A stretch of 64,000 nt of DNA from the NCBI GenBank assembly GCA_944332525.1, contig CALVKD010000022.1, forward strand, positions 2,392 through 66,391, in the 5' to 3' direction. Made by a program: the position numbers and the translations under genes. Below the pieces are notes generated by a model that was not told the DNA's origin, did no database searches, and was given only the letters and a program-made list of their open reading frames with translations. Shown piece by piece: positions 1-64,000 of this stretch. Source of the stretch: an uncultured Bacilli bacterium. Its GTDB lineage: Bacteria; Bacillota_I; Bacilli_A; RFN20; CAG-449. Positions within the stretch are counted from its first letter, which is position 1. Each line of letters begins with the position of its first letter.

Positions 1-2
1 AT

Positions 3-1148
3 TGTCCTGATCGTGAAAGATCGCCATATCTTGGCGATGCTGCTAATCAAATATCAATGTCATTTTATGCTTTGGACCGCAACGCGGATAAACTTACGAA
101 AAAAACTATCAGAACGCTGCTTGGGTGGATTGAGGATGACTATATTTTCCCTAGTAGATCACCAAGCAAAACTACTTCAGAAATTCCTGCTCAAAATCTA
201 GCTTTCATCTTGTCAACTAAGGATTATTATTTGAACACTGGTGACGCTGAAACCATGAAACTATTCTATCCAGCCATTAAGAATTATTTGGGAGTATGGA
301 AAATGAGTAATGGTTTACCTGAATATCGCCCTGGTGAATTTCCATGGACGGATTGGGGCAATAACGCCGATGAAAAATTAATCCAGGTTCTTTGGTATTA
401 TTTAGCTTTAGAGGTTGGCGAATATTTTGCTGAAGAATTCTCTTATAATGAAGACTTATCTTTTTATCAAGAACGTTTAAATTCAATAAAAAATAATTTT
501 GAATCGTCTTTCAGAAAGGATACTGGTTATATGTCTAGTTCAATGGTGACACCAGATGAACGAGCGAATGCTTTAGCTATCATTGCTGGGTTAACAAACC
601 CCGAAGATAATGAACTAGTAACTAATATATTGTTCAATGTTCGTCAAGCCTCACCATATATGGAAAAATATGTTTTAGAAGCTCTTTGCCAATTAAAGCA
701 ATTTGACCTAGCAAAGACACGGATGTTAGAACGTTACGAAGAAATGATTAATGATTCCGGTTCAACATTGTTTGAGTTATGGAAAAAAGAAGATGGATCG
801 GTTAATCATGGCTGGACAGGAGGAGCGTTAACGGTTATGTCCCAATACTTTATCGGTATTAAGCCATTATCTAAAGGCTATGATAGCTATGAGATTGACT
901 TACAAGATTTTACTGATTCTTTGGAATCTAAAGTCAGCACAGTTAAAGGAGACATATCTATTAAGTTAACTAAAGATAGCGATCAAACTATAATTGATTT
1001 AAAGACAATTAATAGCGAAGGTCATCTAAAACTTCCTACATCCCTTGGCGAATCTTTAATAATTACCGGTGATCAATATGAAGATTTGAGATCTAGCGAA
1101 GGTTATATTCTTTTAAAGGGAAATCATTACCAAATTACTATTAAATAA
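3..1148 (+). CDS. Glycoside hydrolase with an (alpha/alpha)6-barrel, alpha-L-rhamnosidase (GH78)-like; C-terminal part only, 5' end outside the window
   Basis: The reading frame is open from position 3 with no stop before the first Met at 57, so the gene is 5'-truncated. Motifs such as FPWTDWGNN and LWYYLALEVGEYFAEEF, and the overall composition, resemble six-hairpin glycosidase C-terminal domains. A glycosidase operon sits next door. Confidence 0.4.
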   Translation, partial: CPDRERSPYLGDAANQISMSFYALDRNADKLTKKTIRTLLGWIEDDYIFPSRSPSKTTSEIPAQNLAFILSTKDYYLNTGDAETMKLFYPAIKNYLGVWKMSNGLPEYRPGEFPWTDWGNNADEKLIQVLWYYLALEVGEYFAEEFSYNEDLSFYQERLNSIKNNFESSFRKDTGYMSSSMVTPDERANALAIIAGLTNPEDNELVTNILFNVRQASPYMEKYVLEALCQLKQFDLAKTRMLERYEEMINDSGSTLFELWKKEDGSVNHGWTGGALTVMSQYFIGIKPLSKGYDSYEIDLQDFTDSLESKVSTVKGDISIKLTKDSDQTIIDLKTINSEGHLKLPTSLGESLIITGDQYEDLRSSEGYILLKGNHYQITIK

Positions 1149-1182
1149 GAGATAACTGCAGTCTAAATAATGATAAAATAAT

Positions 1183-2568
1183 TTATTTTTCATTGTTAGA
1201 CGGCAGTTTTTTTATCGGAATAACAATTTTTAAAAAGAACATTTTTTCTTTTTCTTCTAAAGATATTTTTAATGTACCATTATAATAATTTACGATATAT
1301 CTAATGCTTCTTAATCCTAACCCATGGTTATGTGAGTCTTGCTTATTCGTGGTTATTAATCCATCAGCGTTAATTTTTCTATCAGTCTGATAATAGTTAT
1401 ATTCTTCTATTATGAGATCTTTATTTTGCTTATAGATATTTAATCCAATAACGCGTTTATCTTTATCTATAATTTCTTTAACCGATTCAATTGAATTTGA
1501 CAATATATTATTAAGTAATGAATATACGTGGACATCGTTCATAAACGCTAGTTTTTCTCCATCCGCTAGGCAGGTTAGTTTAATATTATAAGTATCGCAT
1601 AATAACTGTTTTTCGTATAAAATTGTATCTAAATTTTTATTGCCAGTTCTTATCGTTTTATCATAGATGGATACTGCTGTTTTTAAAAGATTAATATCCT
1701 CATTGGTCAGCTTATTGTGAAACGACTCTAACTGATGCTTGATGTCGTGGCATTTCATATTAATGATATCTATATTTTCTCTAACCATTTCATATTGCTT
1801 TTTTTCTAAATACATTAATCGGTTCATCTCTTTTATTTCTTCTTTATAATGATCTTCCTTAAGAATGTATCTTTGAACAAGCAAAACTCCGATTGATAGC
1901 AATCCCGTTAATATCATAGATAAGACATATAAGGCATAACTTTCTGGCTCATAGGCATAGATATAAGTTTTAATTATAACCATGAAGAAAAGCATGGCGA
2001 TTCCTAAGATAGAATATTGCTTAAGTATTTGATGGATTTGATTGCCTGGCTCAATTTTTTTATTAAAAAATAAAGCGAATAGTAACTGGAATAGAAAATG
2101 CAACAAATCATAGATAAAAGCATTGAGGTAAGGAAAATTAGCGATAATATCAATAGATTGTCGGTTATCCATCCCGCATAAAGCTAAAACTAAAGTAAAA
2201 AGAACATCGACAGTTTCTCTTGTTGCCAAAATCCGGATAAAAGCTGTACAAAATGTTAATATCGGTTCGTCGTAAAGAAGAGTCAGTAACACCATGTTTA
2301 TTATATAAAGCAAAAGAGTATAGATAATTCTTAAGTATGTAGCATTATTGAGTGATCTAAGAGCACCTAGCGAAAAAGCTAAGGTAATTAAACCAATTAC
2401 ATAAATTATTAATCTTACAATGAAAAATTTTCTCTTTTTAAATTTGAAAGTGAAAAGAATCGAACAAGAAAATATTTCATAAACCTGTGCGACATAAATA
2501 ATAAATAAATAGCTAAAAGTTGCACCGAAAAGAGAAAATAAATCGTTCAAGAGGTAAGCTAAAATCAT
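1183..2568 (-). CDS. Sensor histidine kinase, HPK10 (AgrC/VirS-like), polytopic membrane N-terminus plus GHKL ATPase
   Basis: About 6-7 predicted TM helices. H-box MKCHDIKHQL is typical of AgrC-type kinases. The C-terminal G-box is GLGLRSIRYIV. A 1-nt overlap with the upstream LytTR regulator indicates an operon. Confidence 0.8.
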   Translation of the reverse strand: MILAYLLNDLFSLFGATFSYLFIIYVAQVYEIFSCSILFTFKFKKRKFFIVRLIIYVIGLITLAFSLGALRSLNNATYLRIIYTLLLYIINMVLLTLLYDEPILTFCTAFIRILATRETVDVLFTLVLALCGMDNRQSIDIIANFPYLNAFIYDLLHFLFQLLFALFFNKKIEPGNQIHQILKQYSILGIAMLFFMVIIKTYIYAYEPESYALYVLSMILTGLLSIGVLLVQRYILKEDHYKEEIKEMNRLMYLEKKQYEMVRENIDIINMKCHDIKHQLESFHNKLTNEDINLLKTAVSIYDKTIRTGNKNLDTILYEKQLLCDTYNIKLTCLADGEKLAFMNDVHVYSLLNNILSNSIESVKEIIDKDKRVIGLNIYKQNKDLIIEEYNYYQTDRKINADGLITTNKQDSHNHGLGLRSIRYIVNYYNGTLKISLEEKEKMFFLKIVIPIKKLPSNNEK

Positions 2569-3284
2569 TAATTATTTTTAAACTCCTTTAATGCGGTTAA
2601 AACTTGCTTTTTACGCGGCCTTGATATTTGTAAAGGTGGAATATTTTCTTCTGTCATAATTAGAGATAAGTTTTCTCTATCAACGTATTTTACATAATCT
2701 AAATTGACTAAATAACAAGAATTACATCTGACAAAATTAAATTCTTTGAGTTTCTCTTCGTATGCAGAGAGTGAATCATACTTTTTAAAATCGCCAATCT
2801 TAGTATGAAAAATTAAAGCATGCGATTGAGTTTCGATAAAAATAATATTTTGCAGTGAAATTTTTACTATCCCATCACTACTTGGCAATATTAAATAATT
2901 TTTTTTATTTGAATTATCTAATTTATGTAAAATTCTAGTGAATTTGATTTTAAAAGAAGCTTGATCTAATGGCTTCAATAGATAATCAAAAGCATTAACT
3001 TGATATCCTTCAATAGCGTATTGAGCTAAAGATGTGACAAAAACGATTAATACTTCTGGATCTTTGCTTCTGATTTGTCTCGCGCATTCCATACCTGAAA
3101 TAATTGGCATGCGAATATCGAGAAAAATTAAATCATAATCAGATTTAAATGATTTTAAAAATTCAACAGCTGAAGTAAATTGATCAATATGAAAAGAACG
3201 GTTTTCAGTTTGAAATTCGGATATTAGCCTTTCAAAATTGTTGCGAAATTTTTCGTCGTCTTCAACTAAAGCGATTCTATACAT
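2568..3284 (-). CDS. LytTR-family response regulator (AgrA/VirR-like)
   Basis: N-terminal receiver domain (IALVEDDE...FLDIRMP with the phospho-acceptor Asp context). C-terminal LytTR DNA-binding domain (FVRCNSCYLVNLDYV...). Gene order RR-HK as in virR-virS. Confidence 0.85.
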   Translation of the reverse strand: MYRIALVEDDEKFRNNFERLISEFQTENRSFHIDQFTSAVEFLKSFKSDYDLIFLDIRMPIISGMECARQIRSKDPEVLIVFVTSLAQYAIEGYQVNAFDYLLKPLDQASFKIKFTRILHKLDNSNKKNYLILPSSDGIVKISLQNIIFIETQSHALIFHTKIGDFKKYDSLSAYEEKLKEFNFVRCNSCYLVNLDYVKYVDRENLSLIMTEENIPPLQISRPRKKQVLTALKEFKNN

Positions 3285-3356
3285 TAGTTAAATATCTCCT
3301 ACGTTAATTATAGAAAAAAATTTCTTTTAAAACCATAGCCGAAATGGGTTTAATTG

Positions 3357-3387
3357 ACAGGTTAAGTAATAAAAAAAACAGATTAAG
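3357..3387 (+). promoter_or_regulatory. Direct-repeat operator ACAGGTTAAG-N11-ACAGATTAAG (21-bp period), candidate LytTR regulator binding site
   Basis: Two 10-bp repeats, 9/10 identical, with centres exactly two helical turns apart. This is the architecture bound by AgrA/ComE/VirR-type LytTR regulators. It lies in the divergent region between the regulator gene (2568-3284, minus) and the lipoprotein/GH3 operon (plus). Confidence 0.45.
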
Positions 3388-3455
3388 AAAAAACGTTTCA
3401 AAAAATGAAAGCCCTTTCTTACGATGTAAAGGACAAACGTAGGAGGTTTCAACAA

Positions 3456-4055
3456 ATGTCAAAAAAATCATTATTAATCGGTTTAGCTTCTTTAGCCATG
3501 CTTATGACAGGCTGCAGTGGAAGCAACACTCAAGCAGCAACGATGACTGCATCATATCTTTCACCATCAGTGATGAGATATATGAATATGCGTCCAACGG
3601 CTAACTACTATACCTTAGAATTTTCAATGGAAAGATTGCAAACCTTTTCTGATGGAACATATCAGTTAGATGTGATTTCTCAAGTTTATTCTGCTCTTAT
3701 TTTACCAGAAGAAGGCAGTGCAGCTACTGGTAATGAAAGAACAAATTATGTAAATTCTTACTATGGAACTTTCACTTCAACAGTTGATGATCTCGATAGT
3801 AATACTTTACATCTTGAGTTAGCTGCTCCAACAAGAATTGTTTCGACTTATGATGCAGCATATTATTACGATACTGCTAATTGGACTGATGCTATGAGTG
3901 CAGTTGAATATACTGATATTGCCGGCAATAAAACAGCTTATACTAGCGGAGATGAATACCTTAGCAAAAATAAATTTGAATCAGCAAGTTTCGTCGCTTC
4001 AATTGATAGCAGTTCAATTCAATATGTTACTTTAGAAATTGTTAAAGCGGAGTAA
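3456..4055 (+). CDS. Lipoprotein of unknown function
   Basis: ORF-track start 3405 is likely too early. The ATG at 3456 is preceded by AGGAGG at 3441-3446. Signal peptide with lipobox LMTGCSG. Overlaps the downstream GH3 gene, so co-operonic. Confidence 0.6.
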   Translation: MSKKSLLIGLASLAMLMTGCSGSNTQAATMTASYLSPSVMRYMNMRPTANYYTLEFSMERLQTFSDGTYQLDVISQVYSALILPEEGSAATGNERTNYVNSYYGTFTSTVDDLDSNTLHLELAAPTRIVSTYDAAYYYDTANWTDAMSAVEYTDIAGNKTAYTSGDEYLSKNKFESASFVASIDSSSIQYVTLEIVKAE

Positions 4056-4059
4056 TTAT

Positions 4060-6948
4060 ATGAAGAAAAATAAAGGCAATATTTTTCGAGGAATTACAGC
4101 TGTTTTAGCATCAACTCTTTGCTTAGCTGGATATATGTCGGTATTGGCTTTTGAAAGAGAAGGAGATATTAATGCATTTTTGCAAATAAAACCTCCATCA
4201 CAAACAGTTACTGATGATACAAATTATTTTCCAAGTGCCTATGATAGCGAAGAAAAGAGATTAGCAGCTGAAAAAGATTTCATCGAAAGAACTCAAGAAG
4301 AAGGCAGCGTCCTTTTAAAAAATGATAACCATGCTTTACCTCTTACTTCCAATGAAAGAAAAGTTACTCTCTTTGGAAGAACAGCGACAGATAATATCTT
4401 CCGCGGTGGTTCTGGTGGAGCATCAAATGCTGATTCAGTAACCTTAAAAGCAGCTTTGGAAAGCCGCGGATTTGAAATCAATAAGCCGGTTTATGATGCT
4501 TTAGCCGCGGTTAATCTTAAACGCGGAAATGGTGAAATTGCTGAAGCACCTGCAAGTACATATAATGGCTTATCTTATACAGGATATACTGATGCTGCAA
4601 TTGTAGTGTTAGGCCGTTATGGCGGTGAAGCTAATGATCTTGATGTTTCCGATAAATACGGAGTACCTGAACTTTCTCTTCATCAAGCTGAAAAAGAGAT
4701 GCTAGAGATAGTTAAAAATGCCGGGTTTAAAAAGATTATTGTCTTAGTTAACTCGGGTTATGCGATGGATTTGGGCTGGCTTGATGATTATAATGTCGAT
4801 GCTTGCTTATATATTGGCTATCCAGGACGTTATGGTATGAATGGTGTCGCAGATCTTTTAATCGGCGAAAATGATCCATCGGGTCATTTAGTTGATACTT
4901 TTGCAGAAAATTCTTTATCATCGCCAGCGATGCAAAATTTTGGTGATTACGTCTTTACAAATTTGCAAAGTAATGCTCAGTATAAGAAAGAATATCTTAT
5001 ATATGCTGAAGATATCTATGTTGGATACAAGTATTATGAAACTCGTTATCAAGATCAAGTATTAGGAATTAATAACGCGACATCCTCTGCCGGAGTTTAT
5101 AATTCTGAAAACAACTCCTGGGATTATGCCGATGAAATGGCATTTCCTTTCGGAAGCGGGCTTTCTTATGCGGATTTCACTCAAGAAGTAACAGATATAA
5201 CTTGGAATCAAGAAACGCATGAAGTGATAGCCAAGGTAAAAGTCACGAATAATGGTTCTGATTATTATGATGGTACATCTAAGTCAGTAGTTCAGCTTTA
5301 TGCTCAACTTCCTTATGAAACAGGAATGGCTAGTAAATCAGCAGTTCAATTAATCGGCTATACAAAAACTAAGCCATTAGCAAAAGGTGAATCTGATGAG
5401 GTGACAATTACTGTTTCTGACTATCTATTTGCCACATATGATGATAATGCTGTTAATGGAGCAGATGAATCTAAAAAAGGATGTTATGTTTTTGATGAAG
5501 GTGATTATTACTTTGCAATCGGTAATAATGCTCACGATGCTTTAAACAATATTCTTGCTGCTCGTGATGTAAAAGGATTATTTGATGAAGAAGGCGTAGC
5601 AGTTGTAGGCGATGCTTCTAAGGTTAAAAAGGAAAATTTAGCTGAGTATGATAATACTACTTATGCTAAATCAGAAACCGGTGAAATAGTTTCAAATCGC
5701 TTTGATGATAGAGATATCAACTATTTCTATGACGAAGATGTCGTCACATATTTAACGCGTGATGACTGGAATACTTTCCCTAAATCTTACACTGGTTTAA
5801 CCGCGGCTGATGGAATTGCTTCTAAACTTTCTGCATCTACAAACGAATATACTAAACCATCAGATGCCCCAGATATTGATAAGAGCAAATTCGGCCAAGA
5901 ACAATTATTGAAACTTATTGAATTCAAAGATAAAGATTATAATGATCCTGAATGGGATAAATTAATTAGTCAAATGACATTACCAGAGCTTTATACAATG
6001 GTTGGTGAGCATATGGGAAATGACGCGATTGAAAGCGTTGGCTATCCTGCTAACGTTTCAAATGATGGCCCTGATGGATTGATTGGCGCGACTAATTTCA
6101 ATGCTGAAGTAATCTCAGCTTCGACATGGAATAAAGAATTAATTGAAGAGCGCGGTGAAATGTTTGGTGAACAAGCATTAGCTATAAGCTATGGCATGAC
6201 ATATTCTCCTGGAGCAAACGCGCATCGTACACCTTATGGCGGAAGAAATTATGAGTATTATTCAGAAGACAGCATTATGTCTTATTACTGCGGCTGGTAT
6301 CAAACAGCAGCAATGCGTGAAAAAGGTTTAATCTCAGCAATTAAACATTTCTGCGGTAACGATCAAGAAACAAATCGTCACGGCGTTGCCACTTTCATGA
6401 ATGAACAAACATACCGTCAAGGCGCTCTTAAAGGATTTGAAGGGGCCTTTGTTAAAGGCAAAACTCTTGGAACAATGACAGCATTTAATAGAATTGGCTG
6501 CGAACCTACAGCATCTGACTATGAAACAATGACAGGTGTCTTACGTAATGAATGGGGATTCCAAGGAATTAATATTACCGATTCTTCAAGAGATGCAACA
6601 ACATATATGTTTACTGCTGATTGCATTATGGCAGGTACAGATTTTTTCAATAATGATACTGGAAGAATTGGTGATGTTAAAAATTATATTGTTAGTAACC
6701 GCGATGGAAATATCTTTAATAAGGTTAGAGAAATCGCACATCACGTTCTCTATGCTTATTCGCGGAGTAACGTTATGAACGGATTAACAGTAGATACCGC
6801 TGTTACAAACTTTGTTCCGTGGTGGGAAACAGCAATTTATGCTTTTGATGGAACTATAGCTTCATTGACTGCAATATCTGCAGGAGCATTCATCTTCTTC
6901 GCCTATATCAAGAAAAACAAACCTGAGGAGGATAAAAAAGATGCTTAG
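4060..6948 (+). CDS. Glycoside hydrolase family 3 (beta-glucosidase / beta-xylosidase-like) with permuted domain order, N-terminal signal/TM and C-terminal TM anchor
   Basis: A GH3 C-terminal alpha/beta-sandwich-like segment (KVTLFGRTATDN...GGSGGASNAD) precedes the GH3 catalytic barrel-like segment (SNDGPDGLIGATNF...GFQGINITDSSRD, KHFCGND). There is a hydrophobic N-terminus and a C-terminal hydrophobic helix followed by a KK-rich tail. ATG at 4060 follows GCGGAG. Confidence 0.7.
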   Translation: MKKNKGNIFRGITAVLASTLCLAGYMSVLAFEREGDINAFLQIKPPSQTVTDDTNYFPSAYDSEEKRLAAEKDFIERTQEEGSVLLKNDNHALPLTSNERKVTLFGRTATDNIFRGGSGGASNADSVTLKAALESRGFEINKPVYDALAAVNLKRGNGEIAEAPASTYNGLSYTGYTDAAIVVLGRYGGEANDLDVSDKYGVPELSLHQAEKEMLEIVKNAGFKKIIVLVNSGYAMDLGWLDDYNVDACLYIGYPGRYGMNGVADLLIGENDPSGHLVDTFAENSLSSPAMQNFGDYVFTNLQSNAQYKKEYLIYAEDIYVGYKYYETRYQDQVLGINNATSSAGVYNSENNSWDYADEMAFPFGSGLSYADFTQEVTDITWNQETHEVIAKVKVTNNGSDYYDGTSKSVVQLYAQLPYETGMASKSAVQLIGYTKTKPLAKGESDEVTITVSDYLFATYDDNAVNGADESKKGCYVFDEGDYYFAIGNNAHDALNNILAARDVKGLFDEEGVAVVGDASKVKKENLAEYDNTTYAKSETGEIVSNRFDDRDINYFYDEDVVTYLTRDDWNTFPKSYTGLTAADGIASKLSASTNEYTKPSDAPDIDKSKFGQEQLLKLIEFKDKDYNDPEWDKLISQMTLPELYTMVGEHMGNDAIESVGYPANVSNDGPDGLIGATNFNAEVISASTWNKELIEERGEMFGEQALAISYGMTYSPGANAHRTPYGGRNYEYYSEDSIMSYYCGWYQTAAMREKGLISAIKHFCGNDQETNRHGVATFMNEQTYRQGALKGFEGAFVKGKTLGTMTAFNRIGCEPTASDYETMTGVLRNEWGFQGINITDSSRDATTYMFTADCIMAGTDFFNNDTGRIGDVKNYIVSNRDGNIFNKVREIAHHVLYAYSRSNVMNGLTVDTAVTNFVPWWETAIYAFDGTIASLTAISAGAFIFFAYIKKNKPEEDKKDA

Positions 6949-7390
6949 TAAAATAAAAAATTATTTTATGGATAAATCGGTGTTTTATTTCTTGCTTTTA
7001 GGCTCGGGATTATTAGCATTGATTTCCTCAATTGTTTTCTATGTTTTAGACGTGACTACGATTAAAGGTAATATCACATTTACTGATGATTCATTAATGA
7101 CATTTATCTTCATGCTAATTGGGGTTGCTGGATGTATCTTCGCAGCATTAACTAAGTTTAACTTTGCTCCGTTGATTCCGGTTATCTTCTTTGCATTAGG
7201 ATTTTCACAAAATGTGGTTATGGCCTGCTTCCCAGCAGCAGATATCCTCAAAGGTGTTCCATTCTTTACATCTAATATGGATATCGCTAATAGCACATTT
7301 AGGATATTCTTAATTTTCGGAATATTATTCTTCATTTCCCTGGTACTAAGTATCATTTATTGCTTTGCTTCTAGAGAAAAGAAAAGATAA
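6941..7390 (+). CDS. Small integral membrane protein (4 TM), unknown function
   Basis: Strong RBS AGGAGG 8 nt upstream. 8-nt overlap with the GH3 stop. Four hydrophobic helices. Confidence 0.55.
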   Translation: MLSKIKNYFMDKSVFYFLLLGSGLLALISSIVFYVLDVTTIKGNITFTDDSLMTFIFMLIGVAGCIFAALTKFNFAPLIPVIFFALGFSQNVVMACFPAADILKGVPFFTSNMDIANSTFRIFLIFGILFFISLVLSIIYCFASREKKR

Positions 7391-7395
7391 AGAAA

Positions 7396-7436
7396 ACCCG
7401 GTTATGATCTTCTTAGATTATGACCGGGTATTTTTT
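7396..7436. terminator. Bidirectional rho-independent terminator between convergent genes
   Basis: Imperfect hairpin ACCCGGTTATGATC / GATTATGACCGGGT, flanked by a T-run on the plus strand and a T-rich run on the minus strand. Confidence 0.5.
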
Positions 7437-8520
7437 ATTGGTATTGCGCGTATAATGTCATATCCATATAAATTGGGGTGATGTTGGTAACATGTCCGCT
7501 ATTAGGGGTTAATTCTTTATCGGTGTACCAGCCGACAAATTCAGCTCCTTCTTTATAAGCTAATGGAAGATTGATATATTTTCCTTCTTCAACTTTATAG
7601 GTAATTGGATCGAGAGGATTAACTAAACTTCCTCCGTTTAAATCAAGTGTGATGTAGTAATAGTTTTTCGTTTCAGGAGTATCGACTCCAGCGATAACAG
7701 TCTTTAAAATCCAATTACCATTTTCTTTAACATAGATTTCTCCGGTGCTGAGATTAAAATAGAAGTCGCCATTTTCCCCGTTTTGACTATCTGGAACAGT
7801 TGAACCATATAACCAGGTTGTCGCATGCTCTTTAGAAAAAGATACTTCTTCTTGAGTTCCGTCATCATAATGAATTATTAATTTATAATTATTTTCATCT
7901 TCTTGTGTTTCAATATAGTCAATAGAAACGCCTCTTAAGCCGCGAGGAATTCTAAATTCTACACTTGGAGAATCATCGGTAAAAGAGATTGTTACAATAA
8001 CATCATAGCTAATCGGATCATAAGAAGTTGTAATCTCTTTGATAGAGACGCCGTCTTGGCCTTTAGGGACGATAAAACTAACCGGTGAGGAATCATCCGT
8101 AAAAGAAATTGTTATTTGCTGATTGCCGTTTTCTAGCGTTTCTACATTGATGTTCGCTATTCCTCTTCCGTCGACTCCGTTATACACCGGAATATAAGTA
8201 ACAAATGGTTCTTTATTGCTGTCGGTGAAGGTAATAGTTAATTTTACGCGGTTATATTCTTCTTGGAATTCGCTTGTCACATCTTTAATAGATACGCCTT
8301 CTTGTCCGTCTGCACCTTTAGGCAAAGTAAAGCTGACACTTGGCTTATCTTCGCTATTGAAAGAGATTGTGACAACAGTATTACCCTGATTATCAACGTC
8401 TGTAGTTACATCGCTTATGAGATAGCCAGTTTCTTCTTCAGCAAAAAATCCGCAGGCAGAAAGCGAAGGAAGAGAAAAGACGAGCAGAGTTCCTAAAAGC
8501 AGATTTCTAATTTTTTTCAT
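7435..8520 (-). CDS. Lipoprotein with three ~55-aa internal repeats and a C-terminal Flg_new (Listeria-Bacteroides repeat) domain
   Basis: Lipobox LSACG. Repeated GVSIKDVTSEF / GVSIKEITTSYD / GVSIDYIETQED modules. C-terminal LDLNGGS...GAEFVGWYTDKELTP matches the Flg_new GxxFxGW motif. Last gene of the 11-gene operon, with a 4-nt overlap to the upstream gene. Confidence 0.65.
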   Translation of the reverse strand: MKKIRNLLLGTLLVFSLPSLSACGFFAEEETGYLISDVTTDVDNQGNTVVTISFNSEDKPSVSFTLPKGADGQEGVSIKDVTSEFQEEYNRVKLTITFTDSNKEPFVTYIPVYNGVDGRGIANINVETLENGNQQITISFTDDSSPVSFIVPKGQDGVSIKEITTSYDPISYDVIVTISFTDDSPSVEFRIPRGLRGVSIDYIETQEDENNYKLIIHYDDGTQEEVSFSKEHATTWLYGSTVPDSQNGENGDFYFNLSTGEIYVKENGNWILKTVIAGVDTPETKNYYYITLDLNGGSLVNPLDPITYKVEEGKYINLPLAYKEGAEFVGWYTDKELTPNSGHVTNITPIYMDMTLYAQYQ

Positions 8521-10877
8521 TTGTTACCTCCCCTACTGATCAAATCGTTTTGATCAGGTATTTGATTAAATAATTTATGTTGTTGATCGTTTAAGTAAAA
8601 GCGGAATGCATTCATGCCCATCGCCATTGGAACGCATTTAGCTAATGCCTCGGCAAATTGATTTTCTGAAGGAGTTAAATTTTGACCGCTTAAGCAGGCA
8701 TAAGCGATATCCGCAGTTATTTCTTCACTTAGTGATTCATCATTTAATTTAGAAATATCAAGAGAAGAATTATTATATCCTCCTCCATAGAAACTCACCG
8801 CGGTGCAGAGATAATTTTTGCTATCTTCGTTATAGACTAAATTTTGGTTTTTAGCTAATTTCAGTAAAAGATTCTTGATTGGAAAATAGTTATCAATAGT
8901 TATCTTTTCTCCGTCTCCGAATTCACCTAAGAGCTGACCTAGTCTTTCTTCAATCAAGCACGAAGCATCAAGCGAAGCAATATCTTTATAGTCGTAGAAA
9001 CGGACATCGCCTTCTAAAGAGAGATTAACGCCTTTTTGAGTTCCAGAGATCTTATTTGGAAGAACTGGGTCTTCAAGTAATAAATCGAGAAGCTCTTTAA
9101 CAAAGGAAGGCAAGCCGTTATAGAGATAGATTCCGTTAAAATAAGTATCAAAAGCAATAGAGAACAATCCGGATTGATAGAAATATGTATCTTTGATAGT
9201 CGCATTAGTTTTTTCATCGCTAACATTATCTAAGGCGCTTTGGGTTTGTGATAAAGTCTGCTGAGAAATGTTATTATTGTCAAATAACGATGTGTAATAA
9301 GAATCAGCGTTAAATCCTTGATTTCCGTTTAAAAATTCTCCGCTGGTTAGATTATAGTTCTGATTATTATAATTTATAGTTATATTTTTATTTTCATCAA
9401 CTTGGGTGTATTCATTATTGCCGATTTTGAAAAGAAATTCTCTTGTCTGCATTAGTAGGCAGTTATCGAGTAAGAAGTCATCGCTTGAGAAAACTCTAAC
9501 CCCAGTTCGACCGTTTTTGATAATAGAATTTTTTATTGTAACGTTATTTCCTTTAACATCAATGACTGTGCCGGTGAATTCAAGGTTGTAGAGATTATCT
9601 AAGTTGTTGATATTCTGAATTTTGAGATCATTAACTGTGATATTGTCGCCATCAACATACATATTGACATTATCTTGACCATAAGCTTTGACAAATGGAT
9701 AATCAAATAAACCTAAACTGACAAATGTTAGAGGTCCGGTAAATAAATCGCCTTTTTCTTTGGAAGGGGTCAATTTTCCAGTATATTGATCAATCTCGCC
9801 GTTTTTAGGGTAAGCCAATTCATGGATAGAAATATTAAATCCATTACCGTAAAAATCTTTTTGAACGTGGATAGCCGCGTACAGATAGCTATGCTCAAGA
9901 TAATCATCTTTAAAATACTGTTTGATGTATTCATGGTTATATGTCGTTTCAAATTGATAAACTTCACTTATAAAATTGAAACTTTTCGAAGTAAAATCAT
10001 AATTGCCAAATAATTTTGTATCAGAACTTAAATATTCATTGATATAATTACCGTTTTCGTCTTGCTTATAAGTGTTTTGTAATGATTCGAGATTGGTCTG
10101 TAAACAGACGATTTCGCCATTTTCGCTTTTATTCGTGCAGGATAATAGGTCATTATAGTCATAGACATTTATGCCGTTTTCCACGATTGAGAAGGTATAA
10201 TTTGAGGTGATAAAAGCATTATTCCCCGCGCTTAATTCTAAATAAGCTTCGCCAGATCCATTAAAATAAATAACATTATCGACTAATGATATATTTGGTG
10301 AAATATTCTTAATTAAATAGCTTTGATCGCTATCTTCCGGCAATATTTTGACCTCAATTTCAAAACTAGCTAAAGTCTTTTTGTTGATATCGTGATCTTG
10401 TAAATCATATTGTCCAAAATATCTTTTTTTAGCAATTGAAGATGAAGAGGAGGCGATGTTTTTAGGATTGATGATGACCGCGCCATCTTCGTAAATAATG
10501 GCATTAAAAGATTTTGTCACAGTTTTTTTCTCGTTTTGACAGGTAATTATGACCTCACCTTCATTTAAAGCGAAAAGATAGTATTCATTGTTTTGTTTTT
10601 CAATTTTGGCATAGTCATTATCCGTGTCATCTTTATTGTCAACTGTCCAAACTAAATCATTGCCAGGGGCTAAGGTAAAGTTTTTATCAATAATCGGTTC
10701 AGCCGATAATAAATACCCATCACTAGAAATTTTATAGCCTTCATTTTCTTGATAATTCCAGGATATTCCCGTGATATCGACTTCTAAAGTATTTTTTAAG
10801 ATGGTGATATTGACAAAACCGAGAATTGCGATGACAAAAGGAATTAATAATAAGACGAATAAGGTTTTATTTTTCAT
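8517..10877 (-). CDS. Large secreted or membrane-anchored protein with right-handed parallel beta-helix (PbH1-like) repeats
   Basis: N-terminal hydrophobic signal/anchor. Repeats such as VTIKNSIIKNGRTGVRVFSSDDFLLDNCLL are typical of pectate-lyase-fold beta-helices. Asn/Tyr-rich. 4-nt overlaps on both sides. Confidence 0.5.
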   Translation of the reverse strand: MKNKTLFVLLLIPFVIAILGFVNITILKNTLEVDITGISWNYQENEGYKISSDGYLLSAEPIIDKNFTLAPGNDLVWTVDNKDDTDNDYAKIEKQNNEYYLFALNEGEVIITCQNEKKTVTKSFNAIIYEDGAVIINPKNIASSSSSIAKKRYFGQYDLQDHDINKKTLASFEIEVKILPEDSDQSYLIKNISPNISLVDNVIYFNGSGEAYLELSAGNNAFITSNYTFSIVENGINVYDYNDLLSCTNKSENGEIVCLQTNLESLQNTYKQDENGNYINEYLSSDTKLFGNYDFTSKSFNFISEVYQFETTYNHEYIKQYFKDDYLEHSYLYAAIHVQKDFYGNGFNISIHELAYPKNGEIDQYTGKLTPSKEKGDLFTGPLTFVSLGLFDYPFVKAYGQDNVNMYVDGDNITVNDLKIQNINNLDNLYNLEFTGTVIDVKGNNVTIKNSIIKNGRTGVRVFSSDDFLLDNCLLMQTREFLFKIGNNEYTQVDENKNITINYNNQNYNLTSGEFLNGNQGFNADSYYTSLFDNNNISQQTLSQTQSALDNVSDEKTNATIKDTYFYQSGLFSIAFDTYFNGIYLYNGLPSFVKELLDLLLEDPVLPNKISGTQKGVNLSLEGDVRFYDYKDIASLDASCLIEERLGQLLGEFGDGEKITIDNYFPIKNLLLKLAKNQNLVYNEDSKNYLCTAVSFYGGGYNNSSLDISKLNDESLSEEITADIAYACLSGQNLTPSENQFAEALAKCVPMAMGMNAFRFYLNDQQHKLFNQIPDQNDLISRGGNK

Positions 10878-12478
10878 AGCAATTCACCTCCAATATCGAG
10901 ATAACCCCTAAGAACAATTCTTTTGAAAAAGATAATTAATGTTATCAAAAGTGCTGAAAATAATGCGCTTTCGATTAAATAAATTTCCCATGCTTTAATC
11001 TTCAAAAACGTTAAAGCAAAATGGATAAATGCTAAAATTAACGGCAAAGCTAACCCGTATATTGATGAAAGCGAGGATTTAGAACTAGGATTTCTACTTT
11101 TAAGAATGCGAATATTATCGTATAAGCCGATAAGATTTAAACTGATAATAAAAACTAATCCTAAAAATAAAGATACGAAGAAAACATTTAAAGAAATATT
11201 GCTTGAAGAAATTAATATAATTAAAGAAATAATTAACGATAAAGAAGAAATGCAGGACGGAATTAATATTTTTATTAAACACTGATAAATAGGGGAAATC
11301 GGAATAGTTTTACTGACGATTAAACCTTTGCCTTCTCTTTTTAAAGCATACATTGATTGAGAGGCGATTACCGAAGAAAAGAGAAGAATTAAGGTGATGT
11401 TCAAAGCATTAATCAATTCCGGATAGTAAGTTAATAACATTTCCATATTTACATAGAGTAACGAAGTTAGTGAGGAGATAACGACGTAGGTAAAAAATGG
11501 CTGCATGATTAATAATGAAACATAGGAAGATAGATCATTTGATCCGCGGAAAACTAAAATTAATTCTTTTTTTATCAAAGAAACAAAGATAGAGTCCTTT
11601 TTTACTTTGTTAATGATTTGTTTCTTCTTTTTTTCTTTTGAATCCGTTAGATAAAGATGATAAAAAGTTTCAATTAAGATAAAGGCCAAAGCTAATAAAA
11701 TCATCGTCATTCCTAAATAAATAGCTAAGGAAGAAAGAAGGTTGTCTTGCTTAATAAAGACATCAAGCAGCGAAGATAGAGGAAAGGCGTATTTTGATAA
11801 AGAATCTAAAAAAACGATGAAATCTTGGTTGAAGAGATAATCTAATTTCGAATTATTAATGATATTAAGAAAGAGATTTAAAACAAATTGATAAAGGTAG
11901 CAAAGAACGATAACAATAGCCGCGCTTATCAAGATTTGTAATAAATAATGTTTCTTTAAATAATCGATAAAATATTTATAAGGTATTAATAAAATAAAAG
12001 TTAAAGCCGAGGTAATTAATGAAGCAAAAAATGGATAAAGCGCGCTGAGGACGTAATATGATGCGATGTAGATATTATTAATTCCGTAACTGATAAATAA
12101 CGGAAATGAAAAGAGAAATAGAGTTGCCGTTTCACTTAAATAAATCATCAAAAATTTGGCAATGATTAAATCATCTTTGACCAGTGGTCGGTAGCTTAGC
12201 AATAAAATATCTTTTTCATTAAATAAGAAACGATAGGCTTTATTTAATGAAGAAAATATTGCAAGTAAAGCAACTAAAAGTAAGAATAAGACTAAAAATC
12301 CATAATTAGATCCCTTTGAGAATACTTCAATCTTTTTATTTACTGAAATAAAGATAAAAGTTTCCAAAGCGATAAATAAGGCGCAAAGCAAAAGAGAAGA
12401 AATAATCTTTATAATTCTCCTTTTTTTATTAACCTCATTTTGTTCTTTGAAATCTTTAATCAGTAAATCAAGAATCAT
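10874..12478 (-). CDS. ABC transporter permease (polytopic, roughly 10-12 TM)
   Basis: Highly hydrophobic throughout with many predicted helices. Directly downstream of, and overlapping, an ABC ATPase gene. Confidence 0.6.
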   Translation of the reverse strand: MILDLLIKDFKEQNEVNKKRRIIKIISSLLLCALFIALETFIFISVNKKIEVFSKGSNYGFLVLFLLLVALLAIFSSLNKAYRFLFNEKDILLLSYRPLVKDDLIIAKFLMIYLSETATLFLFSFPLFISYGINNIYIASYYVLSALYPFFASLITSALTFILLIPYKYFIDYLKKHYLLQILISAAIVIVLCYLYQFVLNLFLNIINNSKLDYLFNQDFIVFLDSLSKYAFPLSSLLDVFIKQDNLLSSLAIYLGMTMILLALAFILIETFYHLYLTDSKEKKKKQIINKVKKDSIFVSLIKKELILVFRGSNDLSSYVSLLIMQPFFTYVVISSLTSLLYVNMEMLLTYYPELINALNITLILLFSSVIASQSMYALKREGKGLIVSKTIPISPIYQCLIKILIPSCISSLSLIISLIILISSSNISLNVFFVSLFLGLVFIISLNLIGLYDNIRILKSRNPSSKSSLSSIYGLALPLILAFIHFALTFLKIKAWEIYLIESALFSALLITLIIFFKRIVLRGYLDIGGELL

Positions 12479-13206
12479 AATTTTTCTCCGTAAACCTTAA
12501 AGAAAATGGTTTTTAAATTCTTTCTTTTGAACGGCTCCTTGTTTAAATCAATTAAAAGATCAATTTTTCCGTCATTGATAATTGCGACGCGGTCGCAGAT
12601 TTCTGCGACTAAGTCAATATTATGGGAAGTAACAAAAATCGTATTCTTATTTTGAACATAGCTTTTCATCATTTTGACTAATGTTTCATAAACGATGATA
12701 TCTAATCCGACAGTCGGTTCATCGAGAACCCAAAGCGATGGATTATGAATTAAAGAAGCCATTAAACAGATTTTTTGTTTCATGCCATGCGAATATTCTT
12801 TAATTGGGCGAAGCAAATCTTCATCGGCTAATTCAAATTTATTTTTTAAAAAGTTAAAATTGCTTTCAAAGGCTTCTTGGCTCATTTGATAGCAGGAGGC
12901 GATAAATTCAAGATATTCTTTTCCGCTCATGATTTCATAAGTAAGAGGTTCACTTGGAACATAGCCAAAATTGTTTTTGACTTCTAAAGGTTTGGTTTTA
13001 ATATCGAGATTATCAATTAAAATTTGACCTTCATTAAATCTTTTTAAACCAATCATGCAATCAATTAATGTCGACTTACCCGCGCCATTTTTGCCTAATA
13101 AGCCAAAAATTTCTCCTTTATCTACGCTTAAAGAGATTCCTTTTAGGACCTCTTTATTGCCATATGATTTGTGAAGGTTAATTATTTCAATTGCTTTATT
13201 TTCCAT
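12475..13206 (-). CDS. ABC transporter ATP-binding protein
   Basis: Walker A GKNGAGKST, signature YSHGMKQK, Walker B WVLDEP, H-loop SHN. Confidence 0.85.
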   Translation of the reverse strand: MENKAIEIINLHKSYGNKEVLKGISLSVDKGEIFGLLGKNGAGKSTLIDCMIGLKRFNEGQILIDNLDIKTKPLEVKNNFGYVPSEPLTYEIMSGKEYLEFIASCYQMSQEAFESNFNFLKNKFELADEDLLRPIKEYSHGMKQKICLMASLIHNPSLWVLDEPTVGLDIIVYETLVKMMKSYVQNKNTIFVTSHNIDLVAEICDRVAIINDGKIDLLIDLNKEPFKRKNLKTIFFKVYGEKL

Positions 13207-14524
13207 ATAAGCCTCCCCAGAGAGATTTTAACCAGATTAATTTTGCTTGACCTTTATTAATAAGTGCGAGAGAAGAATTGCAGTTAGGGCAGAAAAAGTT
13301 ATCTTGATCGAAACGTTTATCTTCCTTTAAAGAGAGTTTTCCGCAGATAGGACATTTTTTAGATAACGAGCCTTTGACTGTTAGCCTTAATGATAAGAAG
13401 ATATCATCTAAGCTAACCCGTGAATCTTTTTTAGACAAAACATCAATCTCTAAGATATTCTTATTTTGTTTAGATTTATTTATTTGACAGATATAGAATA
13501 CATTATCAAATTCTTCAAAGATTGCTTCATCTAATTCTTCTTTGATTATGATTAAGTTTTTTGTATAGTTATCACCATATTTAACTTCAAGATAAAGATA
13601 ATTGTCGATTTTGTTAAATTTATATGTAAATCCATCTTTAGAGCAAATTAAATCAGTTATTTGAATTTGATTATCGCTAAAAGTGAGCGATGATGTTTTA
13701 TTAAAGCGATATTTATTTTCAATTAAAGTTTCTAAAATTTTTAAGGTTACGTAATTTACAAACATCGAATCATCATTATTTCTTTTAAGATTAGTTCGAT
13801 AAAAGCGGTAGAGATAATAATACTTTTGATCATGTAATAAGATATTTGTTGGAATAATCGGTAAAGATATTGTTTCTTTTGATAAGAGTTTATAAAACGA
13901 TGTCTGTTCAATCCTTTTCCCTTTCGCGTATACTTTGTTAATCAATTGATTGTCTTGATTATCATCGCTAAGTAAGGCGGAAATATTTTTATTATTCTCC
14001 GTGATATCGTTTACTAAACTGTTTTCAGAAAAAGTTATCTGTTCTTGCTTATAAAGATTCTCTAAGGAATTTCCTAACGGATTATCTTTATAGAATTTAT
14101 TGATGTCTTGCATCAACAAATTAAAAACATAGATTACAAATTTGTTTTCATAAGTGATGATATCTTCTTTGGAAGATTTACTATAAACGTATTCAGGAGC
14201 TAAATTTTGACCCTTTCTTTTCCACAGAGAAGAATCGCGTAAGGTATTGATATAGTCTTCATTATCAATTTGATAAGACTGTTCGCTTCTAATTAATAAA
14301 GTCTCAGGACTATTTAAATAATGCGGTGATGAAGCGATAGAAAGAATAACATCAAAAAGATAGTTAATGTCTTTGATATAACTATTAAGCAGAGAATTAG
14401 TGTTGTTTGTTAAATGAATTTTATCATCGTTTAATAATTCTTCAAACGTTGTTAAAGAAACACAGTTAGAAAGATAACTGGTTAATTCATCATTCAATTT
14501 TGCGTAATAGTTAATTTCTTTCAT
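13196..14524 (-). CDS. Hypothetical protein with a candidate PD-(D/E)xK nuclease-like motif and a C-terminal C4 zinc ribbon; possible McrC-like partner of the upstream McrB-family NTPase
   Basis: C-terminal CPICGK...CPNC. SKDGFTYKFNKIDNYLYLEVKYG gives a D...hhhEhK pattern. Starts 1 nt after the McrB-like gene and overlaps the ABC ATPase gene. Confidence 0.35.
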   Translation of the reverse strand: MKEINYYAKLNDELTSYLSNCVSLTTFEELLNDDKIHLTNNTNSLLNSYIKDINYLFDVILSIASSPHYLNSPETLLIRSEQSYQIDNEDYINTLRDSSLWKRKGQNLAPEYVYSKSSKEDIITYENKFVIYVFNLLMQDINKFYKDNPLGNSLENLYKQEQITFSENSLVNDITENNKNISALLSDDNQDNQLINKVYAKGKRIEQTSFYKLLSKETISLPIIPTNILLHDQKYYYLYRFYRTNLKRNNDDSMFVNYVTLKILETLIENKYRFNKTSSLTFSDNQIQITDLICSKDGFTYKFNKIDNYLYLEVKYGDNYTKNLIIIKEELDEAIFEEFDNVFYICQINKSKQNKNILEIDVLSKKDSRVSLDDIFLSLRLTVKGSLSKKCPICGKLSLKEDKRFDQDNFFCPNCNSSLALINKGQAKLIWLKSLWGGLYGK

Positions 14525-14525
14525 C

Positions 14526-16370
14526 TTAGAATCTTCTTAATAGTTTTTTTATGAATTGCTTAGATAATGTAAAATCTTCTTTTGAATAAGTTTTGTTAAT
14601 TAAATCAAGTAAGTCTTCTAAACCTTGTTCGACATAGTCTTCAAAGCGTCCATCGAGTTTATTTAAGATTTTACGGCAGAGCATAAAATCAAGAGCGTCT
14701 TCTTTTCTTCCTCCAGCAGCAACAAAAACTGGGGTGAACAGAATAATTTGGTTGAGAATACGGTTACCAAATGTTACATCAAATGTCTCATAGATATAAT
14801 CTGTAAGGATTTTAAATTTTGCTAAATCATCTTTTGATAATTGATAATCTTCGTTATTTTGAGCTTCAGAGAATAAAGACTGCAATTTGCTATAGGAGAG
14901 AGTGATTTTCTCTGTTTCTCCTTCTACTGGGAAATAATCATTTTGCTCATTAAAGGAAATAGTGATAGCCCGGTCATAGACTTTATCAGTGATGGTATAA
15001 GTCGAGTCATCTTTATTAGCAGTTCCGATAAAATAAGTTGTCGGAGCGATATCGAGAATTCCATTTTCTAAATGATCTGGTGCAGTAAAATTAAACGGCA
15101 AGTTCATGATTTTTAATTTCCATTGATCAATAGGATATTCAAGAATTGATAAGAAATCAGCAAAGTAATATTCAACGCGCGAGATATTCATTTCATCAAG
15201 AACCATGATATTGATATGGTTATCTCTATAAGTAGCTTGATATAAACGCTTTAAGAATTCTGTTTCATTATAAGATTTAGAGAAATCATTATAGTAACCT
15301 AATAATGATGTTCTATCTCTCCATGTTGCTTGTACTGGAGTAAAGAAAGACTCTTCGCTGATAAATTCTGAGAAATATCTCGCTAATGAAGATTTACCGG
15401 TTCCTGATAAACCTTCAAGAATGATTAATCTTGAGGCTGATAAAGCTGAAATAAAGCAGCGGATAGTATTGATATCAAAATAGAGTTTTTCTTCTTTAGC
15501 TAAATAATTTCTAAATTTGGTAACTAAGTCAGGTAAGGTAATATCATCATTAAATTCTTCATTTTGATATGTTGCTAAGACATCAATTTCACATAGAGAA
15601 GGGAAAACCTTTTCTTTAGTGAGTTCTTCATTATCGGATATAGGTGAAGCAACAGCTTGGTTAACTAAGGATGAATTATTAACTGAAGCTGCAGAAGAAG
15701 GTGAAACTTCACCAAAAGTTTCTGCTAGATGACCTTGTTTAACTTGGTCATTGAGTTCTTTTTCTTCTTGTTTCCTTTCTTCGCTTTCTTGCTCTTTTGT
15801 TTCTTTATTGAAGAAGCGGAAAGGTTTATCAATTGATTTTAAATTGATAACTAGCATTGCTGCGAATAAAACAATTGAGCCGAGAATAATGAAAATAATT
15901 AATCCGACAAATAAGGATTCTAGAACGAATAAAAAGGAATTTCCAACATATTCCCAGTTAACCGGAATATGAGCGATAATGCCAATTACTGACGCTAAAA
16001 TAAGGCAGATAAAGAATGTTGCAACATAAATGCCTATCCATTTTAATGATGCAGCTTTTTCTTCATAATATTTAGCTAAACGCATTTCATAGATAAATGC
16101 CGCGGCAAATAGTAATGAATAAACGATTACCATGCTAAATAAAATATATGTACCAAATGAGGCATCAATGCTCGGTAAGGATAATATTTTTCCTAGCATC
16201 TGAATTGGATTATCTTCTTTCATTAAGCCTTTTGCGTCTAGACATAATCCTGAAAATACAGTGACTAGTAAATAGAAATAAACTATCGCTAGAGCAATAA
16301 AGTTTTTTCTTGTGAAATGTGTTTTAAATCTCGGTTTTTCCATGTTTATTTCCTCCATCTCCATAAGCAC
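14526..16370 (-). CDS. Membrane-anchored McrB-family AAA+ GTPase/ATPase (4 N-terminal TM helices, charged linker, C-terminal AAA_5/McrB-like domain)
   Basis: GTG start (ORF-track M). Four hydrophobic helices in the first ~180 aa, then an E/K-rich linker. Walker A ILEGLSGTGKSSLA. Walker B MVLDEMNISR resembles McrB DEINRAN. IGTANKDDS resembles the McrB NTAD motif MNTADRS. Confidence 0.55.
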   Translation of the reverse strand: MLMEMEEINMEKPRFKTHFTRKNFIALAIVYFYLLVTVFSGLCLDAKGLMKEDNPIQMLGKILSLPSIDASFGTYILFSMVIVYSLLFAAAFIYEMRLAKYYEEKAASLKWIGIYVATFFICLILASVIGIIAHIPVNWEYVGNSFLFVLESLFVGLIIFIILGSIVLFAAMLVINLKSIDKPFRFFNKETKEQESEERKQEEKELNDQVKQGHLAETFGEVSPSSAASVNNSSLVNQAVASPISDNEELTKEKVFPSLCEIDVLATYQNEEFNDDITLPDLVTKFRNYLAKEEKLYFDINTIRCFISALSASRLIILEGLSGTGKSSLARYFSEFISEESFFTPVQATWRDRTSLLGYYNDFSKSYNETEFLKRLYQATYRDNHINIMVLDEMNISRVEYYFADFLSILEYPIDQWKLKIMNLPFNFTAPDHLENGILDIAPTTYFIGTANKDDSTYTITDKVYDRAITISFNEQNDYFPVEGETEKITLSYSKLQSLFSEAQNNEDYQLSKDDLAKFKILTDYIYETFDVTFGNRILNQIILFTPVFVAAGGRKEDALDFMLCRKILNKLDGRFEDYVEQGLEDLLDLINKTYSKEDFTLSKQFIKKLLRRF

Positions 16371-19000
16371 ATTGTTGTATCAAAATAGAATTGACCATAA
16401 CCAGCAGTTATTGGTGTCGCTGATGATGTTTTTTCATATACTACAGTACCATCACTAGTCCAGCTAGGATCCTTATTTTTATCTAGAAGTTCTCTAATGG
16501 AATCAGTACTGTTATATAGACTCTTATCTGAAGCTTTTACAATAACATTATTCAAATAATTATCAATTGTACTGGAAGTATCTTTGAATGTAGAGTTATA
16601 TCTGCTCGCATCTGCGTTGATATTTACATTGTTACCATAGCTACCATATTCAAAAGATGAATTTTCCAAATATGTTATAGATATATTATTTGTCCATAGA
16701 CTATTATCTGTTGGAGCAAGGGGTTTCTCGTCCCAATATCCATATTTAATTGACGCTTCGGCAGTATATGATAAATTCAATGGTAATGCTTCAATAAAAC
16801 TTCCTGCAAAGTTTATGTACCAACGATTATTCTTTTTAACTGCTAAATTTAATGTCATATTTTCATAAACAGGTTCACCAGTTTGGTAATCTGTTGTAGT
16901 TTGGACTTTGATAGTTTGACTAAATACATCATCGGCTGTTTGATATGATTCAGATTTAGAAGGTGTTATTCGAGGAGTAGTATTTCCGTTGTTTGGCCAA
17001 AAGTAGAAATAAGTATTACCGTTTGAATCAGTATAAGTATTATCGTAATAGTTAAATGATGAATTATTATTGTGAGATTTAGGGTAGATAAAGATTGAGG
17101 ATAACGCTCCATCATTTAAATTGTCTAAGATAGCTTTTGTTAGAGCGTCTTTACTTAATCCACCCAAAATAAAATCACGAATTAATTTTGCTATGTCAAC
17201 ATTATCCATGCTACTGCTGCCACGGAAATAACAAGACCAATCATCATCTAGCTTTGAAAATTCAGATGAATTGTTCTTAAAATTGCTGTTATTTGTGAGA
17301 TTAATGTTTCCACCTAATCTGTTATTATTACCGGAAACTGTTAAAGTACCATCAATAGTTACATCCGGTAAGTCTGTAATTTTATTCCATTCGGCATAGA
17401 GAGAATTACTTCCATATGGATTTATTGTATAGTAGACAGGATAAAGGAAATTATTTAAAGTCATCAATCCAGCATTATCGCTAAAATGTACTGACGAGGA
17501 TGTGTCACAATAGACTTTACTTCCTGGGAACATATCAACTCTTTGAGTCCAAGTGAATGATGAACTATGTGTTAATTTTAAGTTAATCCAAGGTGGAATT
17601 GGAAAGTGGACACCAACCATATCTAGTGTTACACCAATTGGTGGTAAACGATCAGACACTGAGAATTCTAAATTCATTTTTAATGAGTTTAACTGTATTT
17701 CCGCATTATTTGCCGTGTATATTTCATCATAATTAACATACGGAAGATATTTTCGATAATCTGTTTTTGTGGAATCAATTGTATGCATGCCTTCAACAGA
17801 ACGAATGATGTAGGAATCAGAAGAATTACGCGTATTTGATAATAGGAATGTATTATCAGGCCCAATAACATTCATAATCGTTCGATTATATGCGCTATAA
17901 GCGAAGAGTTCAGTTAAACCATATAATTTTCCGCCATATTCGAATTTAATGGTTGTATTGATATAAGGCATTGAAAATAACGAGAAAGGAACACTTTTTG
18001 AAGTATATGATCCGACAGTATGTCCGCCGCCACCAAAGTCTTCAACTAAGAAACCAGAATAAATAGAAGCATTATTTTTAACTGTTATCTGACCTTCTCC
18101 TGTTGAATCATAAATCAAGCCATGGCCGTAAATTGTTGATCCATCCTCCATCGTTATGGTATGTCCGTTTAAATCTAAGGCAGTATATTTTCCAGATATG
18201 ACATGGCCAGAAAGTCCAGATCCACTTGTACCATTTTGGGCTTCTAAGACTAATTTTGCATTAGATTCAAGAGTTAAATCATTTTGTAAAACTATAGTGA
18301 TTAAATTATTCGCGGCAGTAACTGCGCTATAAGCATGAGAAGCACTAGCACTGCTTGGATTATTAGTAAAAGTAGTTTCATCAGAATAATTGGTCCCGTC
18401 GTTAAGAACAAATTTTACTGTCTTATTACTAATATTAGTAACGCTTAATGGAACATAAGTATTAATTGCTTCGCCGCTACCATTAGCGCCTGGATCAAAA
18501 ATCGCTGTGCCGCTATTTTGTGAAGTTGGAGATGAGTTATAATTTAATTTTATAACCGGTGCTGAACTATCGTTAATATAGTCTGACATCGTATAAGAAG
18601 AATAATCTTTTTCGACCTTAGTTATTTCAATTTTTGTAATCTTATTGCCGTTAAGAGGATCTTCGATATGGTAATTATTTGAAGAATCATCAAAAAGATA
18701 TTCAGTATTTGTAACTGTTTTATTGTTATAAGAAAGAGTTGTTTTAACTTCTAGTCCTTCAAAATGAGTATCAGTTGAACTCAATGAAAATGGTAAGCTA
18801 ATATCATCACCGATATCACCCATCATTTCATAGGTTTTACCTTGTCCGTCATTAACGATAATTGAGATATCACCGTTTTCCCCGGTCAAAGATACCATAT
18901 TGTTTGTAAGCACGATAAAAGTACCATTGGCTACGATTAAACTAGACATGGTAATAAAGATTAACATTGCTAATAAAGTTTTAAATTTGAAATGTTTCAT
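16346..19000 (-). CDS. Large secreted Asn/Ser/Thr-rich protein, probable beta-helical surface protein
   Basis: N-terminal signal/anchor (LIFITMSSLIVANGTF). Gly-rich repeats (NGTSGSGLSGHVISG...GHTITMEDGSTIYGHGLIYDSTGEG). 884 aa with no catalytic motif recognised. 25-nt overlap with the downstream gene. Confidence 0.45.
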   Translation of the reverse strand: MKHFKFKTLLAMLIFITMSSLIVANGTFIVLTNNMVSLTGENGDISIIVNDGQGKTYEMMGDIGDDISLPFSLSSTDTHFEGLEVKTTLSYNNKTVTNTEYLFDDSSNNYHIEDPLNGNKITKIEITKVEKDYSSYTMSDYINDSSAPVIKLNYNSSPTSQNSGTAIFDPGANGSGEAINTYVPLSVTNISNKTVKFVLNDGTNYSDETTFTNNPSSASASHAYSAVTAANNLITIVLQNDLTLESNAKLVLEAQNGTSGSGLSGHVISGKYTALDLNGHTITMEDGSTIYGHGLIYDSTGEGQITVKNNASIYSGFLVEDFGGGGHTVGSYTSKSVPFSLFSMPYINTTIKFEYGGKLYGLTELFAYSAYNRTIMNVIGPDNTFLLSNTRNSSDSYIIRSVEGMHTIDSTKTDYRKYLPYVNYDEIYTANNAEIQLNSLKMNLEFSVSDRLPPIGVTLDMVGVHFPIPPWINLKLTHSSSFTWTQRVDMFPGSKVYCDTSSSVHFSDNAGLMTLNNFLYPVYYTINPYGSNSLYAEWNKITDLPDVTIDGTLTVSGNNNRLGGNINLTNNSNFKNNSSEFSKLDDDWSCYFRGSSSMDNVDIAKLIRDFILGGLSKDALTKAILDNLNDGALSSIFIYPKSHNNNSSFNYYDNTYTDSNGNTYFYFWPNNGNTTPRITPSKSESYQTADDVFSQTIKVQTTTDYQTGEPVYENMTLNLAVKKNNRWYINFAGSFIEALPLNLSYTAEASIKYGYWDEKPLAPTDNSLWTNNISITYLENSSFEYGSYGNNVNINADASRYNSTFKDTSSTIDNYLNNVIVKASDKSLYNSTDSIRELLDKNKDPSWTSDGTVVYEKTSSATPITAGYGQFYFDTTMCLWRWRK

Positions 19001-19003
19001 CTT

Positions 19004-20005
19004 TTATTCTTTCTTTTTTGAATTTATCGTTTTTTCATTTACTTTAATTTCGCCATTAAGGTTATCAATAACTTTCATGGTTCCTTCTTCAGTATCAGCT
19101 TCTTCTTTAGAAATAAATTTTCCGTTTTCGAATATATAGCGATATCCTTTATAAATTAATTCTTGATGAAATGTATTAGTTATTGATTCTTCAATATCAT
19201 CAAAGTCTTTGATTAAATCGGTTAAAAGCAAAGTTCTTTCTTGAATAGCTTTTTCATATTTGCTGCGGTAATGGTCAAACATGAAGTAGCAATAAATAAT
19301 CGCGATAATGGTAATTATTCCGGCACCTGATTGAAGAAAGATAATAAAGATTCCTACCATTGGAATTTTGGTACCAGTATACTTACCGACAATTTTATCA
19401 AATGTTAAATAATTTCCGTATTGCGATTGAGAATCATCGGTATTATTTGCATCGCCTTGAGTGAGAAAATGATATTGATTATCAACAATATCTATTCTGA
19501 CAACTCTATGAACGATTGTGACATTGTTATTGTTTTTAAAAGCGATTATATCATATAGTTTGATATCTTCGGGATTATTGACTTTTTTGATAGTTATTAC
19601 ATCATATGTTGCAATTTGGTTATTCAGATGGTTATCGATAAGATAGGTGTTTTCAGGATTCTTTTTTTCCATTGATCCTGAAGCGATAACAACGACTGAT
19701 GTATCATTAATCATCAAATTATCGTTAAAACGGTTGATGATAGAAAAAGTCAAAAATAAGAGAATAATGGCAAAAAGAATATAAGTTAAAGTTTTTCCTA
19801 ATATAGAAAATACTTTTTTTGTCTTACTTTTTGCTTTTTGCTCATCAATGATTGCTTGATCAATTAAACTGATGTCTTCTTTTCCTTCTTCAATATTAGC
19901 GATATTGTATTTAAAGTAATATCTAAATAATACGGTAAATACTGCTGAAAACGAAAGAAGGCAGATGAGAGTTACGACCAAGGATAAAATCTCAATGTTA
20001 CTCAT
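19004..20005 (-). CDS. sipW: Sec11/SipW-type (S26B, archaeal/ER-type) signal peptidase I with extra N-terminal TM segment and long C-terminal cytoplasmic tail
   Basis: Catalytic boxes VVIASGSMEKKNPEN (SGSME Ser box), TIVHRVV (His box) and LTQGDANNTDD (KGDNN-like box). Flanking TM helices. ORF-track TTG start at 20047 is replaced by the ATG at 20005, 2 nt after the upstream stop. Confidence 0.7.
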   Translation of the reverse strand: MSNIEILSLVVTLICLLSFSAVFTVLFRYYFKYNIANIEEGKEDISLIDQAIIDEQKAKSKTKKVFSILGKTLTYILFAIILLFLTFSIINRFNDNLMINDTSVVVIASGSMEKKNPENTYLIDNHLNNQIATYDVITIKKVNNPEDIKLYDIIAFKNNNNVTIVHRVVRIDIVDNQYHFLTQGDANNTDDSQSQYGNYLTFDKIVGKYTGTKIPMVGIFIIFLQSGAGIITIIAIIYCYFMFDHYRSKYEKAIQERTLLLTDLIKDFDDIEESITNTFHQELIYKGYRYIFENGKFISKEEADTEEGTMKVIDNLNGEIKVNEKTINSKKKE

Positions 20006-20621
20006 CGTCGTATACCGAAATTGCAAAGATTGAAGAATCTGCTGCAATATTTAAATAGCTAAGAATTTTCGATAAGTTATCATTAGGTGATATTTCCCCA
20101 TAGTTTAACTGACAGGAAATGTTTAAATAATAATCAGTATTAATAGAAACGTTACCATCGACAATTTTAAAAGTCATTGAATCGGCAGGAGTAGTTACTA
20201 TTGACGATGGAGAAAAAGTTACTAGACTGCTTTTCTCTCCGATATATTTAGAAATTGTTAAAGAAGTTTGCAAAGCATTGTTTTTCTGTAAATAGGTCGC
20301 ATTTAAATTTTGTAAATCAATATCAATATTAATTAAATTTAAATTCTCATTAGATAAAAAAGATACTGGTAAAGAAAATGTCATACTTGCAGAACTTATT
20401 GATCCTGTTTGCACTTCTTTTTCATAACGGTAACTAACTTTATTTGAAGTAATCGATAGAATTTTACTTTGGTTATTTTTAGTTTCAACAGTCGCGGCAT
20501 TAACTTGAAATGTTATATCTTGACTTTGATTACCTGTAGTTAACCAAGTTGAAAAGCCAACGCTGATTAGACTAAGCGTTGCAATAGCTAATATCAGATT
20601 GACTTTTCCTAACTTGATCAT
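19998..20621 (-). CDS. Small secreted protein with SipW-cognate-type signal peptide (TasA/CalY-like candidate), paralog 3
   Basis: N-terminus MIKLGKVNLILAIATLSLISVGFSTW. 207 aa, in the size range of camelysin/TasA proteins. Immediately upstream of the SipW-like peptidase. Confidence 0.5.
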   Translation of the reverse strand: MIKLGKVNLILAIATLSLISVGFSTWLTTGNQSQDITFQVNAATVETKNNQSKILSITSNKVSYRYEKEVQTGSISSASMTFSLPVSFLSNENLNLINIDIDLQNLNATYLQKNNALQTSLTISKYIGEKSSLVTFSPSSIVTTPADSMTFKIVDGNVSINTDYYLNISCQLNYGEISPNDNLSKILSYLNIAADSSIFAISVYDDE

Positions 20622-20632
20622 ATTGATTAATT

Positions 20633-21367
20633 TTATGCTGGAACGTATGAAGTTAATGTAATTGTAAATTTTTGACCATTTAAAGCTTTAAGTGCTTCTA
20701 ATGCGGTGATGACATCATCTAAATTGTCATCATTTGCAAATTTAGAAGGATTAAGATTGATTCCTTCAACTGCAAATGCACTTCCCCAAGCAAAAGAATA
20801 TGTCGCGGTGACTTTTAAGTCAGTATTACCGTCACCTGCTGCCTCAAATGTTAAACCGTTGCCTTCATCACCTGGAAGGGGTGTTCCGGTTTTATGTGCA
20901 AATAAACTAGTATTAGAATCAGTTAATGCGTTTCCATTTCTTTGAGGTGCGGTAATATAATTTTCCCCGATTAAATTGCTATAAGCAGATGGATTATCCC
21001 ATTTAATATAAACTCCGACATCCTTTGTAAAATTACCTTCGGCGTTTAATACATCGCTGATGGTAAAAGAAAAGTTAAAAGTTAAATCTTCATAACTTTC
21101 TCCGTCCCAAACAATCGGACCCTCATCATCATCTTTTTTTGCATCAAATACAATGTCTTGATCAGTTGAAGTAATTTCACTTATAACAAAGCGCTTATCG
21201 CTGACATCGCTAACGGATACGTTGAAATCATTAAATGTTTTGGTGCTTGTGCTTTGAATTACCCATGATGAAAAAGCTACTCCAACAAGAGAGACAGCAG
21301 CTAATCCAAAAAGAGAACCAGTAAGAATTTTAACTTTTGTCATTTTATTCATAATTAAATCCTCCAA
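20633..21367 (-). CDS. Small secreted protein with SipW-cognate-type signal peptide (TasA/CalY-like candidate), paralog 2
   Basis: N-terminus ...LVGVAFSSWVIQSTSTKTFNDF; compare TasA LVGGGTWAAFNDI and CalY IGGGTFAFFSD. Shares C-terminal motifs (FAWGSAF, ALNGQKFTITLTS) with paralog 1. Confidence 0.55.
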   Translation of the reverse strand: MEDLIMNKMTKVKILTGSLFGLAAVSLVGVAFSSWVIQSTSTKTFNDFNVSVSDVSDKRFVISEITSTDQDIVFDAKKDDDEGPIVWDGESYEDLTFNFSFTISDVLNAEGNFTKDVGVYIKWDNPSAYSNLIGENYITAPQRNGNALTDSNTSLFAHKTGTPLPGDEGNGLTFEAAGDGNTDLKVTATYSFAWGSAFAVEGINLNPSKFANDDNLDDVITALEALKALNGQKFTITLTSYVPA

Positions 21368-22153
21368 TTATTTTTTTTCGGCCACTACTTCGGCAGTGAG
21401 AGTTAGTTGTTTGCCATGGAGAGCAGTATGCAAAGCTTTAAGCTCTTGAGTAATTTTATTCGCGGCATCAGTTTCATCTTCATATGTCATTGAGTTATAG
21501 TAATTGGCCGGTGACATTTCGTTAAAGAAACTGCCCCAACGGAAATCAAGAACTTTACCTTGGAGAGTTATGACCGTTAAGGCTCCATCAGTTGCCGTTT
21601 CTTGATTTGTTAAGTCAATTTCTGCTGGGGCGGCAAGATATTCCCAAGAATCGTTGGCTTCTAAGCCAGTTGATGACATAGCAGTTTTTTGAGTTACGCG
21701 TGAATCACCTAATAAATTCTCTTCATCTTGCGTAAGGTTAGGAGTGTTGACAGCATAAGTACTGTCGTCATATTTCAAAGAGAATTTTAAAGTTAGATTT
21801 TGTGTTCCTTTATCAAAAAATTCTGAACCATATTTTAATGTAATATCCGCGGTAACCTGTAATGCTGTTGGGTCAAAAGCTCCTTCGTCGGTTTTAACTA
21901 AATTACTATCATTTTCTGTGAGCTTAACATTTTCTTTAAGCTCTATGAGACTATCTGTTAGTGATACAGAAAAATCAACAGAAGTATTCTTTACTGTATC
22001 AACGTTGATTGTGGCTGTTGCGTCATCGGTATTATTATTGACTCCAACAATATAGGTTGCAAAACCTGTTGTCAGCAACGCAACTCCGGCAAAGGCCATA
22101 ATGCCGGTAACTACCCATTTTCTCCTGGTAGTCAGGTTTGTTTGCTTTTTCAT
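21368..22153 (-). CDS. Small secreted protein with SipW-cognate-type signal peptide (TasA/CalY-like candidate), paralog 1; first gene of the operon
   Basis: N-terminus KWVVTGIMAFAGVALLTTGFATY. 261 aa. FRWGSFF and ALHGKQLTLTAEV are paralogous to gene 20633-21367. Confidence 0.5.
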   Translation of the reverse strand: MKKQTNLTTRRKWVVTGIMAFAGVALLTTGFATYIVGVNNNTDDATATINVDTVKNTSVDFSVSLTDSLIELKENVKLTENDSNLVKTDEGAFDPTALQVTADITLKYGSEFFDKGTQNLTLKFSLKYDDSTYAVNTPNLTQDEENLLGDSRVTQKTAMSSTGLEANDSWEYLAAPAEIDLTNQETATDGALTVITLQGKVLDFRWGSFFNEMSPANYYNSMTYEDETDAANKITQELKALHTALHGKQLTLTAEVVAEKK

Positions 22154-22183
22154 TAATATAATTTTCCTTTCGTTTGCTTAATT

Positions 22184-22200
22184 ATAACATACTTTTTTGC
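22184..22200 (-). promoter_or_regulatory. Candidate extended -10 promoter (TGTTATAAT on minus strand) for the 11-gene operon
   Basis: Reverse complement of 22191-22199 is TGTTATAAT, about 38 nt upstream of the ATG at 22153. It lies in a 310-bp AT-rich divergent intergenic region, with an AAAGGA RBS in between. Confidence 0.35.
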
Positions 22201-22477
22201 ATGTAAATATTTAATATAAAAAGATAATATTAGAAATATGCATAAATAATATAATATATGAAAAAAAATACAAATTATATTGCAAAATTATGCTTAATTT
22301 TTGCTTGAAATTAGAAATATATAAAAACAATATATTTTTGAATTCAATATAAATTTTATAATAATGTAATATTGTTATTATTTTGTGCTGCTTTAGACAC
22401 TATTTAAGAAAAAAAGTTCGTTTTTGATTAAAAAAAATGATAATTAATTTAAAATATATTAAGGAATGGTTGCCTTT

Positions 22478-24001
22478 ATGAAAAAGATTATTGGGATTTT
22501 GTGCTTAGGAATTTTTATTTTCCTTTCTTCAATAATAATCTATGAAGCATCACTAAATGGAAATGCCTCTTCTTCAAAAAGCGGTTTTTTAACCTCTTTA
22601 TTTGATTTTGGACCAAAAGAAGCAGAAATAGTCCCTCTAGACAAGATAACTATCAATAATGATTCTGAATTATACATAGGTGAAAATGAATCATTAAATA
22701 TTTCGTTTTATCCAGAAAACGCTTCGGACAAGAGAATAAAAGTTATCAGTTCAAATAAAGATGTTTTATCAGTAAGCAACAACCAATTACATCCTTTAAA
22801 AGCAGGAGCATCGATAATTACTGTGATATCTGAGGAAAATAATCAAATAAAAACAGAAGTAACTTTTGAAGTTAAAGAGAAAAAAGTGGAGACATTATCT
22901 CTAAATTTGCCTGATACTTTAAAAGAGGGAAATAGTTATTTTTTAAGAGCTTCAAGTAACCTAGGAGAAATAAGTTTCACCAATTTGCAATTTGAATTTG
23001 ATGATGAATATTACTCTTTTAACCAAACTAACAATGTTTTAACCTGCCTAAAATCTGGATCCGGTAATATTGCTTTAACATATTTATTAGATTCTAATAT
23101 AAAATTTAACAAAAATTATCTTATCGAAAATCAAATATATAAGCAAGTTAACCATTTTAACTTTACTTTACCAGATGAAATTTATGTCGGTGATCACCTT
23201 AACGGAGAGTTTTCTTTTAATGATGATGCAACTCAAAAAGACTATGTTTGTTCATTAGATGGTCAGCTTTTTTATAATGAACTTCCGATTGTTTCAAATT
23301 TGCAATCGTATAATTTAGAAATTATTCCGTTAGGTAATATGTCATTAACAAAGAAATATCAAATTAATCCTTTAGAAGTAAAAGCTAAAGAAATAATTAT
23401 TAATACTTCCACTTTAACCTATGGTAAGAATGAAAAATTATCATACGCGGTGGTTAGTCAGCTAGCAAACCGCGCGGTAACTTTTAATGAAGTTACATTT
23501 ACTTCTTCTGATGAAAGCATATTAAAAATTGATGAAGGCGGAAATATGATTGCTTTTAAAAAAGGCCAAGTAACAATAACTGTCACATTAAAAAAAGATC
23601 CATCAATTTCTCAAAAAGGTACAATTACTATAACTTCACTAGATGAAAATACCTTCAATGAAATTAATCATGTCATTAGAAAACTAGTGGGGCATTTCGG
23701 ATTATTCTTAGTTACTGGTTTAAGCGGAATTGCCGGTTTATATTTAATATTTGAGAAAAAAATTAATAAAAAAATTGTGATTATTTCTGTGATAATATAC
23801 GGAATATATGGCTTAACTTTAGCTATTATTTCTGAGCTTGTTCAACTAACTGCGAATAACCGCGGACCAGGAATTAATGATGTTTTAATTGATTACTCCG
23901 GCTATCTTGCGGGAATTTTAATATTTTTATCAATAATATTTATTTGTTATTTTGTTAAAAAGAAAAAATCAATGAAGAATAAAGAATTAAATTCTCTCTA
24001 A
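22478..24001 (+). CDS. Surface protein with Big_2-like Ig domains and a C-terminal VanZ-like membrane domain
   Basis: Signal/TM at the N-terminus. Central beta-rich repeats (SVSNNQLHPLKAGASIITVISEEN...). C-terminal 4-TM VanZ-like segment (HFGLFLVTGLSG...NNRGPGINDVLIDYSGYLAGI). ATG at 22478 is preferred over 22466, which abuts the RBS. Confidence 0.5.
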   Translation: MKKIIGILCLGIFIFLSSIIIYEASLNGNASSSKSGFLTSLFDFGPKEAEIVPLDKITINNDSELYIGENESLNISFYPENASDKRIKVISSNKDVLSVSNNQLHPLKAGASIITVISEENNQIKTEVTFEVKEKKVETLSLNLPDTLKEGNSYFLRASSNLGEISFTNLQFEFDDEYYSFNQTNNVLTCLKSGSGNIALTYLLDSNIKFNKNYLIENQIYKQVNHFNFTLPDEIYVGDHLNGEFSFNDDATQKDYVCSLDGQLFYNELPIVSNLQSYNLEIIPLGNMSLTKKYQINPLEVKAKEIIINTSTLTYGKNEKLSYAVVSQLANRAVTFNEVTFTSSDESILKIDEGGNMIAFKKGQVTITVTLKKDPSISQKGTITITSLDENTFNEINHVIRKLVGHFGLFLVTGLSGIAGLYLIFEKKINKKIVIISVIIYGIYGLTLAIISELVQLTANNRGPGINDVLIDYSGYLAGILIFLSIIFICYFVKKKKSMKNKELNSL

Positions 24002-24541
24002 AAAGTCAGGATTTTTCCGATTCTTTTTAATTAATTTAAATGTTTCTTTTTCACCATGGTCTTTTAAATATGTCAAAAGATAATTTAATTGATTTCTTGT
24101 TTTTTGATGCATATTAGCGTATTTATCTTTTGTTAAGAAATATTCTAACGGCTTAGAATCATCATATTTTTTACCCATATAGACTTTGCTTGCGGCAATT
24201 CTGTCACAAAACGATTCAATCAGATATTGACGCGGCATCGGGAATGGAAGATAAGCATGTTGAGACGGAACGTAGTCGAACCAATATTCATAGTGATGAC
24301 GATTTCTGCCTTTATGGTGCATCCACGCTTCAGAATAACCTTTATCCTCCCTCTCCGCAGTTGTCGGTGAGCGATAGCCTTGATAATATTTAACCGAATT
24401 CAAAAATTCTGTCGGAGAATATTTACTTAAATCATGTAAAAGTCCACGGCGGTAATATCCGCAGCGGAAACAATGCTTCATAACGAGGAAGCGGTGTTTA
24501 TTAACTGTATGTAGATGTTTAAAAAAGTTAATTAATTTCAT
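23987..24541 (-). CDS. Hypothetical protein (possible HD-like metal-dependent hydrolase)
   Basis: HDLSK and HHKGRNRHH motifs. No confident family assignment. Confidence 0.3.
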   Translation of the reverse strand: MKLINFFKHLHTVNKHRFLVMKHCFRCGYYRRGLLHDLSKYSPTEFLNSVKYYQGYRSPTTAEREDKGYSEAWMHHKGRNRHHYEYWFDYVPSQHAYLPFPMPRQYLIESFCDRIAASKVYMGKKYDDSKPLEYFLTKDKYANMHQKTRNQLNYLLTYLKDHGEKETFKLIKKNRKNPDFLERI

Positions 24542-24670
24542 ACTTTAATTATCATAGCACTTTTTATTAATTTAACAGCAAGAAAATATCAGCGTTATAC
24601 CCTTTTTGAAGTTTAATAGCCTAGCAATTTCTCTTTAATTTAATTGTAAAAATATGTAAAATATCAATAT

Positions 24671-25228
24671 ATGAAAAAATATTTAATTATTTCTGACATT
24701 CATGGAGCAGCAGAGCCACTTGAAAAATGTTTAAAAATTTTTCGAGATGAGAAACTTGATAAAATCATCTGCTTAGGTGATCTTCTTTATCATGGCCCAC
24801 GTAATGATCTACCAAAATCCTATAATCCCAAAAAAGTTGTGAGTTTGCTAACTACACTAGTTGAAGAAAAGAAAATTATTTGGGTTCAGGGTAACTGCGA
24901 CGCGGAAGTTGATGAAATGGTAATGAATATGAAATTCAAAAAACGTTATACAATTCACCTTCCGGATCATAAAGTCATTTTCTCGCATGGCCATCATCTT
25001 TCGCGGTTTGATCCAGATATTAATTTAAATAATGGTGATGTTGTTGTATATGGTCATTATCACGTTTTAAATTTAACTGATAACAATGGGGTTACTTATC
25101 TAAATATCGGTTCAACATCGATTCCTAAAGATGAGCATGCTCAATTTGCTATTTTCCGTGATGAAGTTATTTCTGTTTATGATTTAAATACAATGGAGCC
25201 TTTACTTAAACTCGACCTTTCAGTTTAG
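24671..25228 (+). CDS. YfcE/MJ0936-family metallophosphoesterase
   Basis: DIHG, GDLLYHGP, GNCD, SHGH and GHYHV motifs in the canonical order. Confidence 0.8.
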   Translation: MKKYLIISDIHGAAEPLEKCLKIFRDEKLDKIICLGDLLYHGPRNDLPKSYNPKKVVSLLTTLVEEKKIIWVQGNCDAEVDEMVMNMKFKKRYTIHLPDHKVIFSHGHHLSRFDPDINLNNGDVVVYGHYHVLNLTDNNGVTYLNIGSTSIPKDEHAQFAIFRDEVISVYDLNTMEPLLKLDLSV

Positions 25229-25289
25229 AGAAATAAGCCTTAACTATCAATAATAAATGCATTATTATTGAATAGAGAGGTTTTTTATT

Positions 25290-25592
25290 ATGTGGGAAAA
25301 TGTTAAGACCAGCCGTAATACTGTAATTCTTTCCTTAAGTTATGAGGATTTCGCGACAATCCAAGTGGAAAAAAGAATGCGGAATAACGGAATGATTGAA
25401 TATGAAATTTCTTTTCATATCGAAGATGTCCACGATTCAATTATCAGCTGCTTTAAGTTAGAAGACGTTGAAAAGATTCTTAAAGTAAGCAAATCACTTA
25501 TTGAAAATCTTTATGATGAAATTGATGGGATGGATGATATTGAAATTGATGAATGGATTGAAGATTTTGAAGACCAAGTAAACGATTTTTAG
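25290..25592 (+). CDS. Small acidic hypothetical protein
   Basis: ORF with an RBS. Asp/Glu-rich C-terminus. Precedes an ATP-grasp gene by 16 nt. Confidence 0.35.
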   Translation: MWENVKTSRNTVILSLSYEDFATIQVEKRMRNNGMIEYEISFHIEDVHDSIISCFKLEDVEKILKVSKSLIENLYDEIDGMDDIEIDEWIEDFEDQVNDF

Positions 25593-25608
25593 TAAGAGGG
25601 GATAAACT

Positions 25609-26802
25609 ATGAATTTTGTTTTTATTTCACCAAATTTTCCGGATAATTATTATTTATTTTGCCGGGGATTAAAAAATAATGGGGTTAATGTTTTAGGCAT
25701 TGGTGATACACCTTATAATGCATTAAGCGATAATGTTAAAGCAAACCTAACTGAGTATTATTATGTTCACAGCTTAGAAAATTATGATGAAAAATTAAGA
25801 GCAGTTGCTTTCTTTACGTTTAAGTACGGAAAAATTGATTTTATTGAATCAAATAATGAATATTGGTTAGCTAGCGATGCTCAGTTACGTACTGATTTTA
25901 ATGTGACAACTGGGCCAAAAGCAGATGAGATTCGCTATTTTAGAAGTAAAACAGCGATGAAAGAAGATTATGCAAAAGCCAACGTTAAAACCGCGCGTTA
26001 CCATATTCCTAGCACGATTGATAAAGCTAAAGAGTTTATCAAGGAGGTCGGCTACCCAGTTATCGTGAAGCCAGATGACGGAGTAGGGGCTATTAAAACT
26101 TATAAAATTACTAATGATCAAGAATTAATTACTTTCTTCCAATCATTCAATCCTAAGCAGCCATACATCATGGAAGAATTTGTCGAGGGTGATTTAATTT
26201 CTTTTGACGGAATTTGTGATAGCCATGGAAATGTAGTCATTCCAACCCACCACGTTTTCCCAAATCAAATAATGGATGTTGTGAATAATCTTACCGATGT
26301 CTTTTACTATACTAATAAAGAAATCCCTCAAGATTTATATGAAGCTGGTCAACGCGTATTACTCGCATTTAAAGCTAAATCGCGTTTTTATCATTTAGAA
26401 TTTTTCCGTCTAACAAAAGATAAAATTGGTTTAGGTAAAAAAGGTGATTTAATCGGACTTGAAGTCAATATGCGCGTCCCAGGAGGATATACCCCTGACA
26501 TGATTGACTATGCTTATCAAATGGATATTTATCAAGCTTGGGCCGATGTTATTTGCTACGACCATAATAATCAATATATTCCTTTGAAAAAGAAATACTG
26601 CGCTTTCTATGGACGTCGCCGCTTTAATAAGTATAAACATAAAGATAAAGATGTCTTGAAAAAATATCTGCGTAATTTAATGATGTTCCAAGAGATGCCA
26701 CGTGCTTTATCTGATGCGATGGGTGACTATTTCTATATATGCACATTTGACACACTTGAAGAAATGACGTCTTTCCGCGCATATTTAAGCGAAAGAGAGT
26801 AA
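25609..26802 (+). CDS. ATP-grasp domain protein (carboxylate-amine ligase-like)
   Basis: Central IVKPDDGVGAIKTY, ATP-grasp B-domain-like region and later E/N-rich loops. Specificity unknown. Confidence 0.5.
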   Translation: MNFVFISPNFPDNYYLFCRGLKNNGVNVLGIGDTPYNALSDNVKANLTEYYYVHSLENYDEKLRAVAFFTFKYGKIDFIESNNEYWLASDAQLRTDFNVTTGPKADEIRYFRSKTAMKEDYAKANVKTARYHIPSTIDKAKEFIKEVGYPVIVKPDDGVGAIKTYKITNDQELITFFQSFNPKQPYIMEEFVEGDLISFDGICDSHGNVVIPTHHVFPNQIMDVVNNLTDVFYYTNKEIPQDLYEAGQRVLLAFKAKSRFYHLEFFRLTKDKIGLGKKGDLIGLEVNMRVPGGYTPDMIDYAYQMDIYQAWADVICYDHNNQYIPLKKKYCAFYGRRRFNKYKHKDKDVLKKYLRNLMMFQEMPRALSDAMGDYFYICTFDTLEEMTSFRAYLSERE

Positions 26803-26823
26803 GATAATAAGAGAGGTATAATT

Positions 26824-27477
26824 ATGAAACTATTTATCGATACAGCAATCACTGAAGAAATTAGAGAAGCTGCTAGCTATGGAATTATTTCCGGCGTTAC
26901 GACTAATCCATCATTATTAGCTAAAAGCGGCAGAAAATTAGAAGATGTCATTGAAGAAATTACCACGTTAGTAAATGGTCCAATCTCCGCGGAAGTCACT
27001 GAAGCTGATGCTGAAACGATGTATAATCAGGCTAAGCAAATCGTTAAAGAAATTAATAATGAAAATATAACCATCAAATTACCGATGACTATCGATGGAA
27101 TTAAGGTTTGTAAAAAATTGTCTTCAGAGGGAATTAAAACTAACGTAACTTTAATTTTCTCGGTTCCTCAAGCTATTTTAGCTATGGAAGCTGGAGCAAC
27201 CTTTATTTCTCCATTTATGGGAAGAATGGATGACCGTTATGATTCGCATGATGCCGGTTATAATTTAATTGAAGAAATTGATGAAGTCAGAAGAATTTAT
27301 GGATATAAATCTAAAATTATCGCTGCTTCAATCAGAAATGTTGAACACGTCAAAGAAGCTGCTCTCGCCGGAGCGGATATCGCAACAATTCCGTTTAAAG
27401 TCATTAAGCAGATGTATGAGCATCCATTAACCACTTCTGGTTTAGCAACATTTAAAAAAGACGCAGAAGGAAAGTAA
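26824..27477 (+). CDS. Fructose-6-phosphate aldolase / short transaldolase (TalC/FSA family)
   Basis: MKLFIDTA...GVTTNPSL N-terminus and 217-aa length are typical of FSA/TalC. Confidence 0.8.
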
Positions 27478-27559
27478 ATAATAAGACCCTTTCTCTTAAC
27501 TTGATTTTATTATATCTAGTATGATAAAACATTGAGTTGTAAGAGAAAGGTCTTTTTTT

Positions 27560-28855
27560 ATGCTTAGCAATTATGTTAATGTTCTTGCCGATAGCGCAGG
27601 ACAGCCATATCAAATTTTATTGCCTCTAGCATTGATACTTTTAATATCTAAAAGTTTGATGATTCTTTGCCGGAGAGCAAAATTGCCTCAGATAGTTGGA
27701 GCTTTGATTACCGGTGTTTTAATCGGTTTAATTTTATTAATACCAAACCAAAATATCTTGACTCCATATGTTCAAGAAGGTATTGATGATCTAGCAAAGA
27801 TTGGGGTTATTTTAATTATGTTCTCAGCGGGTGTTGAGACTGATGTCAATAAAATAAAATCTTGCGGATTAGCTTCCATTGTCATCACTATTTTAGGCGT
27901 TGTTGTGCCGATGGGGTTAGGATTTTTAACCGCCTTTGCCTTCTTTCCAAATAATAACTGGATATCAAATCTTTTCTACGGGGTTGTTTTGACAGCAACT
28001 TCTGTTTCGGTTACGGTTTCCGCCTTAAAAGAATTAGGAAAATTAGATAGTAAAGTCGGAACAAGTATTGTTTCTGCAGCGATCATTGATGATGTAATCG
28101 GAGTTATTTTACTATCGATTATCGTCTCGTTAGGAGAATCCTCAGGCGGAAGCGCCGTAGCGGTTATGGAACAAATCGGCTTAATGGTTCTTTATTTCAT
28201 CTTAGCTTTAGGCTTAGGATTCTTGATTAAAAAAGTTTTTACTTGGCTTGACGTCAAGTATCCAATGCATCGGAGAATTGCTATATACGGGTTAGCAATT
28301 TGCTTCTTCTATGCTTATTTTGCTGAAAGATTCTTTGGTGTTGCTGACATTACTGGTGCTTATATTGCCGGCTTAGTATTATCAGGTGCTCGTCAGGTTA
28401 GAGACAATCCGACCTCAACCCAATATATTGATAGAAAAGTTGAGCAAGAGTCCTATTTACTTTTCCAACCGGTCTTCTTCGCTTCCATTGGCTTAATGTT
28501 ATTTGATAAAAATGAACAGGGTAATTTTATTATCTCTGAAATCTTTACCGATTGGCGGTTTTTATTATTCGGATTATGCTTTGTTATCGCTGGCATGGCC
28601 GGAAAAATTTTAGGTGCCGGTATTGGTGCGAAGATTTGTAAGTATTCCTTTGCCGATTCTTTAAAAGTTGGTGTAGGAATGATGTGCCGGGCAGAAGTTG
28701 TTATCGTCTGCGCGGAAAGAGGTATTTCTGCCGGTATGATTAATCCGGGCATTATGCCGTTTGTCCTAGTCTTAATTGTCGTTACTTCTTTCACTACTCC
28801 AATCATTTTAAAGGCTTTATATAAGAAAGAAACAGTTACTGCGGATTTAAAATAG
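27560..28855 (+). CDS. Monovalent cation:proton antiporter (CPA2 / Kef-type Na+/H+ exchanger family)
   Basis: 12-13 TM helices with Na_H_Exchanger-like motifs (GVETDVNKIK, IIDDVIGVILLSI). Confidence 0.75.
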   Translation: MLSNYVNVLADSAGQPYQILLPLALILLISKSLMILCRRAKLPQIVGALITGVLIGLILLIPNQNILTPYVQEGIDDLAKIGVILIMFSAGVETDVNKIKSCGLASIVITILGVVVPMGLGFLTAFAFFPNNNWISNLFYGVVLTATSVSVTVSALKELGKLDSKVGTSIVSAAIIDDVIGVILLSIIVSLGESSGGSAVAVMEQIGLMVLYFILALGLGFLIKKVFTWLDVKYPMHRRIAIYGLAICFFYAYFAERFFGVADITGAYIAGLVLSGARQVRDNPTSTQYIDRKVEQESYLLFQPVFFASIGLMLFDKNEQGNFIISEIFTDWRFLLFGLCFVIAGMAGKILGAGIGAKICKYSFADSLKVGVGMMCRAEVVIVCAERGISAGMINPGIMPFVLVLIVVTSFTTPIILKALYKKETVTADLK

Positions 28856-28874
28856 CTTTCAATTATTAGGATAA

Positions 28875-28909
28875 AAAAGCAAAAGATCTTCGGAAATTTT
28901 GCTTTTTTT
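28875..28909 (+). terminator. Rho-independent terminator after the antiporter gene
   Basis: AAAAGCAAAA-loop-TTTTGCTTTT followed by a T-run. Confidence 0.7.
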
Positions 28910-28961
28910 ATTCTTTTAATAGAATAAAATTCTTTAATCTAATTAATACATGTTAAGTAAT

Positions 28962-28991
28962 TTGTTGAAAAAACTCCTTTTATGTTATAAT
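28962..28991 (+). promoter_or_regulatory. Candidate sigma-A promoter TTGTTG-N18-TATAAT for the lipoprotein gene at 29039
   Basis: Hexamers read directly from the sequence. AAGGAGG RBS lies downstream. Confidence 0.4.
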
Positions 28992-29038
28992 TAAATTAAC
29001 AAAAAGAAAGAAATTTTCTTTCGCCAAAGGAGGACAAT

Positions 29039-30790
29039 ATGAATAAGAAGTACTTATTGCTTTCACTTGGTGGCGTTCTTATGTTAGCTTCTTGTGGAGG
29101 AACGTCGTCAAGTATATCATCAATTGTAAGCTCACCAATTTCTGAAGAACCTGTCAGTAGTTCATTGCCTGAGACAGCTCTTTCCGGACGAGATTTATTT
29201 GATCGGATGTATGATCAATTAGCCTCTGAAGATAATTTTGGCATAGATCTCGAAATTGAAGTTGTCGATAATATTACTATCGACGTATACGGTGTTTTAA
29301 TTAACAAAGGTAATCTTGATTTTGATGGAAGACTAGTAGTTAATGCTTTCTCTGCTACTGGTGAAAATTTATCGTCTGACTATCTTTTGCTGAGAGATCA
29401 TGAATTTATTCATTTAAGTAAAACTGTTGAAGGACCATACGCGATTAGCCGCGAAAATGCTTATTTTGAAGGAATTAATTACTACGTTGATTATTTATCT
29501 AACTATCTCGGTGAAGAAATAAATATTGATTTAAAATCAATTATCGGTTCACTTTTTGAACTAAGTAATGGCGAAGTAACCATTACAGAAAATGGCTATT
29601 CCTGGAATAATGAATATCAGCTTGCAGAAACTTTAACAGCATTAACTAATTATTTAACTTTAAATAAAGATCGGCCATTAGGTGATGTGATTTTAGAATT
29701 GACTTCACTTAGTAAAGAAGAATTGATGTCTTCAATTAATAATATTTTCCAAGAAGGCGCGTCAGTTTATGTTTTAATCCAAGAAATTGATAAATTACTA
29801 TTAGCTTCTGGCTCGGATTTAACAGTAGAAAAGATTATTAATTTCGTGCAGGAAACCTTAAACTTAGAGACTTCAACTATTGTTAAATTAATTAATAAAT
29901 TAGCTGGGTCGACGTTAATAGCTAATCCATTACCTGATGATACGTTATACGATGTTATTGAACGTTTAGCGATGACAGTTTCCCTAGAAACACTTTTAAA
30001 AACTCTTATTTCACCGGAAACTGATTTATCAACAATACCGTTAATGATTGAAAATCTTCTCTTTGCAGCAGAAGATTCAACAAGTGAGCCGACTTATTTA
30101 ACACTAGCTCAACTTTCATTGGCATTTTCTGAAGCCCTTGGAGTTGATTTAGTTACAGTTTTACCAGCTTTAAAATTCAATTCGCTTGATTTGTCTTGTA
30201 AAGTGGACTTTGATAATTTAGCCCGCTTAAGCAATGTTGAATTAAACGGATTAATTAATATTGATAATGTCGCCGGTGAAGAGACGGTATCGCTTTTAGA
30301 TTATGAAGTTAATGTTAAGGCAGGGTTTACTTATTCTGTTACAATTGATGAAGACGCTTTGTTTGATATCAGCGATTTAACTATAGATTATACAGGAGAC
30401 TTGCCTTATTATTCTGCTCCGGATAATTTGATGTTTGAAACTAATCGAAACTTTGAATATTTAATCTTTGAAGAAGAAACCAATATTTATAGTAGAATGT
30501 TCTTACAAACTTATGCTAATACAGGTTTACCTTTACAATATTTCTTTGAACAGGATACTAATCAAGTAGAACTCATTTCAGAAAATAATATTAAGATTGG
30601 AGATGCTACGCTTGAAGATTATACGTTCTACGGACTTGCTTGTAAGAAGTTATCCATTGATATCGATGACAATTATTTTGTTAATTCTGGTGAAACTTCA
30701 TTAGGCATTGAGTTAGGATTTACGATGCTCAATGATGCTGGAGAAATCATGGGTTATAGTGCTTACGAAATACTTAGAATAATTGTTTAA
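29039..30790 (+). CDS. Lipoprotein, unknown function (583 aa)
   Basis: Lipobox LASCGG after the signal peptide, then a Ser-rich linker. Strong RBS AAGGAGG. Confidence 0.55.
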   Translation: MNKKYLLLSLGGVLMLASCGGTSSSISSIVSSPISEEPVSSSLPETALSGRDLFDRMYDQLASEDNFGIDLEIEVVDNITIDVYGVLINKGNLDFDGRLVVNAFSATGENLSSDYLLLRDHEFIHLSKTVEGPYAISRENAYFEGINYYVDYLSNYLGEEINIDLKSIIGSLFELSNGEVTITENGYSWNNEYQLAETLTALTNYLTLNKDRPLGDVILELTSLSKEELMSSINNIFQEGASVYVLIQEIDKLLLASGSDLTVEKIINFVQETLNLETSTIVKLINKLAGSTLIANPLPDDTLYDVIERLAMTVSLETLLKTLISPETDLSTIPLMIENLLFAAEDSTSEPTYLTLAQLSLAFSEALGVDLVTVLPALKFNSLDLSCKVDFDNLARLSNVELNGLINIDNVAGEETVSLLDYEVNVKAGFTYSVTIDEDALFDISDLTIDYTGDLPYYSAPDNLMFETNRNFEYLIFEEETNIYSRMFLQTYANTGLPLQYFFEQDTNQVELISENNIKIGDATLEDYTFYGLACKKLSIDIDDNYFVNSGETSLGIELGFTMLNDAGEIMGYSAYEILRIIV

Positions 30791-30848
30791 TGTAGTTTAA
30801 ATTATTGTCTATATAGGTAATTTGTTAGACTAGAAAAGTTAACTTAAT

Positions 30849-30895
30849 AAAAAGGATTATATTCTCTAAAGTGAGAAATAATCCTTTTTCTATTC
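30849..30895 (+). terminator. Rho-independent terminator (AAAAAGGATTAT / ATAATCCTTTTT)
   Basis: Perfect 12-bp stem plus T-run, downstream of the gene at 29039-30790. Confidence 0.65.
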
Positions 30896-30910
30896 TTGTT
30901 AATTTTTTAC

Positions 30911-30954
30911 ATATAAAAACCCAAAAGTGTTTTGCATTTTATAAACTTTTGGGT
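30911..30954 (-). terminator. Rho-independent terminator for the minus-strand ABC genes
   Basis: ACCCAAAAGT / ACTTTTGGGT stem with a T-run on the minus strand, just past the stop at 30974. Confidence 0.65.
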
Positions 30955-30973
30955 TTAAGAGAAAACTATCTTT

Positions 30974-32905
30974 TTAGCAATGCTTTACGAAGAGAGATTT
31001 TATCTTTGTTAAGAAAAAGATTAAAATCGGTAAGAATAAAAATATTAAACTAATTGCAAATGAGATATGATGTAAGGCTGCCGTTCTAAGACAATAACCA
31101 AATACTAAAACATTTAAGAAGTTATATAAATATTCTACAAAGAACGAGAAGGCAAAACCTAATAGATATAAGATAACTGCCATTATTGAAATTTCACTTA
31201 ACGATAATGATGCTACATGGAGTTTACTAACACCTAAAGTTTCTAATGCTTCATATTCTTTGCTATGATTTTTCTTAGACACAAAGACATAGACAATTGA
31301 GAAAATTAGATATACCATTCCGAAAAATCCAAAGAAAGCATACGCGGCTGTGTCATAATATTTTTTATTAGTCGTAGCGAAAAGTGAATAAATTTGGAAT
31401 GGATTTTCGAAAGAGTATTCATCGTTATATGAAAGCGATAGTTTTTCATAATTATCGTAGGCTTCATAACTATTTATTGAAATAGTATAGGCTTCATTAA
31501 TGTTACTATCGTAAGAACTAATATCATCCGGTAAAGCTTTAACTATTACCGAATTGTAGATACTATAATCATCATAAGAATCAGCAAAATCCATATTGAA
31601 GTTTACATTATCGGTATAGATTTTGAATGAATCTTGACCGCAGGTATATAATCCAGTCAGTTCTTTATGATCTTCTGCAAGTTTGTTATAACGGGTAATA
31701 ATATCATCATAAGATGCTTTAGAAGTTCCTGTTTCGTTATATAAAAGTTTATAAACTGCGATATCACTTATCATGTAATCTAATTCTTTGCTCGGAATTT
31801 CACCAGAAACTAATGAAACATGAAATACTGTCTCTAAATTATCGCTATATTGAAAGATTCTCGTTTTTTTATCTAATTCGAGTTCATCAAATCCGTAATA
31901 GTTTTTTAGAATAGTTTGAGAAGAGATACTTTTAGCGGCATTATTTCCAAAAAGCAGGGATATATCGGTGTCTAATGTCTCGGAAAAAGAACCATTATCT
32001 GTTGTCACACCTAGTTGATAACCATTATCGACAATTAAATCTATTGATTTAGCACCCCATGAATTATATATTTCATTATTTGCTACTATAATCAATCCTA
32101 AAGATAAAATCATCGCTAAATAAATACCAATAAATTTGCTGAATTTATATTTTAAATTAGCGAATAATAATGAAAATAATTTAGAAAATGCGAGTTTATC
32201 TTTTTTATTTACAGCATCAGACTCGATATTTTCACTAAGGGTATTATCAATGATTTCACCATTATCAATTGTTATTTTACCATCGATAAATTCTTCAATA
32301 TCGCTAGTATCATGCGAAACAGTGATAATTAGTTTATTTTTTGATTCTTCTTTTAACAATTTAAAAATCTTTAAAGTGATTTCTTTGTTGACTCTGCTTG
32401 ATGGTTCATCGACGAGTAAGACACTTACATTGAGAAGTAAACTTCTAACAATAGCGATTCTTTGTTTTTCACCGCTTGATAGTTCTTTTGGATACTTTGT
32501 TAAAAAAGAAGAATCCAAATCCATTTTCTCAAAGTAATCAAGTACTCTGTCTTTGTCGAGTTTAATCTTTTTTAACGATAAGAATAACTCTAAGTTTTTC
32601 TCAATATTTATTTCCTCAATTAATTCAATATTTTGAGGGATAAAGCCGACATTATTAATCAAAAAATTTTCTCTATCTGAAGCTTTTAAATTTATAACAT
32701 TTTTGCCGTTATAAGATACTTCACCGTGATCTAATGTTAGATTTAATCCTAAAATATTTAATAATGTTGTTTTACCAGACCCGCTTTTTCCATCAATTAA
32801 GAACATTCCCTTATCAGGAAAAGTAAGATTAACTGGTCCAAAACGGAAGGCGGTTAAACCATTTTTAAGTTTAAATTTTATTGAAGCATTTTTTACATTT
32901 ATCAT
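30974..32905 (-). CDS. Fused ABC transporter: N-terminal ATPase plus C-terminal FtsX/MacB-type permease
   Basis: Walker A GKSGSGKTT, signature LSSGEKQR, Walker B LLVDEPSS. C-terminal TM helices. Paralog of the upstream gene with a 4-nt overlap. Confidence 0.75.
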   Translation of the reverse strand: MINVKNASIKFKLKNGLTAFRFGPVNLTFPDKGMFLIDGKSGSGKTTLLNILGLNLTLDHGEVSYNGKNVINLKASDRENFLINNVGFIPQNIELIEEINIEKNLELFLSLKKIKLDKDRVLDYFEKMDLDSSFLTKYPKELSSGEKQRIAIVRSLLLNVSVLLVDEPSSRVNKEITLKIFKLLKEESKNKLIITVSHDTSDIEEFIDGKITIDNGEIIDNTLSENIESDAVNKKDKLAFSKLFSLLFANLKYKFSKFIGIYLAMILSLGLIIVANNEIYNSWGAKSIDLIVDNGYQLGVTTDNGSFSETLDTDISLLFGNNAAKSISSQTILKNYYGFDELELDKKTRIFQYSDNLETVFHVSLVSGEIPSKELDYMISDIAVYKLLYNETGTSKASYDDIITRYNKLAEDHKELTGLYTCGQDSFKIYTDNVNFNMDFADSYDDYSIYNSVIVKALPDDISSYDSNINEAYTISINSYEAYDNYEKLSLSYNDEYSFENPFQIYSLFATTNKKYYDTAAYAFFGFFGMVYLIFSIVYVFVSKKNHSKEYEALETLGVSKLHVASLSLSEISIMAVILYLLGFAFSFFVEYLYNFLNVLVFGYCLRTAALHHISFAISLIFLFLPILIFFLTKIKSLFVKHC

Positions 32906-34833
32906 AATTTAATAATCCTCTTTTTACGATATATTCTATGTAGTAACAAATAGGTGATTCCAAATACGAGCAGTAAAACAATAATAAAGCTAATAATTGA
33001 TAAAGACCATTGATGGCTTACAATTAAGCAGTCAAATCCTTTACCAAAATTAGAAAAATCAACACTTCCTATTAGATAAATTGTCAAAGAAGTTATTGGA
33101 AGTGAAACAGCAAAAGCAAGAACGCTTATCAATAATGAAAATAATAAATGATAGGCTAAGGATTCTTTAAAAGAGAAGCCAAGTGTTCTATAGAGAATAA
33201 TTGTTTCTTTGTTTTTAGAAATAATTGAATATAAAATTAAAATCAAAAATACTAATGAAATAACAACGGCAATACCTCCAAAAATCAAATAAATTTCAGA
33301 TGTGCTCCGATATTTTGAAGATTTTACAAATGAAGGTAAGGAAGGATTAGTAAAACTTAAATCATATGTGTATTCATTTATTTCAAATATATCAGTATCA
33401 AAGTTCAGATTTAATGTATTGGAAAGTTTAATAAGGGTGTCGCCTTTTAAATTAAATAATATGCAATAAACTTTATATTCAATGTTATATTGCTTTAATA
33501 AATTATATATATTATTTGATGCGATATATGTAGGTAAAATCGTATTAATTGTTTCTTCGATATAGTATCCGACAATGGTAAATTCTAGTGGGCTAACATT
33601 GTCAGTTTTACCAACTTTAATAGATTGTTTTTGACCGATAACATCGTCAATGCTATCTAAATCCAATTTTTCTTGAATATATCTAGCTTCACTATAATCA
33701 ATTAATAGTTCGTTTTCTGATTTTGGCAATTCTCCATGCACGTCTCCAAGAAAATACTGCGTTGAGCCATCGTCATTAAGTGGCAAAAACGAAAAATAAT
33801 TTGATGTATAATACATATTAGCGTAGCTGCTATCAGAAAAATTCTCACTAATTATATTGCTTAGAGATTCCATTGCTACATCGCTTTCTATTACATCTGT
33901 ACAATCAATTGCCATTGAAAAATGTTCGCTAGAATTATTTATTGCTTTTTGAACGTTTCCTATCGTAGCGTTATTAACAGAAGATGACATAATCCATTCG
34001 GTGCCAATTGAAAAAATTAATAAAAAGCAAAACAAAACAAAATAAAGCAAAGCGTTAGATTTCAAAATAGACTTTAAAACAAATGAATTAAAAGCAAATT
34101 TTCCTTTGCTTGGTGAAATTATTGTTTCGTTTTCTTCTGATTTGTCTTTTTCTTCAACAATAACCTCAGTTTGAGGATTAATTAAATTCCCATGATCTAG
34201 TGTTAATTTTTCATCGCAATATTTATTTGCAAACTTAGTATCATGAGTAGAAATAATAATGAGCTTTTCCTTTGATAACTTCTTCAGAATCAAAAATATT
34301 TCTTCAGCGTTTTCATAATCAAGTTCAGATGTCGGCTCATCCATCACGATGATAGGATTATTAATTAATAAAGCTCTTAAAATATTAGCTCTTTTCTTCT
34401 CGCCGCCACTTAACTGACCAATCTTTTGATCTAAAAGATTTTTTCTTAAGTTCAAAAATTCCATTAATTCATATAATCTATTTTCGTCTAACTGCAAATG
34501 ATTAATTGATAAAAATGTCGACAAATTATTAAGTAAGGTTTCGTTTTCTAAAAAGTTATTTTCTTCGTAAACGATACTAAAACTACGCTTTCTTAAGTAA
34601 TCGTTATAAATTGTATTACTATAATTTATTTTTTGACCATTGAATTCAACTTCTCCATTACTAGGAAAATCCAAGAAAGTTAAAATATTTAATAATGTAC
34701 TCTTTCCTGATCCAGATTGCCCAATAACAGGATAAAATCCTGTGTCTTTAAAGCAATAAGAAAAATCTTTTAAAGCGTATATTTCTTTACTTCTTTTTTT
34801 ATATATTTTATTTATTTTATTAAAACGTATCAT
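32902..34833 (-). CDS. Fused ABC transporter: N-terminal ATPase plus C-terminal FtsX/MacB-type permease (paralog)
   Basis: Walker A GQSGSGKST, signature LSGGEKKR, Walker B IVMDEPTSELD. C-terminal TM bundle. Confidence 0.75.
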   Translation of the reverse strand: MIRFNKINKIYKKRSKEIYALKDFSYCFKDTGFYPVIGQSGSGKSTLLNILTFLDFPSNGEVEFNGQKINYSNTIYNDYLRKRSFSIVYEENNFLENETLLNNLSTFLSINHLQLDENRLYELMEFLNLRKNLLDQKIGQLSGGEKKRANILRALLINNPIIVMDEPTSELDYENAEEIFLILKKLSKEKLIIISTHDTKFANKYCDEKLTLDHGNLINPQTEVIVEEKDKSEENETIISPSKGKFAFNSFVLKSILKSNALLYFVLFCFLLIFSIGTEWIMSSSVNNATIGNVQKAINNSSEHFSMAIDCTDVIESDVAMESLSNIISENFSDSSYANMYYTSNYFSFLPLNDDGSTQYFLGDVHGELPKSENELLIDYSEARYIQEKLDLDSIDDVIGQKQSIKVGKTDNVSPLEFTIVGYYIEETINTILPTYIASNNIYNLLKQYNIEYKVYCILFNLKGDTLIKLSNTLNLNFDTDIFEINEYTYDLSFTNPSLPSFVKSSKYRSTSEIYLIFGGIAVVISLVFLILILYSIISKNKETIILYRTLGFSFKESLAYHLLFSLLISVLAFAVSLPITSLTIYLIGSVDFSNFGKGFDCLIVSHQWSLSIISFIIVLLLVFGITYLLLHRIYRKKRIIKL

Positions 34834-35006
34834 AATAGTTATCCATTTTGTTTATCTAAATCCCCTCTATGTTTTTAATAAACGCAAAAGTAACTATGTT
34901 TTAAGTATCCCATATATATATACATAATCATCACCCCTACACTTATAACAGATATACTGATTATAATATCACTTTATTTAGAAAAAACAATTAATTTATA
35001 TAGATT

Positions 35007-35050
35007 AAAAAAGTGAACCAATTATGTCTTTTTGATTTAATTGATTCACT
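35007..35050 (-). terminator. Rho-independent terminator after the MacB-like gene
   Basis: AGTGAACCAATT / AATTGATTCACT stem with one mismatch, followed by TTTTTT on the minus strand. Confidence 0.5.
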
Positions 35051-35068
35051 AAGCAATGTTAAGTATGA

Positions 35069-37876
35069 TTATTCGCTTCTAAGGCAATCTACTGGATCCT
35101 TTTTCGAAGCGATTCTTGCAGGAATTAAACCGGCGATAAATGTTAATAAGCAGGAAAGAACTAAAAGTATTAATGCGCCTCCCCAAGGCAAGACAGCGAC
35201 ATTAGCGATACCTGCTAAATGATTTATGATTAATGAAATAGGTATATCTAAAACCATTGTGATAACTAATCCTAAAGCCCCTGAGATAAAGCCGATAATT
35301 AAACTTTCTGCAGTAAATACATGTTTGATATCTTTCTTTGAAGCACCAATCGCTCTTAAGACACCAATTTCTTTAGTTCTCTCTAGGACTGAAATATAAG
35401 TAATAATACCAATCATAATTGAAGAGACGATTAAGGAAACGGAGACGAAAGCGATTAGAACGTAGGAAATTGCATTGATAATCATCGATACTGAATCAAT
35501 CATTAATCCAGCATAATCAGTATAGGTAATGACATATGATTCACCTTTATTTGAATCAGCGCGCATTTCATCGTTATATTGATCGAGGAGTTTGATTAAT
35601 CTTTCTTTGCTTTCAAAATCGTTGCAATAGAAGGAAATAGATGAAGGATTAGCTAAGTCGATAACACCGAAGGCTTTCATGTTGTCTTCATAGGAAGAAG
35701 CGGAGAATACTTGATTGTAGAAAGCGTTGATATCATCATCGCTTGTCAGCATTGAAATCATCATTAAGAAAGCATTTCTAACTGCTTGTTCATCAGAAGT
35801 ATCAATTCCGTATTTATCTAATAAAGTTACTAAATCCGGATTACCTATTAAAATTGCTGAAACTTCGGCATCGGTAAGATTTGTAAAGTAGGTAGTTAAT
35901 TCTTGTTTCTTTTCTTGTACGGTCAATTCTTGACTAAATGGTTTACCTGTTAAAACGTTAATATCTGGAGTAGTCTTTTGAGCGATAACTACTGGGCTAT
36001 TTTCGTTGCGGTTAGCAATTTCTCTAGTTAATGATGGTAAATACGCGACCGGAGTAGAAATAGAATGAGCTGAAGCATTTTTATTAGGGCGGACAACTCC
36101 AACAATCTTTAAGTTAACGCCTTTTGAGCTGTCTTCAATGTTTTCTTTTATAAGTTCATCAGAGTTACTTAATGTGCGAATATCGCTGAAAGTACCATTA
36201 TCATTTTCCTTATAATAGTCTGAAGATGAGAAAATGCGGTATTCTTTTCCTAATATTTTTTCCATTGGGACATCAGGGATTTCCACTTCGTATTTATTGT
36301 AGTCAGGATTATTTTGATTTTCAAAGTTTTCTAATAATCCATGTGCTATATCATTAAGTGATGGTTCATCAACGATATCTAAGGCGTAGAGATAGTAATC
36401 GTTGATTGTGTAATTATCGTTAACAACTAAGATTGCTTCATCATAATTACTAGGCCAACGCGAACCATATTCCTCACCGATTAAATCATATTGACCTTTA
36501 ATTAAGTCCATCGAATCAATCATCTCGGAGAAAACTGAAGTGTTAAGAAGATTAAATCTAGTAATATATGATTCATAATCAATTGGAGCATCCGGGTATT
36601 TAGCGTTATATTCTTCACCGATTAAACGAATTAAATCAGTAAAAACTGTCATTGGTTCAAGCTGTGTTCCATCTTGAGAGTAGATATCGATATTGAGGTT
36701 ATAGGCATATTGAATAATGAATTCTTGGAAAGCCGGGTCGTTATCAATATAGCTCTTAAGATTTTTTAAGTTGTTGACTGAAGATGAGGACATAACTGAA
36801 TCAAAGATATTAGACATGATTTCATTTGCCCCGATTGAAGAATCGTTACCTTCAATTTCAGAAGAGGGTGGATTCATGATAGCTTCTAAAGCAGAGGTAT
36901 AGTTTAATGACTCAGTTGTGATAGTTAACGGATAGGTCGATAGGGTATCTTGCTGGACGGTGTCGATATAATTTTGGAATCCTGAAGATAAAGATAAGAT
37001 TAAAGCAATTCCGATAATGCCGATTGATCCGGCGAAAGATACTAAAGCAGTTCTTCCTTTCTTAGTTAAAAGGTTTTTGCCTGAAAGAGATAATGCTGTC
37101 CAAAAAGACATAGAAGTCTTTTTCTCTTTATTTGTTTTAGGTTTCTCTTCAACTAAACTGGTTTTAGGAGCGTCTTTAACATTAAATTCGCTAGAATCAT
37201 TCATAATTCTTCCATCGAGTAATTCGACGATTCTAGTTGAATATCTTTTAGCTAATTCCGGATTATGGGTGACCATGATGATGAGCTTTTCTTTAGAAAT
37301 CTCTTTTAATAGTTCCATAACCTGAATTGAGGTTTTAGTATCGAGAGCACCTGTTGGTTCATCAGCGAGGATGATGTCTGGATTATTAACAATCGCTCTA
37401 GCGATAGCTACTCTCTGCATCTGTCCTCCGGATAACTGTGTAGGTTTAGCGTTAATTTTATCGCCTAAGCCAACTTTCTCTAAAGCTTCTTTAGCCCGAG
37501 TTTTTCTTTCTTCTTTATTAACACCTGATAAGGTTAAGGCTAATTCAACGTTTTCTAAAACTGTTTGATGAGGAATTAAATTATAACTTTGGAAGACAAA
37601 GCCGATTTTGTGATTACGGTAGTTATCCCAATCGCTATCTTTATAATCTTTAGTAGAAATATTATTGATGATTAAATCGCCATCAGTATAGTGGTCAAGT
37701 CCTCCAATAATGTTTAACAAAGTAGTTTTTCCGCAGCCGGATGGTCCGAGAATAGAGACAAATTCAGTATCGCGGAATTGAATTGATACACCTTTTAAAG
37801 CTTCGACGCATTGATAATTGCTGTCACCTGGTTTTCCTAAGGTGTAAGTTTTAATAATATTCTTTAATTCAAGCAT
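35069..37876 (-). CDS. MacB-type ABC transporter with fused ATPase and permease and a large extracytoplasmic domain
   Basis: Walker [10 protein letters not shown], signature [14 protein letters not shown], Walker [12 protein letters not shown]. About 550-aa periplasmic-like domain between TM1 and the C-terminal FtsX helices. Confidence 0.8.
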
Positions 37877-37914
37877 ATAAACTCCACTTCTTTTCTAATA
37901 ACTTAAATAAATTA

Positions 37915-38844
37915 TCAGTCATTTATTAACTTATTATTAACTTTTTGCTGTTCTAATAAATTTTTTGTTAATTCGTAATCCGGCAAGAGGTTTTTATAGA
38001 AGCGAATTAAACCTAATGGAGCGCATACGAATACGACAGAAAAAATTAATTTACGGAATCCAACCCAGCCGCTTCCAAAGAAGAAATCAAGAGGTGATTG
38101 ATAGTCTTTAATCATTGATGGAACAGCTATAGATAAGAATATCGCGAAAGTAATAAACGATATTGAAAGGAAAATCCAAGGCAAGACTTTATTAACATCA
38201 GGTTTAGATAAGAATAAAGTTGCTGTCATAAATAATGGAACAAAGACGCCTAAGAAAGTGATGTAATCATTCATAAAGACCATGGTGAGAATTGATGGAA
38301 CAATTCCGATTAAGGCCCCTAAAATAGCTAAGCAAATCGATAAGATAAAGCGCTTATTTCTCGTTTCAATATGCTTATTATACTTTTCCATAAATTTGTC
38401 ATAATAACTCTGAAAACAGTTTTTATGCATAGGAATATATTCTTCACCTAAAGCGGTATATTCTGTGCATTCTTGTTTGCAGAAGAAACAAGTATGATTA
38501 CCCTCATAGCCATCATTGATTAATAAGGCGGTTACCCGATCAAGTATTTCATCGCAGATAGCTTTAAAGTCCGGGCTATTTCTTTTTTCAATTGGCAAGG
38601 TGACGATTAAAGTGTCTTTTTCTGAAATCCCGTGAAGTGCGCAGGCATTTTTCTTCGCGGCCACTTCTAATCTTTTTCTTTCGACTTCCGTAATCTCTTT
38701 ATTAGTGACAATATAAAAAGATGGAATCGCGTAGATGGTGTATTTCCATTTTCTTAAATAGATAACGAAACCGCGCTCGCGTTTATAATAAATCCCGTTA
38801 TCCTCTTGAAAATCTAATTTAGCTGCATATTCTTGTAGTTCCAT
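37915..38844 (-). CDS. Membrane protein with N-terminal cytoplasmic Cys-rich (zinc-ribbon-like) domain and about 5 TM helices
   Basis: CFFCKQEC...CFQSYYDK cysteine pairs followed by hydrophobic helices. Confidence 0.4.
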   Translation of the reverse strand: MELQEYAAKLDFQEDNGIYYKRERGFVIYLRKWKYTIYAIPSFYIVTNKEITEVERKRLEVAAKKNACALHGISEKDTLIVTLPIEKRNSPDFKAICDEILDRVTALLINDGYEGNHTCFFCKQECTEYTALGEEYIPMHKNCFQSYYDKFMEKYNKHIETRNKRFILSICLAILGALIGIVPSILTMVFMNDYITFLGVFVPLFMTATLFLSKPDVNKVLPWIFLSISFITFAIFLSIAVPSMIKDYQSPLDFFFGSGWVGFRKLIFSVVFVCAPLGLIRFYKNLLPDYELTKNLLEQQKVNNKLIND

Positions 38845-38851
38845 ATCTTTT

Positions 38852-39505
38852 TTACCTCATTATTTTTTTTATTATATCGTTTCTTTTTAAGTTTTTAATC
38901 AGAAGTTTATTTTCTTCATCAATTCTGAATGAATCCCGTATTTTACCTTTAGTTTTCGATAACAGATCTTTAGAAATATTGCCTGTTAATAAAAACTGAT
39001 AGACTTTAGAAAAATATTTAATTGCTAAGGTTGCTAATAACCAAGCCTGAGCCATCGCAACATAATATTCGGAATCAGGATTATCTTGGATTGTTTTTAT
39101 TAAAATATCGACGTCGTTTTCATCAATATTATGATTAAAAATAAAAAGGACATAAGCCATTCTCCGTAAAAAGAGATTCTTTTCTTTAAGCAAGTGTTCA
39201 GCAAAAGAAAACATTTTTGAAAAGTCATCATAAATTAAATATTTTGTCAGTTCGTCGACGTCATACCAATTTTTAAAATATCTTTTATTGGATAAAATCA
39301 ACTTTTTTTGTTCAGCAAAAGATTTGGCTATCTGAAATAGAGACAAAAAATAAAAGGAATATAAAATATGTGATGGATTATTTTTCCAATTTATTAAATC
39401 GACACCTTGTTTTTTTATTTCTTTTAATAGCGATGTCTTTTCTGGTATATTAATTGAATAATTTAGTAAATATTGTTCAAGTTCTTCGATGTTTAACTGT
39501 TGCAT
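38852..39505 (-). CDS. Hypothetical alpha-helical protein
   Basis: ORF with coding periodicity. No motif recognised. Confidence 0.35.
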   Translation of the reverse strand: MQQLNIEELEQYLLNYSINIPEKTSLLKEIKKQGVDLINWKNNPSHILYSFYFLSLFQIAKSFAEQKKLILSNKRYFKNWYDVDELTKYLIYDDFSKMFSFAEHLLKEKNLFLRRMAYVLFIFNHNIDENDVDILIKTIQDNPDSEYYVAMAQAWLLATLAIKYFSKVYQFLLTGNISKDLLSKTKGKIRDSFRIDEENKLLIKNLKRNDIIKKIMR

Positions 39506-39607
39506 GTCTATTATTCCTCTTTCTTATTATATATAAGAAAAAGAAAAACATCTCTCTATAAAAATTTAAAATGATAAAAAAACGATGTAACCGTTTTCAC
39601 TAAAAAT

Positions 39608-39636
39608 TTGCATAAAATATCTTTTAATTGATAATT
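39608..39636 (+). promoter_or_regulatory. Candidate sigma-A promoter TTGCAT-N17-ATAATT for adhE
   Basis: Hexamers and spacing read directly from the sequence, 57 nt upstream of the adhE ATG. Confidence 0.45.
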
Positions 39637-39658
39637 ATTTATCGATATACTTTTATCG

Positions 39659-39676
39659 GTTGAAGAAATGTTCAAC
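39659..39676 (+). promoter_or_regulatory. Perfect inverted repeat GTTGAA-N6-TTCAAC between the promoter and RBS of adhE; candidate Rex-like redox-repressor operator
   Basis: 18-bp palindrome. Rex boxes (TTGTGAA-N4-TTCACAA) commonly sit at this position in front of adhE in Firmicutes. Spacing here is 6-6-6. Confidence 0.35.
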
Positions 39677-39692
39677 AATTAAGGAGTCCCAA

Positions 39693-42323
39693 ATGGAAGA
39701 AAAAGTAATTACCCCACAAGAAGAAGTTGATTCGTTAGTTAAAAAGGCTCTTAAGTGCCTTGATGAATATGCTTCATTCACCCAGGAGCAAATCGATTAT
39801 ATCGTTGCTAAAGCTTCAGTTGCCGCGCTTGATCATCATGGCAGCTTAGCTAAATTAGCTATTGAAGAAACTAAAAGAGGCGTTTTTGAAGATAAGGCAA
39901 CTAAAAACTTATTTGCATGTGAATATGTCGTTAATAATATGAGACATTTAAAAACTGTCGGTATTATCGATGATGATGAAGTTACAGGAATTGTTAAAGT
40001 CGCTGAACCAGTCGGTGTAGTCGCAGCTTTAACTCCGGTTACTAATCCAACATCTACAGCAATTTTTAAATCTCTTATCTGCTTAAAAACTAGAAACCCA
40101 GTCATTTTCTCTTTCCACCCAAATGCTAAGCAATCATCAATTGCTGCTGCGAAAGTTGTCTATGATGCCGCGGTTGCAGCGGGAGCACCAAAAAACTGCA
40201 TTCAATGGATTGAAAATATTTCAATGGAAGCAACTAATTGCTTAATGAACCACCCTGGTGTTGCAACAATTTTAGCTACTGGTGGTAATGCGATGGTTAA
40301 AGCTGCTTATTCTTGCGGTAAACCAGCATTAGGCGTTGGAGCCGGTAATGTTCCTGCTTATATGGAAAAAACTTGTAATGTTAAACAAGCAGTAAATGAT
40401 ATCGTTTTATCTAAATCATTTGATAACGGTATGGTCTGCGCTTCTGAACAAGCTGTTATTATCGATAATGATATTTATGATGCAGCATTAAAAGAATTTG
40501 AATCTTTCGGTTGCTATCTCTGCAATGAAAAAGAAAAGAAGATGCTCGAAAAATTTATGTTCGGTGTCGCAAGCAAAGAAGATTGTCCAAAAGCTAAATT
40601 ATATGCTCCATTAGTTGGTCAATCAGCAAAATGGATTGCTGAGCAAGCTGGATTTGAAGTTCCAGATAAAACTGTCATCTTACTTGTTAAATGCTCACAA
40701 GTCGGTGTCAACGAACCTCTCACTAGAGAAAAATTATCACCAGTCTTAGCTGTTCTTAAATCAAAAGATAGCGAAGAAGGAATTAAACTTGCTAAGCAAA
40801 TGGTTGAATTCAACGGCTTAGGTCACTCAGCAGCTATCCATACTACTAATAAAGAATTAGTTGAACATTTCGGTGATGTTATTCCGGCAATTAGAATTAT
40901 TTGGAATTCCCCATCAACATTCGGCGGAATCGGTAATGTTTATAACTCATTCTTACCTAGCTTAACCTTAGGATGCGGTTCGTATGGCCATAATTCAATT
41001 GGCGACAATGTTTCCGCGGTTAATTTACTCAATATTAAAAAGATCGGACGGAGAAGAAACAATATGCAATGGTTCAAAATTCCTAGCAAAATCTATTTTG
41101 AAAGAGATGCCATTGAGTATCTCCATCAGATGAAAGAAATGAAGAAAGTAATGATCGTTACCGATAGAAGCATGGTCGATTTAGGCTATGTTGATAGAGT
41201 TACCGATCAACTTAAACAAAGAAGAGAAGAAGTTCAATATCAATTATTCTGCGATGTTGAACCAGATCCATCAATTCAAACTGTTTTAAGCGGTGTTAAA
41301 TTGATGCGTTCATTTGAACCGGATACCATTATCGCTTTAGGCGGTGGATCGGCAATGGATGCCGCGAAAGGTATGTGGCTCTACTATGAGCATCCAGAAG
41401 TTAATTTTAATGACTTAAAGCAAAAATTTATGGATATTAGAAAGAGAGCTTTCCGTTATCCAGAATTAGGTAAAAAAGCCAAATTAGTCTGTATTCCTAC
41501 AACTTCCGGAACTGGTTCAGAAGTTACACCGTTTGCGGTTATCACAGATAAAACTGAAAATAAAAAATATCCATTAACCGACTACTCATTAACTCCAACA
41601 ATTGCGATTATTGATCCTTCTTTAACTTTATCTCTTCCAAAGAAGATTACCGCAGATACTGGTATGGATGTCTTAACTCATGCTACCGAAGCTTTCGTTT
41701 CGACATTAGCTAACGATTATACTGATGGATTAGCTATTCAAGCAGTTAAAATGGTCTTTAAATATCTTGAAAGATCATATAATAATGGCGCGAATGACCC
41801 AGAAGCTAGAGAAAAAATGCATAATGCTTCAACTTTAGCTGGTATGGCATTTGCTAACGCTTTCCTTGGCATGAACCATTCTATGGCTCATAAAATCGGT
41901 GGTGAATTCCACGTTCCACACGGCAGAGCTAACGCAATCTTATTACCATTTACTATTCGCTATAATGGAACAAAACCACAAAAATTATCAACTTGGCCAA
42001 AGTATAACTTCTATAAAGCTGATGAACGCTATGCTGAATTAGCTGCAGCAATCGGCTTAAAATTCAATACTGTCGCTGAAGGTGTTGAAGCTTACGCTAA
42101 AGCTGTCGGCGAACTCGGTATGAGATTAGGAATTAAGATGAATTTCCAATCACAAGGTATTGATAGAGAAGCTTGGATGAATGCAATGGACAAATTAGCT
42201 TATCTCGCTTATGAAGATCAATGCTCACCAGCTAACCCACGCGTACCGATGGTTGAAGACATGAAGAAAATCATGATCGCGGCTTACGATTCTCAAGAAT
42301 TCATCGCTCCTGAAAATAAATAA
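39693..42323 (+). CDS. adhE: Bifunctional acetaldehyde-CoA / alcohol dehydrogenase AdhE
   Basis: N-terminal aldehyde dehydrogenase domain and C-terminal iron-containing ADH domain (GGGSAMDAAK, metal-binding His motifs). ORF-track start 39660 is TTG; the ATG at 39693 has an AAGGAG RBS. Confidence 0.95.
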   Translation: MEEKVITPQEEVDSLVKKALKCLDEYASFTQEQIDYIVAKASVAALDHHGSLAKLAIEETKRGVFEDKATKNLFACEYVVNNMRHLKTVGIIDDDEVTGIVKVAEPVGVVAALTPVTNPTSTAIFKSLICLKTRNPVIFSFHPNAKQSSIAAAKVVYDAAVAAGAPKNCIQWIENISMEATNCLMNHPGVATILATGGNAMVKAAYSCGKPALGVGAGNVPAYMEKTCNVKQAVNDIVLSKSFDNGMVCASEQAVIIDNDIYDAALKEFESFGCYLCNEKEKKMLEKFMFGVASKEDCPKAKLYAPLVGQSAKWIAEQAGFEVPDKTVILLVKCSQVGVNEPLTREKLSPVLAVLKSKDSEEGIKLAKQMVEFNGLGHSAAIHTTNKELVEHFGDVIPAIRIIWNSPSTFGGIGNVYNSFLPSLTLGCGSYGHNSIGDNVSAVNLLNIKKIGRRRNNMQWFKIPSKIYFERDAIEYLHQMKEMKKVMIVTDRSMVDLGYVDRVTDQLKQRREEVQYQLFCDVEPDPSIQTVLSGVKLMRSFEPDTIIALGGGSAMDAAKGMWLYYEHPEVNFNDLKQKFMDIRKRAFRYPELGKKAKLVCIPTTSGTGSEVTPFAVITDKTENKKYPLTDYSLTPTIAIIDPSLTLSLPKKITADTGMDVLTHATEAFVSTLANDYTDGLAIQAVKMVFKYLERSYNNGANDPEAREKMHNASTLAGMAFANAFLGMNHSMAHKIGGEFHVPHGRANAILLPFTIRYNGTKPQKLSTWPKYNFYKADERYAELAAAIGLKFNTVAEGVEAYAKAVGELGMRLGIKMNFQSQGIDREAWMNAMDKLAYLAYEDQCSPANPRVPMVEDMKKIMIAAYDSQEFIAPENK

Positions 42324-42336
42324 TCATAATTTATTT

Positions 42337-42365
42337 AGACCAACTATAATGGTTGGTCTTTTTAG
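42337..42365 (+). terminator. Rho-independent terminator after adhE
   Basis: AGACCAAC-TATAAT-GTTGGTCT followed by TTTTT. Confidence 0.8.
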
Positions 42366-42538
42366 TTTAAAATTAAAAATATTCCATTTTTGCTAGATAA
42401 AATTAATAAAAATTAAGCAACATATGTATTTATTTTTTGATATTTTGTGATAAAATGGGATTGTGTTAATAGTATCCTTTATCTGTTTAATCAAAAATTA
42501 AAGTACTTACTGGAGCGATTAATACAGAAAGGATAACC

Positions 42539-42712
42539 ATGGAAGACAAGAAAATTATCTGCAAGGACTGCGGAAAAGAATTCATCTTCACAGTCGGCGA
42601 ACAAAAATTCTTTGCTGAAAAAGGATTCACTAATGATCCTGTCAGATGCCCGGAATGCCGTAAAAAACGTCGGGAAGCTCGCGCAAAGCAAGAAGCTGAA
42701 CAAGCAAAGTAA
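42539..42712 (+). CDS. Small C4 zinc-ribbon protein (57 aa), absent from the ORF track
   Basis: MEDKKIICKDCGKEFIFTVGEQKFFAEKGFTNDPVRCPECRKKRREARAKQEAEQAK. AAAGGA RBS upstream. Followed directly by a terminator. The opposing ORF 42491-42703 is spurious. Confidence 0.6.
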   Translation: MEDKKIICKDCGKEFIFTVGEQKFFAEKGFTNDPVRCPECRKKRREARAKQEAEQAK

Positions 42713-42717
42713 TAATT

Positions 42718-42748
42718 AAGGTAAGGTGAAAACCTTGCCTTTTTTTGT
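42718..42748 (+). terminator. Rho-independent terminator after the small Zn-ribbon gene
   Basis: AAGGTAAGGT-GAAA-ACCTTGCCTT (one G-U pair) followed by TTTTTT. Confidence 0.7.
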
Positions 42749-42785
42749 TATATATTTTATAATTTTATCGCTTGGGAGAATACAT

Positions 42786-43382
42786 ATGTTTTTGAAAAAA
42801 TTGATTTTAGTCGTCTCTCCTCCTGCTTGCGGGAAGACTTTTGTTTCTAAAAAATTAGCAAGCGCTTTAACGCACGTCGTATATCTCGATAAGGATACCT
42901 TAATCCCTCTTTCAAAAAAGATTTTTGAAGTTGCTGGGGAAGAATATAATCGCTCATCAGATTTCTTTAACAAAAATATTCGTGATTTGGAGTACGTCGT
43001 CACACTCGATTTAGCTTTCGAAGCGTTACAATATGAAGATTTAGTTTTAGTTAACGCTCCATTCACAAGAGAAATTAGAGACATTGATTTTGTTAGCAAG
43101 CTATCTAAGAGATTAAAAGATGAACTTAATGCTGAATTAGTCTTTATTTGGGTTAATGCTTCACCAGAAACTTGCCATAGAAGAATGGTGGAAAGGAATT
43201 CTACCCGTGATACTTGGAAATTAGAAAATTGGGAGGAATATATCAGAGGAGTTGATTTCTCTATTCCGACACCTCTTTCTTCAAAAGAATCTGGCGCTAA
43301 ACTTATTGTTTTCGATAATGATCACGATAATACATTTGAAAGCGAACTTAAGAAAACTGTCGCTCTTTTAGAAAAAGAATAA
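42786..43382 (+). CDS. P-loop NTPase / kinase-like protein (AAA_33 / zeta-toxin-like fold)
   Basis: Walker A VVSPPACGKT near the N-terminus. ORF-track GTG start at 42726 lies inside the terminator; the ATG at 42786 has a GGGAGA RBS. Confidence 0.5.
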   Translation: MFLKKLILVVSPPACGKTFVSKKLASALTHVVYLDKDTLIPLSKKIFEVAGEEYNRSSDFFNKNIRDLEYVVTLDLAFEALQYEDLVLVNAPFTREIRDIDFVSKLSKRLKDELNAELVFIWVNASPETCHRRMVERNSTRDTWKLENWEEYIRGVDFSIPTPLSSKESGAKLIVFDNDHDNTFESELKKTVALLEKE

Positions 43383-43388
43383 TTTAAA

Positions 43389-43414
43389 TATCTGGCTTAG
43401 GCCAGATTTTTTTG
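43389..43414 (+). terminator. Rho-independent terminator
   Basis: ATCTGGC-TTAG-GCCAGAT followed by TTTTTTT. Confidence 0.7.
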
Positions 43415-43551
43415 TTGCTTAAAAAACATATATCTCACACTTTGGCAATAATTATATATAATTATTTTTCGATTTGCCCCATTTTGTTATAGATTATCAT
43501 TTTGTCTCATTGTAAAATATAGCCGTAATAAAACAGAAGGGATTTTTTATT

Positions 43552-44124
43552 ATGGAAGAATTTATTATCGAAACAAGTGCTAGACATGTTCATGTCACAC
43601 AAGAAACCTTAGAAGTCCTCTTCGGCAAGGGAGCGGAGTTAACTGTCAAAAAGATGCTTTCGCAACCTGGTCAATTCGCTTCTGAACAAAAGGTCGAGGT
43701 CATCGGACCTAAAGGAACACTTAAGTGCTCAATTCTCGGACCTTGCAGAAACGTCAATCAAGTTGAACTCTCTCTCACCGATGCGAGAACTTTAGGTATC
43801 GCAGTTCCTGTTAGAGAATCAGGAGATGTTAAGGGCTCAACAGCGATTACTATCAAAGGACCTTGCGGCGAAGTCGCTTTAACAGAAGGTGCTATCGCTG
43901 CTAAACGCCATATTCACATGACTCCAGCAGATGCTGAAAGATTCAATGTCAAAAATGGCGATATCGTTAATGTTAAAGTCGTTAACGAGACTGGTAGAGG
44001 CTTGATCTTTGGTGATACAGTCATCAGAGTCAGCGATAAATATGCTTTAGCAATGCATATCGATACCGACGAAGCTAATGCAGGTGCATTATCTGGCTTA
44101 GTAAAAGGTATCATTGTTAAATAA
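43552..44124 (+). CDS. pduL: Phosphate propanoyl/acetyl-transferase PduL
   Basis: Two PduL repeats, with N-terminal IETSARHVHV and later AAKRHIHMT. Confidence 0.8.
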   Translation: MEEFIIETSARHVHVTQETLEVLFGKGAELTVKKMLSQPGQFASEQKVEVIGPKGTLKCSILGPCRNVNQVELSLTDARTLGIAVPVRESGDVKGSTAITIKGPCGEVALTEGAIAAKRHIHMTPADAERFNVKNGDIVNVKVVNETGRGLIFGDTVIRVSDKYALAMHIDTDEANAGALSGLVKGIIVK

Positions 44125-44135
44125 GAGGAGAAGAT

Positions 44136-45509
44136 ATGTCATTATTTAAATCAGAAGGATGCAAGCATCTGACTGGAATCAATGACACCAAACACTTAAC
44201 CTCAGAAAAAGAGATTTTGACTCTCCCTGATGAATACAGCAAGGAAGTCTATGTACCTCTTGTCGATCCAGGTAAAGGATTACCAATTAATGTTGAAGCT
44301 AAAGTTGGCGATCACGTTAAAGTTGGTACCTTAATTGGAACGAGAAATATGTTTGGTAACTTGATTCCAATTTATTCACCGGTTTCCGGTGTCATCAAAG
44401 GTGAAGAAAATATTCTTCACGGCGGACTTGGCAGAATGGCCAAGCATTACGTTATCGAAAACGATTTCAAGTATGAAAATGTCAAAGTCTGTGAACCATT
44501 TTCATTAGAATCTGATGCCGATACAATTATCGATGCTATGCAGAAACTTGGATTAGTCGGTCTCGGCGGAGCTGGTTTCCCAACATTCATCAAATATAAA
44601 GGCGTTAAAGATATCGATACTATTATTATCAATGGTGTCGAATGTGAACCATTCTTAACTACCGACTACAACGCAATGATTAAAGAAAGCGAAGAATTAT
44701 TCCTCGGTGCCTCTTTAATGATGAAAGCTGCACATGCTCAAAGAGCTTTAATTTGCTTTAAGCAAAACAAAGTTAGAGTCTATGAGGCTTTGAAAGATAA
44801 AGTCCATGAGTATCCAGGCCTTGAACTTAAATTAGTTCCAGATGTCTATCCGATGGGCTGGGAAAAACTTCTCTGCAAGACAGTTACTGGTAGAACTTAT
44901 GAAAAATTACCAGCAGAAGCTCACGTAATTATCAATAACGCTCAAACAGCAATTGAATTAGCTAAGTCGTCTAAGACTGGCTTTATTACAAGAAGCAAAA
45001 TGCTTACAGTTACCGGTGAAGGCCTTAAAGAAAACGCTAATGTTATAGTGCCAATCGGAACAAAGGTTAGTGAAATTGTTCGTTTCATGGGTGGGTATAC
45101 CATCGATGAAGGTGTCGTTTTATTAGGCGGACCAATGTGTTCAAGAGGCTTGATGAACGATAACTGCGCAATCCTTCCTCAAAACGATGCTATCACCGTT
45201 TTAAGAAAGTTAAAGAGAAGAACTCAACAATGCTTAAGATGCGGTGCTTGTACAGATCATTGCCCAACTAACTTACAGCCAGTTGAGATTAAAATCGCAT
45301 ATGAACACAAAGACATGGATAGAATGATGGCTTTGAAACCAACAGTCTGTATCGGCTGCGGATTATGTTCTTATGTTTGCCCAAGTCAAATTGAAGTCAA
45401 TGATTTCGTTAAGAAAGCTAAGGCTTTAGTTATGATGGAAGAAACAAAACGCAAAGCCGCTGAAGCTAAAAAGGCCGAAGCAGCAAAACCTCAAGGAGGA
45501 AAACAATAA
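44136..45509 (+). CDS. rnfC: Rnf electron-transport complex subunit C
   Basis: NADH-binding GLVGLGGAGFPT. Two 4Fe-4S motifs, CLRCGACTDHCP and CIGCGLCSYVCP. Confidence 0.9.
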   Translation: MSLFKSEGCKHLTGINDTKHLTSEKEILTLPDEYSKEVYVPLVDPGKGLPINVEAKVGDHVKVGTLIGTRNMFGNLIPIYSPVSGVIKGEENILHGGLGRMAKHYVIENDFKYENVKVCEPFSLESDADTIIDAMQKLGLVGLGGAGFPTFIKYKGVKDIDTIIINGVECEPFLTTDYNAMIKESEELFLGASLMMKAAHAQRALICFKQNKVRVYEALKDKVHEYPGLELKLVPDVYPMGWEKLLCKTVTGRTYEKLPAEAHVIINNAQTAIELAKSSKTGFITRSKMLTVTGEGLKENANVIVPIGTKVSEIVRFMGGYTIDEGVVLLGGPMCSRGLMNDNCAILPQNDAITVLRKLKRRTQQCLRCGACTDHCPTNLQPVEIKIAYEHKDMDRMMALKPTVCIGCGLCSYVCPSQIEVNDFVKKAKALVMMEETKRKAAEAKKAEAAKPQGGKQ

Positions 45510-47452
45510 TGAAATTCGGAATGAATCCGGGTCCATATTATCGTTCAAACAGATCAACTACTCATATTATGATGGAGTTGATGATCGGTTTGGCTGTAAT
45601 TTGGCTCAGTGCGATCGTCTTCTACTTCATGCAAAGCAGCGCTAATGGTGTCTTAGCTATCGTTAATCCGATAATCGCTATGGTTACCGCTGTTGTTGTC
45701 GAAGCTCTCTTCATGCTTCCAAAGACGATTAAAGAAAAGAGAAATTTCAAAGATTTACTCGATGATGTATTTCATTCTTATGGATATGTCAGCGGAATGA
45801 TCTTAGCTTTAATTTTACCGGTTGCAACTTCTTGGTATGCAATCGTCGTTTCTACAATTATCGGTGTTGGCGTCGCTAAGATGCTCTTCGGCGGATTTGG
45901 TCACAACATCTTTAACCCAGCAATCGTTGGAAGAATCATTTGCCAAACTTGTTTCTTAGATAAGATGGCTTATGATGCTGAAATCACAACCGGTGCAACT
46001 ATTACTACAGCTATGGGCAGTAATGGTTGGTCACTTGATTTACTCAATACCGGTCACATTTCCTTTATTGATCTCTTATTTGGTAACTACCGCGGTGCTT
46101 TAGGTGAAACATTTACTATTATCTTATTAATAGTCGGTATCGTTTTAGTTATTAGAAAAGTTATTGATTGGAGAGCTCCAGTATTCTACTTAGCAACCAT
46201 TTATGTCGCAACCTTTATCATGGGTCTCTGCGGCGGATATGGTGTTGATAGCTTTGAATATGCTTTAGTCCAAGTTGCTTTAGGTGGCGTTATGTTCGGC
46301 GCAGTTTTCTGCTTAACTGACCCAGTTACTTCACCTACTTCAAGAGCTGGCCGCGTTTTCTTCGGTATGGGTGCTGCTTTAATTACTATGTTAATTAGAT
46401 ACTGCGCTTCTGCTCCTGAAGGCGTTGCTTATTCAATTCTCTTTATGAATCTTTTCACACCGCTTATTGATTTAGCAGTTAAGGGATTAAGTAAAGAAAA
46501 TACTAGAAGAAATATCATTACAACATCCGTTATGGGTGCAGTCGCTATTGTTGGCGGACTTTATTTAGGCTTCACCAAGATTGATAAGATGGGCTTCTTC
46601 AACTATGAATACTCATTTGCTGATAAAACCGGTGAATTCACTGCAACTATCAACTATGCTGGCGAAAAAGACGGAATTGAAAGCTATGACGTCTCTGTTA
46701 CCGGTTATGTCGCAACAAACACTGAACATAATTTCGGTGATGTCAGAACAGTTTTCGCAGGCGCTCTTGCTAAATACGAAAACGGAACTGAATATCCAAA
46801 TTATCAATTCGTTGTCAATGATAATGGTACATCCCTGGATTTAACTTATGAGAAGGATGATGCTGAACAAATTATCGAAGGTGTTCTAAAATTAAAAACT
46901 GATAACACTAACGATACTTATACAATTGTTGATTCAGTTTCTGGATACTATCTTCCAACTGATGTTTCCACAGAAGAAGCTGTTTACTCATTAGAAATTG
47001 CAGATGATTATTCTATCATCCTTACTATGGCTGATGGACATACTTCACAAGATAACAATTCCATGTCTTATGCTTCTATGAGCTTCACCATTGATATTGA
47101 TTATGAAAATAAAGTCGTAGTTGCAACACACTTAAAATCTACAGGCGCTGGTGGTGGATACGGCGATGCAATGCTTGATTTTGAAAATACGCCATATGCT
47201 CCTTATTTAAGTGATGAGGCTGCCATGAAGTTATTAAACTTCTATGCTACCTACGTTAATATTACTACACCTGTCCCATTCTCTACTTACGAAAAATACA
47301 ACACACAGACTGCATTGATTGATACAGTTAATAGCGATTTACATGTCGGTGCAACTTATACTGCTAACGGCTTTATGTATATGATGAACCGCGTTATTGA
47401 ATACGCTCAATATTATCATCAATCATTATCAGCCGGAAAGGTGGTAAGATAA
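45509..47452 (+). CDS. rnfD: Rnf subunit D fused to a ~300-aa C-terminal extracytoplasmic extension
   Basis: NqrB/RnfD core with NPAIVGR and the flavinylation-site-like DAEITTGATITT. After the last TM helix (about residue 355) comes a soluble domain of unknown family (YSFADKTGEFTATINYAG...). Confidence 0.8.
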   Translation: MKFGMNPGPYYRSNRSTTHIMMELMIGLAVIWLSAIVFYFMQSSANGVLAIVNPIIAMVTAVVVEALFMLPKTIKEKRNFKDLLDDVFHSYGYVSGMILALILPVATSWYAIVVSTIIGVGVAKMLFGGFGHNIFNPAIVGRIICQTCFLDKMAYDAEITTGATITTAMGSNGWSLDLLNTGHISFIDLLFGNYRGALGETFTIILLIVGIVLVIRKVIDWRAPVFYLATIYVATFIMGLCGGYGVDSFEYALVQVALGGVMFGAVFCLTDPVTSPTSRAGRVFFGMGAALITMLIRYCASAPEGVAYSILFMNLFTPLIDLAVKGLSKENTRRNIITTSVMGAVAIVGGLYLGFTKIDKMGFFNYEYSFADKTGEFTATINYAGEKDGIESYDVSVTGYVATNTEHNFGDVRTVFAGALAKYENGTEYPNYQFVVNDNGTSLDLTYEKDDAEQIIEGVLKLKTDNTNDTYTIVDSVSGYYLPTDVSTEEAVYSLEIADDYSIILTMADGHTSQDNNSMSYASMSFTIDIDYENKVVVATHLKSTGAGGGYGDAMLDFENTPYAPYLSDEAAMKLLNFYATYVNITTPVPFSTYEKYNTQTALIDTVNSDLHVGATYTANGFMYMMNRVIEYAQYYHQSLSAGKVVR

Positions 47453-47454
47453 TT

Positions 47455-48405
47455 ATGAATAAATTAGTAAAGATGCCTTTATTCTTAGGTGTTACCTGCC
47501 TCGTCTGCGGCGGATTACTTGCAGGTATCGTCGCTTTGACTGATCCGGTTATTGAAAAGAATGAACAAGAACGCTTATCAGCAGCATTCAGAACTATGTA
47601 TGATGATGAAAGCGCACTTGTTACTAAGACCATCGTTATCAATGAAGAAGGTAATCCAATTTCTGAAATTAACGATGTCACTCATACTGGAGGAGAATCA
47701 GCTGTTTATAAAGTTACTTCTTCTTCCTCTTATGAAAGAATGACTTTCTACGTTGGTATCTCTAGAGAGAATAATACTGTTGATGCTTATTATTCTTTAT
47801 CAAGTACCGCTTCTTCTCTTGGATATGGCAACTTCCAAAACTCTGCTAATATATCCAATCTTTATCAAGGATATGATGGAACAGGAACAGTTATCGTTAC
47901 CGGTACTACGGTTACTTCAAAAGCAGTGAAAGTTGCAGTTGATGCTTGCTTAGATGATTACGCTGTTAGATATTTAGGTGAAGGCGGAAATCAAGGTGAA
48001 ACATTGGCTTTCTATCAAGAAATGTATGGAGAAAGTGCTGTATTAAAAGCTGAAGCTTCAATCAATGAAGGTGGAATCTTAAATGGATATCTCGTTGAAT
48101 ATGAAGAAGCAACTCACTACATTTATAAGTTATCAATTACTGTTGATGGAACAACTACTACATATTATGTAGGTATGGACAATGCTGGACGTGGTGAGGT
48201 ATATAAATATATTAGTTGTACTAATCTTGATACTTGGTCATTCTTCTATCTTCATAATGATGAGAAGATTACAGAAGGTATCAAGGGTAAATTCCATGGC
48301 ACTTTCGAAATCGCTCCATCAAGCGAAGAAGTAAATACCGCTTTCAATGAAGTCTATACTTTCGCTTTGCAAGATCTTGCTATGCGCGACTGGGAGGTAA
48401 AGTAA
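47455..48405 (+). CDS. rnfG: Rnf subunit G (FMN-binding), unusually long at 316 aa
   Basis: N-terminal TM anchor. FMN_bind-like VIVTGTTVTSKAVKVAVDA in place of SGATxTS. Operon position between rnfD and rnfE. Confidence 0.75.
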   Translation: MNKLVKMPLFLGVTCLVCGGLLAGIVALTDPVIEKNEQERLSAAFRTMYDDESALVTKTIVINEEGNPISEINDVTHTGGESAVYKVTSSSSYERMTFYVGISRENNTVDAYYSLSSTASSLGYGNFQNSANISNLYQGYDGTGTVIVTGTTVTSKAVKVAVDACLDDYAVRYLGEGGNQGETLAFYQEMYGESAVLKAEASINEGGILNGYLVEYEEATHYIYKLSITVDGTTTTYYVGMDNAGRGEVYKYISCTNLDTWSFFYLHNDEKITEGIKGKFHGTFEIAPSSEEVNTAFNEVYTFALQDLAMRDWEVK

Positions 48406-48406
48406 A

Positions 48407-49081
48407 ATGAAAGAAACAAAAACAAGTTTACGCCAGGCCTTCACTAATCCGATTTTTAAAGAAAATCCGATTCTCGTGACATTATTAGGTCTTTGCCCGG
48501 TTTTAATCGTTACTGATACATTTGATAAATCTTGGGGTATGGGAATTGCTGTCTTATTAGTTCTTATTTTCACTAATATCTTCATTTCTCTTATTCGTAA
48601 GATTGTTCCTAATGAAGTTAGAATTCCGGTATTTATCGTTATCATCGCTTGCTTTGTTACTATTGTTGAGCGCTTGATGAATGCTTATACTCCTACATTA
48701 TATTCTTCCTTAGGTGTTATTATTTCGATGATTACCGTTAACTGTATCGTCCTCGGACGCGGCGAAGCATTCGCTAGCAAAAACGGTGTTCTTCCTTCTC
48801 TTCTCGATGCTATCGGTACTGGAATTGGCTTCTTCTTAGCTGTTTCCGTTATCGGTTTAGTTAGAGAATTCTTAGGCAAAGGTGGATTGACTATTTCTAA
48901 TCCTTTCACCGGAGTCGCTATTTTCTCAGCTTATCCATTAGAAGATTATGCTATTTCCTTCCTCTGCGATAAGGGCGGAGCATTCTTAATGCTTGGCTTA
49001 GCAGTCGGTATCTATTCTTACGTCAGAATTAAACTTGATGAAAGAAAAGAAAAGGAAGCTGCTCAAGTGGAGGTTAAATAA
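48407..49081 (+). CDS. rnfE: Rnf subunit E
   Basis: NqrD/RnfE-type 6-TM protein. Conserved LGLCP and TVNCIVLGR. Confidence 0.85.
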   Translation: MKETKTSLRQAFTNPIFKENPILVTLLGLCPVLIVTDTFDKSWGMGIAVLLVLIFTNIFISLIRKIVPNEVRIPVFIVIIACFVTIVERLMNAYTPTLYSSLGVIISMITVNCIVLGRGEAFASKNGVLPSLLDAIGTGIGFFLAVSVIGLVREFLGKGGLTISNPFTGVAIFSAYPLEDYAISFLCDKGGAFLMLGLAVGIYSYVRIKLDERKEKEAAQVEVK

Positions 49082-49083
49082 TT

Positions 49084-49716
49084 ATGGAAATTATTACCAG
49101 TTTATTAGTGGTCTTCATCACAGCGATGATTACCAATAACATCGTCCTTACTACCGGATATGGTATCTGCTCCTATATCGGTGTTTCCAAAAACAGAAAA
49201 TCGGCATTCGGCATGGGTGTCGCTTTAGTCTTTGTCGTCTTCATGGCGAGCTTAGTCTCTTATTTCTTAGAGATGCTCTTAGTAGCTTTGAATATTGAAT
49301 TTATGCAGACCATCTGCTTTATCTTAGTCATCGCTTCTTTAGTTCAACTCGTTGAAATGATCGTTAAGAAATTCTTACCTTCACTTTATAAGAGCTTAGG
49401 TATCTACTTACCATTGATTACTACTAACTGTGTTGTCTTATACGTCACAAAACAAATTTGCGATGTTGAGACAATTCTCACCGGATTAGGTTTATCTGGC
49501 AGCTTAGCAAACAATGGCTTCTTCAATTTCCTCTTCGCGATGGTTTATGCCTTAGGCACAGGCTTAGGATATTTCGTCTGTATCGTCTTATTCTCAACCA
49601 TCAGAACTAAAATCGATTATTCACCGGTTAAGAGAGGTTTCTATGGTGCCGGTATCGCTTTAGTTACAACTGCTTTAATGGCTCTTACTATCACAGGCTT
49701 AGCAGGAATTTTCTAG
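49084..49716 (+). CDS. rnfA: Rnf subunit A
   Basis: NqrE/RnfA-type. ITTNCVVL motif. Paralogous to rnfE. Confidence 0.85.
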   Translation: MEIITSLLVVFITAMITNNIVLTTGYGICSYIGVSKNRKSAFGMGVALVFVVFMASLVSYFLEMLLVALNIEFMQTICFILVIASLVQLVEMIVKKFLPSLYKSLGIYLPLITTNCVVLYVTKQICDVETILTGLGLSGSLANNGFFNFLFAMVYALGTGLGYFVCIVLFSTIRTKIDYSPVKRGFYGAGIALVTTALMALTITGLAGIF

Positions 49717-49717
49717 A

Positions 49718-49903
49718 ATGCGATATCTCTACATTCTGTTAGTGCTCATCGTTTTCGTTGGAGTCTTTTGCTTAATCTGGTATCTTAATTCTCGGACTAA
49801 GAAACCAGATGATTGCGGAGAACTTCCAGAAGAATGCCAGCACTGCAGTGTTACTATCTGTAAGAATCATCCTAAAGATCAGAAAACGGAGGAAAAGAAA
49901 TGA
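49718..49903 (+). CDS. 61-aa single-TM protein with Cys-rich tail (C-x5-C-x2-C-x4-C) inserted between rnfA and rnfB
   Basis: MRYLYILLVLIVFVGVFCLIWY TM helix, then DCGELPEECQHCSVTIC. 4-nt overlap (ATGA) with the rnfB-like gene. Confidence 0.45.
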   Translation: MRYLYILLVLIVFVGVFCLIWYLNSRTKKPDDCGELPEECQHCSVTICKNHPKDQKTEEKK

Positions 49904-50184
49904 TTTACGTTTACGCATGTATCGTTGTCGTTGTCGCCGGAATTATCTTAGGTTTAGCCTTAGGCTTAGCCGACAAATATTTAAAGATTGAAGAAGATCC
50001 ACGTAAAGACGACATTACAGCATTGCTTCCAGGTGCTAACTGCGGAGCATGTGGCTATCCTGGCTGCTCGGGTTTAGCCGAAGCTATGGTCGAGGGAAAA
50101 TCTACTAAAGCTAGCGACTGCAAAGTCATTAAAGGTGACAAGCAAAAAGCTTTACAAGATTATCTCGACAATATGAAGAAATAA
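49900..50184 (+). CDS. rnfB: Minimal RnfB: N-terminal TM helix plus RnfB-type 4Fe-4S domain only (94 aa), lacking ferredoxin domains
   Basis: TM helix, then NCGACGYPGCSGLAEAMVEGKSTKASDC (C-x2-C-x4-C-x15-C), as in the RnfB N-terminal Fe-S domain. The protein ends after this domain. Confidence 0.65.
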   Translation: MIYVYACIVVVVAGIILGLALGLADKYLKIEEDPRKDDITALLPGANCGACGYPGCSGLAEAMVEGKSTKASDCKVIKGDKQKALQDYLDNMKK

Positions 50185-50187
50185 ATT

Positions 50188-50430
50188 ATGGTGTTAGAAT
50201 ATACACCTAAGGGTACTTGCTCAAGAAAGTTTATTATTGAGCACGATGGGCAAAAAGTACTCTCTTTGCAAGTTATCGGGGGCTGCAATGGCAATTTAAA
50301 AGGCATTGCTGCTCTCGTTAAGGGCATGGAGATTAAAGAAGCTATTAGCCGCTTAGACGGTATTAAATGTGGCTTTAAAGATACATCATGTCCTGACCAA
50401 TTAGCCCAAGCATTAAAAAACTTACTATAG
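50188..50430 (+). CDS. TSCPD-domain small protein
   Basis: C-terminal DTSCPDQLAQAL signature. 80 aa. Confidence 0.6.
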   Translation: MVLEYTPKGTCSRKFIIEHDGQKVLSLQVIGGCNGNLKGIAALVKGMEIKEAISRLDGIKCGFKDTSCPDQLAQALKNLL

Positions 50431-50444
50431 AAAGGTATCTGTTC

Positions 50445-51617
50445 ATGGAAGAAAGAATCTTATTTACTTCTGAGTCGGTATCCGAAGGCCATCCTGATAA
50501 AGTTTGCGACCAGATTTCCGATGCCATTCTCGATGAAGTATTAGCGTTAGACCCTTTAGCGCATGTCGCATGCGAATGTTTTATCACACAGGATTTCTTA
50601 TTAATTGGCGGAGAAATTACTACATCTTGTAAAGTTGATTATGAAAAAATTGCTCGCGATGTATTAATTAAAATTGGCTATGTAAGCGATGAAATCGGTA
50701 TTGACGGGTATAATTGTAAGATTCTTAATCTGATCAATACCCAATCAAGCGATATCGCTCAAGGAGTTAATAGAGGTAAAATTGAAGATCAAGGAGCTGG
50801 TGACCAAGGTATTATGTTTGGTTATGCTTCTGATGATTCTGAAAACTATATGCCTTTACCAATCGTTATGGCTCATAAGTTAGTCCGCGTAGCATCATCA
50901 TTAAGACACGAGGGTAAATTTAAACACGCTCGTCCAGATATGAAGAGTCAAGTGACTATAGACTATACTGATACCACTCCGCGGGTGAAGACCGTTTTAA
51001 TGAGCGTTCAACACGATGAAGATGTCGATATGGAAAGCTTTAAAAAGTATATCCATGACGAAATCATGGTTCCGGTTGTCGCTTCATTTCACTTAAATAC
51101 TGATTTTGAATATTTAATTAATCCGACTGGAAGATTCGTTATCGGAGGACCGAAAGGTGATACGGGTTTAACCGGTAGAAAGATTATTGTTGATTCCTAT
51201 GGTGGCTCAGCAAGAGCTGGCGGGGGTTGTTTTTCTGGTAAAGATCCATCAAAGGTTGACCGTTCTGCAACTTATGCCGCGCGTTATGTCGCGAAGAACT
51301 TAGTCGCTGCTGGTGTGGCTAAGAGAATTGAAGTACAGTTAAGCTATGCAATTGGAGTTAGCAAACCAATTTCTATCGCTGTTGATACTTTCAACACCGA
51401 AACTCTTGATAAAAAGAAAATTTTAAAAATTATCGATGAAGTCTTTGACTTACGTCCAGGAATTATCATCCGTGATTTTTCTTTAACCAAACCGAGCTTT
51501 AAATATCAAGATTTAGCAACATATGGACACTTTGGACGTCCGGATTTAGATTGTCCGTGGGAGAGATTAGACAAAGTTGATTTAATCAAATCTCTCATGG
51601 TAAAAGAAAACTCCTAA
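50445..51617 (+). CDS. metK: S-adenosylmethionine synthetase
   Basis: N-terminal ESVSEGHPDKVCDQISDAILD, GAGDQG and the C-terminal GGGAFSGKD-like motif. Confidence 0.95.
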   Translation: MEERILFTSESVSEGHPDKVCDQISDAILDEVLALDPLAHVACECFITQDFLLIGGEITTSCKVDYEKIARDVLIKIGYVSDEIGIDGYNCKILNLINTQSSDIAQGVNRGKIEDQGAGDQGIMFGYASDDSENYMPLPIVMAHKLVRVASSLRHEGKFKHARPDMKSQVTIDYTDTTPRVKTVLMSVQHDEDVDMESFKKYIHDEIMVPVVASFHLNTDFEYLINPTGRFVIGGPKGDTGLTGRKIIVDSYGGSARAGGGCFSGKDPSKVDRSATYAARYVAKNLVAAGVAKRIEVQLSYAIGVSKPISIAVDTFNTETLDKKKILKIIDEVFDLRPGIIIRDFSLTKPSFKYQDLATYGHFGRPDLDCPWERLDKVDLIKSLMVKENS

Positions 51618-51630
51618 ACGGAGTTTTTTT
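51609..51630 (+). terminator. Rho-independent terminator overlapping the metK stop
   Basis: AACTCC-TAAAC-GGAGTT followed by TTTTTTT. Confidence 0.7.
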
Positions 51631-51642
51631 ACGGAGGAAAAT

Positions 51643-53064
51643 ATGACAAATTACGATGTGATTATTGTGGGGGCCGGTCCGGCTGGATATTTCTGCGCTT
51701 ATGAATTAATGGAAAAAAATCCGTCTTTGAAGGTTTTATTACTAGAAAAAGGCTATGATATTTATTCCCGTAAGTGCCCAGTTTTGGAACACAAACTTGA
51801 AAAATGTCCAATTAATAAAGAAAAAGTCTCTGGATGCTATCCAGCTTGTGCGATGACTAATGGTTTTGGCGGAGCTGGGGCTTATTCCGATGGAAAGTTC
51901 AATATCACCAATGAATTTGGTGGATGGTTAAACGAATATATTGATGAAGATGAATTATTATCATTAATTTCGTATGTAGATGAAGTTAACTTAAAATATG
52001 GGGCTACACCGGTAATTACAAATCCTTATACTAACGAAGTTAGAGATATCGAAAAAAGAGCAATTGCTGTTGGTTTAAAACTCTTGAGAGCAAATGTTAG
52101 ACATATCGGAACTGAGGATAATTTAGAAATTCTTAAACGTATTTATGAAGATTTAAAGAAAAAAATCGAAATGAAATTCATGACAAGCGTCGATGACATC
52201 ATTGTTGAAGATGGAAAAGTTATCGGGGTAAAAACAAAAAAAGAAGATTATTTTGGTAAATATGTTTTCGTTGCTGTCGGTAGAGAAGGCAGCCATTGGT
52301 TAGAATCTATGCTTGATAAACATCATGTCAAAATGACCAATAACCAAGTCGATGTCGGCGTTAGAGTTGAAACCAATGATATCGTTATGGAAGAAATTAA
52401 TGAAGCTTTATACGAAGGTAAATTTATCTATAATACCTCAGTTGGAACACAGGTTAGAACATTCTGCTCTAACCCATCTGGTCAAGTCGTTGTCGAAAAC
52501 GAAGCTGGAACGATTTTAGCTAATGGTCACGCATATAAAGATAAACGCTTAGGATCAAATAACACTAATTTCGCATTACTTGTTTCTCATAAATTTGATG
52601 AACCATTTGATCGACCTAATGATTATGCTCACTCAGTCGCTAGATTAGCTAATCAGCTTTCTTGCGGGTCGGTTATTGTTCAAAAATATGGTGATGTTCT
52701 TTTAGGCAGAAGAACAACAAAGAAGAGATTAGCTGATGGCTTTGTTAGACCGACGTTAAAAGAAGCTGTACCAGGCGATTTAGGTCTCTGCTTACCATAT
52801 AACACGATGAAATCAATTATCGAAATGATTGAAGCTCTCGACCACGTTACTCCAGGTATCGCTAATGAGCATACCTTATTATACGGGGTTGAGGCGAAAT
52901 TCTACTCCTCACGTCCAGTAGTTGAAAATACATTGGAAGTTAAAGGAATTAAAAATTTCTATGTTGGCGGCGATGGAGCTGGCTTAACTAGAGGCTTAGC
53001 GCAAGCCGGCGCTTCCGGAGTTTATGTTGCTAGAGAAATTGCAAAAATAGAAGAAGGAAAATAA
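51643..53064 (+). CDS. FAD-dependent oxidoreductase (COG2509-like uncharacterised FAD dehydrogenase)
   Basis: N-terminal dinucleotide-binding motif DVIIVGAGPAG. Second GG motif near the C-terminus (YVGGDGAG). Confidence 0.6.
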   Translation: MTNYDVIIVGAGPAGYFCAYELMEKNPSLKVLLLEKGYDIYSRKCPVLEHKLEKCPINKEKVSGCYPACAMTNGFGGAGAYSDGKFNITNEFGGWLNEYIDEDELLSLISYVDEVNLKYGATPVITNPYTNEVRDIEKRAIAVGLKLLRANVRHIGTEDNLEILKRIYEDLKKKIEMKFMTSVDDIIVEDGKVIGVKTKKEDYFGKYVFVAVGREGSHWLESMLDKHHVKMTNNQVDVGVRVETNDIVMEEINEALYEGKFIYNTSVGTQVRTFCSNPSGQVVVENEAGTILANGHAYKDKRLGSNNTNFALLVSHKFDEPFDRPNDYAHSVARLANQLSCGSVIVQKYGDVLLGRRTTKKRLADGFVRPTLKEAVPGDLGLCLPYNTMKSIIEMIEALDHVTPGIANEHTLLYGVEAKFYSSRPVVENTLEVKGIKNFYVGGDGAGLTRGLAQAGASGVYVAREIAKIEEGK

Positions 53065-53065
53065 G

Positions 53066-54343
53066 ATGCCAAGATTAGTTTTGGAAGGTGCCCAATGGGG
53101 CGATGAAGGTAAGGGTAAAGTAACCGATTACCTAGCTCAGAAAGCGGATGTCGTTGTCCGTTTCCAAGGCGGAAATAACGCTGGTCATACAATTGTCTTC
53201 AACGGACATAAGTATGCTTTAAAGTTAATCCCTTCAGGAATTTTTTCTCCGCATATTAAAAATGTTCTCGCGAACGGAATGGTTATCAATGTTGAAGCTC
53301 TTCTTAGCGAATTAGCAACTTTAGAGAGCCAAGGAGTTAAATCTTATCAGCTCTTTATCTCCAACCGGGCACAAGTGTTAATGCCTTATCATATTGATTT
53401 AGATGGAGCTAGCGAAAGCATTTTAGGCGACCATAAAATCGGTACAACAAAAAAAGGTATTGGACCATGCTATCAAGATAAGTATGCCCGCCTCGGTATC
53501 CGTATTGGTGATTTGCTTGATGAAGAAGCTTTAAAAGATCGCTTAGAGACCGTTTTGCCGTTAAAAAATAAAGAATTAGCGTCTTATGGGTTAAAGGCTT
53601 ATATCTATGATGAATTATTCTCTCTTTGCCGTAACTGGGGCGAAAAGATTAGAAAATTTGTAACCGATACTTCTATTTTATTAAACGAAGAAATCGAAAA
53701 GGATAGCAAGATGCTTTTCGAAGGCGCTCAAGGTGCGATGCTCTGCATTGAACACGGCACTTATCCTTACGTTACTTCTTCTTCACCAACAGCTTCTTCA
53801 GTGTCTTTAAACTGCGGTATTGCTCCTTTCTATGTCGATAATGTTTTAGGAATCATTAAAGCATATACCACAAGAGTCGGTGAAGGACCTTTCCCAAGTG
53901 AACAACTTAACGATATTGGCAATTTAATTAGAGAAAAAGGCCATGAATACGGCACAGTTACTAAACGCCCAAGAAGAATTGGCTATCTCGATACTGTGGT
54001 TATCAATCACGCGAAACGCGTTTCAGGCATTCGTCATTTATCAGTGATGTTACTCGATGTTTTAACTTCTGTTCCTCTAAAAATTTGCTACGCTTATGAA
54101 TTAGACGGCAAGGTTATTAATTATATCCCTTCTACCTTAGCTGAATATAAGCGCGTTAAACCTCTCTATGTTGAAATGGAGAGCTGGACAGAAGATATCT
54201 CAAACGTTAAATCATTTGATGAATTACCGGAAAACTGCAAGAAATATCTTAAGAAAATTGAAGAGTTAACTTCTTTACCAATTGCTATGTTCTCAGTTGG
54301 CGCGGACAGAAATAAGACCATCGTCTTAGAGGATCTTCTTTAA
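53066..54343 (+). CDS. purA: Adenylosuccinate synthetase
   Basis: QWGDEGKGK P-loop, GGNNAGHT and GTTKKGIGP motifs. Confidence 0.95.
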   Translation: MPRLVLEGAQWGDEGKGKVTDYLAQKADVVVRFQGGNNAGHTIVFNGHKYALKLIPSGIFSPHIKNVLANGMVINVEALLSELATLESQGVKSYQLFISNRAQVLMPYHIDLDGASESILGDHKIGTTKKGIGPCYQDKYARLGIRIGDLLDEEALKDRLETVLPLKNKELASYGLKAYIYDELFSLCRNWGEKIRKFVTDTSILLNEEIEKDSKMLFEGAQGAMLCIEHGTYPYVTSSSPTASSVSLNCGIAPFYVDNVLGIIKAYTTRVGEGPFPSEQLNDIGNLIREKGHEYGTVTKRPRRIGYLDTVVINHAKRVSGIRHLSVMLLDVLTSVPLKICYAYELDGKVINYIPSTLAEYKRVKPLYVEMESWTEDISNVKSFDELPENCKKYLKKIEELTSLPIAMFSVGADRNKTIVLEDLL

Positions 54344-55638
54344 TGATTGACCGTTACGCACGTCCAGAGATGAAAGAAATCTTCTCGCTTGGACATAAGT
54401 TTGATACATATTTAAAAATCGAATTAGCAGTTAGTAAAGTTTTAGCTGAACATAAAGTTATTCCTCAGGAAGATTATGAAAAAATTGCTAAGAACGCAAA
54501 AGTTAATCTGCAAGAGGTTTTAGAGTTAGAAAAAGAAACTAAACATGATGTAATCGCTTTTACCCGCAGCGTTTCTAATTCCTTAGGAGAAGAGCGAAAA
54601 TGGGTTCACTATCTTCTTACCTCTACTGATGTTGTTGACTCATCGCTCGCTTATATTTATAAAGAAGCTAATGAAATTCTTTATCAAGATTTATTAAAAT
54701 TAAAAGAAACTTTAAAAAATCTCGCTTTGAAATATAAATTTACTCCGCAGATTGGTCGGACGCATGGTATTCACGCCGATATTACTTCTTTTGGCTTAAA
54801 ATGGGCTTTATATTATGATGAACTAAACCGCGATATCCATCGTTTCTTAGAAGCTAAAAAAGATTTAGAAACGATTAAAATTTCTGGAGCGGTTGGTAAC
54901 TTTGCAAATATTCCTCCATATGTTCAAGATGAAGTAGCTGAGAGTTTAAACCTCAATTCAGCCTTAATTTCAACTCAGGTTTTATCAAGAGATAACCATG
55001 CGTATTACTTCTCAGTTTTGACAATTATCTCTTCTCTTTGCGAAAAAATCGCATTTGAAATTCGTTTACTGCAACAAACCGAAATTCATGAAGTTGATGA
55101 ATATTTTTCCAAAGGACAAAAAGGATCTTCGGCAATGCCTCACAAAAAGAATCCAATCTCTAGTGAAAACATCTGCGGATTATCTCGTTTAATGAGAGGA
55201 TACTTATTACCGATTCTCGAAGATAACGCCTTATGGCATGAAAGAGATATCTCGCATTCATCAGTTGAAAGAGTAGCTTTACCTGACGGCATCACTTTAC
55301 TTGATTATCAACTCAATCGGTTAAATAATGTTTTATCTAAGTTAATCGTTTATGAAGATAAGATGAAAGAAGATATCTATCTCACCCACGGAGTTATTTT
55401 CTCTCAAAGAGTGATGACGGAATTAATCGACAAAGGCTTATCAAGAGAAAACGCCTACGATCTAGTGCAAACTCTCGCCTTAAAATCCTATAATGAACAT
55501 CTCGATTTCCATGCTTTACTCGCGGATAATGAAGAAATTAAAAAACATCTTTCCGAAGAAGAAATCGATAGCTGTTTCACCTTAGATTACTATTTTAAAA
55601 ATGTTGATTTTATTTATAAGAAAGTCGGTATAAAATAA
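54343..55638 (+). CDS. purB: Adenylosuccinate lyase
   Basis: MIDRYARPEM N-terminus. Fumarate-lyase signature region SSAMPHKKNP. 1-nt overlap with purA. Confidence 0.95.
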   Translation: MIDRYARPEMKEIFSLGHKFDTYLKIELAVSKVLAEHKVIPQEDYEKIAKNAKVNLQEVLELEKETKHDVIAFTRSVSNSLGEERKWVHYLLTSTDVVDSSLAYIYKEANEILYQDLLKLKETLKNLALKYKFTPQIGRTHGIHADITSFGLKWALYYDELNRDIHRFLEAKKDLETIKISGAVGNFANIPPYVQDEVAESLNLNSALISTQVLSRDNHAYYFSVLTIISSLCEKIAFEIRLLQQTEIHEVDEYFSKGQKGSSAMPHKKNPISSENICGLSRLMRGYLLPILEDNALWHERDISHSSVERVALPDGITLLDYQLNRLNNVLSKLIVYEDKMKEDIYLTHGVIFSQRVMTELIDKGLSRENAYDLVQTLALKSYNEHLDFHALLADNEEIKKHLSEEEIDSCFTLDYYFKNVDFIYKKVGIK

Positions 55639-55646
55639 TCTTATCA

Positions 55647-55692
55647 AAGTTAAGATACATCAGAATTTATGATAGCATCTTAACTTTTTTTT
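55647..55692 (+). terminator. Rho-independent terminator after purB
   Basis: AAGTTAAGAT-loop-ATCTTAACTT followed by a T-run of about 8. Confidence 0.65.
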
Positions 55693-55750
55693 ATCTTTGA
55701 TATATAATAAAGGTACAAGATACCAATAGGTCATAATAGGAGGCACAAAT

Positions 55751-56305
55751 ATGAAATGTCAGATTACTGGTAAGAATATTACCGTCACCGATGCGATGAG
55801 AGATGTCATCACTCAAAAGTTACATCGGATGGACAAATATTTTGTCACAGATGAAGAAGTTGAAGCCAAAGTTTTGACAAGAACTTATAAAGATGCTCAA
55901 AAAGTGGAAATAACAATCTTCACCAAAATGATGGATTTCCGGGTTGAAGTCAAAGATAAAGATCTCTATGCCGCGGTCGATATAGCTATCGATAAACTTG
56001 AAGGACAGATGAGAAAATTAAAAACTAAACTTTCTAAACGCCATAAAGAAAATCTCGGTCGGGCAATCGCTTTTGAAAATTTCCAAAGCGATGAAGAAGA
56101 AGCTCAAAATGATGAAGTCGTCAGAGTTAAGGAATTAACTCTTGAACCGATGGAACTTGAAGAAGCTATCACTAAGATGGAAGCTCTCGATCATAATTTC
56201 TTCGTCTATCTCGATTCTGAAGATGAAAAATTATCCGTTGTTTATAAACGTGATGAAGGTGGTTACGGCGTTTTGGAAGTCGTTTCACCGGAAGTTAAAA
56301 AGTAA
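55751..56305 (+). CDS. hpf: Ribosome hibernation-promoting factor (long HPF)
   Basis: N-terminal RaiA/YfiA domain (ITGKNITVTDAMRDVI), acidic linker and C-terminal dimerisation domain. Confidence 0.9.
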   Translation: MKCQITGKNITVTDAMRDVITQKLHRMDKYFVTDEEVEAKVLTRTYKDAQKVEITIFTKMMDFRVEVKDKDLYAAVDIAIDKLEGQMRKLKTKLSKRHKENLGRAIAFENFQSDEEEAQNDEVVRVKELTLEPMELEEAITKMEALDHNFFVYLDSEDEKLSVVYKRDEGGYGVLEVVSPEVKK

Positions 56306-56315
56306 TTTTCTAATT

Positions 56316-56348
56316 AAGGGTTACCTAAAAGAAAGGTAATCCTTTTTT
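56316..56348 (+). terminator. Rho-independent terminator after hpf
   Basis: AAGGGTTACCT-loop-AGGTAATCCTT followed by TTTT. Confidence 0.6.
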
Positions 56349-56406
56349 AATGCGCTTTTCTTTGCATTTATTTAAATTTTTTAATAATATTTTAAAAGGT
56401 GAGAAT

Positions 56407-58146
56407 ATGAAAAAACTTAAATTATCTTTTTTGTTAGTCGCATTAGGAACTTTGTCAGCATGTCAGGGCAACAATCCTTTTAATCCAAGCAATAATGAAT
56501 CCTGGTATTCAAATACTATTAAAACGCAGATTATCGGTATGTCAGGCGATCCAGTTCAACCTTTTGATAAAGAAACTAACAGTATGCTTAATCAATTAGA
56601 CGCGGTCATTTCGCCTTTTGATACGACTATTTCCGTGATTCGTTATCAAAATAATCAAAATTTTTCGGATATTACTTCGTTAGTTAGAAATAATTTTAGC
56701 GAATTACATGCTTATTTTGATTCGCATTACGATTATAAAATTAATGGAAATTTAATTAATAATCTCAAAACTATCAATGATCATTATGGCGATGGAGAAT
56801 TTATTGAAGTTAACGATGATTTATATTCAATTTTACAGACTGCAGTTGAAGTTACTGAAGTAGCGGATGGCTATTATAATGTCGGTATCGGTGCACTTTC
56901 TGATCTTTGGAAAGAATATATTAATTATAATAAAGGCAATACTTCTTCTGCTCGTCCGATTTATCGTAAGCTCTATACGAGTGCCTTTATGATGGAAACA
57001 TTATTTAATTACGATATTACATATGCTGATGAAGAAAAAGGAATTTATGAAGCAATTCTTTTATTAGTTACTGATTCAAGTACTTTTGAAGACAGCCAAA
57101 ACTTAGCTTATCATCTAAAATTTATTAACGGTGAAGAAGAAGCTGATATTCTTTTAGGATTTAATAACCAATTAAAAATTAATGCTTATACTTTATTAAA
57201 CGGTGATGAGCTTACTTCTTTAGCAAATTTAAAAGAAAATGCAGTTAGCAGCCAAATTAAGAATTTTACTAAAGGAAGCAATTTAACAATTTTTGGTGAC
57301 AGCAATCTCGATTCTAAGTTCACTCAATTTTTAGATAACGTAATTAATGATGCTTCTGCGCGTCTAGAAAAGACGAAAAAAGGTATGGTTCCAACTGCTA
57401 GTGAAGTAGCGACCGCTAAATCAGCTGTTCCATCTGGAAAAGAAATTTCTTCAATTGTTGAATTTAAAGAAGAAAATAATAAAAAGTATGTCAGATTAAA
57501 CAAATTAGAAGGCGCAGAACAAGATGTGAGATTATCGCTTGGTTCTATCGGTAAAGGTTATGCTGTTAAGAAAATGCAAGAAAAACTTGATCCAAACGGA
57601 ATCGCTTATGTTAATGGCGGTGATTCTTCAGTTTCGACAATTAACGATAATATGTTTGGTGCATGGAGATTAGCCATTACCAATCCGTTACATGGTGAAG
57701 CGATAAATCAAGGCGATAAAGTAACTGCTCAGAAATATAATTCAGCAGAAATGCGTTTAAGCCGTCAGGGAAGCTTCTCTTTCTCAACGTCAGGCGATTA
57801 TGTTAACTGCTATTTTGATAGCGAAGGGCAGCGTTATCATCACATCATCAACCCAGTTACCGGTTATCCTTCAAATACTTTCCGGACAGTTTCCGTCGTT
57901 TGCTCAGATTCAACTTTTGCTGATGCTATTACCACTGGATTAATGGCGATGACCATGGATGAAGGTAAAGAATTTATTAAAAATTTACGTTCTCAGTACT
58001 CTTTAACTATTTATCCGATTTGGACAGTTCAAGATGGTGCTAGCTTAAAAGTTTATGCGGATAAAACCCTTGAAGGACAATTAAAAGTTGATCGCGGACA
58101 GGAAACACAGAATATTGTTACTAGTTTAGAGTTTATTGAGGTATAA
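56407..58146 (+). CDS. apbE: Lipoprotein FAD:protein FMN transferase (ApbE family) with ~300-aa N-terminal extension
   Basis: Lipobox LSACQG. C-terminal ApbE domain (SLGSIGKGYAV, DxxHHIINP region). The ATG at 56407 with RBS AAAGGTGAG is preferred; the ORF-track start 56350 overlaps the hpf terminator. Confidence 0.75.
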   Translation: MKKLKLSFLLVALGTLSACQGNNPFNPSNNESWYSNTIKTQIIGMSGDPVQPFDKETNSMLNQLDAVISPFDTTISVIRYQNNQNFSDITSLVRNNFSELHAYFDSHYDYKINGNLINNLKTINDHYGDGEFIEVNDDLYSILQTAVEVTEVADGYYNVGIGALSDLWKEYINYNKGNTSSARPIYRKLYTSAFMMETLFNYDITYADEEKGIYEAILLLVTDSSTFEDSQNLAYHLKFINGEEEADILLGFNNQLKINAYTLLNGDELTSLANLKENAVSSQIKNFTKGSNLTIFGDSNLDSKFTQFLDNVINDASARLEKTKKGMVPTASEVATAKSAVPSGKEISSIVEFKEENNKKYVRLNKLEGAEQDVRLSLGSIGKGYAVKKMQEKLDPNGIAYVNGGDSSVSTINDNMFGAWRLAITNPLHGEAINQGDKVTAQKYNSAEMRLSRQGSFSFSTSGDYVNCYFDSEGQRYHHIINPVTGYPSNTFRTVSVVCSDSTFADAITTGLMAMTMDEGKEFIKNLRSQYSLTIYPIWTVQDGASLKVYADKTLEGQLKVDRGQETQNIVTSLEFIEV

Positions 58147-58210
58147 TTTTATTAACTGTTTATAAATAAAACAGTTATAATATTTATAGGCAGGGAAGAA
58201 AGAATTTTTT

Positions 58211-59053
58211 ATGATTAAATTACTCGCGACTGATCTTGATGGAACGCTTTTCTATCCAAAGAAAAAGATTAGAGTTTTATCAGAAAAGAATAAAGCGTTT
58301 CTTAGAGAAGTCATCAAGGAAAATAAGGAAGTTGTTTTAGTCTCCGGACGAAACTTTTATGTTGCGGATATAATCGGTAAAAAGCTTCATCACCATGTCG
58401 ACATGATCGCCTGCAACGGAGCTTGCGTCTATGTCGATAATAAACTAATTGATGAAACTCCAATTGAAAAGAAGATTGTTAAAGATATTTTTGAAAAAAG
58501 CCGTAATGATAAGAGAATTGTCGCTTGGACTTTTATGTCAAATAATCATAAAATGGTTATTGTTCCAACCCATTTAAATTTCTTTATTCGCTTTCTTTTG
58601 CGAATTGGACTATTTTTACAGTTCAATATGCAAGAGCCATATAATATGGGAGAAAAATATCTAAAAAGGCTTTTAGAAGATGATTCGGCACATATTTATA
58701 AAGTGATGGCGATTATGGGATTAGGCGAAAAAAAAGAAAAATTGGCGCAGATGATGACCGATGAATACCTTAATATCGTCAATGGCTACTTAGAAGCTAC
58801 TTGGTCTGGTGAAGCTATTGAATTTATGAAAAAAGGCGTTAGTAAAGCTAATGCTTTAAAAAAATTGATAGATGTGTTAAAGTTAGAAAGAAACGAAGTA
58901 GCTGTCATCGGTGATTCGGGCAATGATGTTTCTATGTTTAAAGAATTTGAACATAGCTTCGTTATGTCTCATGCCCCTGAAGAGATTAAGAAATTCGCTT
59001 CGACCGTCGTAGACAATGTCTATGATTTAAAAAATTACATTATGAAGGAGTAA
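58211..59053 (+). CDS. Cof-type HAD-IIB phosphatase
   Basis: DLDGTLF motif I. GDSGND motif near the C-terminus. Confidence 0.85.
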   Translation: MIKLLATDLDGTLFYPKKKIRVLSEKNKAFLREVIKENKEVVLVSGRNFYVADIIGKKLHHHVDMIACNGACVYVDNKLIDETPIEKKIVKDIFEKSRNDKRIVAWTFMSNNHKMVIVPTHLNFFIRFLLRIGLFLQFNMQEPYNMGEKYLKRLLEDDSAHIYKVMAIMGLGEKKEKLAQMMTDEYLNIVNGYLEATWSGEAIEFMKKGVSKANALKKLIDVLKLERNEVAVIGDSGNDVSMFKEFEHSFVMSHAPEEIKKFASTVVDNVYDLKNYIMKE

Positions 59054-59064
59054 AAAAACACAAC

Positions 59065-59985
59065 ATGAACGCAACCACAAGATATGTTATCGACATTTAT
59101 CAAGTAAGTGTCATCATTAGAGACACTCTTGAATATCTCGTTCCGAGAAAAGACGGATATAAAGTCGAGGTTTATAATCAAAGAAAGAACATTATCAAAA
59201 TCGCTCTTTCGAAAAACCATGCTCTCGATCGCTTCTTGACCGAAAATAAAGAAACCGGTGAAAAGATTAGAAATAATATTCAGGATTTCTATGATATGGT
59301 ATATGGCGATGAGTCACGCGCTGTCTTTGTCGAAAATGATAAAGTAGTCGTTGATAATGGTTATAACACTCAAGTTCTCGACTATGTCATCGGACTTCAC
59401 GAAACTTTATTTGATATCTGCAACGGATTCATCAAACACGCTAAAGAAACAAATAATTACGAAGAAGAATTAGGACTTCTCGTCGAAAGAGAAAACCATC
59501 TCTATCGCTGCGTTTCTTCAATGGTTATCACTGATCAAATTCACCGTTTATTCGTTGAATTTAACAAAGCTATGAGAGAAAGCAAAGGACAAGCTACTCC
59601 ACAAAGCAACTTCATCTCGAATGAATTAAGAAAGAATGTCGGTTTCTTCCGCTTCGTCCAAGATCATGCTCATTATGAAGATGATATCTATAAATTAGCA
59701 GTTGATAAGAGTAAATATGTTCTTGATTTAATGTCCGGTAAGGAAAAACTCGATGAAACCGGCGAAGGAATCAGAAAAGAAATTCTCAATCTTCATACCT
59801 TATGGGCAAGAGCTGTCGTTTTAACCGAAGCTGAATGGAGAGGTATCTATCAAAAGGTCGTTAACGATTTAATCGCTTACGATAAAGAAATGCTCGCTAA
59901 GAGACAAGCTGCTCAGGCCGCTGCTCCTGCTACAGAAGAAACAAAAGAAGAAAAAGCAGAAGAAAAAGTAGAGGAGACAAAGTAA
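59065..59985 (+). CDS. Hypothetical cytoplasmic protein with Lys/Glu-rich C-terminal tail
   Basis: ORF with RBS GGAG. No motif recognised. Confidence 0.4.
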   Translation: MNATTRYVIDIYQVSVIIRDTLEYLVPRKDGYKVEVYNQRKNIIKIALSKNHALDRFLTENKETGEKIRNNIQDFYDMVYGDESRAVFVENDKVVVDNGYNTQVLDYVIGLHETLFDICNGFIKHAKETNNYEEELGLLVERENHLYRCVSSMVITDQIHRLFVEFNKAMRESKGQATPQSNFISNELRKNVGFFRFVQDHAHYEDDIYKLAVDKSKYVLDLMSGKEKLDETGEGIRKEILNLHTLWARAVVLTEAEWRGIYQKVVNDLIAYDKEMLAKRQAAQAAAPATEETKEEKAEEKVEETK

Positions 59986-59988
59986 TTA

Positions 59989-60414
59989 ATGGCAAGACAA
60001 AAGAAAGTCTTATCATCACAAGAAAAAGCTAAAAGAGATTTAAAGATTGCTGAAAGCGTATACTATACTATCGGGGGATTTTTCCTTCTCGTCGGTTTTG
60101 TGTTTTCTATTCTCGGAGTGATTTTGCTTAATCCTCCACAGGAAAACTTCGCTTCTTCGCCGCTTTATTTAGCCGAACAAGCTTTCTTTAAAGCTATTAA
60201 CTGGAATACGACTTTCCTTAATGCTGGAGCTTTATTGATGGTCTTAAGCATTATCTACTTCATGATTGTATTTTATATCTTCTCAAGAAAAGGCGATGAC
60301 CTCGCTAAGAGAGAACATTTAAAATCACATCGTCAAAGAGAAATCGTTTTCCCTCAGCAAGCTGCAATGGAAACTACTGCTGAGCAAGTTGATGATAATA
60401 AAGTAAATGAGTAA
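59989..60414 (+). CDS. Small membrane protein (2 TM)
   Basis: Two hydrophobic helices. 3-nt spacing from the upstream gene. Confidence 0.45.
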   Translation: MARQKKVLSSQEKAKRDLKIAESVYYTIGGFFLLVGFVFSILGVILLNPPQENFASSPLYLAEQAFFKAINWNTTFLNAGALLMVLSIIYFMIVFYIFSRKGDDLAKREHLKSHRQREIVFPQQAAMETTAEQVDDNKVNE

Positions 60415-60419
60415 AATAA

Positions 60420-60448
60420 AAGGTTACCGATAAGAGGTAACCTTTTTT
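60420..60448. terminator. Bidirectional rho-independent terminator between convergent genes
   Basis: AAGGTTACC-GATAAGAG-GGTAACCTT with A/T runs on both sides. Confidence 0.75.
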
Positions 60449-60457
60449 AATGCTTAA

Positions 60458-62170
60458 TTATTGCTCAATTTTTAATGTATCAAGAACGCTTTGATGGACG
60501 CGTTTGATTTCGTCGATAGCTTCTTGTTTGCTTATTTTAGAAACTGCACCATAATAGAATTTGCATTTCGGTTCAGTTCCCGATGGACGAATAGCAATTG
60601 ATGTACCATCTTCAAGATAATATTTTACCGCATCGGTTGATGGAAGATTTTCAATGAATTCTTCTTGATCGCCGCTGATTCTCGATAAGTAGAGATAGTC
60701 TTCGACGGTTATTACTTTCTTTCCAGCGATTTCAGTTAACGGAGATTCATGGAGATGAGCCATAATTTCTTTCATGGTCTCTTGTCCTCGTTGACCTTTA
60801 AAGAAGATCGAATATTGAATATCGGCGTGATAGCCATAAATCTTGGATAATTCATCAAGTACTTGATCAAGTCTCTTTCCCTGGAGACGGTAATAATTAA
60901 CCATTTCGCTAATCATAACCATAGCTTGTAAAGAGTCTTTGTCTCTAACGAAAGAAGAAATTAAATAGCCATAAGATTCTTCGTATCCGAATTCAAAGGT
61001 CTTCTCTTTTGTCTTTGAATAATAATGGATTCTTGAACCGATATACTTAAATCCGGTTAAGAGAGATTCAACGGAAACTCCGTATGATTTAGCGATTTTA
61101 GCACCTAAATCACCGGTGACAATGGTGTTAAAGAGAACGCCGTTAGAAGAAAGAGTTCCATTAGCTTTTCTTTGAGAGAAGATATAATTAATCAGTAACG
61201 CCCCGGTTTCATTTCCGGTAGATAATTGATAATTACCGTGAGAATCGAGATAAGCGATACCGATTCTATCGCCATCTGGGTCAGTACATAATACTAAGTC
61301 TGCTTCATTTTCTCTTGCATAGATTAAAGCGAGTTCATAGGCTTCTGGGTTTTCTGGATTTGGCGATTTAGTGTTGGAAAAATATGGATCAGGTGAGCAT
61401 TGTTCTTTAACAGGGATAACGTTGTACTTTAAATGTTTAAGTAAATGCATTCCGTTTTCATAAGCAGTGCCATGCTGCGGAGTAAAAACAATCTTAAAAT
61501 CAGTTTTGTCGAGATTTTTATTAATTTGAATCTTTCTGACGTTCATCCGATAATTTTCATCGATATATTCATCGAGAATGAGAATTTGCCCAGGGTTTGG
61601 GTCTTTACCGCGTTTAACGTTTAACTCAAATCCGAGATTATTGATGATATCGACTAAACCGACGATATCGTTTGGCAATAACTGACAGCCATTCTTATCA
61701 TAGACTTTATAGCCATTATATTCTTTTGGGTTATGAGATGCGGTAATCATTACTCCTCCGACAGCTTTCATCTTTCTTACTGCATATGATAATTCCGGTG
61801 TTGGACGTAAAGCATCAAAAAGATAAGCCTTAATTCCGTATGAAGATAAGGTTCTCGCTGTTTCAACAGCAAATTCACGGGAGAATAAGCGGTTATCATG
61901 GGAGATAACAACTCCGTTTTGCTTAGCGCGCGAACCAAATTTAGCAAGTAAAAATTTAGCAAAGCCAACTGTAGCTTTTCTAATAACATATATATTAAGA
62001 CGGTTGCTGCCAGGTCCTAATAACCCTCTCATGCCTGCAGTGCCGAATTCTAATTCTTTATAAAAACAATCATTTATTTCCTCGTCGGACATATTGAGCA
62101 GTTGCTCGCGGAATTCATCTGACAAACTCGGTTCAGATAAATAGCGATTATACTTTTCTAAGATTGTCAT
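60458..62170 (-). CDS. pgcA: Alpha-phosphoglucomutase / phosphomannomutase
   Basis: Active-site TASHNPKEYNGYKVY. Metal-binding DPDGDR. 570 aa. Confidence 0.9.
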   Translation of the reverse strand: MTILEKYNRYLSEPSLSDEFREQLLNMSDEEINDCFYKELEFGTAGMRGLLGPGSNRLNIYVIRKATVGFAKFLLAKFGSRAKQNGVVISHDNRLFSREFAVETARTLSSYGIKAYLFDALRPTPELSYAVRKMKAVGGVMITASHNPKEYNGYKVYDKNGCQLLPNDIVGLVDIINNLGFELNVKRGKDPNPGQILILDEYIDENYRMNVRKIQINKNLDKTDFKIVFTPQHGTAYENGMHLLKHLKYNVIPVKEQCSPDPYFSNTKSPNPENPEAYELALIYARENEADLVLCTDPDGDRIGIAYLDSHGNYQLSTGNETGALLINYIFSQRKANGTLSSNGVLFNTIVTGDLGAKIAKSYGVSVESLLTGFKYIGSRIHYYSKTKEKTFEFGYEESYGYLISSFVRDKDSLQAMVMISEMVNYYRLQGKRLDQVLDELSKIYGYHADIQYSIFFKGQRGQETMKEIMAHLHESPLTEIAGKKVITVEDYLYLSRISGDQEEFIENLPSTDAVKYYLEDGTSIAIRPSGTEPKCKFYYGAVSKISKQEAIDEIKRVHQSVLDTLKIEQ

Positions 62171-62869
62171 TCTCTTTCTCCTTTTGTTCGATTAAATGAA
62201 CCATTGTTTCAAATAGAGAGATCTCTTGATCATAATGGAGATATTCCAAATATGCGAAGACATATTGGCTTTTGACCATTGAAGAAGCAAAATCGATAAT
62301 ATTCACTCCTTCTTTTACATTTGACAAGAACTCATGAGGGGATGAAAATTTCTTGCCGTGGTAGAAGATCTGCCCGCTTCCTTCAAGGAGGAAACCGAGC
62401 TTAAAATACGCTCTATTTTCGTTAATAAGAAACTCGTTTTCTAATTTTTTTACTTCTTGATATAGTGTAGGCTCTTTAAAATCATACTTCGTCTTTTCCA
62501 TGTAAAAAGTTAGAAGGTGATATTTTAGAAAGTCTTTTAAGTAGATATCAATACTAGGAGCAAAAGATAAAATCTTTTTTCCCAAGGCTTGGAAACTGTC
62601 AAATCGATATCCATGATAGGAAATAACCATCAGGGGATTTAACAGATATTGAGCCTTGAAAACCAAAGCATCTTGCTGAAAAGGAGTTCTTAATAACTCA
62701 GCAATAGTATTATACAAATTCTGATTTGTTTTGTATAAGATTTTCAGAAATTTTTGCGATTTTAGAATTGTAAACGCTTCATCGCTATAGAGGTACATAT
62801 TCCTTGCAAAATCTTCTAATGAATAGTAAATGTGGCCATGAAATTTAATGGTTATTTCATTCATTATAA
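62148..62869 (-). CDS. Hypothetical protein
   Basis: ORF-track start 62966 overlaps the upstream gene by about 100 nt. The ATG at 62869 (MNEITIKF...) has an AGGAGG RBS and sits directly after the upstream stop (TAATG). Confidence 0.4.
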
Positions 62870-63916
62870 ATGACCTCCTAAAAATAGCATTATTACTAAA
62901 AAGAATGCTAGAAGCGCTAAATAGAAAATAGCGCAGACGACATAGAAGAAGTGAGGAACTTTCCATTTTTCTTGAAGATATGGAAGCTTATCTTTTATTT
63001 CAACTAAATAAAGAAGATTTTTCATTTCTACATCGATTAAAGATACTTTCTTTAATGGAATATTTAATGGTTTTAATTCGTCGATATGACGGAGAAGTAA
63101 AGAATAAAATGCCTCTGATTCATTATCAATTTTAACCATGATACTTTTTTCAGAGCGCAGAGAATTATAAGCTCTAATGAAAATTCTAAATTTATTTAAA
63201 TAGACGTTATAAAAGAAAATTGAAATAAGGTCAAGTAAAAACAAAATAACAATTAAAACATAAAAAGTTACCATTACAACCTCTGACTCAATAGTTCCAG
63301 AATAAATATTTCTTAATGTAGTAATTGGAAAAAGCGGTAAGATAATTATGATGATATTAGCTAAAATAACTGCTGATAATAATGCAGTAATCGTTGATTT
63401 TTCCTTAATGTTTTCATCAATAATGTCTTCTTTACTTAAAAATTCAACAAAAGGTGAGATTAATAAAGATTTCACTTCTTTTCGGTAATTAAGATAAAGC
63501 TCTTTAACTTGATTAATTTTATAAGTTTTGGTGTAGCGTTCATCAAGTAGCATATCATTGAAGGTGATATCGCGTCCATCAAAAGGAATCATTACTTCGC
63601 CAAGTGTAATATTTTCTTCACTTAGTAGTGGATTAATCATTTTTTCTTTTTGACATTCTAAGGCGATATCAAGGATTTCAGCATAGGTCTTTTCAAAATC
63701 CAAAAAAGTTTTAATCTTGCTAAAATCGATTACTTCAAAACGCCTAATAATTTTGACGTTTCTAAAATAATCATGTTTTCTTAATTTAATAATCTGCGCG
63801 CAGACTTGAAGATAGACTTTACTGGTTCTTAGCTCTTCAATATAATGGTCAAGATAATCAGTGACGTCGACTTTGAGAAGGTCGCAGAGCAATAATACTT
63901 TATCTTCTTCTCTCAT
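62864..63916 (-). CDS. Hypothetical polytopic membrane protein
   Basis: Cytoplasmic N-terminal half, then 3-4 TM helices. RBS GAGGAAGGA upstream of the ATG at 63916. Confidence 0.45.
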   Translation of the reverse strand: MREEDKVLLLCDLLKVDVTDYLDHYIEELRTSKVYLQVCAQIIKLRKHDYFRNVKIIRRFEVIDFSKIKTFLDFEKTYAEILDIALECQKEKMINPLLSEENITLGEVMIPFDGRDITFNDMLLDERYTKTYKINQVKELYLNYRKEVKSLLISPFVEFLSKEDIIDENIKEKSTITALLSAVILANIIIIILPLFPITTLRNIYSGTIESEVVMVTFYVLIVILFLLDLISIFFYNVYLNKFRIFIRAYNSLRSEKSIMVKIDNESEAFYSLLLRHIDELKPLNIPLKKVSLIDVEMKNLLYLVEIKDKLPYLQEKWKVPHFFYVVCAIFYLALLAFFLVIMLFLGGHL

Positions 63917-64000
63917 ATCGATAATAATCCTTCCTCAATTAATTCCATAATCGGAGAGATAAATCCTCTTTCGACATGGTAAACATTGTTTAAAACAGTT

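Follow-up and report, generated by a model that had tools for sequence, protein, structure and literature searches.

Eleven minus-strand genes at positions 7435-22153 of the window (the whole 64,000-nucleotide stretch of DNA that was analysed, from an uncultured Bacilli bacterium) form a genuine, compact operon. We read it, with a probability of about 0.55, as an extended CoCoPALM-type cell-envelope machine which combines a McrBC-derived GTPase module with a signal peptidase. Its probable function is the assembly or display of surface proteins processed by SipW, by means of a GTP-driven membrane motor. An N-terminal hydrophobic segment, a lipobox or TM helices mark nine of the eleven products as membrane-bound or exported, one more than the initial annotation had counted.

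Operon organisation and transcription signals

All eleven open reading frames of the initial annotation are present at the coordinates it gave (Table 1). These coordinates bear out the 4-nt ATGA-type overlaps (8517/8520, 10874/10877 and 12475/12478) and the 11-nt overlap (13196/13206) listed there. The 25-nt overlap (16346/16370) holds with the longest reading frame and is lost with the later ATG chosen by gene callers; a 50-nt overlap (19998/20047) likewise exists for the longest frame only. Both rest on frames with GTG and TTG starts. With the later ATGs picked by gene callers on identical contigs they become a 2-nt gap or an 8-nt overlap, and no junction exceeds about 15 nt.

Table 1. Genes and transcription signals of the locus (positions in the window).
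Feature	Position	Strand	Size	Basis or remark
Extended -10, TGTTATAAT	22189-22181	-		read directly from sequence; putative promoter
TTTACA	22207-22202	-		15 nt upstream of the extended -10
RBS AAAGGA	22170-22165	-		ahead of the first gene (21368-22153)
Small secreted/anchored protein 1	21368-22153	-	261 aa	signal peptide RRKW...ALLTTGFATY
Small secreted/anchored protein 2	20633-21367	-	244 aa	paralog of protein 1
Small secreted/anchored protein 3	19998-20621	-	207 aa	divergent paralog
SipW/archaeal-type signal peptidase I	19004-20047	-	347 aa (longest ORF)	TIGR02228
Large secreted protein	16346-19000	-	884 aa	32% Asn+Ser+Thr; variable accessory or cargo gene
Membrane-anchored McrB-like GTPase	14526-16370	-		AAA_5; best PDB matches McrB
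McrC-like partner, cytoplasmic	13196-14524	-	442 aa	DUF2357-type N-terminal domain; C-terminal Cys4 zinc ribbon
ABC transporter ATPase, ABC-2/DrrA-like subfamily	12475-13206	-	243 aa	PF00005 (5.5e-27)
12-TM ABC permease	10874-12478	-	534 aa	PF16949 ABC_tran_2; hydropathy
Membrane-anchored extracellular protein	8517-10877	-	786 aa	N-terminal TM helix
Lipoprotein	7435-8520	-	361 aa	lipobox LSAC; C-terminal Flg_new PF09479 (4e-11)
Intrinsic terminator hairpin	7429-7396	-	15-bp stem	followed by TTTCTTTATCTTTT (T-run); 5 nt past the last stop

A putative promoter and a strong intrinsic terminator bound the block. The extended -10 element is missing from the consensus-scan list because its spacer is 15 nt long. 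The terminator is bidirectional and also serves the convergent gene 6941-7390. Promoter-like sites inside the block are not commoner than in shuffled sequence (81 vs 79 ± 9). Terminator-like sites are at chance level as well (9 vs 7.2 ± 2.5 in the whole scanned region, including the real 3' hairpin), the only two intragenic ones on the minus strand being weak. Together with the synteny in 57/61 genomes described below, this upholds the initial proposal of a single tightly coupled operon. The genes flanking the locus are chromosomal housekeeping genes, and the locus is absent from the viral contigs searched.

Conservation and gene order

The operon is kept in more than 200 uncultured gut Bacilli species. 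Its seven-gene core has the order SipW peptidase, membrane GTPase, McrC-like protein, ABC ATPase, 12-TM permease, ~800-aa beta-helix protein and lipoprotein. A gene-neighbourhood check found the homologs to co-occur: the core is colinear, with median gaps of 0-5 nt, in 57 of the 61 species genomes whose loci had enough flanking sequence. Divergence is correlated for most pairs of core components (r 0.68-0.84) and weakly so for pairs including the McrC-like gene (r 0.23-0.45). One to five or six small-protein paralogs per locus lie upstream of the core.

Sub-modules can occur apart. Locus L027 encodes a small protein, SipW, ABC ATPase, permease and beta-helix protein but neither GTPase nor McrC; L068 (Anaeroplasma bactoclasticum) and L061 have only the ABC, permease and beta-helix genes, with SipW, GTPase and McrC all missing. 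Therefore, the eleven genes need not form one machine.

Secreted proteins and the signal peptidase

The three small proteins, initially described as TasA-like, resemble TasA neither in sequence nor in fold. They are a new family with a modelled beta-sandwich fold, and Pfam, NCBIfam, profile and fold tests detected no relationship to known pilins or TasA. Protein 1, which has no relatives in Pfam, NCBIfam or PDB, is predicted to consist of a beta-sandwich and a C-terminal helix; as the model is of a monomer, it cannot show polymerisation. In alignment A1, protein 2 shows 26% identity and the N-terminal motif AFSSW common to both paralogs, and protein 3 has 21% identity and GFSTW as its motif. 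Conservation in these proteins is highest in the signal region (top-residue frequency 0.72 vs 0.27-0.46 elsewhere), and residues ~33-54 directly after it are predicted to be disordered.

The SipW-type assignment of the peptidase stands. The protein, which likely starts at the ATG at 20005 (333 aa), matches TIGR02228 (1.1e-18; 67.6 bits, cutoff 51.85) and the SipW model (3.3e-15), and the catalytic triad S125, H180 and D199 is invariant among 57 homologs. The protein also contains three TM segments, and its cytoplasmic tail of ~90 aa is conserved.

The 884-aa protein, a putative beta-helix protein in the initial annotation, gave no family matches in our searches, shares no homology with the 786-aa protein and has a conserved core at residues ~235-510. 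The position of its gene differs among genomes. An 884-like gene is detectable by BLASTP (E <= 1e-3) in only ~30 of 80 genome loci, so many loci appear to be without one within the flank; a stricter tblastn screen (E <= 1e-5) found it in 26 of 88. A signal motif like that of the small proteins is present in 45% of the 884-family members vs none of the 79 beta-helix proteins. The same motif marks the large, variable secreted proteins (640-1,700 aa) that are encoded alongside the core at differing places. Such large proteins contain Flg_new, Big_2 and Hint domains, and in Anaeroplasma a 1,988-aa Flg_new protein is encoded directly upstream of the ABC gene.

The GTPase and its McrC-like partner

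The membrane McrB-like NTPase of the initial annotation is corroborated by the AAA_5 and PDB matches and by four TM segments, which together with an acidic linker make up the N-terminal part. An NxD-clade AAA+ domain occupies the C-terminal part, and its Walker A, Walker B and N-x-D-[D/E] motifs (GLSGTGKS, VLDE.N..R and TAN-K-D-[D/E]) are invariant in the family. The protein is 36% identical (E 2e-64) to a Deinococcus CoCoNuT-type GTPase carrying NHDE, a McrB relative paired with a DUF2357 protein. The GTPase domain matches the PADLOC candidate-defence model PDC-M26A (6.6e-39), and no other operon protein had a match in the PADLOC search.

The partner had been called nuclease-like, a description which is not borne out: no PD-(D/E)xK domain was detected in the family, and no other nuclease or effector domain in the protein. 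DUF2357 is recognised, at best with E 3.9e-10, in 28 of the 59 family members, and the copy in the window falls below threshold. The zinc ribbon cysteines (C391, C394, C412 and C415) are invariant, and the family profile matches zinc ribbons in PDB.

ABC transporter, beta-helix protein and lipoprotein

Domain matches for both ATPase and permease agree with the ABC transporter noted initially. The ATPase matches drrA (1.8e-51) and GldA (2.5e-46), both under the equivalog cutoffs; the permease reaches 26.9 bits with PF16949 (cutoff 25.7), and its homologs match PF09847 12TM_1. The 786-aa protein is composed of Ig-like beta-sandwich domains (residues ~37-238) and the right-handed parallel beta-helix that had been expected (~256-720). 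Its best structural matches are polysaccharide lyases, epimerases and depolymerases, including VexL and RbmB. The lipoprotein, correctly recognised as carrying Flg_new, has repeated G-x-D-G beta units, and the lipobox is kept in 67 of its 72 homologs.

Comparison with known systems

The gene combination was initially thought to be unprecedented, yet McrBC systems linked to signal peptidases had already been named CoCoPALM, with a proposed role in pilus assembly (Bell et al., 2024, eLife 13:RP94800; PMC11090510). That account takes two sentences, gives no gene lists and defers to a “forthcoming publication” (PMC11090510); our literature search found no later description. The operon shares with CoCoPALM a membrane-anchored NxD[D/E] McrB-like GTPase, an adjoining DUF2357 McrC homolog and a signal-peptidase-family gene. 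In CoCoPALM the GTPase N-terminus is an FtsB-like single TM plus coiled coil, whereas here it is a 4-TM domain, with no long coiled coils evident. An ABC ATPase, a 12-TM permease, an anchored beta-helix protein and a Flg_new lipoprotein also join the operon here, and no ABC, beta-helix or lipoprotein module is described by Bell et al. (2024; PMC11090510). The trio of SipW-type peptidase, NxD GTPase and DUF2357 protein is found in the same gene order in unrelated gut bacteria (P0405-type loci), next to “SYAWF”-type signal proteins and with a 2-TM plus coiled-coil GTPase N-terminus. The SipW gene always adjoins the GTPase gene, in Mollicutes-like and P0405-type loci alike. Two CoCoPALM-type loci (L099 and L139) contain the trio without ABC or beta-helix genes.

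A SipW-type peptidase beside paralogous ~25 kDa secreted proteins is also typical of the matrix-fibre operons tapA-sipW-tasA of Bacillus subtilis and sipW-bsaA-bsaB-bsaC of Clostridium perfringens (PMC7395162; PMC11580942). Shared features are conserved signal peptides with a small-residue/aromatic pattern at their end and a post-signal segment that could be a donor strand. However, judged by Pfam, NCBIfam, profile and fold tests, the mature small proteins are not homologous to TasA/camelysin, and the peptidase is almost twice as long as SipW of those operons, with an extra TM segment and the conserved cytoplasmic tail. TasA and BsaA fibres do without an NTPase or ABC transporter, while the operon encodes both.

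With McrBC/CoCoNuT systems it has in common the AAA+ GTPase fold family, Walker A/B, the sensor-1 Asn motif and a DUF2357 partner immediately downstream. Here, however, TM helices replace the DNA/RNA-binding N-terminal domain, the partner has no PD-(D/E)xK or other nuclease, and the module is set among exported proteins rather than in a defence island. The likeness to type IV filament systems (T4P/T2SS/Com) is a functional analogy only, with no homologous component: conserved N-terminal hydrophobic signals, a dedicated peptidase, several minor-subunit paralogs and a hexameric NTPase in the cytoplasm that is coupled to a membrane domain. Their peptidase is an aspartyl prepilin peptidase cleaving N-terminal to the hydrophobic segment and their motor a PilB-family ATPase, whereas here a Ser-His SPase I would cleave C-terminal to that segment and the putative motor is a McrB-like GTPase. 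The 786-aa protein is only 9-15% identical to VexL, RbmB, alginate lyases/epimerases and phage depolymerases. Unlike the matrix- or capsule-remodelling enzymes, it has an N-terminal TM helix as its anchor and Ig-like domains as spacers, and the operon contains no glycosyltransferase or polysaccharide-synthesis genes.

Alternative explanations

Independent modules might merely share a transcript: SipW and its secreted substrates as a sipW-tasA-like set of matrix or adhesin proteins, the GTPase pair with a role of its own (e.g., in defence linked to the membrane or in sensing stress), and the ABC-2 exporter, anchored putative beta-helix enzyme and lipoprotein acting on a glycan in capsule/exopolysaccharide remodelling or foraging. 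The separate occurrence of sub-modules in L027, L068 and L061, the bare trio of L099 and L139 and the matrix/capsule remodelling enzymes VexL and RbmB among the structural matches favour such a composite. We nevertheless consider it unlikely given the single order of seven genes in 57/61 genomes with 0-5 nt gaps and stop/start overlaps, the correlated divergence (weak for McrC-like pairs) and the invariable pairing of SipW with the GTPase gene. The operon could also encode a dedicated apparatus that secretes and displays large, variable proteins of the cell surface (the 884-aa family and Flg_new- and Hint-bearing giants); the small proteins would then be subunits of a stalk or anchor, with energy coming from the ABC transporter and GTPase. 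The motif-bearing 640-1,700-aa proteins, their Flg_new, Big_2 and Hint domains and the Anaeroplasma giant beside the ABC gene would fit. But the N-terminal signals of the large proteins are of ordinary Sec type, so no special translocon is required, and the patchy presence of the 884-like gene (~30/80 loci) also makes this reading improbable.

A defensive role is otherwise predicted for the NxD McrB clade (PMC11090510), which counts against a surface machine and in favour of a membrane-associated anti-phage/conflict system of the CoCoNuT/McrBC lineage. In such a system the GTPase-McrC pair would sense infection at the membrane, and the exported proteins and ABC transporter would be effectors or a surface shield. 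The PDC-M26A match points the same way, as do the closest plasmid-borne GTPase relatives, which are McrB/DUF2357 pairs in defence-type contexts, and the Hint modules, typical of polymorphic-toxin-like proteins, in some 884-family relatives. Yet the McrC-like protein has no detected nuclease or other effector domain, and PADLOC recognises nothing else in the operon. The locus shows stable synteny and vertical-looking inheritance across at least 200 species, has housekeeping flanks instead of defence islands and is missing from viral contigs. Anti-phage defence seems improbable.

Proposed function

If the operon is an extended CoCoPALM-type envelope machine, Sec would export the three ~25 kDa paralogs and probably the 884-aa protein. 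Their unusually conserved signal peptides (basic n-region, hydrophobic core, ...LLTTGFATW) would be cut by the dedicated SipW-type peptidase, probably after G-F-A. The mature proteins may then form or join a surface structure, e.g., a fibre or coat, and residues ~33-54 of the small proteins could serve as a donor strand. We propose that the four TM helices of each GTPase subunit hold a cytoplasmic-face motor in the membrane and that the GTPase, together with its nuclease-less zinc-ribbon partner, supplies GTP-driven work or gating for assembly, filling the role of the hexameric ATPase in type IV filament systems.

The ABC-2 transporter, the anchored beta-helix protein and the Flg_new lipoprotein would constitute a second, lineage-specific sub-module which may export, anchor, remodel or adhere to a glycan or lipid component. 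As part of the same reading, and with the same confidence, this extended version of CoCoPALM would be specific to the reduced-genome, Mollicutes-like gut Bacilli.

Organisation and genomic context of the operon

All eleven minus-strand ORFs proposed in the initial annotation (7435-22200) were recovered exactly. The 4-nt stop/start overlaps at 8517/8520, 10874/10877 and 12475/12478 were confirmed, as was the 11-nt overlap at 13196/13206. A reported 25-nt overlap depends on the choice of start codons. It exists in the longest ORFs, where it and a 50-nt overlap are products of GTG and TTG starts, but with the later ATG starts chosen by gene callers on identical contigs the two junctions become a gap of 2 nt and an overlap of 8 nt. 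Nine products, rather than the expected eight, were found to be membrane-bound or exported. The observation of a compact operon is confirmed; its interpretation is supported in part.

Putative transcription signals bound the operon (see table). Consensus matches to internal promoters and terminators were at chance level in a scan that is not able to exclude such elements. No known RNA or riboswitch was matched in Rfam at gathering thresholds in the whole window, and the upstream region (22100-22520) gave nothing at E ≤ 1. No conserved flanking genes were found among the compared loci, so the operon boundaries stand.

The locus lies in chromosomal DNA with a GC content of about 32% and without tRNA genes in the 64 kb window. 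Copies identical to it are present on ENA metagenome scaffolds, and the records of its relatives are named Candidatus Onthovivens or "Bacilli bacterium". The setting is a housekeeping chromosomal context. The window also holds clusters or genes for an Rnf-type complex and an AdhE-type dehydrogenase, three consecutive MacB-like transporter genes and, about 4 kb past the 3' end of the operon, a two-component pair. PHROGs gave nothing relevant and no relatives of the beta-helix protein occur in 2.9 million viral contigs; on these searches a phage origin was rejected.

On the other side of the operon promoter, a divergently transcribed gene codes for a membrane protein with Big_2 and VanZ domains. 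Related proteins are encoded directly downstream of the beta-helix gene in L068 and L061 and just downstream of the core, past the lipoprotein gene, in L040. They may be loosely associated in function with the operon.

Coordinates of features in the window and in homologous loci (L-numbers)
Feature	Sequence	Position	Strand	Remark
Extended -10 TGTTATAAT	window	22189-22181	-	ahead of gene 1, with RBS
Hairpin, 15-bp stem and T-run	window	7429-7396	-	3' of gene 11
Peptidase gene (gene 4)	window	19004-20047	-	C-terminal tail at residues 255-347
Big_2 + VanZ membrane protein	window	22466-24001	+	
GHKL histidine kinase + LytTR response regulator	window	1183-3284	-	
Three fused ABC ATPase + FtsX-type permease genes	window	30974-37876	-	large; 643, 643 and 935 aa
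AdhE-type bifunctional aldehyde/alcohol dehydrogenase	window	39660-42323	+	
Rnf-type cluster	window	43552-49716	+	RnfC and RnfD matches
Locus without GTPase and McrC genes	L027	5293-12400		
Partial locus of Anaeroplasma bactoclasticum ATCC 27112	L068	124-14582		
Big_2 + VanZ protein	L068	10880-13573		
Big_2 + VanZ protein	L061	6235-8928		
Big_2 + VanZ protein	L040	13682-16648		
Second SipW-GTPase-McrC-like trio	L036	18520-22341		308, 595 and 376 aa
EAL-domain protein	L099	5776-6522		
884-family relative with Hint	L006	4070-7327		
884-family relative with Hint	L027	13170-16430		

A conserved seven-gene core

One genome per species was scanned with the 786-aa beta-helix gene as the reference. 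Relatives were found in 213 genomes, and 80 loci were kept. These come from MAGs labelled "Bacilli", "Mollicutes" or Acholeplasmatales/Anaeroplasmataceae, from Clostridium sp. CAG:568, Candidatus Onthovivens, Enteromonas, Scatosoma and Caccosoma, and from the cultured Anaeroplasma bactoclasticum. Sixty-one loci had enough flanking sequence, and in 57 of them the genes for the SipW-type peptidase, GTPase, McrC-like protein, ABC ATPase, permease, beta-helix protein and lipoprotein are colinear, with median gaps of 0-5 nt. Because of this colinearity, the possibility that homologues of the individual genes never co-occur in other genomes fails decisively. Identities to the window proteins co-vary between the core components (r 0.68-0.84), the fast-evolving McrC-like gene being noisier.

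Outside the core the locus is more flexible. From one to five or six small paralogues precede the peptidase gene. The 884-like gene changes place: it may follow the lipoprotein gene or precede the small genes, and in no locus but the window and L009 does it separate the peptidase gene from the GTPase gene, which otherwise follow each other directly in most loci.

Three exceptional loci suggest that the operon consists of two sub-modules. L027 has genes for a small protein, SipW, ABC ATPase, permease and beta-helix protein but lacks those for the GTPase and the McrC-like protein. L061 and L068 retain only the ABC, permease and beta-helix genes of the core. In L068 a gene for an Flg_new protein of 1,988 aa precedes these three, genes for Big_2/VanZ and CmpB-like proteins follow them, and no SipW, GTPase or McrC genes are found on that contig. 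A second SipW-GTPase-McrC-like trio was also observed in L036, a few kb downstream of a complete core and with no ABC/beta-helix module of its own.

The GTPase and its McrC-like partner

The description of gene 6 as a membrane McrB-like NTPase holds. Its product matches AAA_5 (PF07728, score 22.4 bits, cutoff 22), its only PDB matches are to McrB (E 0.02-0.05), and the Walker A (GLSGTGKS), Walker B (VLDE.N..R) and T-A-N-K-D-[D/E] motifs vary little or not at all. Among 57 homologues N452 and D454 never change, and position 455 is D in 54 and E in the other three. Since a gap-free HMMER alignment to E. coli McrB also permits an NxxD reading, the NxD assignment rests on this conservation pattern. 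With that reading, gene 6 fits the "NxD" McrB GTPase branch of Bell et al. (2024). The domain shares 36% identity (E 2e-64) with a Deinococcus plasmid AAA protein in which the motif reads NHDE and after which a DUF2357 protein is encoded.

Residues 1-180 form four TM segments, and the protein also has a short acidic linker; some homologues match the membrane domain DUF4271. Neither the N-terminal nucleic-acid-binding specificity domain of McrB nor a DivIC/FtsB Pfam match was found in gene 6. A search of PDB with the GTPase-family profile was dominated by spurious TM-region matches to TMEM87A and was set aside. An exhaustive search found relatives of the GTPase in 691 clusters (50% identity) at E ≤ 1e-30. 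The eight relatives that we read vary in their membrane N-termini; seven of them have N-x-D-D, and one has N-V-D-D.

DUF2357, the N-terminal domain of McrC, was found in 28/59 members of the 442-aa family, the window copy being below the threshold. At the C-terminus is a Cys4 zinc ribbon, and its four cysteines are the only invariant residues of that region. None of the 59 members matches a nuclease family, and across residues ~250-390 neither an acidic nor a lysine motif is conserved. The partner had been called nuclease-like; judging by its sequence, it appears to lack a PD-(D/E)xK endonuclease.

The peptidase and the small secreted proteins

The product of gene 4 can be retained as a SipW-type peptidase. 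It scores 67.6 bits with TIGR02228, the archaeal/ER-type SPase I model (curated cutoff 51.85), also matches the SipW model, and its catalytic S125 (SGSM), H180 (HR) and D199 (GD.N) are invariant across 57 homologues. It has an extra TM segment, an invariant G55/D58 motif between TM1 and TM2 and a conserved cytoplasmic C-terminal tail of ~90 aa (IYYKG..Y.F). The GTPase or the McrC-like protein may make contact with the peptidase through this tail.

Genes 1-3, which adjoin the peptidase gene, are paralogues from a family of at least 109 clusters. Their signal peptide, with the consensus SS(K/R)RKWVVGGVAFFGAVALLTTGFATWV(I/V)G, is the best-conserved part of the proteins (top-residue frequency 0.72 versus 0.27-0.46 elsewhere). 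The AF2 model of a small protein has a beta-sandwich and a long C-terminal helix (pLDDT 73.5), with residues 1-54 disordered.

These proteins had been taken for TasA-like, and neither sequence, profile nor fold places them there. No small protein matches the TasA/camelysin (Peptidase_M73) models in Pfam or NCBIfam, the family profile gives only TM noise against PDB, and the TasA-type jelly-roll fold was not found. Alignment of the family to an approximate B. subtilis TasA sequence by hhalign has a probability of 0.4%. The motif LLTTGFATW of the signal peptide resembles GGGTWAAF of TasA as well as TTASYAWF of CoCoPALM-type loci; no model match supports this, and hhalign of the signal region reaches only E 0.016. 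Signals of this class occur in 48-56% of the small family, in 45% of the 884 family and in none of 79 beta-helix proteins. The small proteins would make up a new, putatively SipW-dependent family, for which the signal peptide is diagnostic.

The transporter and the large surface proteins

Gene 8 codes for an ABC-2/DrrA-like ATPase and gene 9 for a 12-TM permease, which make up the ABC transporter. The 786-aa protein has the pectin-lyase-type right-handed parallel beta-helix, and the terminal lipoprotein contains the Flg_new domain and a lipobox (67/72 homologues). Asn, Ser and Thr make up 32% of the 884-aa protein (background 18.6%), which has no family or PDB match, also when searched through 26 relatives. 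Its homology to the 786-aa protein was ruled out (hhalign probability 2.8%). Some 884-family relatives combine a Hint domain (intein/hedgehog-type autoprocessing) with Big_2 or Flg_new, and resemble polymorphic or autoprocessed surface proteins.

Relation to CoCoPALM

The combination of genes had been regarded as unprecedented. However, a link between McrBC systems and signal peptidases was already named CoCoPALM by Bell et al. (2024), who gave it two main-text sentences and deferred its description to a later paper (PMC11090510). No such follow-up was found in our literature search. The window operon shares with CoCoPALM the NxD GTPase, the signal-peptidase association and the McrC homologue, and differs in the GTPase N-terminus, where the four TM segments and the acidic linker are located.

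Two metagenomic loci (L099 and L139) with a GTPase of the P0405 type (~500 aa, two TM helices and a heptad-like helix) encode secreted proteins with TTASYAWF signals, a SipW-type peptidase, the GTPase and a DUF2357 protein, in this order; here too the peptidase gene comes immediately before that for the GTPase. Past the GTPase/DUF2357 pair both loci have another S26-like peptidase ORF (found by scanning in L099 and read from the sequence in L139), and neither locus contains ABC or beta-helix genes. The P0405-type peptidases (184-219 aa) lack the C-terminal tail and the G55/D58 motif of the window peptidase. From this comparison, the window operon has the CoCoPALM trio in canonical order. A lineage-specific four-gene module is joined onto this trio, and the operon is best filed as an extended variant of the named, undescribed CoCoPALM class. 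In L099, an EAL-domain protein (c-di-GMP phosphodiesterase type) is encoded between the secreted proteins and the peptidase, which hints at possible c-di-GMP control of CoCoPALM-type systems.

The single mention of "McrB" in the C. perfringens BsaA paper was taken as an E. coli strain genotype. In PADLOC-DB 2.0, only the GTPase domain finds a match (PDC-M26A), and neither its 442-aa partner nor any of four further operon proteins is matched specifically; as the GTPase domain alone is matched, the operon was rejected as a complete known defence system.

Possible function

The locus is probably a surface-associated assembly locus. The signals of the small proteins, and probably also that of the 884-aa protein, combine a basic n-region with a hydrophobic core and a putative G-F-A (-3/-1) cleavage site, and the cognate peptidase would free these proteins at the outer membrane surface of the cell. 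Residues ~33-54, which follow the signal, are predicted to be disordered and contain a conserved VTVDT, could act as a donor strand in the manner of TasA and BsaA fibres (PMC11580942). A membrane-tethered GTPase hexamer with its McrC-like partner might couple GTP hydrolysis to assembly or gating. The substrate of the ABC exporter, anchored beta-helix protein and lipoprotein might be a glycan or a lipid, which they would export, anchor, remodel or bind.

We speculate, with a probability of roughly 30%, that a restriction-enzyme motor was exapted here as a new class of surface-filament machine, in which a membrane McrB-like hexamer with a nuclease-less McrC-like plug drives, by GTP, the assembly or extrusion of fibres whose subunits are SipW-processed beta-sandwich proteins of a hitherto unknown family, and, in Mollicutes-like gut Bacilli, the ABC/beta-helix/lipoprotein part provides tethering or glycan decoration. 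Such a machine would be analogous, not homologous, to type IV pili.

The operon could also carry independent modules on one shared transcript, as the loci L027, L061 and L068 would allow; near-universal fused synteny argues against this, and we consider it unlikely, though the strongest of the rivals. An apparatus for the display or secretion of large variable proteins, to which the Flg_new, Big_2 and Hint domains of neighbouring giants point, seems rather improbable to us. The defensive relatives of the GTPase and its PADLOC match would suit a membrane-linked defence system, but no effector was detected, conservation looks vertical and is set in a housekeeping context, and the locus is absent from viral contigs; this explanation seems about as improbable.

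If the surface-assembly reading is true, a GTPase engine from DNA restriction would have been taken over for making or working a structure on the cell surface, adding one more kind of NTP-driven filament or envelope machine. The named CoCoPALM class would gain gene lists, motifs and a fold, together with a new SipW-dependent family. The operon ranks among the most conserved multi-gene loci of a large group of uncultured, reduced-genome Bacilli from human, poultry and ruminant guts (Onthovivens, Enteromonas, Scatosoma, Caccosoma and Acholeplasmatales-like lineages), and would offer an entry point to the attachment of these bacteria to hosts, glycans or other microbes.

Follow-up and report, generated by a model that had tools for sequence, protein, structure and literature searches.

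Why should an NTPase resembling the motor of a restriction enzyme be embedded in the membrane and encoded amid genes for secreted proteins? This question is raised by a locus on contig CALVKD010000022.1 (assembly GCA_944332525.1) of an uncultured Bacilli bacterium, of which a stretch of 64,000 nucleotides, here termed the window, was analysed. The original prediction had identified two genes on the minus strand as a membrane-tethered McrB-family AAA+ GTPase and a McrC-like partner, and both open reading frames lie where it had placed them (14526..16370 and 13196..14524, respectively), 1 nt apart and translationally coupled. All features given below are likewise on the minus strand unless otherwise indicated.

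The AAA+ domain and its membrane anchor

The NTPase is a protein of 614 aa (612 aa in its database copy) which matches AAA_5 and in which the three motifs initially reported, LEGLSGTGKS (aa 318–327), VLDEMNISR (aa 390–398) and GTANKDDS (aa 449–456), were all recovered. Across 38 homologues, GLSGTGKS, VLDE.NISR and TANKD.S are invariant; the L and E of the extended Walker A motif, the M of Walker B, the G of GTANKDDS and D455 are not, D455 being conserved in at least 90% of these proteins. In a set of 55 diverse relatives, invariant positions comprise G320, G323, G325 and K326 of Walker A (GLSGTGKS, aa 320–327; 15390..15413), D392, E393 and N395 of Walker B (VLDEMN, aa 390–395; 15186..15203), and N452 and D454 of a shortened McrB signature, N452-K-D454-D455 (‘NxD[DE]’; 15006..15017). 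The protein carries both a Walker A motif of the form GxxGxGK[ST] and a Walker B motif of the form hhhhDE followed by N, and GTANxD[DE] is present in nearly all of 150 representatives of the family. The Nx(x)D signature, as defined by Bell et al. (eLife 2024, PMC11090510), includes an NxD form that is usually followed by D or E.

Profile comparisons place the domain with McrB and not with MoxR, as had been proposed. The family profile aligned with E. coli McrB over 233 columns that take in Walker A, Walker B and the signature motif (hhalign 97.3%, E 2.5e-11), as opposed to 3% for RavA, and McrB was the only significant AAA+ match among PDB sequences (hmmsearch, 4e-6). The published E. coli CoCoNuT protein CnuB shares 36% identity with the NTPase (E 2e-14). 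No AAA_3/MoxR Pfam match was detected for the 614-aa protein, and its fold did not come out as closest to McrB. Judged by its sequence, the protein is a McrB-family AAA+ NTPase of the ‘NxD’ branch of Bell et al. Homologues number more than 5,900, and plasmid-borne relatives are fused to EVE or DUF3578 domains and are followed by annotated DUF2357 genes. The AAA+ domain is also matched by the PADLOC candidate model PDC-M26A (6.6e-39).

The N-terminal portion of the NTPase (aa 21–178; 15837..16310) contains four transmembrane helices (aa 21–44, 72–101, 109–132 and 139–178) according to both hydropathy and an AlphaFold model, in which these helices have pLDDT values of 80–94 and the protein as a whole a pLDDT of 76. 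They are followed by a charged, E/K-rich linker (aa 179–250; 15621..15836), modelled with low confidence (about aa 180–250) as a helix at aa 190–219 and disordered thereafter. The four helices and the linker of the original prediction are borne out in this respect, and the positive-inside rule suggests that the N-terminus and the AAA+ domain are cytoplasmic. The 4-TM proteins form a separate neighbour-joining clade (bootstrap 58%). Relatives with a single transmembrane helix align with the fourth helix and the linker; they gave faint DivIC/FtsL matches only, and a family search returned no DivIC/FtsB match for the 614-aa protein.

A partner lacking a nuclease site

The partner (442 aa; 13196..14524) consists of a DUF2357 (McrC N-terminal) domain (aa about 55–280; 13685..14362), a β-rich domain without conserved catalytic residues and a C-terminal zinc ribbon with Zn_Ribbon_TF-type matches (C391-P-x-C394-G … C412-x-x-C415; 13280..13354). 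PF09823 was matched by 43 of 75 orthologues (best 2.1e-11), the window’s own protein remaining below the Pfam DUF2357 threshold. The family profile aligned with a RefSeq DUF2357 protein across aa 55–280 of the window’s partner protein (hhalign 95.1%, E 3.3e-8), and hhalign produced no alignment with E. coli McrC. Within this region P110, E126-N127 and Y235 are invariant, and Y125 and T226-N227 nearly so. Of 79 orthologues, at least 97% share the CPxCG…CxxC ribbon.

The same 79 orthologues show no conservation in the columns of K296-D297…E313-V314-K315, nor of any D, E or K between aa 268 and 365, and no nuclease Pfam family was matched by the 75 orthologues searched. The KD…EVK sequence, put forward as a PD-(D/E)xK active site, is a letter match only. 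The McrC-like nature of the partner is upheld by its DUF2357 domain, and the zinc ribbon is retained, but the proposed PD-(D/E)xK site is not.

The surrounding operon and its conservation

The pair lies within an operon of about 15 kb. Upstream are genes for three small secreted proteins: protein 1 (261 aa; 21368..22153), a putative SipW substrate or filament subunit with basic residues and a hydrophobic helix at its N-terminus and the motif GFATY; its paralogue, protein 2 (244 aa; 20633..21367; VAFSSW); and protein 3 (207 aa; 19998..20621; VGFSTW). A GF[AS]xW-type motif was found in 145 of 156 paralogues and orthologues of these proteins. They are followed by the gene of a SipW/archaeal-type signal peptidase I (347 aa; 19004..20047), which has SGSM, HR and GDAN motifs and matches TIGR02228 (1.1e-18) and the SipW model (3.3e-15); translation may in fact begin at the ATG at 20005. 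Between sipW and the NTPase gene an 884-aa secreted protein without a family match is encoded (16346..19000), a variable insert seen at this position only in the window and in two further loci (L005 and L006). Downstream, the partner gene overlaps by 11 nt the gene of an ABC transporter ATPase (243 aa; 12475..13206; ABC_tran 5.5e-27), after which come a 12-TM permease (534 aa; 10874..12478; PF16949 2.7e-6, with PF09847 matches on orthologues), an exported protein of 786 aa (8517..10877) that probably contains a right-handed β-helix (Beta_helix was matched by five of 28 orthologues, best 3.3e-5), and a lipoprotein with an LSAC lipobox and a Listeria-Bacteroides (Flg_new) repeat (7435..8520; Flg_new 4e-11). 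A 15-bp G+C-rich hairpin between convergent genes (7396..7429, no strand assigned) is the probable terminator.

The order small secreted proteins, SipW, GTPase, partner, ABC ATPase, 12-TM permease, β-helix protein and Flg_new lipoprotein is colinear in 53 of 58 complete species-level loci from Bacilli and Clostridia, in agreement with the proposal that the membrane-tethered pair is embedded in a secretion-type operon. The sipW gene is directly upstream of the GTPase gene in 72 of 74 loci, and the partner gene is, as anticipated, kept in homologous loci (76/77). The ABC ATPase (74/75), the permease (70/71), the β-helix protein (64/65) and the lipoprotein (58/61) are retained to a similar degree. 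At least 583 matches were obtained in species-representative genomes, and the operon, with the pair at its centre, is kept in hundreds of gut Firmicutes species. The pair also occurs without the operon, and hence without the ABC transporter, in one genome (L084), and the single-TM relatives are encoded between sipW genes and genes of secreted proteins with an ‘AWFT’ motif, again without an ABC transporter. The N-termini of the small proteins of single-TM loci aligned with small protein 1 (hhalign 86.6%). The neighbourhood in the window is that of an ordinary chromosome (GH3, AdhE, Rnf, PGM), and no full-length copy of the NTPase was present in the plasmids and phages searched.

A restriction-type motor with a probable role at the cell envelope

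The association of SipW with paralogous, motif-bearing small secreted proteins implies a surface or matrix structure. Since none of 40 small proteins matched a TasA/camelysin (Peptidase_M73) or pilin family (Pfam, NCBIfam and PDB sequences), the term ‘filament’ is a guess from the SipW association. This surface-protein context, together with the nuclease-less partner, points to a restriction motor that has been re-used for work at the cell envelope rather than for DNA-cutting defence. In the explanation that we favour, and consider reasonably probable, the pair is a membrane-anchored McrBC motor derivative which has lost its restriction function and acts at the cytoplasmic face as the engine or regulator of SipW-dependent surface assembly.

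An anti-phage or anti-DNA-entry system had been suggested for the pair; in such a system the tethered ring would sense or translocate incoming nucleic acid and the effector would be encoded elsewhere in the operon. This reading would accord with the homology to McrBC, the PDC-M26A match of the AAA+ domain, the predicted defence role of the related NxD CoCoNuTs (PMC11090510) and a zinc ribbon that could bind nucleic acid. However, the NTPase has no DNA-reader domain, the partner has neither a nuclease motif nor a nuclease family match in its orthologues, and PADLOC returned no match for the partner, so that the components of a catalogued system are incomplete. The missing nuclease, a synteny with SipW and secreted proteins that is invariant in two classes, unlike that of patchy defence islands, and a housekeeping chromosomal context devoid of full-length plasmid or phage copies render this role quite unlikely. 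The other function originally envisaged, recruitment of the NTPase to export machinery, comes closer, although the tie is to SipW and the surface proteins and not to the ABC transporter. That the pair serves as an accessory dedicated to the ABC exporter, gating or powering the 12-TM permease, is suggested by the overlap of the partner and ABC ATPase genes and by the near-constant presence of ATPase and permease after the pair. It is nonetheless unlikely, as the single-TM relatives keep sipW and secreted proteins in the absence of an ABC transporter, the L084 pair is likewise without one, and the permease already derives its energy from the ABC ATPase.

A nucleic acid-handling organelle may also be envisaged, whereby a SipW-dependent filament takes up or exports DNA with the McrB-like ring as translocase and the zinc-ribbon partner as clamp. 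This we regard as very unlikely, being pure analogy: canonical McrB translocates DNA (PMC11090510), the ribbon stays invariant though the nuclease is lost, and the host lineages, whose genomes are reduced, probably rely on uptake, yet no DNA-binding domain was detected and the operon showed no competence genes. Finally, a MoxR-type chaperone ATPase which, together with an unrelated helical adaptor, would bring a surface complex or a metallo-protein complex to maturity is highly improbable in view of the 3% obtained with the RavA profile against 97% with McrB, the absent AAA_3/MoxR match, the NxD signature and CnuB similarity, which point to McrB, and a partner that is a DUF2357 protein rather than a VWA protein.

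As to how an McrBC-derived motor might serve surface assembly, solved McrBC complexes offer an analogy, from which we infer the nucleotide specificity, oligomeric state and partner–ring interaction of the pair. The NTPase would form a hexameric ring beneath the membrane, held by 24 transmembrane helices, and would bind and hydrolyse GTP (or ATP), stimulated by the DUF2357 stalk of the partner entering the ring. Via the linker, conformational work could then reach the membrane domain, where it might aid the extraction, polymerisation, anchoring or release of SipW-processed subunits and other exported proteins of the operon. A more specific version is put forward tentatively, namely a hitherto uncharacterised kind of envelope machine in which a membrane-built McrB ring and a nuclease-dead McrC plug drive the assembly, extrusion or anchoring of a SipW-processed surface filament. 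Its hosts, in what is an equally guarded proposal, would be gut Bacilli (RF39/RFN20/Acholeplasma-like) and Christensenellales-like Clostridia, amounting to at least several hundred species. Retention of an operon of about 15 kb in many small-genome, mostly uncultured gut lineages suggests that its product is probably a major surface structure, which would be relevant to colonisation, adhesion or host interaction. If the proposal is true, monoderms would possess a fourth solution to filament assembly besides sortase pili, type IV pili and passive TasA polymerisation; the system would constitute a clear case of exaptation, in which a motor of nucleic acid restriction has been turned to tasks involving proteins or the envelope, and would provide a handle on force transmission by McrB-type rings. 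A PADLOC-style AAA+ match to a McrB-like candidate is not in itself a sign of defence.

Compared with canonical McrBC Type IV restriction enzymes (E. coli and T. gammatolerans; PDB 6HZ4, 6UT5/6), the system shares the AAA+ domain with its Walker A, Walker B and Nx(x)D motifs, the McrB-then-McrC gene order with tight coupling, and a DUF2357/McrC N-terminal partner. It differs in that transmembrane helices replace the N-terminal DNA-reader domain, the signature is NxD instead of NxxD, the partner lacks PD-(D/E)xK catalytic residues, and the setting is a secretion operon rather than restriction-modification. The nearest AAA+ sequence relatives outside the transmembrane forms are the CoCoNuTs (CnuB/CnuC) of the same NxD branch, to which a coiled-coil class without transmembrane helices among the 150 representatives is linked. 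Zinc ribbons, and nuclease domains that have been inactivated, are frequent among CnuC homologues (PMC11090510); CoCoNuTs, however, are cytoplasmic, and the long coiled coils, the RNA-binding domains and the nucleases (HEPN or other) that they carry were not found in the window system. In the SipW-TasA and SipW-BsaA biofilm-fibre operons of B. subtilis and C. perfringens (PMC11580942), too, sipW is accompanied by genes of several small secreted paralogues whose signal peptides end in a distinctive motif, but these operons are devoid of an AAA+ motor, a McrC-like protein and an ABC transporter.

The closest counterpart is CoCoPALM, the name under which Bell et al. (2024, PMC11090510) mentioned, in a single paragraph and without characterising them, NxD homologues of McrB that have a TM anchor and an association with signal peptidases; the earlier statement that a membrane-anchored McrBC-like pair is not a described architecture is thereby overturned. 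In both systems a TM-anchored NxD McrB-like GTPase and an adjacent DUF2357 McrC homologue are associated with genes for signal peptidases and with proteins that are putative components of pili or filaments. The single-TM loci of our collection (L087–L166) fit the published description, and have in common with the 4-TM loci both sipW and small proteins whose N-terminal motifs are related. In contrast to CoCoPALM, which has one FtsB-like transmembrane helix and long coiled coils, the window GTPase has four helices and a single charged helix of about 30 residues (aa 190–219). Its partner is compact (442 aa, with the zinc ribbon) as against 650–850 aa in the single-TM loci, which also encode two short SipW proteins instead of one long one, and the ABC ATPase, 12-TM permease, β-helix protein and Flg_new lipoprotein are additional to CoCoPALM-like loci. 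The window system is probably to be counted within the CoCoPALM class, as a 4-TM form linked to an ABC transporter. A supplementary figure of Bell et al. may already cover the 4-TM form; the class was flagged in 2024 and is not sighted here for the first time, and to it the present analysis adds its anatomy, its distribution and a distinct ABC-linked 4-TM subtype.

The ATPase, its family and its partner

The genes for the 614-aa ATPase (14526–16370, minus strand) and its 442-aa partner (13196–14524, minus strand) lie 1 nt apart among the window ORFs, and all motif letters quoted in the original prediction are present, those of the ATPase being LEGLSGTGKS (aa 318–327), VLDEMNISR (aa 390–398) and GTANKDDS (aa 449–456). 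Hydropathy analysis and an AlphaFold2 model (mean pLDDT 76; 80–94 in the TM region) were concordant in placing the four proposed TM helices at residues 21–44, 72–101, 109–132 and 139–178, and in the model these are followed by a charged helix (190–219), a disordered stretch and an α/β AAA+ domain whose C-terminal part is helical. Both ends of the membrane region, the N-terminus and the AAA+ domain, are presumed to be cytoplasmic, because the N-terminus is basic and the number of helices is even.

Searched alone, the 614-aa protein barely reached Pfam AAA_5 (1.3e-4), and its top PDB sequence match, E. coli McrB, was marginal (E of 0.05). An exhaustive HMMER search identified 7,867 representative ATPase relatives, 691 of them with E≤1e-30, and a profile of 55 diverse relatives matched E. 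coli McrB in hhalign with a probability of 97.3% (E 2.5e-11, 233 columns), whereas the MoxR-type RavA reached 3%; when the PDB sequence set was searched with this profile, McrB (4e-6) was the sole significant AAA+ protein. The 55-relative alignment shows no variation at the glycines and lysine of Walker A, at D392-E393-x-N395 or at T450, N452, D454, S456 and T457, and the conserved signature is N-x-D followed by D or E, as against NxxD in classical McrB. NxD is described as diagnostic of a large branch of McrB-like GTPases by Bell, Makarova, Wolf and Koonin (eLife 2024, PMC11090510). A fragment of a published E. coli CnuB, from the cytoplasmic CoCoNuT systems of this branch, matched the window protein with 36% identity (E 2e-14) across the first part of the AAA+ domain; it was taken from the supplement of Bell et al. 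(PMC11090510), where the sequences are cut at 500 aa. More distant plasmid-borne relatives were EVE- or DUF3578-fused McrB-type proteins, and at both plasmid loci examined (n=2) the next gene is a RefSeq 'DUF2357 domain-containing protein'. A homologue of the AAA+ domain is also encoded on an unannotated human-gut 'Bacteriophage sp.' contig (MT835511.1:39950-41107; 34% identity, E 5e-46), the match being confined to that domain.

At the level of sequence families, the predicted McrB-like assignment therefore holds, and the ATPase is placed in the NxD branch of the McrB family. Foldseek comparison of the model, which had been suggested as a check of the fold, is at odds with this placement as it returned weak matches only, to MCM, dynein and RavA; the original prediction had held that a non-McrB clade would speak against the family, and formally this outcome does so. 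It may nevertheless be read as a low-resolution result rather than an exclusion, since all three fall within one AAA+ superclade and the model contains low-confidence loops.

The partner is fast-evolving, with just 13 word-index matches and an orthologue identity of 20–34%; a further word-index search with the partner alignment contributed next to no new homologues. Pfam DUF2357 was matched by 43 of 75 orthologues from syntenic loci (best 2.1e-11), and the family profile aligned to a RefSeq DUF2357 protein (95.1%, E 3.3e-8) over window residues 55–280, while direct hhalign comparison with E. coli McrC gave no match. As DUF2357 is the McrC N-terminal domain, which enters and activates the McrB ring according to Bell et al. 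(PMC11090510), the proposed McrC-like character stands for the N-terminal half of the partner only. Among 79 orthologues, residues of at least 90% conservation fall into two regions, the DUF2357 part (I63, P67, R79, F91, W101, P110, E111, D120, Y125-E126-N127, F210, T226-N227, Y235 and Y242) and the Zn ribbon (four cysteines and a proline; C391-P-x-C-G…C412-P-N-C415 in the window). The letters K296-D297…E313-V-K315, taken in the original prediction for a candidate nuclease motif, do occur in the window partner; this reading was dropped as the columns are variable across the 79 orthologues. Since, additionally, residues 268–365 include no conserved acidic or lysine position in this set and no nuclease family was matched by the orthologues, sequence comparison identifies the partner as a nuclease-less McrC homologue. 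Nuclease loss is a trend reported for many NxD-branch McrC homologues by Bell et al. (PMC11090510).

The operon and its surroundings

In the window, 11 closely packed minus-strand genes run from 22153 to 7435, mostly with 1-nt gaps or overlaps of 4–25 nt at their junctions. The largest overlap, 50 nt, is between the gene at 19998–20621 and the sipW ORF (19004–20047, minus strand), and given this overlap the start of SipW may be the ATG at 20005. The SipW product matched the archaeal/SipW-type signal peptidase I model (1.1e-18) with its SGSM, HR and GDAN motifs kept; at ~350 aa it is nearly double the length of B. subtilis-type SipW, with extra N- and C-terminal extensions. An 884-aa secreted protein of no matched family is encoded between sipW and the GTPase gene (16346–19000, minus strand); its gene is a local insertion, shared at this junction by just the window and the two loci most closely related to it. 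Homologues of this protein in other loci occupy different locus positions. A promoter scan gave a signal no higher than background, while a 15-bp perfect G+C-rich hairpin (7396–7429) between the operon end and a convergent gene (6941–7390, plus strand) is a probable bidirectional terminator.

When GTDB species were scanned with one genome each, at least 583 matching stretches were obtained, the best 80 of which are from MAGs of both Bacilli and Clostridia. Compared with the window's own proteins as queries, the loci begin with the small secreted protein(s) and SipW, continue with the GTPase, the partner, the ABC ATPase and the 12-TM permease, and close with an ~800-aa protein and a Flg_new lipoprotein; the operon was colinear in 53 of 58 loci of adequate length, in agreement with the secretion-type operon originally proposed. 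The partner, whose retention had likewise been anticipated, was at its expected position in 76 of 77 loci, as were SipW (72/74), the ABC ATPase (74/75), the permease (70/71), the β-helix protein (64/65) and the lipoprotein (58/61); the 786-aa operon protein probably contains a right-handed β-helix. The tightly coupled GTPase/partner pair thus has a fixed place in the middle of a conserved operon, where it is invariably associated with exported proteins and a signal peptidase. The small secreted proteins, 2 to 6 per locus, have in common a basic N-terminus with a hydrophobic helix; the motif GF[AS][AST]W occurs in 145 of 156 of them, and they also share W-G-x-x-F…P at the C-terminus. A TasA/camelysin identity was considered for them and dropped, as searches with TasA, camelysin, pilin and SipW-cognate signal models gave no match.

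The surroundings are ordinary chromosome of low G+C (about 30–38%) with GH3, AdhE, Rnf/ApbE and phosphoglucomutase genes, and the window holds no tRNA gene and no mobile-element signature. The nearest genome record is an uncultured Bacilli MAG (98% identity), and relatives are labelled Candidatus Onthovivens, Enteromonas, Acholeplasmatales, Anaeroplasmataceae, Mollicutes and Christensenellaceae/Clostridia. Elsewhere in the window are three tandem MacB-like genes for fused ABC-ATPase/FtsX-permeases (30974–37876, minus strand; 643, 643 and 935 aa), a GH3 glycosidase (4039–6948, plus strand) of permuted domain order, with the Pfam 'C-terminal' domain (aa 91–330) ahead of the 'N-terminal' catalytic domain (aa 668–850), and, within the Rnf/ApbE region (about 44–58 kb), an RnfD/NqrB-family protein (45509–47452, plus strand) of unusual length (647 aa; domain at aa 6–324).

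Related architectures

The nearest 150 ATPase representatives fell into three architectures: the 4-TM form of the window (550–720 aa), a form of about 500 aa with 1–2 TM helices and faint DivIC/FtsL matches, and a TM-less, highly charged, CoCoNuT-like form (700–870 aa). These groups separated in a rough neighbour-joining tree of the AAA+ domain, but the tree did not recover their branching order; bootstrap support was 58% for the 4-TM clade and ≤44% for the 1-2-TM group as well as for the deeper branches. In 80 metagenomic loci retrieved for the 1-2-TM form, small proteins bearing the motif T[YFV]AWF[TS] are followed by sipW, the GTPase and a large DUF2357 protein (650–850 aa), then often by a second sipW, and lastly by further secreted proteins, one of ~1,800 aa; an ABC transporter adjoined the pair in none of the 80. 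Two sipW paralogues flank the pair in these putative CoCoPALM loci, and the motif-bearing secreted proteins include giants of 1,000–2,400 aa. At a locus of a second type, L084:9449-12504 (MAG Bacillales bacterium UBA6380), a 555-aa 4-TM GTPase and a 461-aa DUF2357 partner occur where both sipW and the ABC block are missing. Their neighbours are two large lipoproteins and a secreted protein of 589 aa that contains a collagen-like GxxGxxG run, so the pair can occur outside the canonical operon, still amid surface proteins.

Possible function and relation to CoCoPALM

That the pair is a dedicated accessory of the ABC transporter is suggested by gene order in the window; it is unlikely, as the 1-2-TM loci and L084 hold relatives without the transporter. 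The anti-phage role put forward in the original prediction is quite improbable, as the nuclease is missing, the synteny is fixed and no full-length copy was found on plasmids or phages. The Zn ribbon is the sole point in favour of a DNA-handling organelle, which is very doubtful, and a MoxR-type chaperone is scarcely credible, the profile comparisons with McrB and RavA being contrary to it. With high confidence, the pair is an NxD McrB-like motor with a nuclease-dead McrC homologue, related to CoCoPALM; the chances of a role in surface assembly are evenly balanced, and the favoured explanation as a whole is somewhat probable. Judging from solved McrBC complexes and the genomic context, a hexameric NTPase ring would be tethered by the TM helices to the inner face of the membrane and activated by the DUF2357 stalk of the partner. 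The ring would turn nucleotide hydrolysis into motion of the membrane domain, and this motion may help SipW-processed proteins, possibly a filament, to be assembled, extruded, anchored or turned over.

The architecture had been considered undescribed; however, CoCoPALM, comprising TM-anchored NxD McrB homologues tied to signal peptidases, was already published by Bell et al. (PMC11090510), who leave its analysis to a later paper. No later paper on CoCoPALM or PDC-M26 was found in the literature, and the accessible portion of their supplement (PMC11090510) holds no CoCoPALM details. The 1-2-TM loci match the published description, and the small proteins of the 4-TM and 1-2-TM systems were related in profile comparison, the match (86.6% probability, E 4.5e-6) being confined to the N-terminal 57 columns. 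The system in the window belongs to a class already known though experimentally untouched; it occurs widely among gut Firmicutes, and its mechanism is intriguing. With CoCoPALM it has in common SipW, small secreted proteins that bear a motif, an NxD GTPase anchored by TM helices and a partner with DUF2357, and it is therefore a CoCoPALM relative, but it differs in its four TM helices without long coiled coils, its compact partner with a terminal Zn ribbon and its extra block of ABC, 12-TM, β-helix and lipoprotein genes.

Follow-up and report, generated by a model that had tools for sequence, protein, structure and literature searches.

The four genes at 19004-22153 of the window (the whole 64,000-nt stretch of DNA that was analysed, from an uncultured Bacilli bacterium) encode three small proteins, P1, P2 and P3, of a new, uncharacterised secreted-protein family, and a 333-aa signal peptidase which, judged by its sequence, is SipW-like in class but no SipW orthologue. 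The genes are co-directional on the minus strand and come first in one operon of 11 genes (22153-7435) in an RF39-like gut Bacillus. An earlier note made from the sequence had described them as a sipW-tasA-like module. The ORF positions and sizes that it gave were exact, with all four on the minus strand by ORF calling, and the four genes are real, but they make up only 4 of the 11 genes of the operon. Its interpretation was borne out for the class of the peptidase, its extension and the presence of cognate substrates, but not for the identity of the substrates as TasA or camelysin.

Operon structure and synteny

The intergenic spacing across the 11 operon genes was -11 to +15 nt, and a perfect hairpin between convergent genes is the likely operon end (Table 1). 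The operon was syntenic in about 36 loci of RF39-like gut Bacilli. In all of these that were long enough to reveal it, the order was kept: P(n), peptidase, GTPase, DUF2357 protein, ABC ATPase, permease, beta-helix protein and lipoprotein. The window carries three copies of the paralogue and the other loci two to seven, in a fixed order with the P1-type always first in the cluster and the P2-type last before the peptidase. P3 was confined to the lineage of the window (among the loci, only L001-L003).

Table 1. Features of the 11-gene operon and its end in the window.
Feature	Position	Strand	Basis or remark
P1, 261 aa	21368..22153	-	most conserved paralogue; P1-type RRKW..ALLTTGFAT[WY]
P2, 236-244 aa	20633..21367	-	P2-type paralogue; ORF calling
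P3, 207 aa	19998..20621	-	divergent third paralogue; family HMM match 3e-13
S26B (Sec11/SipW-type) signal peptidase, 333 aa	19004..20005	-	TIGR02228 match; SEC11A/C in PDB
Secreted protein, 884 aa	16346..19000	-	N-terminal TM segment ends ANG↓TFIV, 18917-18931
McrB-like AAA+ GTPase, membrane-anchored, 605 aa	14526..16343	-	AAA_5 in orthologues; PADLOC; motifs
McrC-like partner, cytosolic, 442 aa	13196..14524	-	DUF2357-type N-terminal domain
ABC transporter ATPase, 243 aa	12475..13206	-	Pfam ABC_tran 5.5e-27
Polytopic permease, 534 aa	10874..12478	-	ABC_tran_2 / 12TM_1 type
Extracellular protein, N-terminally anchored, 786 aa	8517..10877	-	right-handed beta-helix-like region
Lipoprotein, 361 aa, last operon gene	7435..8520	-	Flg_new (Listeria-Bacteroides repeat) 4e-11
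Hairpin, perfect, 15 bp	7396..7429		between convergent genes

The starts of two genes can be read in more than one way. The peptidase ORF (19004-20047) gives 347 aa from a TTG and 333 aa from the ATG at 20005, which is the start used in public gene calls and leaves an overlap of 8 nt with the P3 gene. P2 has 244 aa from a TTG, and 239 or 236 aa from the ATG at 21352 or 21343.

An extended Sec11-type signal peptidase

Translation confirmed the three boxes named in the earlier note (SGSME, IVHRV and QGDANN), with Ser111 in ASGSME (19673-19675), His166 in IVHRV (19508-19510) and Asp185 in QGDANN (19451-19453). The peptidase matched TIGR02228 (sigpep_I_arch) with 67.6 bits (cut-off 51.85; E = 1.1e-18), and its score for Pfam Peptidase_S26, the model of ordinary SPase I, was 16.8 bits, below the threshold of 22.9. 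An ordinary bacterial SPase I was therefore rejected. It was also rejected as a SipW orthologue, because it reached 56.1 bits against the Bacillus SipW equivalog NF046067 (cut-off 190) and has 333 aa with three TM segments. Its best solved relatives were SEC11C and SEC11A, to whose catalytic residues its own align. S111 (SGSM), H166 (VHR) and D185 (GDxN) were invariant in all 23 orthologues aligned. These results agree with the Sec11/SipW-type call of the earlier note. The same Ser, His and Asp boxes are found in Sec11/archaeal signal peptidase I (MEROPS S26B), and the His stands where bacterial SPase I has Lys.

Hydropathy placed TM segments at residues 9-27, 72-90 and 219-237, behind which lies a tail of 96 residues (238-333), in line with the extra N-terminal TM region and the tail of about 100 aa noted earlier. 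The predicted layout is a cytoplasmic loop (28-71), an extracellular catalytic domain and a cytoplasmic tail (238-333). All 23 orthologues were extended (310-379 aa) and kept both the extra N-terminal helix and the tail; the first helix was highly conserved, and the tail contained a conserved juxtamembrane segment. In comparison with Sec11/archaeal signal peptidase I, therefore, this enzyme differs in an additional N-terminal TM helix, which is among its most conserved parts, a cytoplasmic loop of 44 residues and a cytoplasmic tail of 96. With the tail predicted to lie in the cytoplasm, the earlier suggestion that the peptidase is linked to the downstream ATPase is a plausible one.

P1, P2 and P3 belong to a new family

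The relationship among the three small proteins, which had been called paralogous, was barely visible pairwise and held by profiles. BLASTP gave E-values of 0.005 and 7e-4 for two pairs and no match for the third, while the P2 and P1 families, compared by hhalign, gave a probability of 98.4% (E = 9.6e-15). The family HMM, built from 150 representatives, matched P1 at 2e-21 and P3 at 3e-13, with no matches elsewhere in the window beyond P1, P2 and P3. On the basis of these profile comparisons, the three are true paralogues of one family. At 50% identity the family falls into no fewer than 881 clusters (P2 profile search, E <= 1e-3), and no relative of it was found in Pfam, NCBIfam or the PDB. 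The 109 homologues of P1 were all unnamed, and none had a Pfam domain.

The AF2 model of P2 (pLDDT 87.5) showed an unstructured stretch (residues 20-53) and, beginning near residue 54, a beta-rich domain. In the model of P1 (pLDDT 71.5), residues 1-54 were left unmodelled with pLDDT below 50. Foldseek found no PDB or viral fold neighbour for the P2 model. For the P family the best E-values were 0.03 and 0.15 with TM-scores below 0.25 in the PDB, and none of the PDB chains, pilins, TasA and AbpA included, was a significant neighbour.

A conserved motif at the end of the signal peptide

The N-terminal strings pointed out in the earlier note were present on translation: GFATY in P1 (22052-22066), AFSSW in P2 (21263-21277) and GFSTW in P3 (20544-20558). 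They are instances of a family-wide motif at the end of the signal peptide, [GA]-F-[AS]-[STA]-[WFY]-[VI]-[IV]. Among 438 distinct N-termini, 427 bore the motif, with percentages of G77/A22, F89, A52/S45, then S/T/A, and W81/F11/Y6. No other part of the protein was as rich in information: this block reached 3.07 bits, and the best one in the folded domain 2.65. In a set of 761 ORFs (80 aa or longer) from the window and 40 related loci, the motif occurred in the P family and in the 884-aa protein encoded after the peptidase, and nowhere else; outside the P family, it was restricted to large proteins within the same clusters. This occurrence was far beyond chance. The 884-aa protein is a lineage-specific insertion between the peptidase and GTPase genes with no Pfam or NCBIfam match, and is probably an extra substrate of the peptidase.

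Judging from the sequence of the motif, the P-family anchor is most likely cut at G-F-A↓S-W. Around this predicted bond, subsites P3 and P1 would be small, and P2 and P2' aromatic. The TasA site, T-W-A↓A-F, shows the same unusual arrangement, one that ordinary signal peptidase processes poorly; its aromatic P2 and P2' residues hinder LepB (PMC10269814). The signal end thus fits a SipW-cognate-like behaviour, that is, a specialised cleavage region beside a dedicated S26B peptidase. The string TFNDF, which had been taken as an echo of TasA, was not kept even in close P2 orthologues when aligned, so the resemblance is due to chance.

A putative surface fibre or matrix

We put the chance at about even that the 11-gene operon is a dedicated processing and sorting system whose paralogues build a surface fibre or matrix. 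In this model, the paralogous small beta-rich proteins and at least one large protein would be inserted in the membrane via an N-terminal signal-anchor ending in the motif, where the adjacent Ser-His peptidase would cut. Cleavage would free a new N-terminus with a strand-like x-V-x-V-x-x-V segment 13-20 residues on, which the AlphaFold monomer leaves unpacked and which may insert into a neighbouring subunit by donor-strand exchange. The paralogues would then form a heteropolymer in which the gene order reflects distinct subunit roles, P1-type first and P2-type last. The extra TM helix, cytoplasmic loop and tail of the peptidase would couple it to the GTPase and the McrC-like protein, a McrBC pair possibly exapted from restriction to a membrane function, and the ABC transporter, beta-helix surface protein and lipoprotein would complete the apparatus.

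Donor-strand precedents are TasA (PMC9674648) and BsaA (PMC11580942). Residues 41-50 of P2 were conserved (2.30 bits) and yet lay in no DSSP strand, next to residues 20-40 with pLDDT of 44-59. Residues 41-50 themselves had pLDDT of 78, so the segment may instead pack on its own domain.

Type IV pilin sets offer an analogy only. They too are small paralogous subunits in a fixed operon order, each with its conservation highest in the N-terminal processing motif, and they have a dedicated membrane peptidase with an operon NTPase and a polytopic membrane protein. However, the hydrophobic segment precedes the cleavage motif in the P family and follows it in pilins, the peptidase here is a serine S26B enzyme whereas prepilin peptidase is an aspartic A24 enzyme, and no PilB or PilC homologues were found in the operon.

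Alternatively, the P proteins may be surface or envelope proteins that do not polymerise, for example with binding or scaffolding roles, in an envelope or polysaccharide system linked to an ABC transporter and containing a beta-helix enzyme, with the peptidase only maturing or releasing them; the P proteins would then have an accessory role. We regard this as possible, though clearly less probable than the fibre. The ABC ATPase, 12-TM permease, beta-helix protein and lipoprotein are as conserved as the peptidase, there is no structural likeness to any pilin, and the same signal on large non-family proteins suggests a sorting tag that is not specific to pilins. However, an invariable arrangement of two to seven tandem paralogues is typical of multi-subunit fibres, as is a strand-like N-terminal segment that is both conserved and unpacked, and the known SipW substrates TasA and BsaA are polymers.

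Comparison with TasA, camelysin and BsaA

The earlier note had placed the three proteins in the TasA/CalY M73 family and their signals in the SipW-cognate type. P1, P2 and P3 gave no match at E <= 1 to Peptidase_M73, TIGR04088, TIGR04089 or TIGR04090, and Peptidase_M73 matched 0 of 103 P-family members (E <= 0.01), whereas the controls, TasA and a plasmid TasA-family protein, scored 129 and 271 bits on Peptidase_M73, and 38 and 50.6 bits on TIGR04088 (cut-off 19). In hhalign, the P-family profiles reached probabilities of 3.9% and 0.3% against TasA, and 11.5% and 0.2% against a five-sequence TasA-family profile. A profile search of the PDB did not find TasA at E <= 1, and 5OF1 and 8AUR were absent among the best 50 Foldseek matches of the P2 model. 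With the HMMs and hhalign negative, and the controls scoring on the HMMs, P1-P3 were rejected as TasA or camelysin (Peptidase_M73, NF046066). For the tasA half of the proposed module, which the note had itself tied to a match with TasA, camelysin or SipW-cognate models, none was found.

It is accordingly improbable that the genes are a divergent tapA-sipW-tasA or calY-type matrix module with P1-P3 as remote TasA or camelysin homologues, even though a SipW-type peptidase adjoins secreted beta-rich proteins of about 200-260 aa with TasA-like aromatic P2 and P2' residues at the predicted site, and the kinship of AbpA and TasA is itself only at the detection limit (PMC9245690); the profile and fold searches and the lack of conservation of the 'FND' echo speak against it. 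The likeness is one of organisation. In tapA-sipW-tasA of B. subtilis and sipW-tasA-calY of B. cereus, a Sec11/archaeal-type Ser-His peptidase also stands beside its own substrates, and in the former these are likewise beta-rich proteins of about 200-260 aa with aromatic P2 and P2' residues and a mature N-terminal stretch unstructured in the monomer. The system described here differs from tapA-sipW-tasA in its substrates, which have no detectable sequence, profile or Foldseek relation to TasA/Peptidase_M73, in their number (two to seven paralogues, compared with TasA plus TapA), in the peptidase (333 aa, three TM segments and a cytoplasmic tail, compared with about 190 aa and two TM segments in SipW), and in belonging to an operon of 11 genes that also encodes a GTPase pair and an ABC transporter.

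The sipW-bsaA-bsaB-bsaC operon of C. perfringens (TIGR04090) similarly combines SipW with at least two paralogous matrix proteins and a large secreted protein. For BsaA, N-terminal donor-strand polymerisation has been proposed, with the oligomer membrane-anchored before SipW cleavage (PMC11580942). Unlike BsaA, the P family had no TIGR04090 match and no evidence of an isopeptide Asn-Lys-Glu triad, and the operon has no type IV pilus link and different accessory genes.

A membrane-anchored McrB-like GTPase and its partner

The GTPase has four TM segments (15-166) followed by a charged helical linker, as predicted by hydropathy, a Walker A motif GLSGTGKS (15390-15413), a Walker B motif VLDE (15192-15203) and the 'NxD' signature ANKDD (15006-15020). 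T-A-N443-K-D445-D and the Walker motifs were invariant in 18 orthologues. The McrB assignment, made from sequence comparison, rests on weak scores: AAA_5, found in 16 of the 18 orthologues, scored 22.5 bits, just over the cut-off, and the sole PDB match of the NTPase domain was McrB 6hz4 (E = 0.56). A match to ATP synthase subunit b (TM plus coiled coil) was non-significant (E = 0.23). In the McrC-like partner, DUF2357 was found in 11 of 19 orthologues (best E = 9e-08), with a weak precomputed match on the homologue in locus L045. The protein ends in a zinc ribbon (CPxC..CPxC, residues 391-415), and its C-terminal half had no invariant acidic or lysine residues apart from the Zn-ribbon cysteines. 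Canonical McrBC has a PD-(D/E)xK nuclease in McrC and a DNA-reading McrB N-domain, neither of which was found here, and with four TM helices at the McrB-like N-terminus canonical McrBC restriction was rejected.

A membrane-associated McrBC-type (CoCoNuT-like) anti-phage system, in which the GTPase pair would be the effector and the secreted proteins would sense at the surface, act as decoys or mask receptors, also seems improbable: the PADLOC candidate model PDC-M26A matched the GTPase (6.6e-39), the pair is of the NxD McrB-like and DUF2357 McrC-like kind, and the NxD clade consists mostly of predicted defence systems (PMC11090510), but the McrC-like protein lacks conserved nuclease residues, the McrB-like N-terminus has no nucleic-acid reader, PADLOC showed only generic ABC ATPase similarity in the rest of the operon, and the synteny of the whole cluster is unlike that of defence islands. 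Cross-locus identity was 46-61% for the GTPase where it was only 26-39% for P1, which argues for a core, not mobile, function.

The operon resembles CoCoPALM, an association to which Bell et al. 2024, eLife (PMC11090510) gave a name but no description, and for which no sequences or gene lists are available. Shared features are a McrB-like GTPase with a shortened NxD signature and an N-terminal membrane segment, its pairing with a DUF2357 McrC homologue, and a signal-peptidase-family gene in genomic association, the peptidase gene lying directly upstream in about 36 loci. According to PMC11090510, the GTPase of CoCoPALM carries a fused FtsB-like part made of one TM and a coiled coil, whereas four TM helices and a short charged helix are found here, and Bell et al. 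2024 make no mention of a secreted-protein family, an ABC transporter or RF39. Tentatively, and with less confidence than in the fibre or matrix itself, the operon might represent an undescribed class of Gram-positive surface filament in RF39 gut Bacilli, with a new family and fold, an extended Sec11-type peptidase, and assembly or secretion driven or gated by a McrBC-derived membrane GTPase motor and an ABC transporter. If so, it would give the CoCoPALM association its first worked example, and likewise the exaptation of a restriction-enzyme NTPase for envelope biogenesis.

Distal genes of the operon

The ABC ATPase was 60-68% identical across loci. The permease had about 11-12 TM segments by hydropathy and scored 26.9 bits on PF16949, over the cut-off, and PF09847 was found on its orthologues. 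The 786-aa protein was conserved across loci, with Beta_helix in 2 of 10 orthologues (2.5e-05) and a weak polygalacturonase match. Orthologues of the lipoprotein held the same position in related loci.

Organization of the operon

ORF analysis placed the four minus-strand ORFs, coding for three small secreted proteins (P1, P2 and P3) and a signal peptidase, exactly where the earlier note had located them, and every short string quoted there was confirmed by translation (GFATY, AFSSW, GFSTW, ASGSME, IVHRV and QGDANN). They are the first four of 11 co-directional genes, which span 22153 to 7435 with intergenic gaps of -11 to +15 nt. A GC-containing hairpin with a perfect 15-bp stem and a trailing T-run (7396-7429) marks the end of the series; it lies between convergent genes and looks like a bidirectional terminator. 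This hairpin was the sole notable feature in the promoter and terminator scan; the AT-rich sequence otherwise gave background, with 81 promoter-like sites vs. 78.8 expected. Neither tRNA genes nor Rfam families at gathering threshold were found in the 64-kb window.

Coordinates of the secreted proteins and the signal peptidase
Feature	Position	Strand	Remarks
P1	21368-22153	-	261 aa, ORF call
P2	20633-21367	-	244 aa from TTG, 236-239 aa from ATGs
P3	19998-20621	-	207 aa, ORF call
Signal peptidase	19004-20005	-	333 aa from ATG, start shared with public gene calls
884-aa secreted protein	16346-19000 (motif 18917-18931)	-	tag IVANG↓TFIV, after the peptidase

The divergent neighbour of the cluster (22466-24001, plus strand) codes for 511 aa with Big_2 Ig-like domains and a C-terminal VanZ membrane domain, and the same gene adjoins the cluster in L003, another locus of this lineage. 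Elsewhere in the window, two tandem overlapping minus-strand ORFs of exactly 643 aa each (30974-32905 and 32902-34833) occupy the sole stretch with negative GC skew.

The signal peptidase

The peptidase scored 67.6 bits with the archaeal/ER-type model TIGR02228 (curated cut-off 51.85), and failed both Pfam Peptidase_S26 (16.8 vs. 22.9) and the Bacillus SipW equivalog (56.1 vs. 190). Its only solved relatives were SEC11C and SEC11A, subunits of the human signal peptidase complex. Ser111, His166 and Asp185 were invariant in 23/23 orthologues from related loci, and hydropathy indicated TM segments at 9-27, 72-90 and 219-237. Because the catalytic domain is outside the cell, the Lys-rich loop of residues 28-71, with invariant G41 and D44, and the tail of residues 238-333, in which a juxtamembrane segment and a Y..G motif are conserved, would be cytoplasmic. 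The extra first TM helix was among the best-conserved parts of the 23 orthologues, and the copies in the loci (n=37) had 310-379 aa, except for a 509-aa outlier in L031. Judged from these alignments, the extension is a family trait. The score above the TIGR02228 cut-off and below that of Peptidase_S26, together with the catalytic residues, the TM layout and the conserved extension, therefore bore out the description of the enzyme as an extended SipW-type peptidase.

The P proteins form a new protein family

The paralogy of P1, P2 and P3, also proposed in the earlier note, was settled by profiles, which were required as pairwise BLASTP barely saw the links and was almost uninformative. The P2 family aligned with the P1 family by hhalign over 221 columns (probability 98.4%, E 9.6e-15), and an HMM from 150 representatives matched P2 (3e-69), P1 (2e-21), P3 (3e-13) and no other protein in the 64-kb window. 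An exhaustive profile search at E<=1e-3 recovered at least 881 clusters at 50% identity, a family without a Pfam, NCBIfam or PDB relative: none of the homologues was named or carried a Pfam domain, none of 103 diverse members matched Peptidase_M73 and no other Pfam family was matched consistently, and the family profile had no match among PDB sequences. The broad family alignment was also used in a word-indexed profile search, which added nothing and gave no names.

The AlphaFold2 model of P2, built from a 103-sequence alignment, was confident (mean pLDDT 87.5) and consisted of a TM helix (5-19), an unstructured region (20-53) and a beta-rich domain that includes three short helices. The P1 model was similar but weaker (pLDDT 71.5, residues 1-54 below 50). 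Foldseek found no significant neighbour of the P1 and P2 models in PDB (best E 0.03 and 0.15, TM-scores <0.25), and only insignificant matches of the P2 model among viral models.

The three proteins had been taken for relatives of TasA and camelysin in a sipW-tasA-like module. At E<=1, however, none of them matched Peptidase_M73 or the TasA equivalog, or the SipW-cognate models TIGR04088, TIGR04089 and TIGR04090. The positive controls, B. subtilis TasA (sequence checked against 8AUR) and a plasmid-borne TasA-family protein, scored 129 and 271 bits with Peptidase_M73 and 38 and 51 bits with TIGR04088. In hhalign, the P-family profiles reached probabilities of 3.9% and 0.3% with TasA, and of 11.5% and 0.2% with a five-member TasA-family profile. 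The string TFNDF of P2, read as an echo of TasA, was not kept even in 75-85%-identical orthologues. Of the proposed module, the SipW-type peptidase with cognate substrates stood and the kinship to TasA did not; by their profiles, the substrates are instead a new family.

A conserved motif at the predicted cleavage site

Of 438 distinct N-termini of the P family, 427 carry a motif, which among them reads [G77/A22]-F89-[A52/S45]-[S39/T31/A21]-[W81/F11/Y6]-[V/I]-[I/V]. It lies near residue 30 and is preceded by an n-region rich in Lys/Arg and free of acidic residues, then by a hydrophobic core. No other block of the protein carried as much information as these 10 residues (3.07 bits per column); the FxWGS block in the folded domain had 2.65. 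Conservation at this level is not a property of generic Sec signal peptides, but of dedicated sorting signals. A class III (type IV pilin) signal was rejected, since in these proteins the hydrophobic segment comes before the motif, not after it.

G-F-A↓S-W is the sole site that satisfies the -3/-1 rule, and cleavage predicted here would put aromatic residues at P2 and P2'. Aromatic residues also flank the SipW site of TasA in this way, T-W-A↓A-F, and have been shown there to render it a poor substrate for the ordinary signal peptidase LepB (PMC10269814). Given the motif conservation and the TasA-like aromatic residues, the P proteins would function like SipW-cognate proteins, yet outside the known classes. 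We consider it likely that they are substrates of the peptidase; they would then make up a third class of SipW-type peptidase substrates, independent of the other two, and their motif could sharpen the specificity rules of S26B (aromatic P2 and P2'). The 786-aa protein, a beta-helix member of the operon (8517..10877), was rejected as a substrate, since positions -3 and -1 of its N-terminal region are not occupied by small residues.

Beyond the P family, the tag was seen only on the 884-aa protein and on two large proteins of the related locus L013. The 884-aa protein had no family match, is located between the peptidase and the GTPase described below in the three loci of the window lineage only (L001-L003), and could be an additional substrate, large and adhesin-like. 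In L013, an accessory set upstream of the main cluster (426-6702) contains an extra P paralogue of 224 aa and two large tagged proteins: one of 850 aa, with GQS↓TWI and a C-terminus that is weakly Hint-like (Hom_end_hint, E 0.0035), and one of 806 aa, with GYS↓AWLV. A similar pair occurs in L008. The tag would therefore delimit a small set of exported proteins, a "regulon" of the peptidase, and [GA]-F-[AS]-[STA]-W-[VI]-[IV] after a TM segment would predict the exported "cognate" proteome of these bacteria, large adhesin-like proteins included.

Possible polymerisation of the P proteins

An alternating, conserved segment, [IVF]-x-V-x-V-x-x-V (2.30 bits), was found 13-20 residues past the motif aromatic, and AlphaFold left it outside the monomer sheets in the P1 and P2 models. 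In TasA polymers, and as proposed for those of BsaA, such an N-terminal segment enters the next subunit (PMC9674648; PMC11580942). The related loci possess two to seven tandem P paralogues, with the P1-type always first and the P2-type always last, directly before the peptidase, an arrangement that recalls major and minor subunit sets. Because of the unpacked conserved segment, the TasA/BsaA precedent and the ordered paralogues, polymerisation is our preferred, if tentative, reading. The function we favour for the operon, at roughly even odds, is a dedicated system that would process and assemble a heteromeric surface fibre or matrix.

A McrBC-like GTPase pair in the operon

Synteny was analyzed with tblastn and ORF analysis in 35 genome loci and several metagenome contigs. 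The order was invariant: the P genes, the peptidase, a ~600-aa protein, a 420-490-aa protein, an ABC ATPase, a ~535-aa permease, a ~800-aa protein and a Flg_new lipoprotein. The ~600-aa protein is a McrB-like GTPase, in which four TM helices and a charged linker are joined to an AAA_5 domain with invariant motifs GLSGTGKS, VLDE and T-A-N-K-D-D. The last corresponds to the shortened signature, "NxD", that is seen in one McrB clade (PMC11090510). McrB was its sole NTPase-domain match in PDB, a weak one (E 0.56); enterotoxin matches of its profile were spurious. Of 19 orthologues of the 420-490-aa neighbour, 11 matched DUF2357, which is the N-terminal domain of McrC. This neighbour ends with an invariant zinc ribbon, and the family alignment contained no conserved nuclease residues. 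PDB sequence-profile searches with this McrC-like family and the beta-helix protein gave nothing significant.

The GTPase (14526-16343, minus strand) matched the PADLOC candidate defence model PDC-M26A (6.6e-39). Across related genomes, however, the GTPase was 46-61% and the ABC ATPase 60-68% identical, whereas P1 proteins were 26-39% identical, a contrast which, as a sequence pattern, fits a core machine whose surface parts evolve fast and not a defence island. The PDC-M26A family may include, or be confounded by, GTPases of envelope operons. The unit is an 11-gene apparatus including a putatively exapted McrBC-like GTPase pair.

The cluster shares three defining features with CoCoPALM, an association named by Bell et al. 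2024 (PMC11090510): a McrB-like GTPase with the NxD signature, an adjacent DUF2357 protein and a signal-peptidase gene. With regard to a further feature, a GTPase fused to an FtsB-like TM plus coiled coil, four TM helices and a short charged helix were seen, and a match to ATP synthase subunit b, a protein of TM plus coiled coil, was not significant (E 0.23). The supplements of Bell et al. gave no CoCoPALM details, and no later description was found in the literature, which so far names such an association of a McrBC-like pair with a secretion operon in passing only. The present cluster provides a gene-by-gene example of a nuclease-less McrBC-like GTPase pair within a membrane secretion/assembly operon.

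Distribution

The nearest record to the cluster was an "uncultured Bacilli" MAG (84-99% protein identity), and further carriers were Candidatus Onthovivens, Candidatus Enteromonas, Clostridium sp. CAG:568 and "uncultured Mollicutes". We take the carrier genera to be RF39 genera in GTDB. RF39 is an abundant, uncultured lineage of reduced genomes in the human and animal gut. The P-family members are the best candidates for surface-fibre or matrix subunits of RF39 organisms. A cell wall in most members, and possibly sporulation, have been predicted for RF39 (PMC10868615); our literature search found no paper connecting RF39 with signal peptidases.

Six loci (L006, L008, L013, L014, L017 and L018) came from genome records under the names Oscillospiraceae, Paludibacteraceae, Hallerella, Lachnospiraceae, Alistipes onderdonkii and Bacteroides uniformis ("cleanbin" isolates). 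Such oddly titled bins are probably mislabelled or contaminated. The other carriers were all Bacilli or Mollicutes MAGs.
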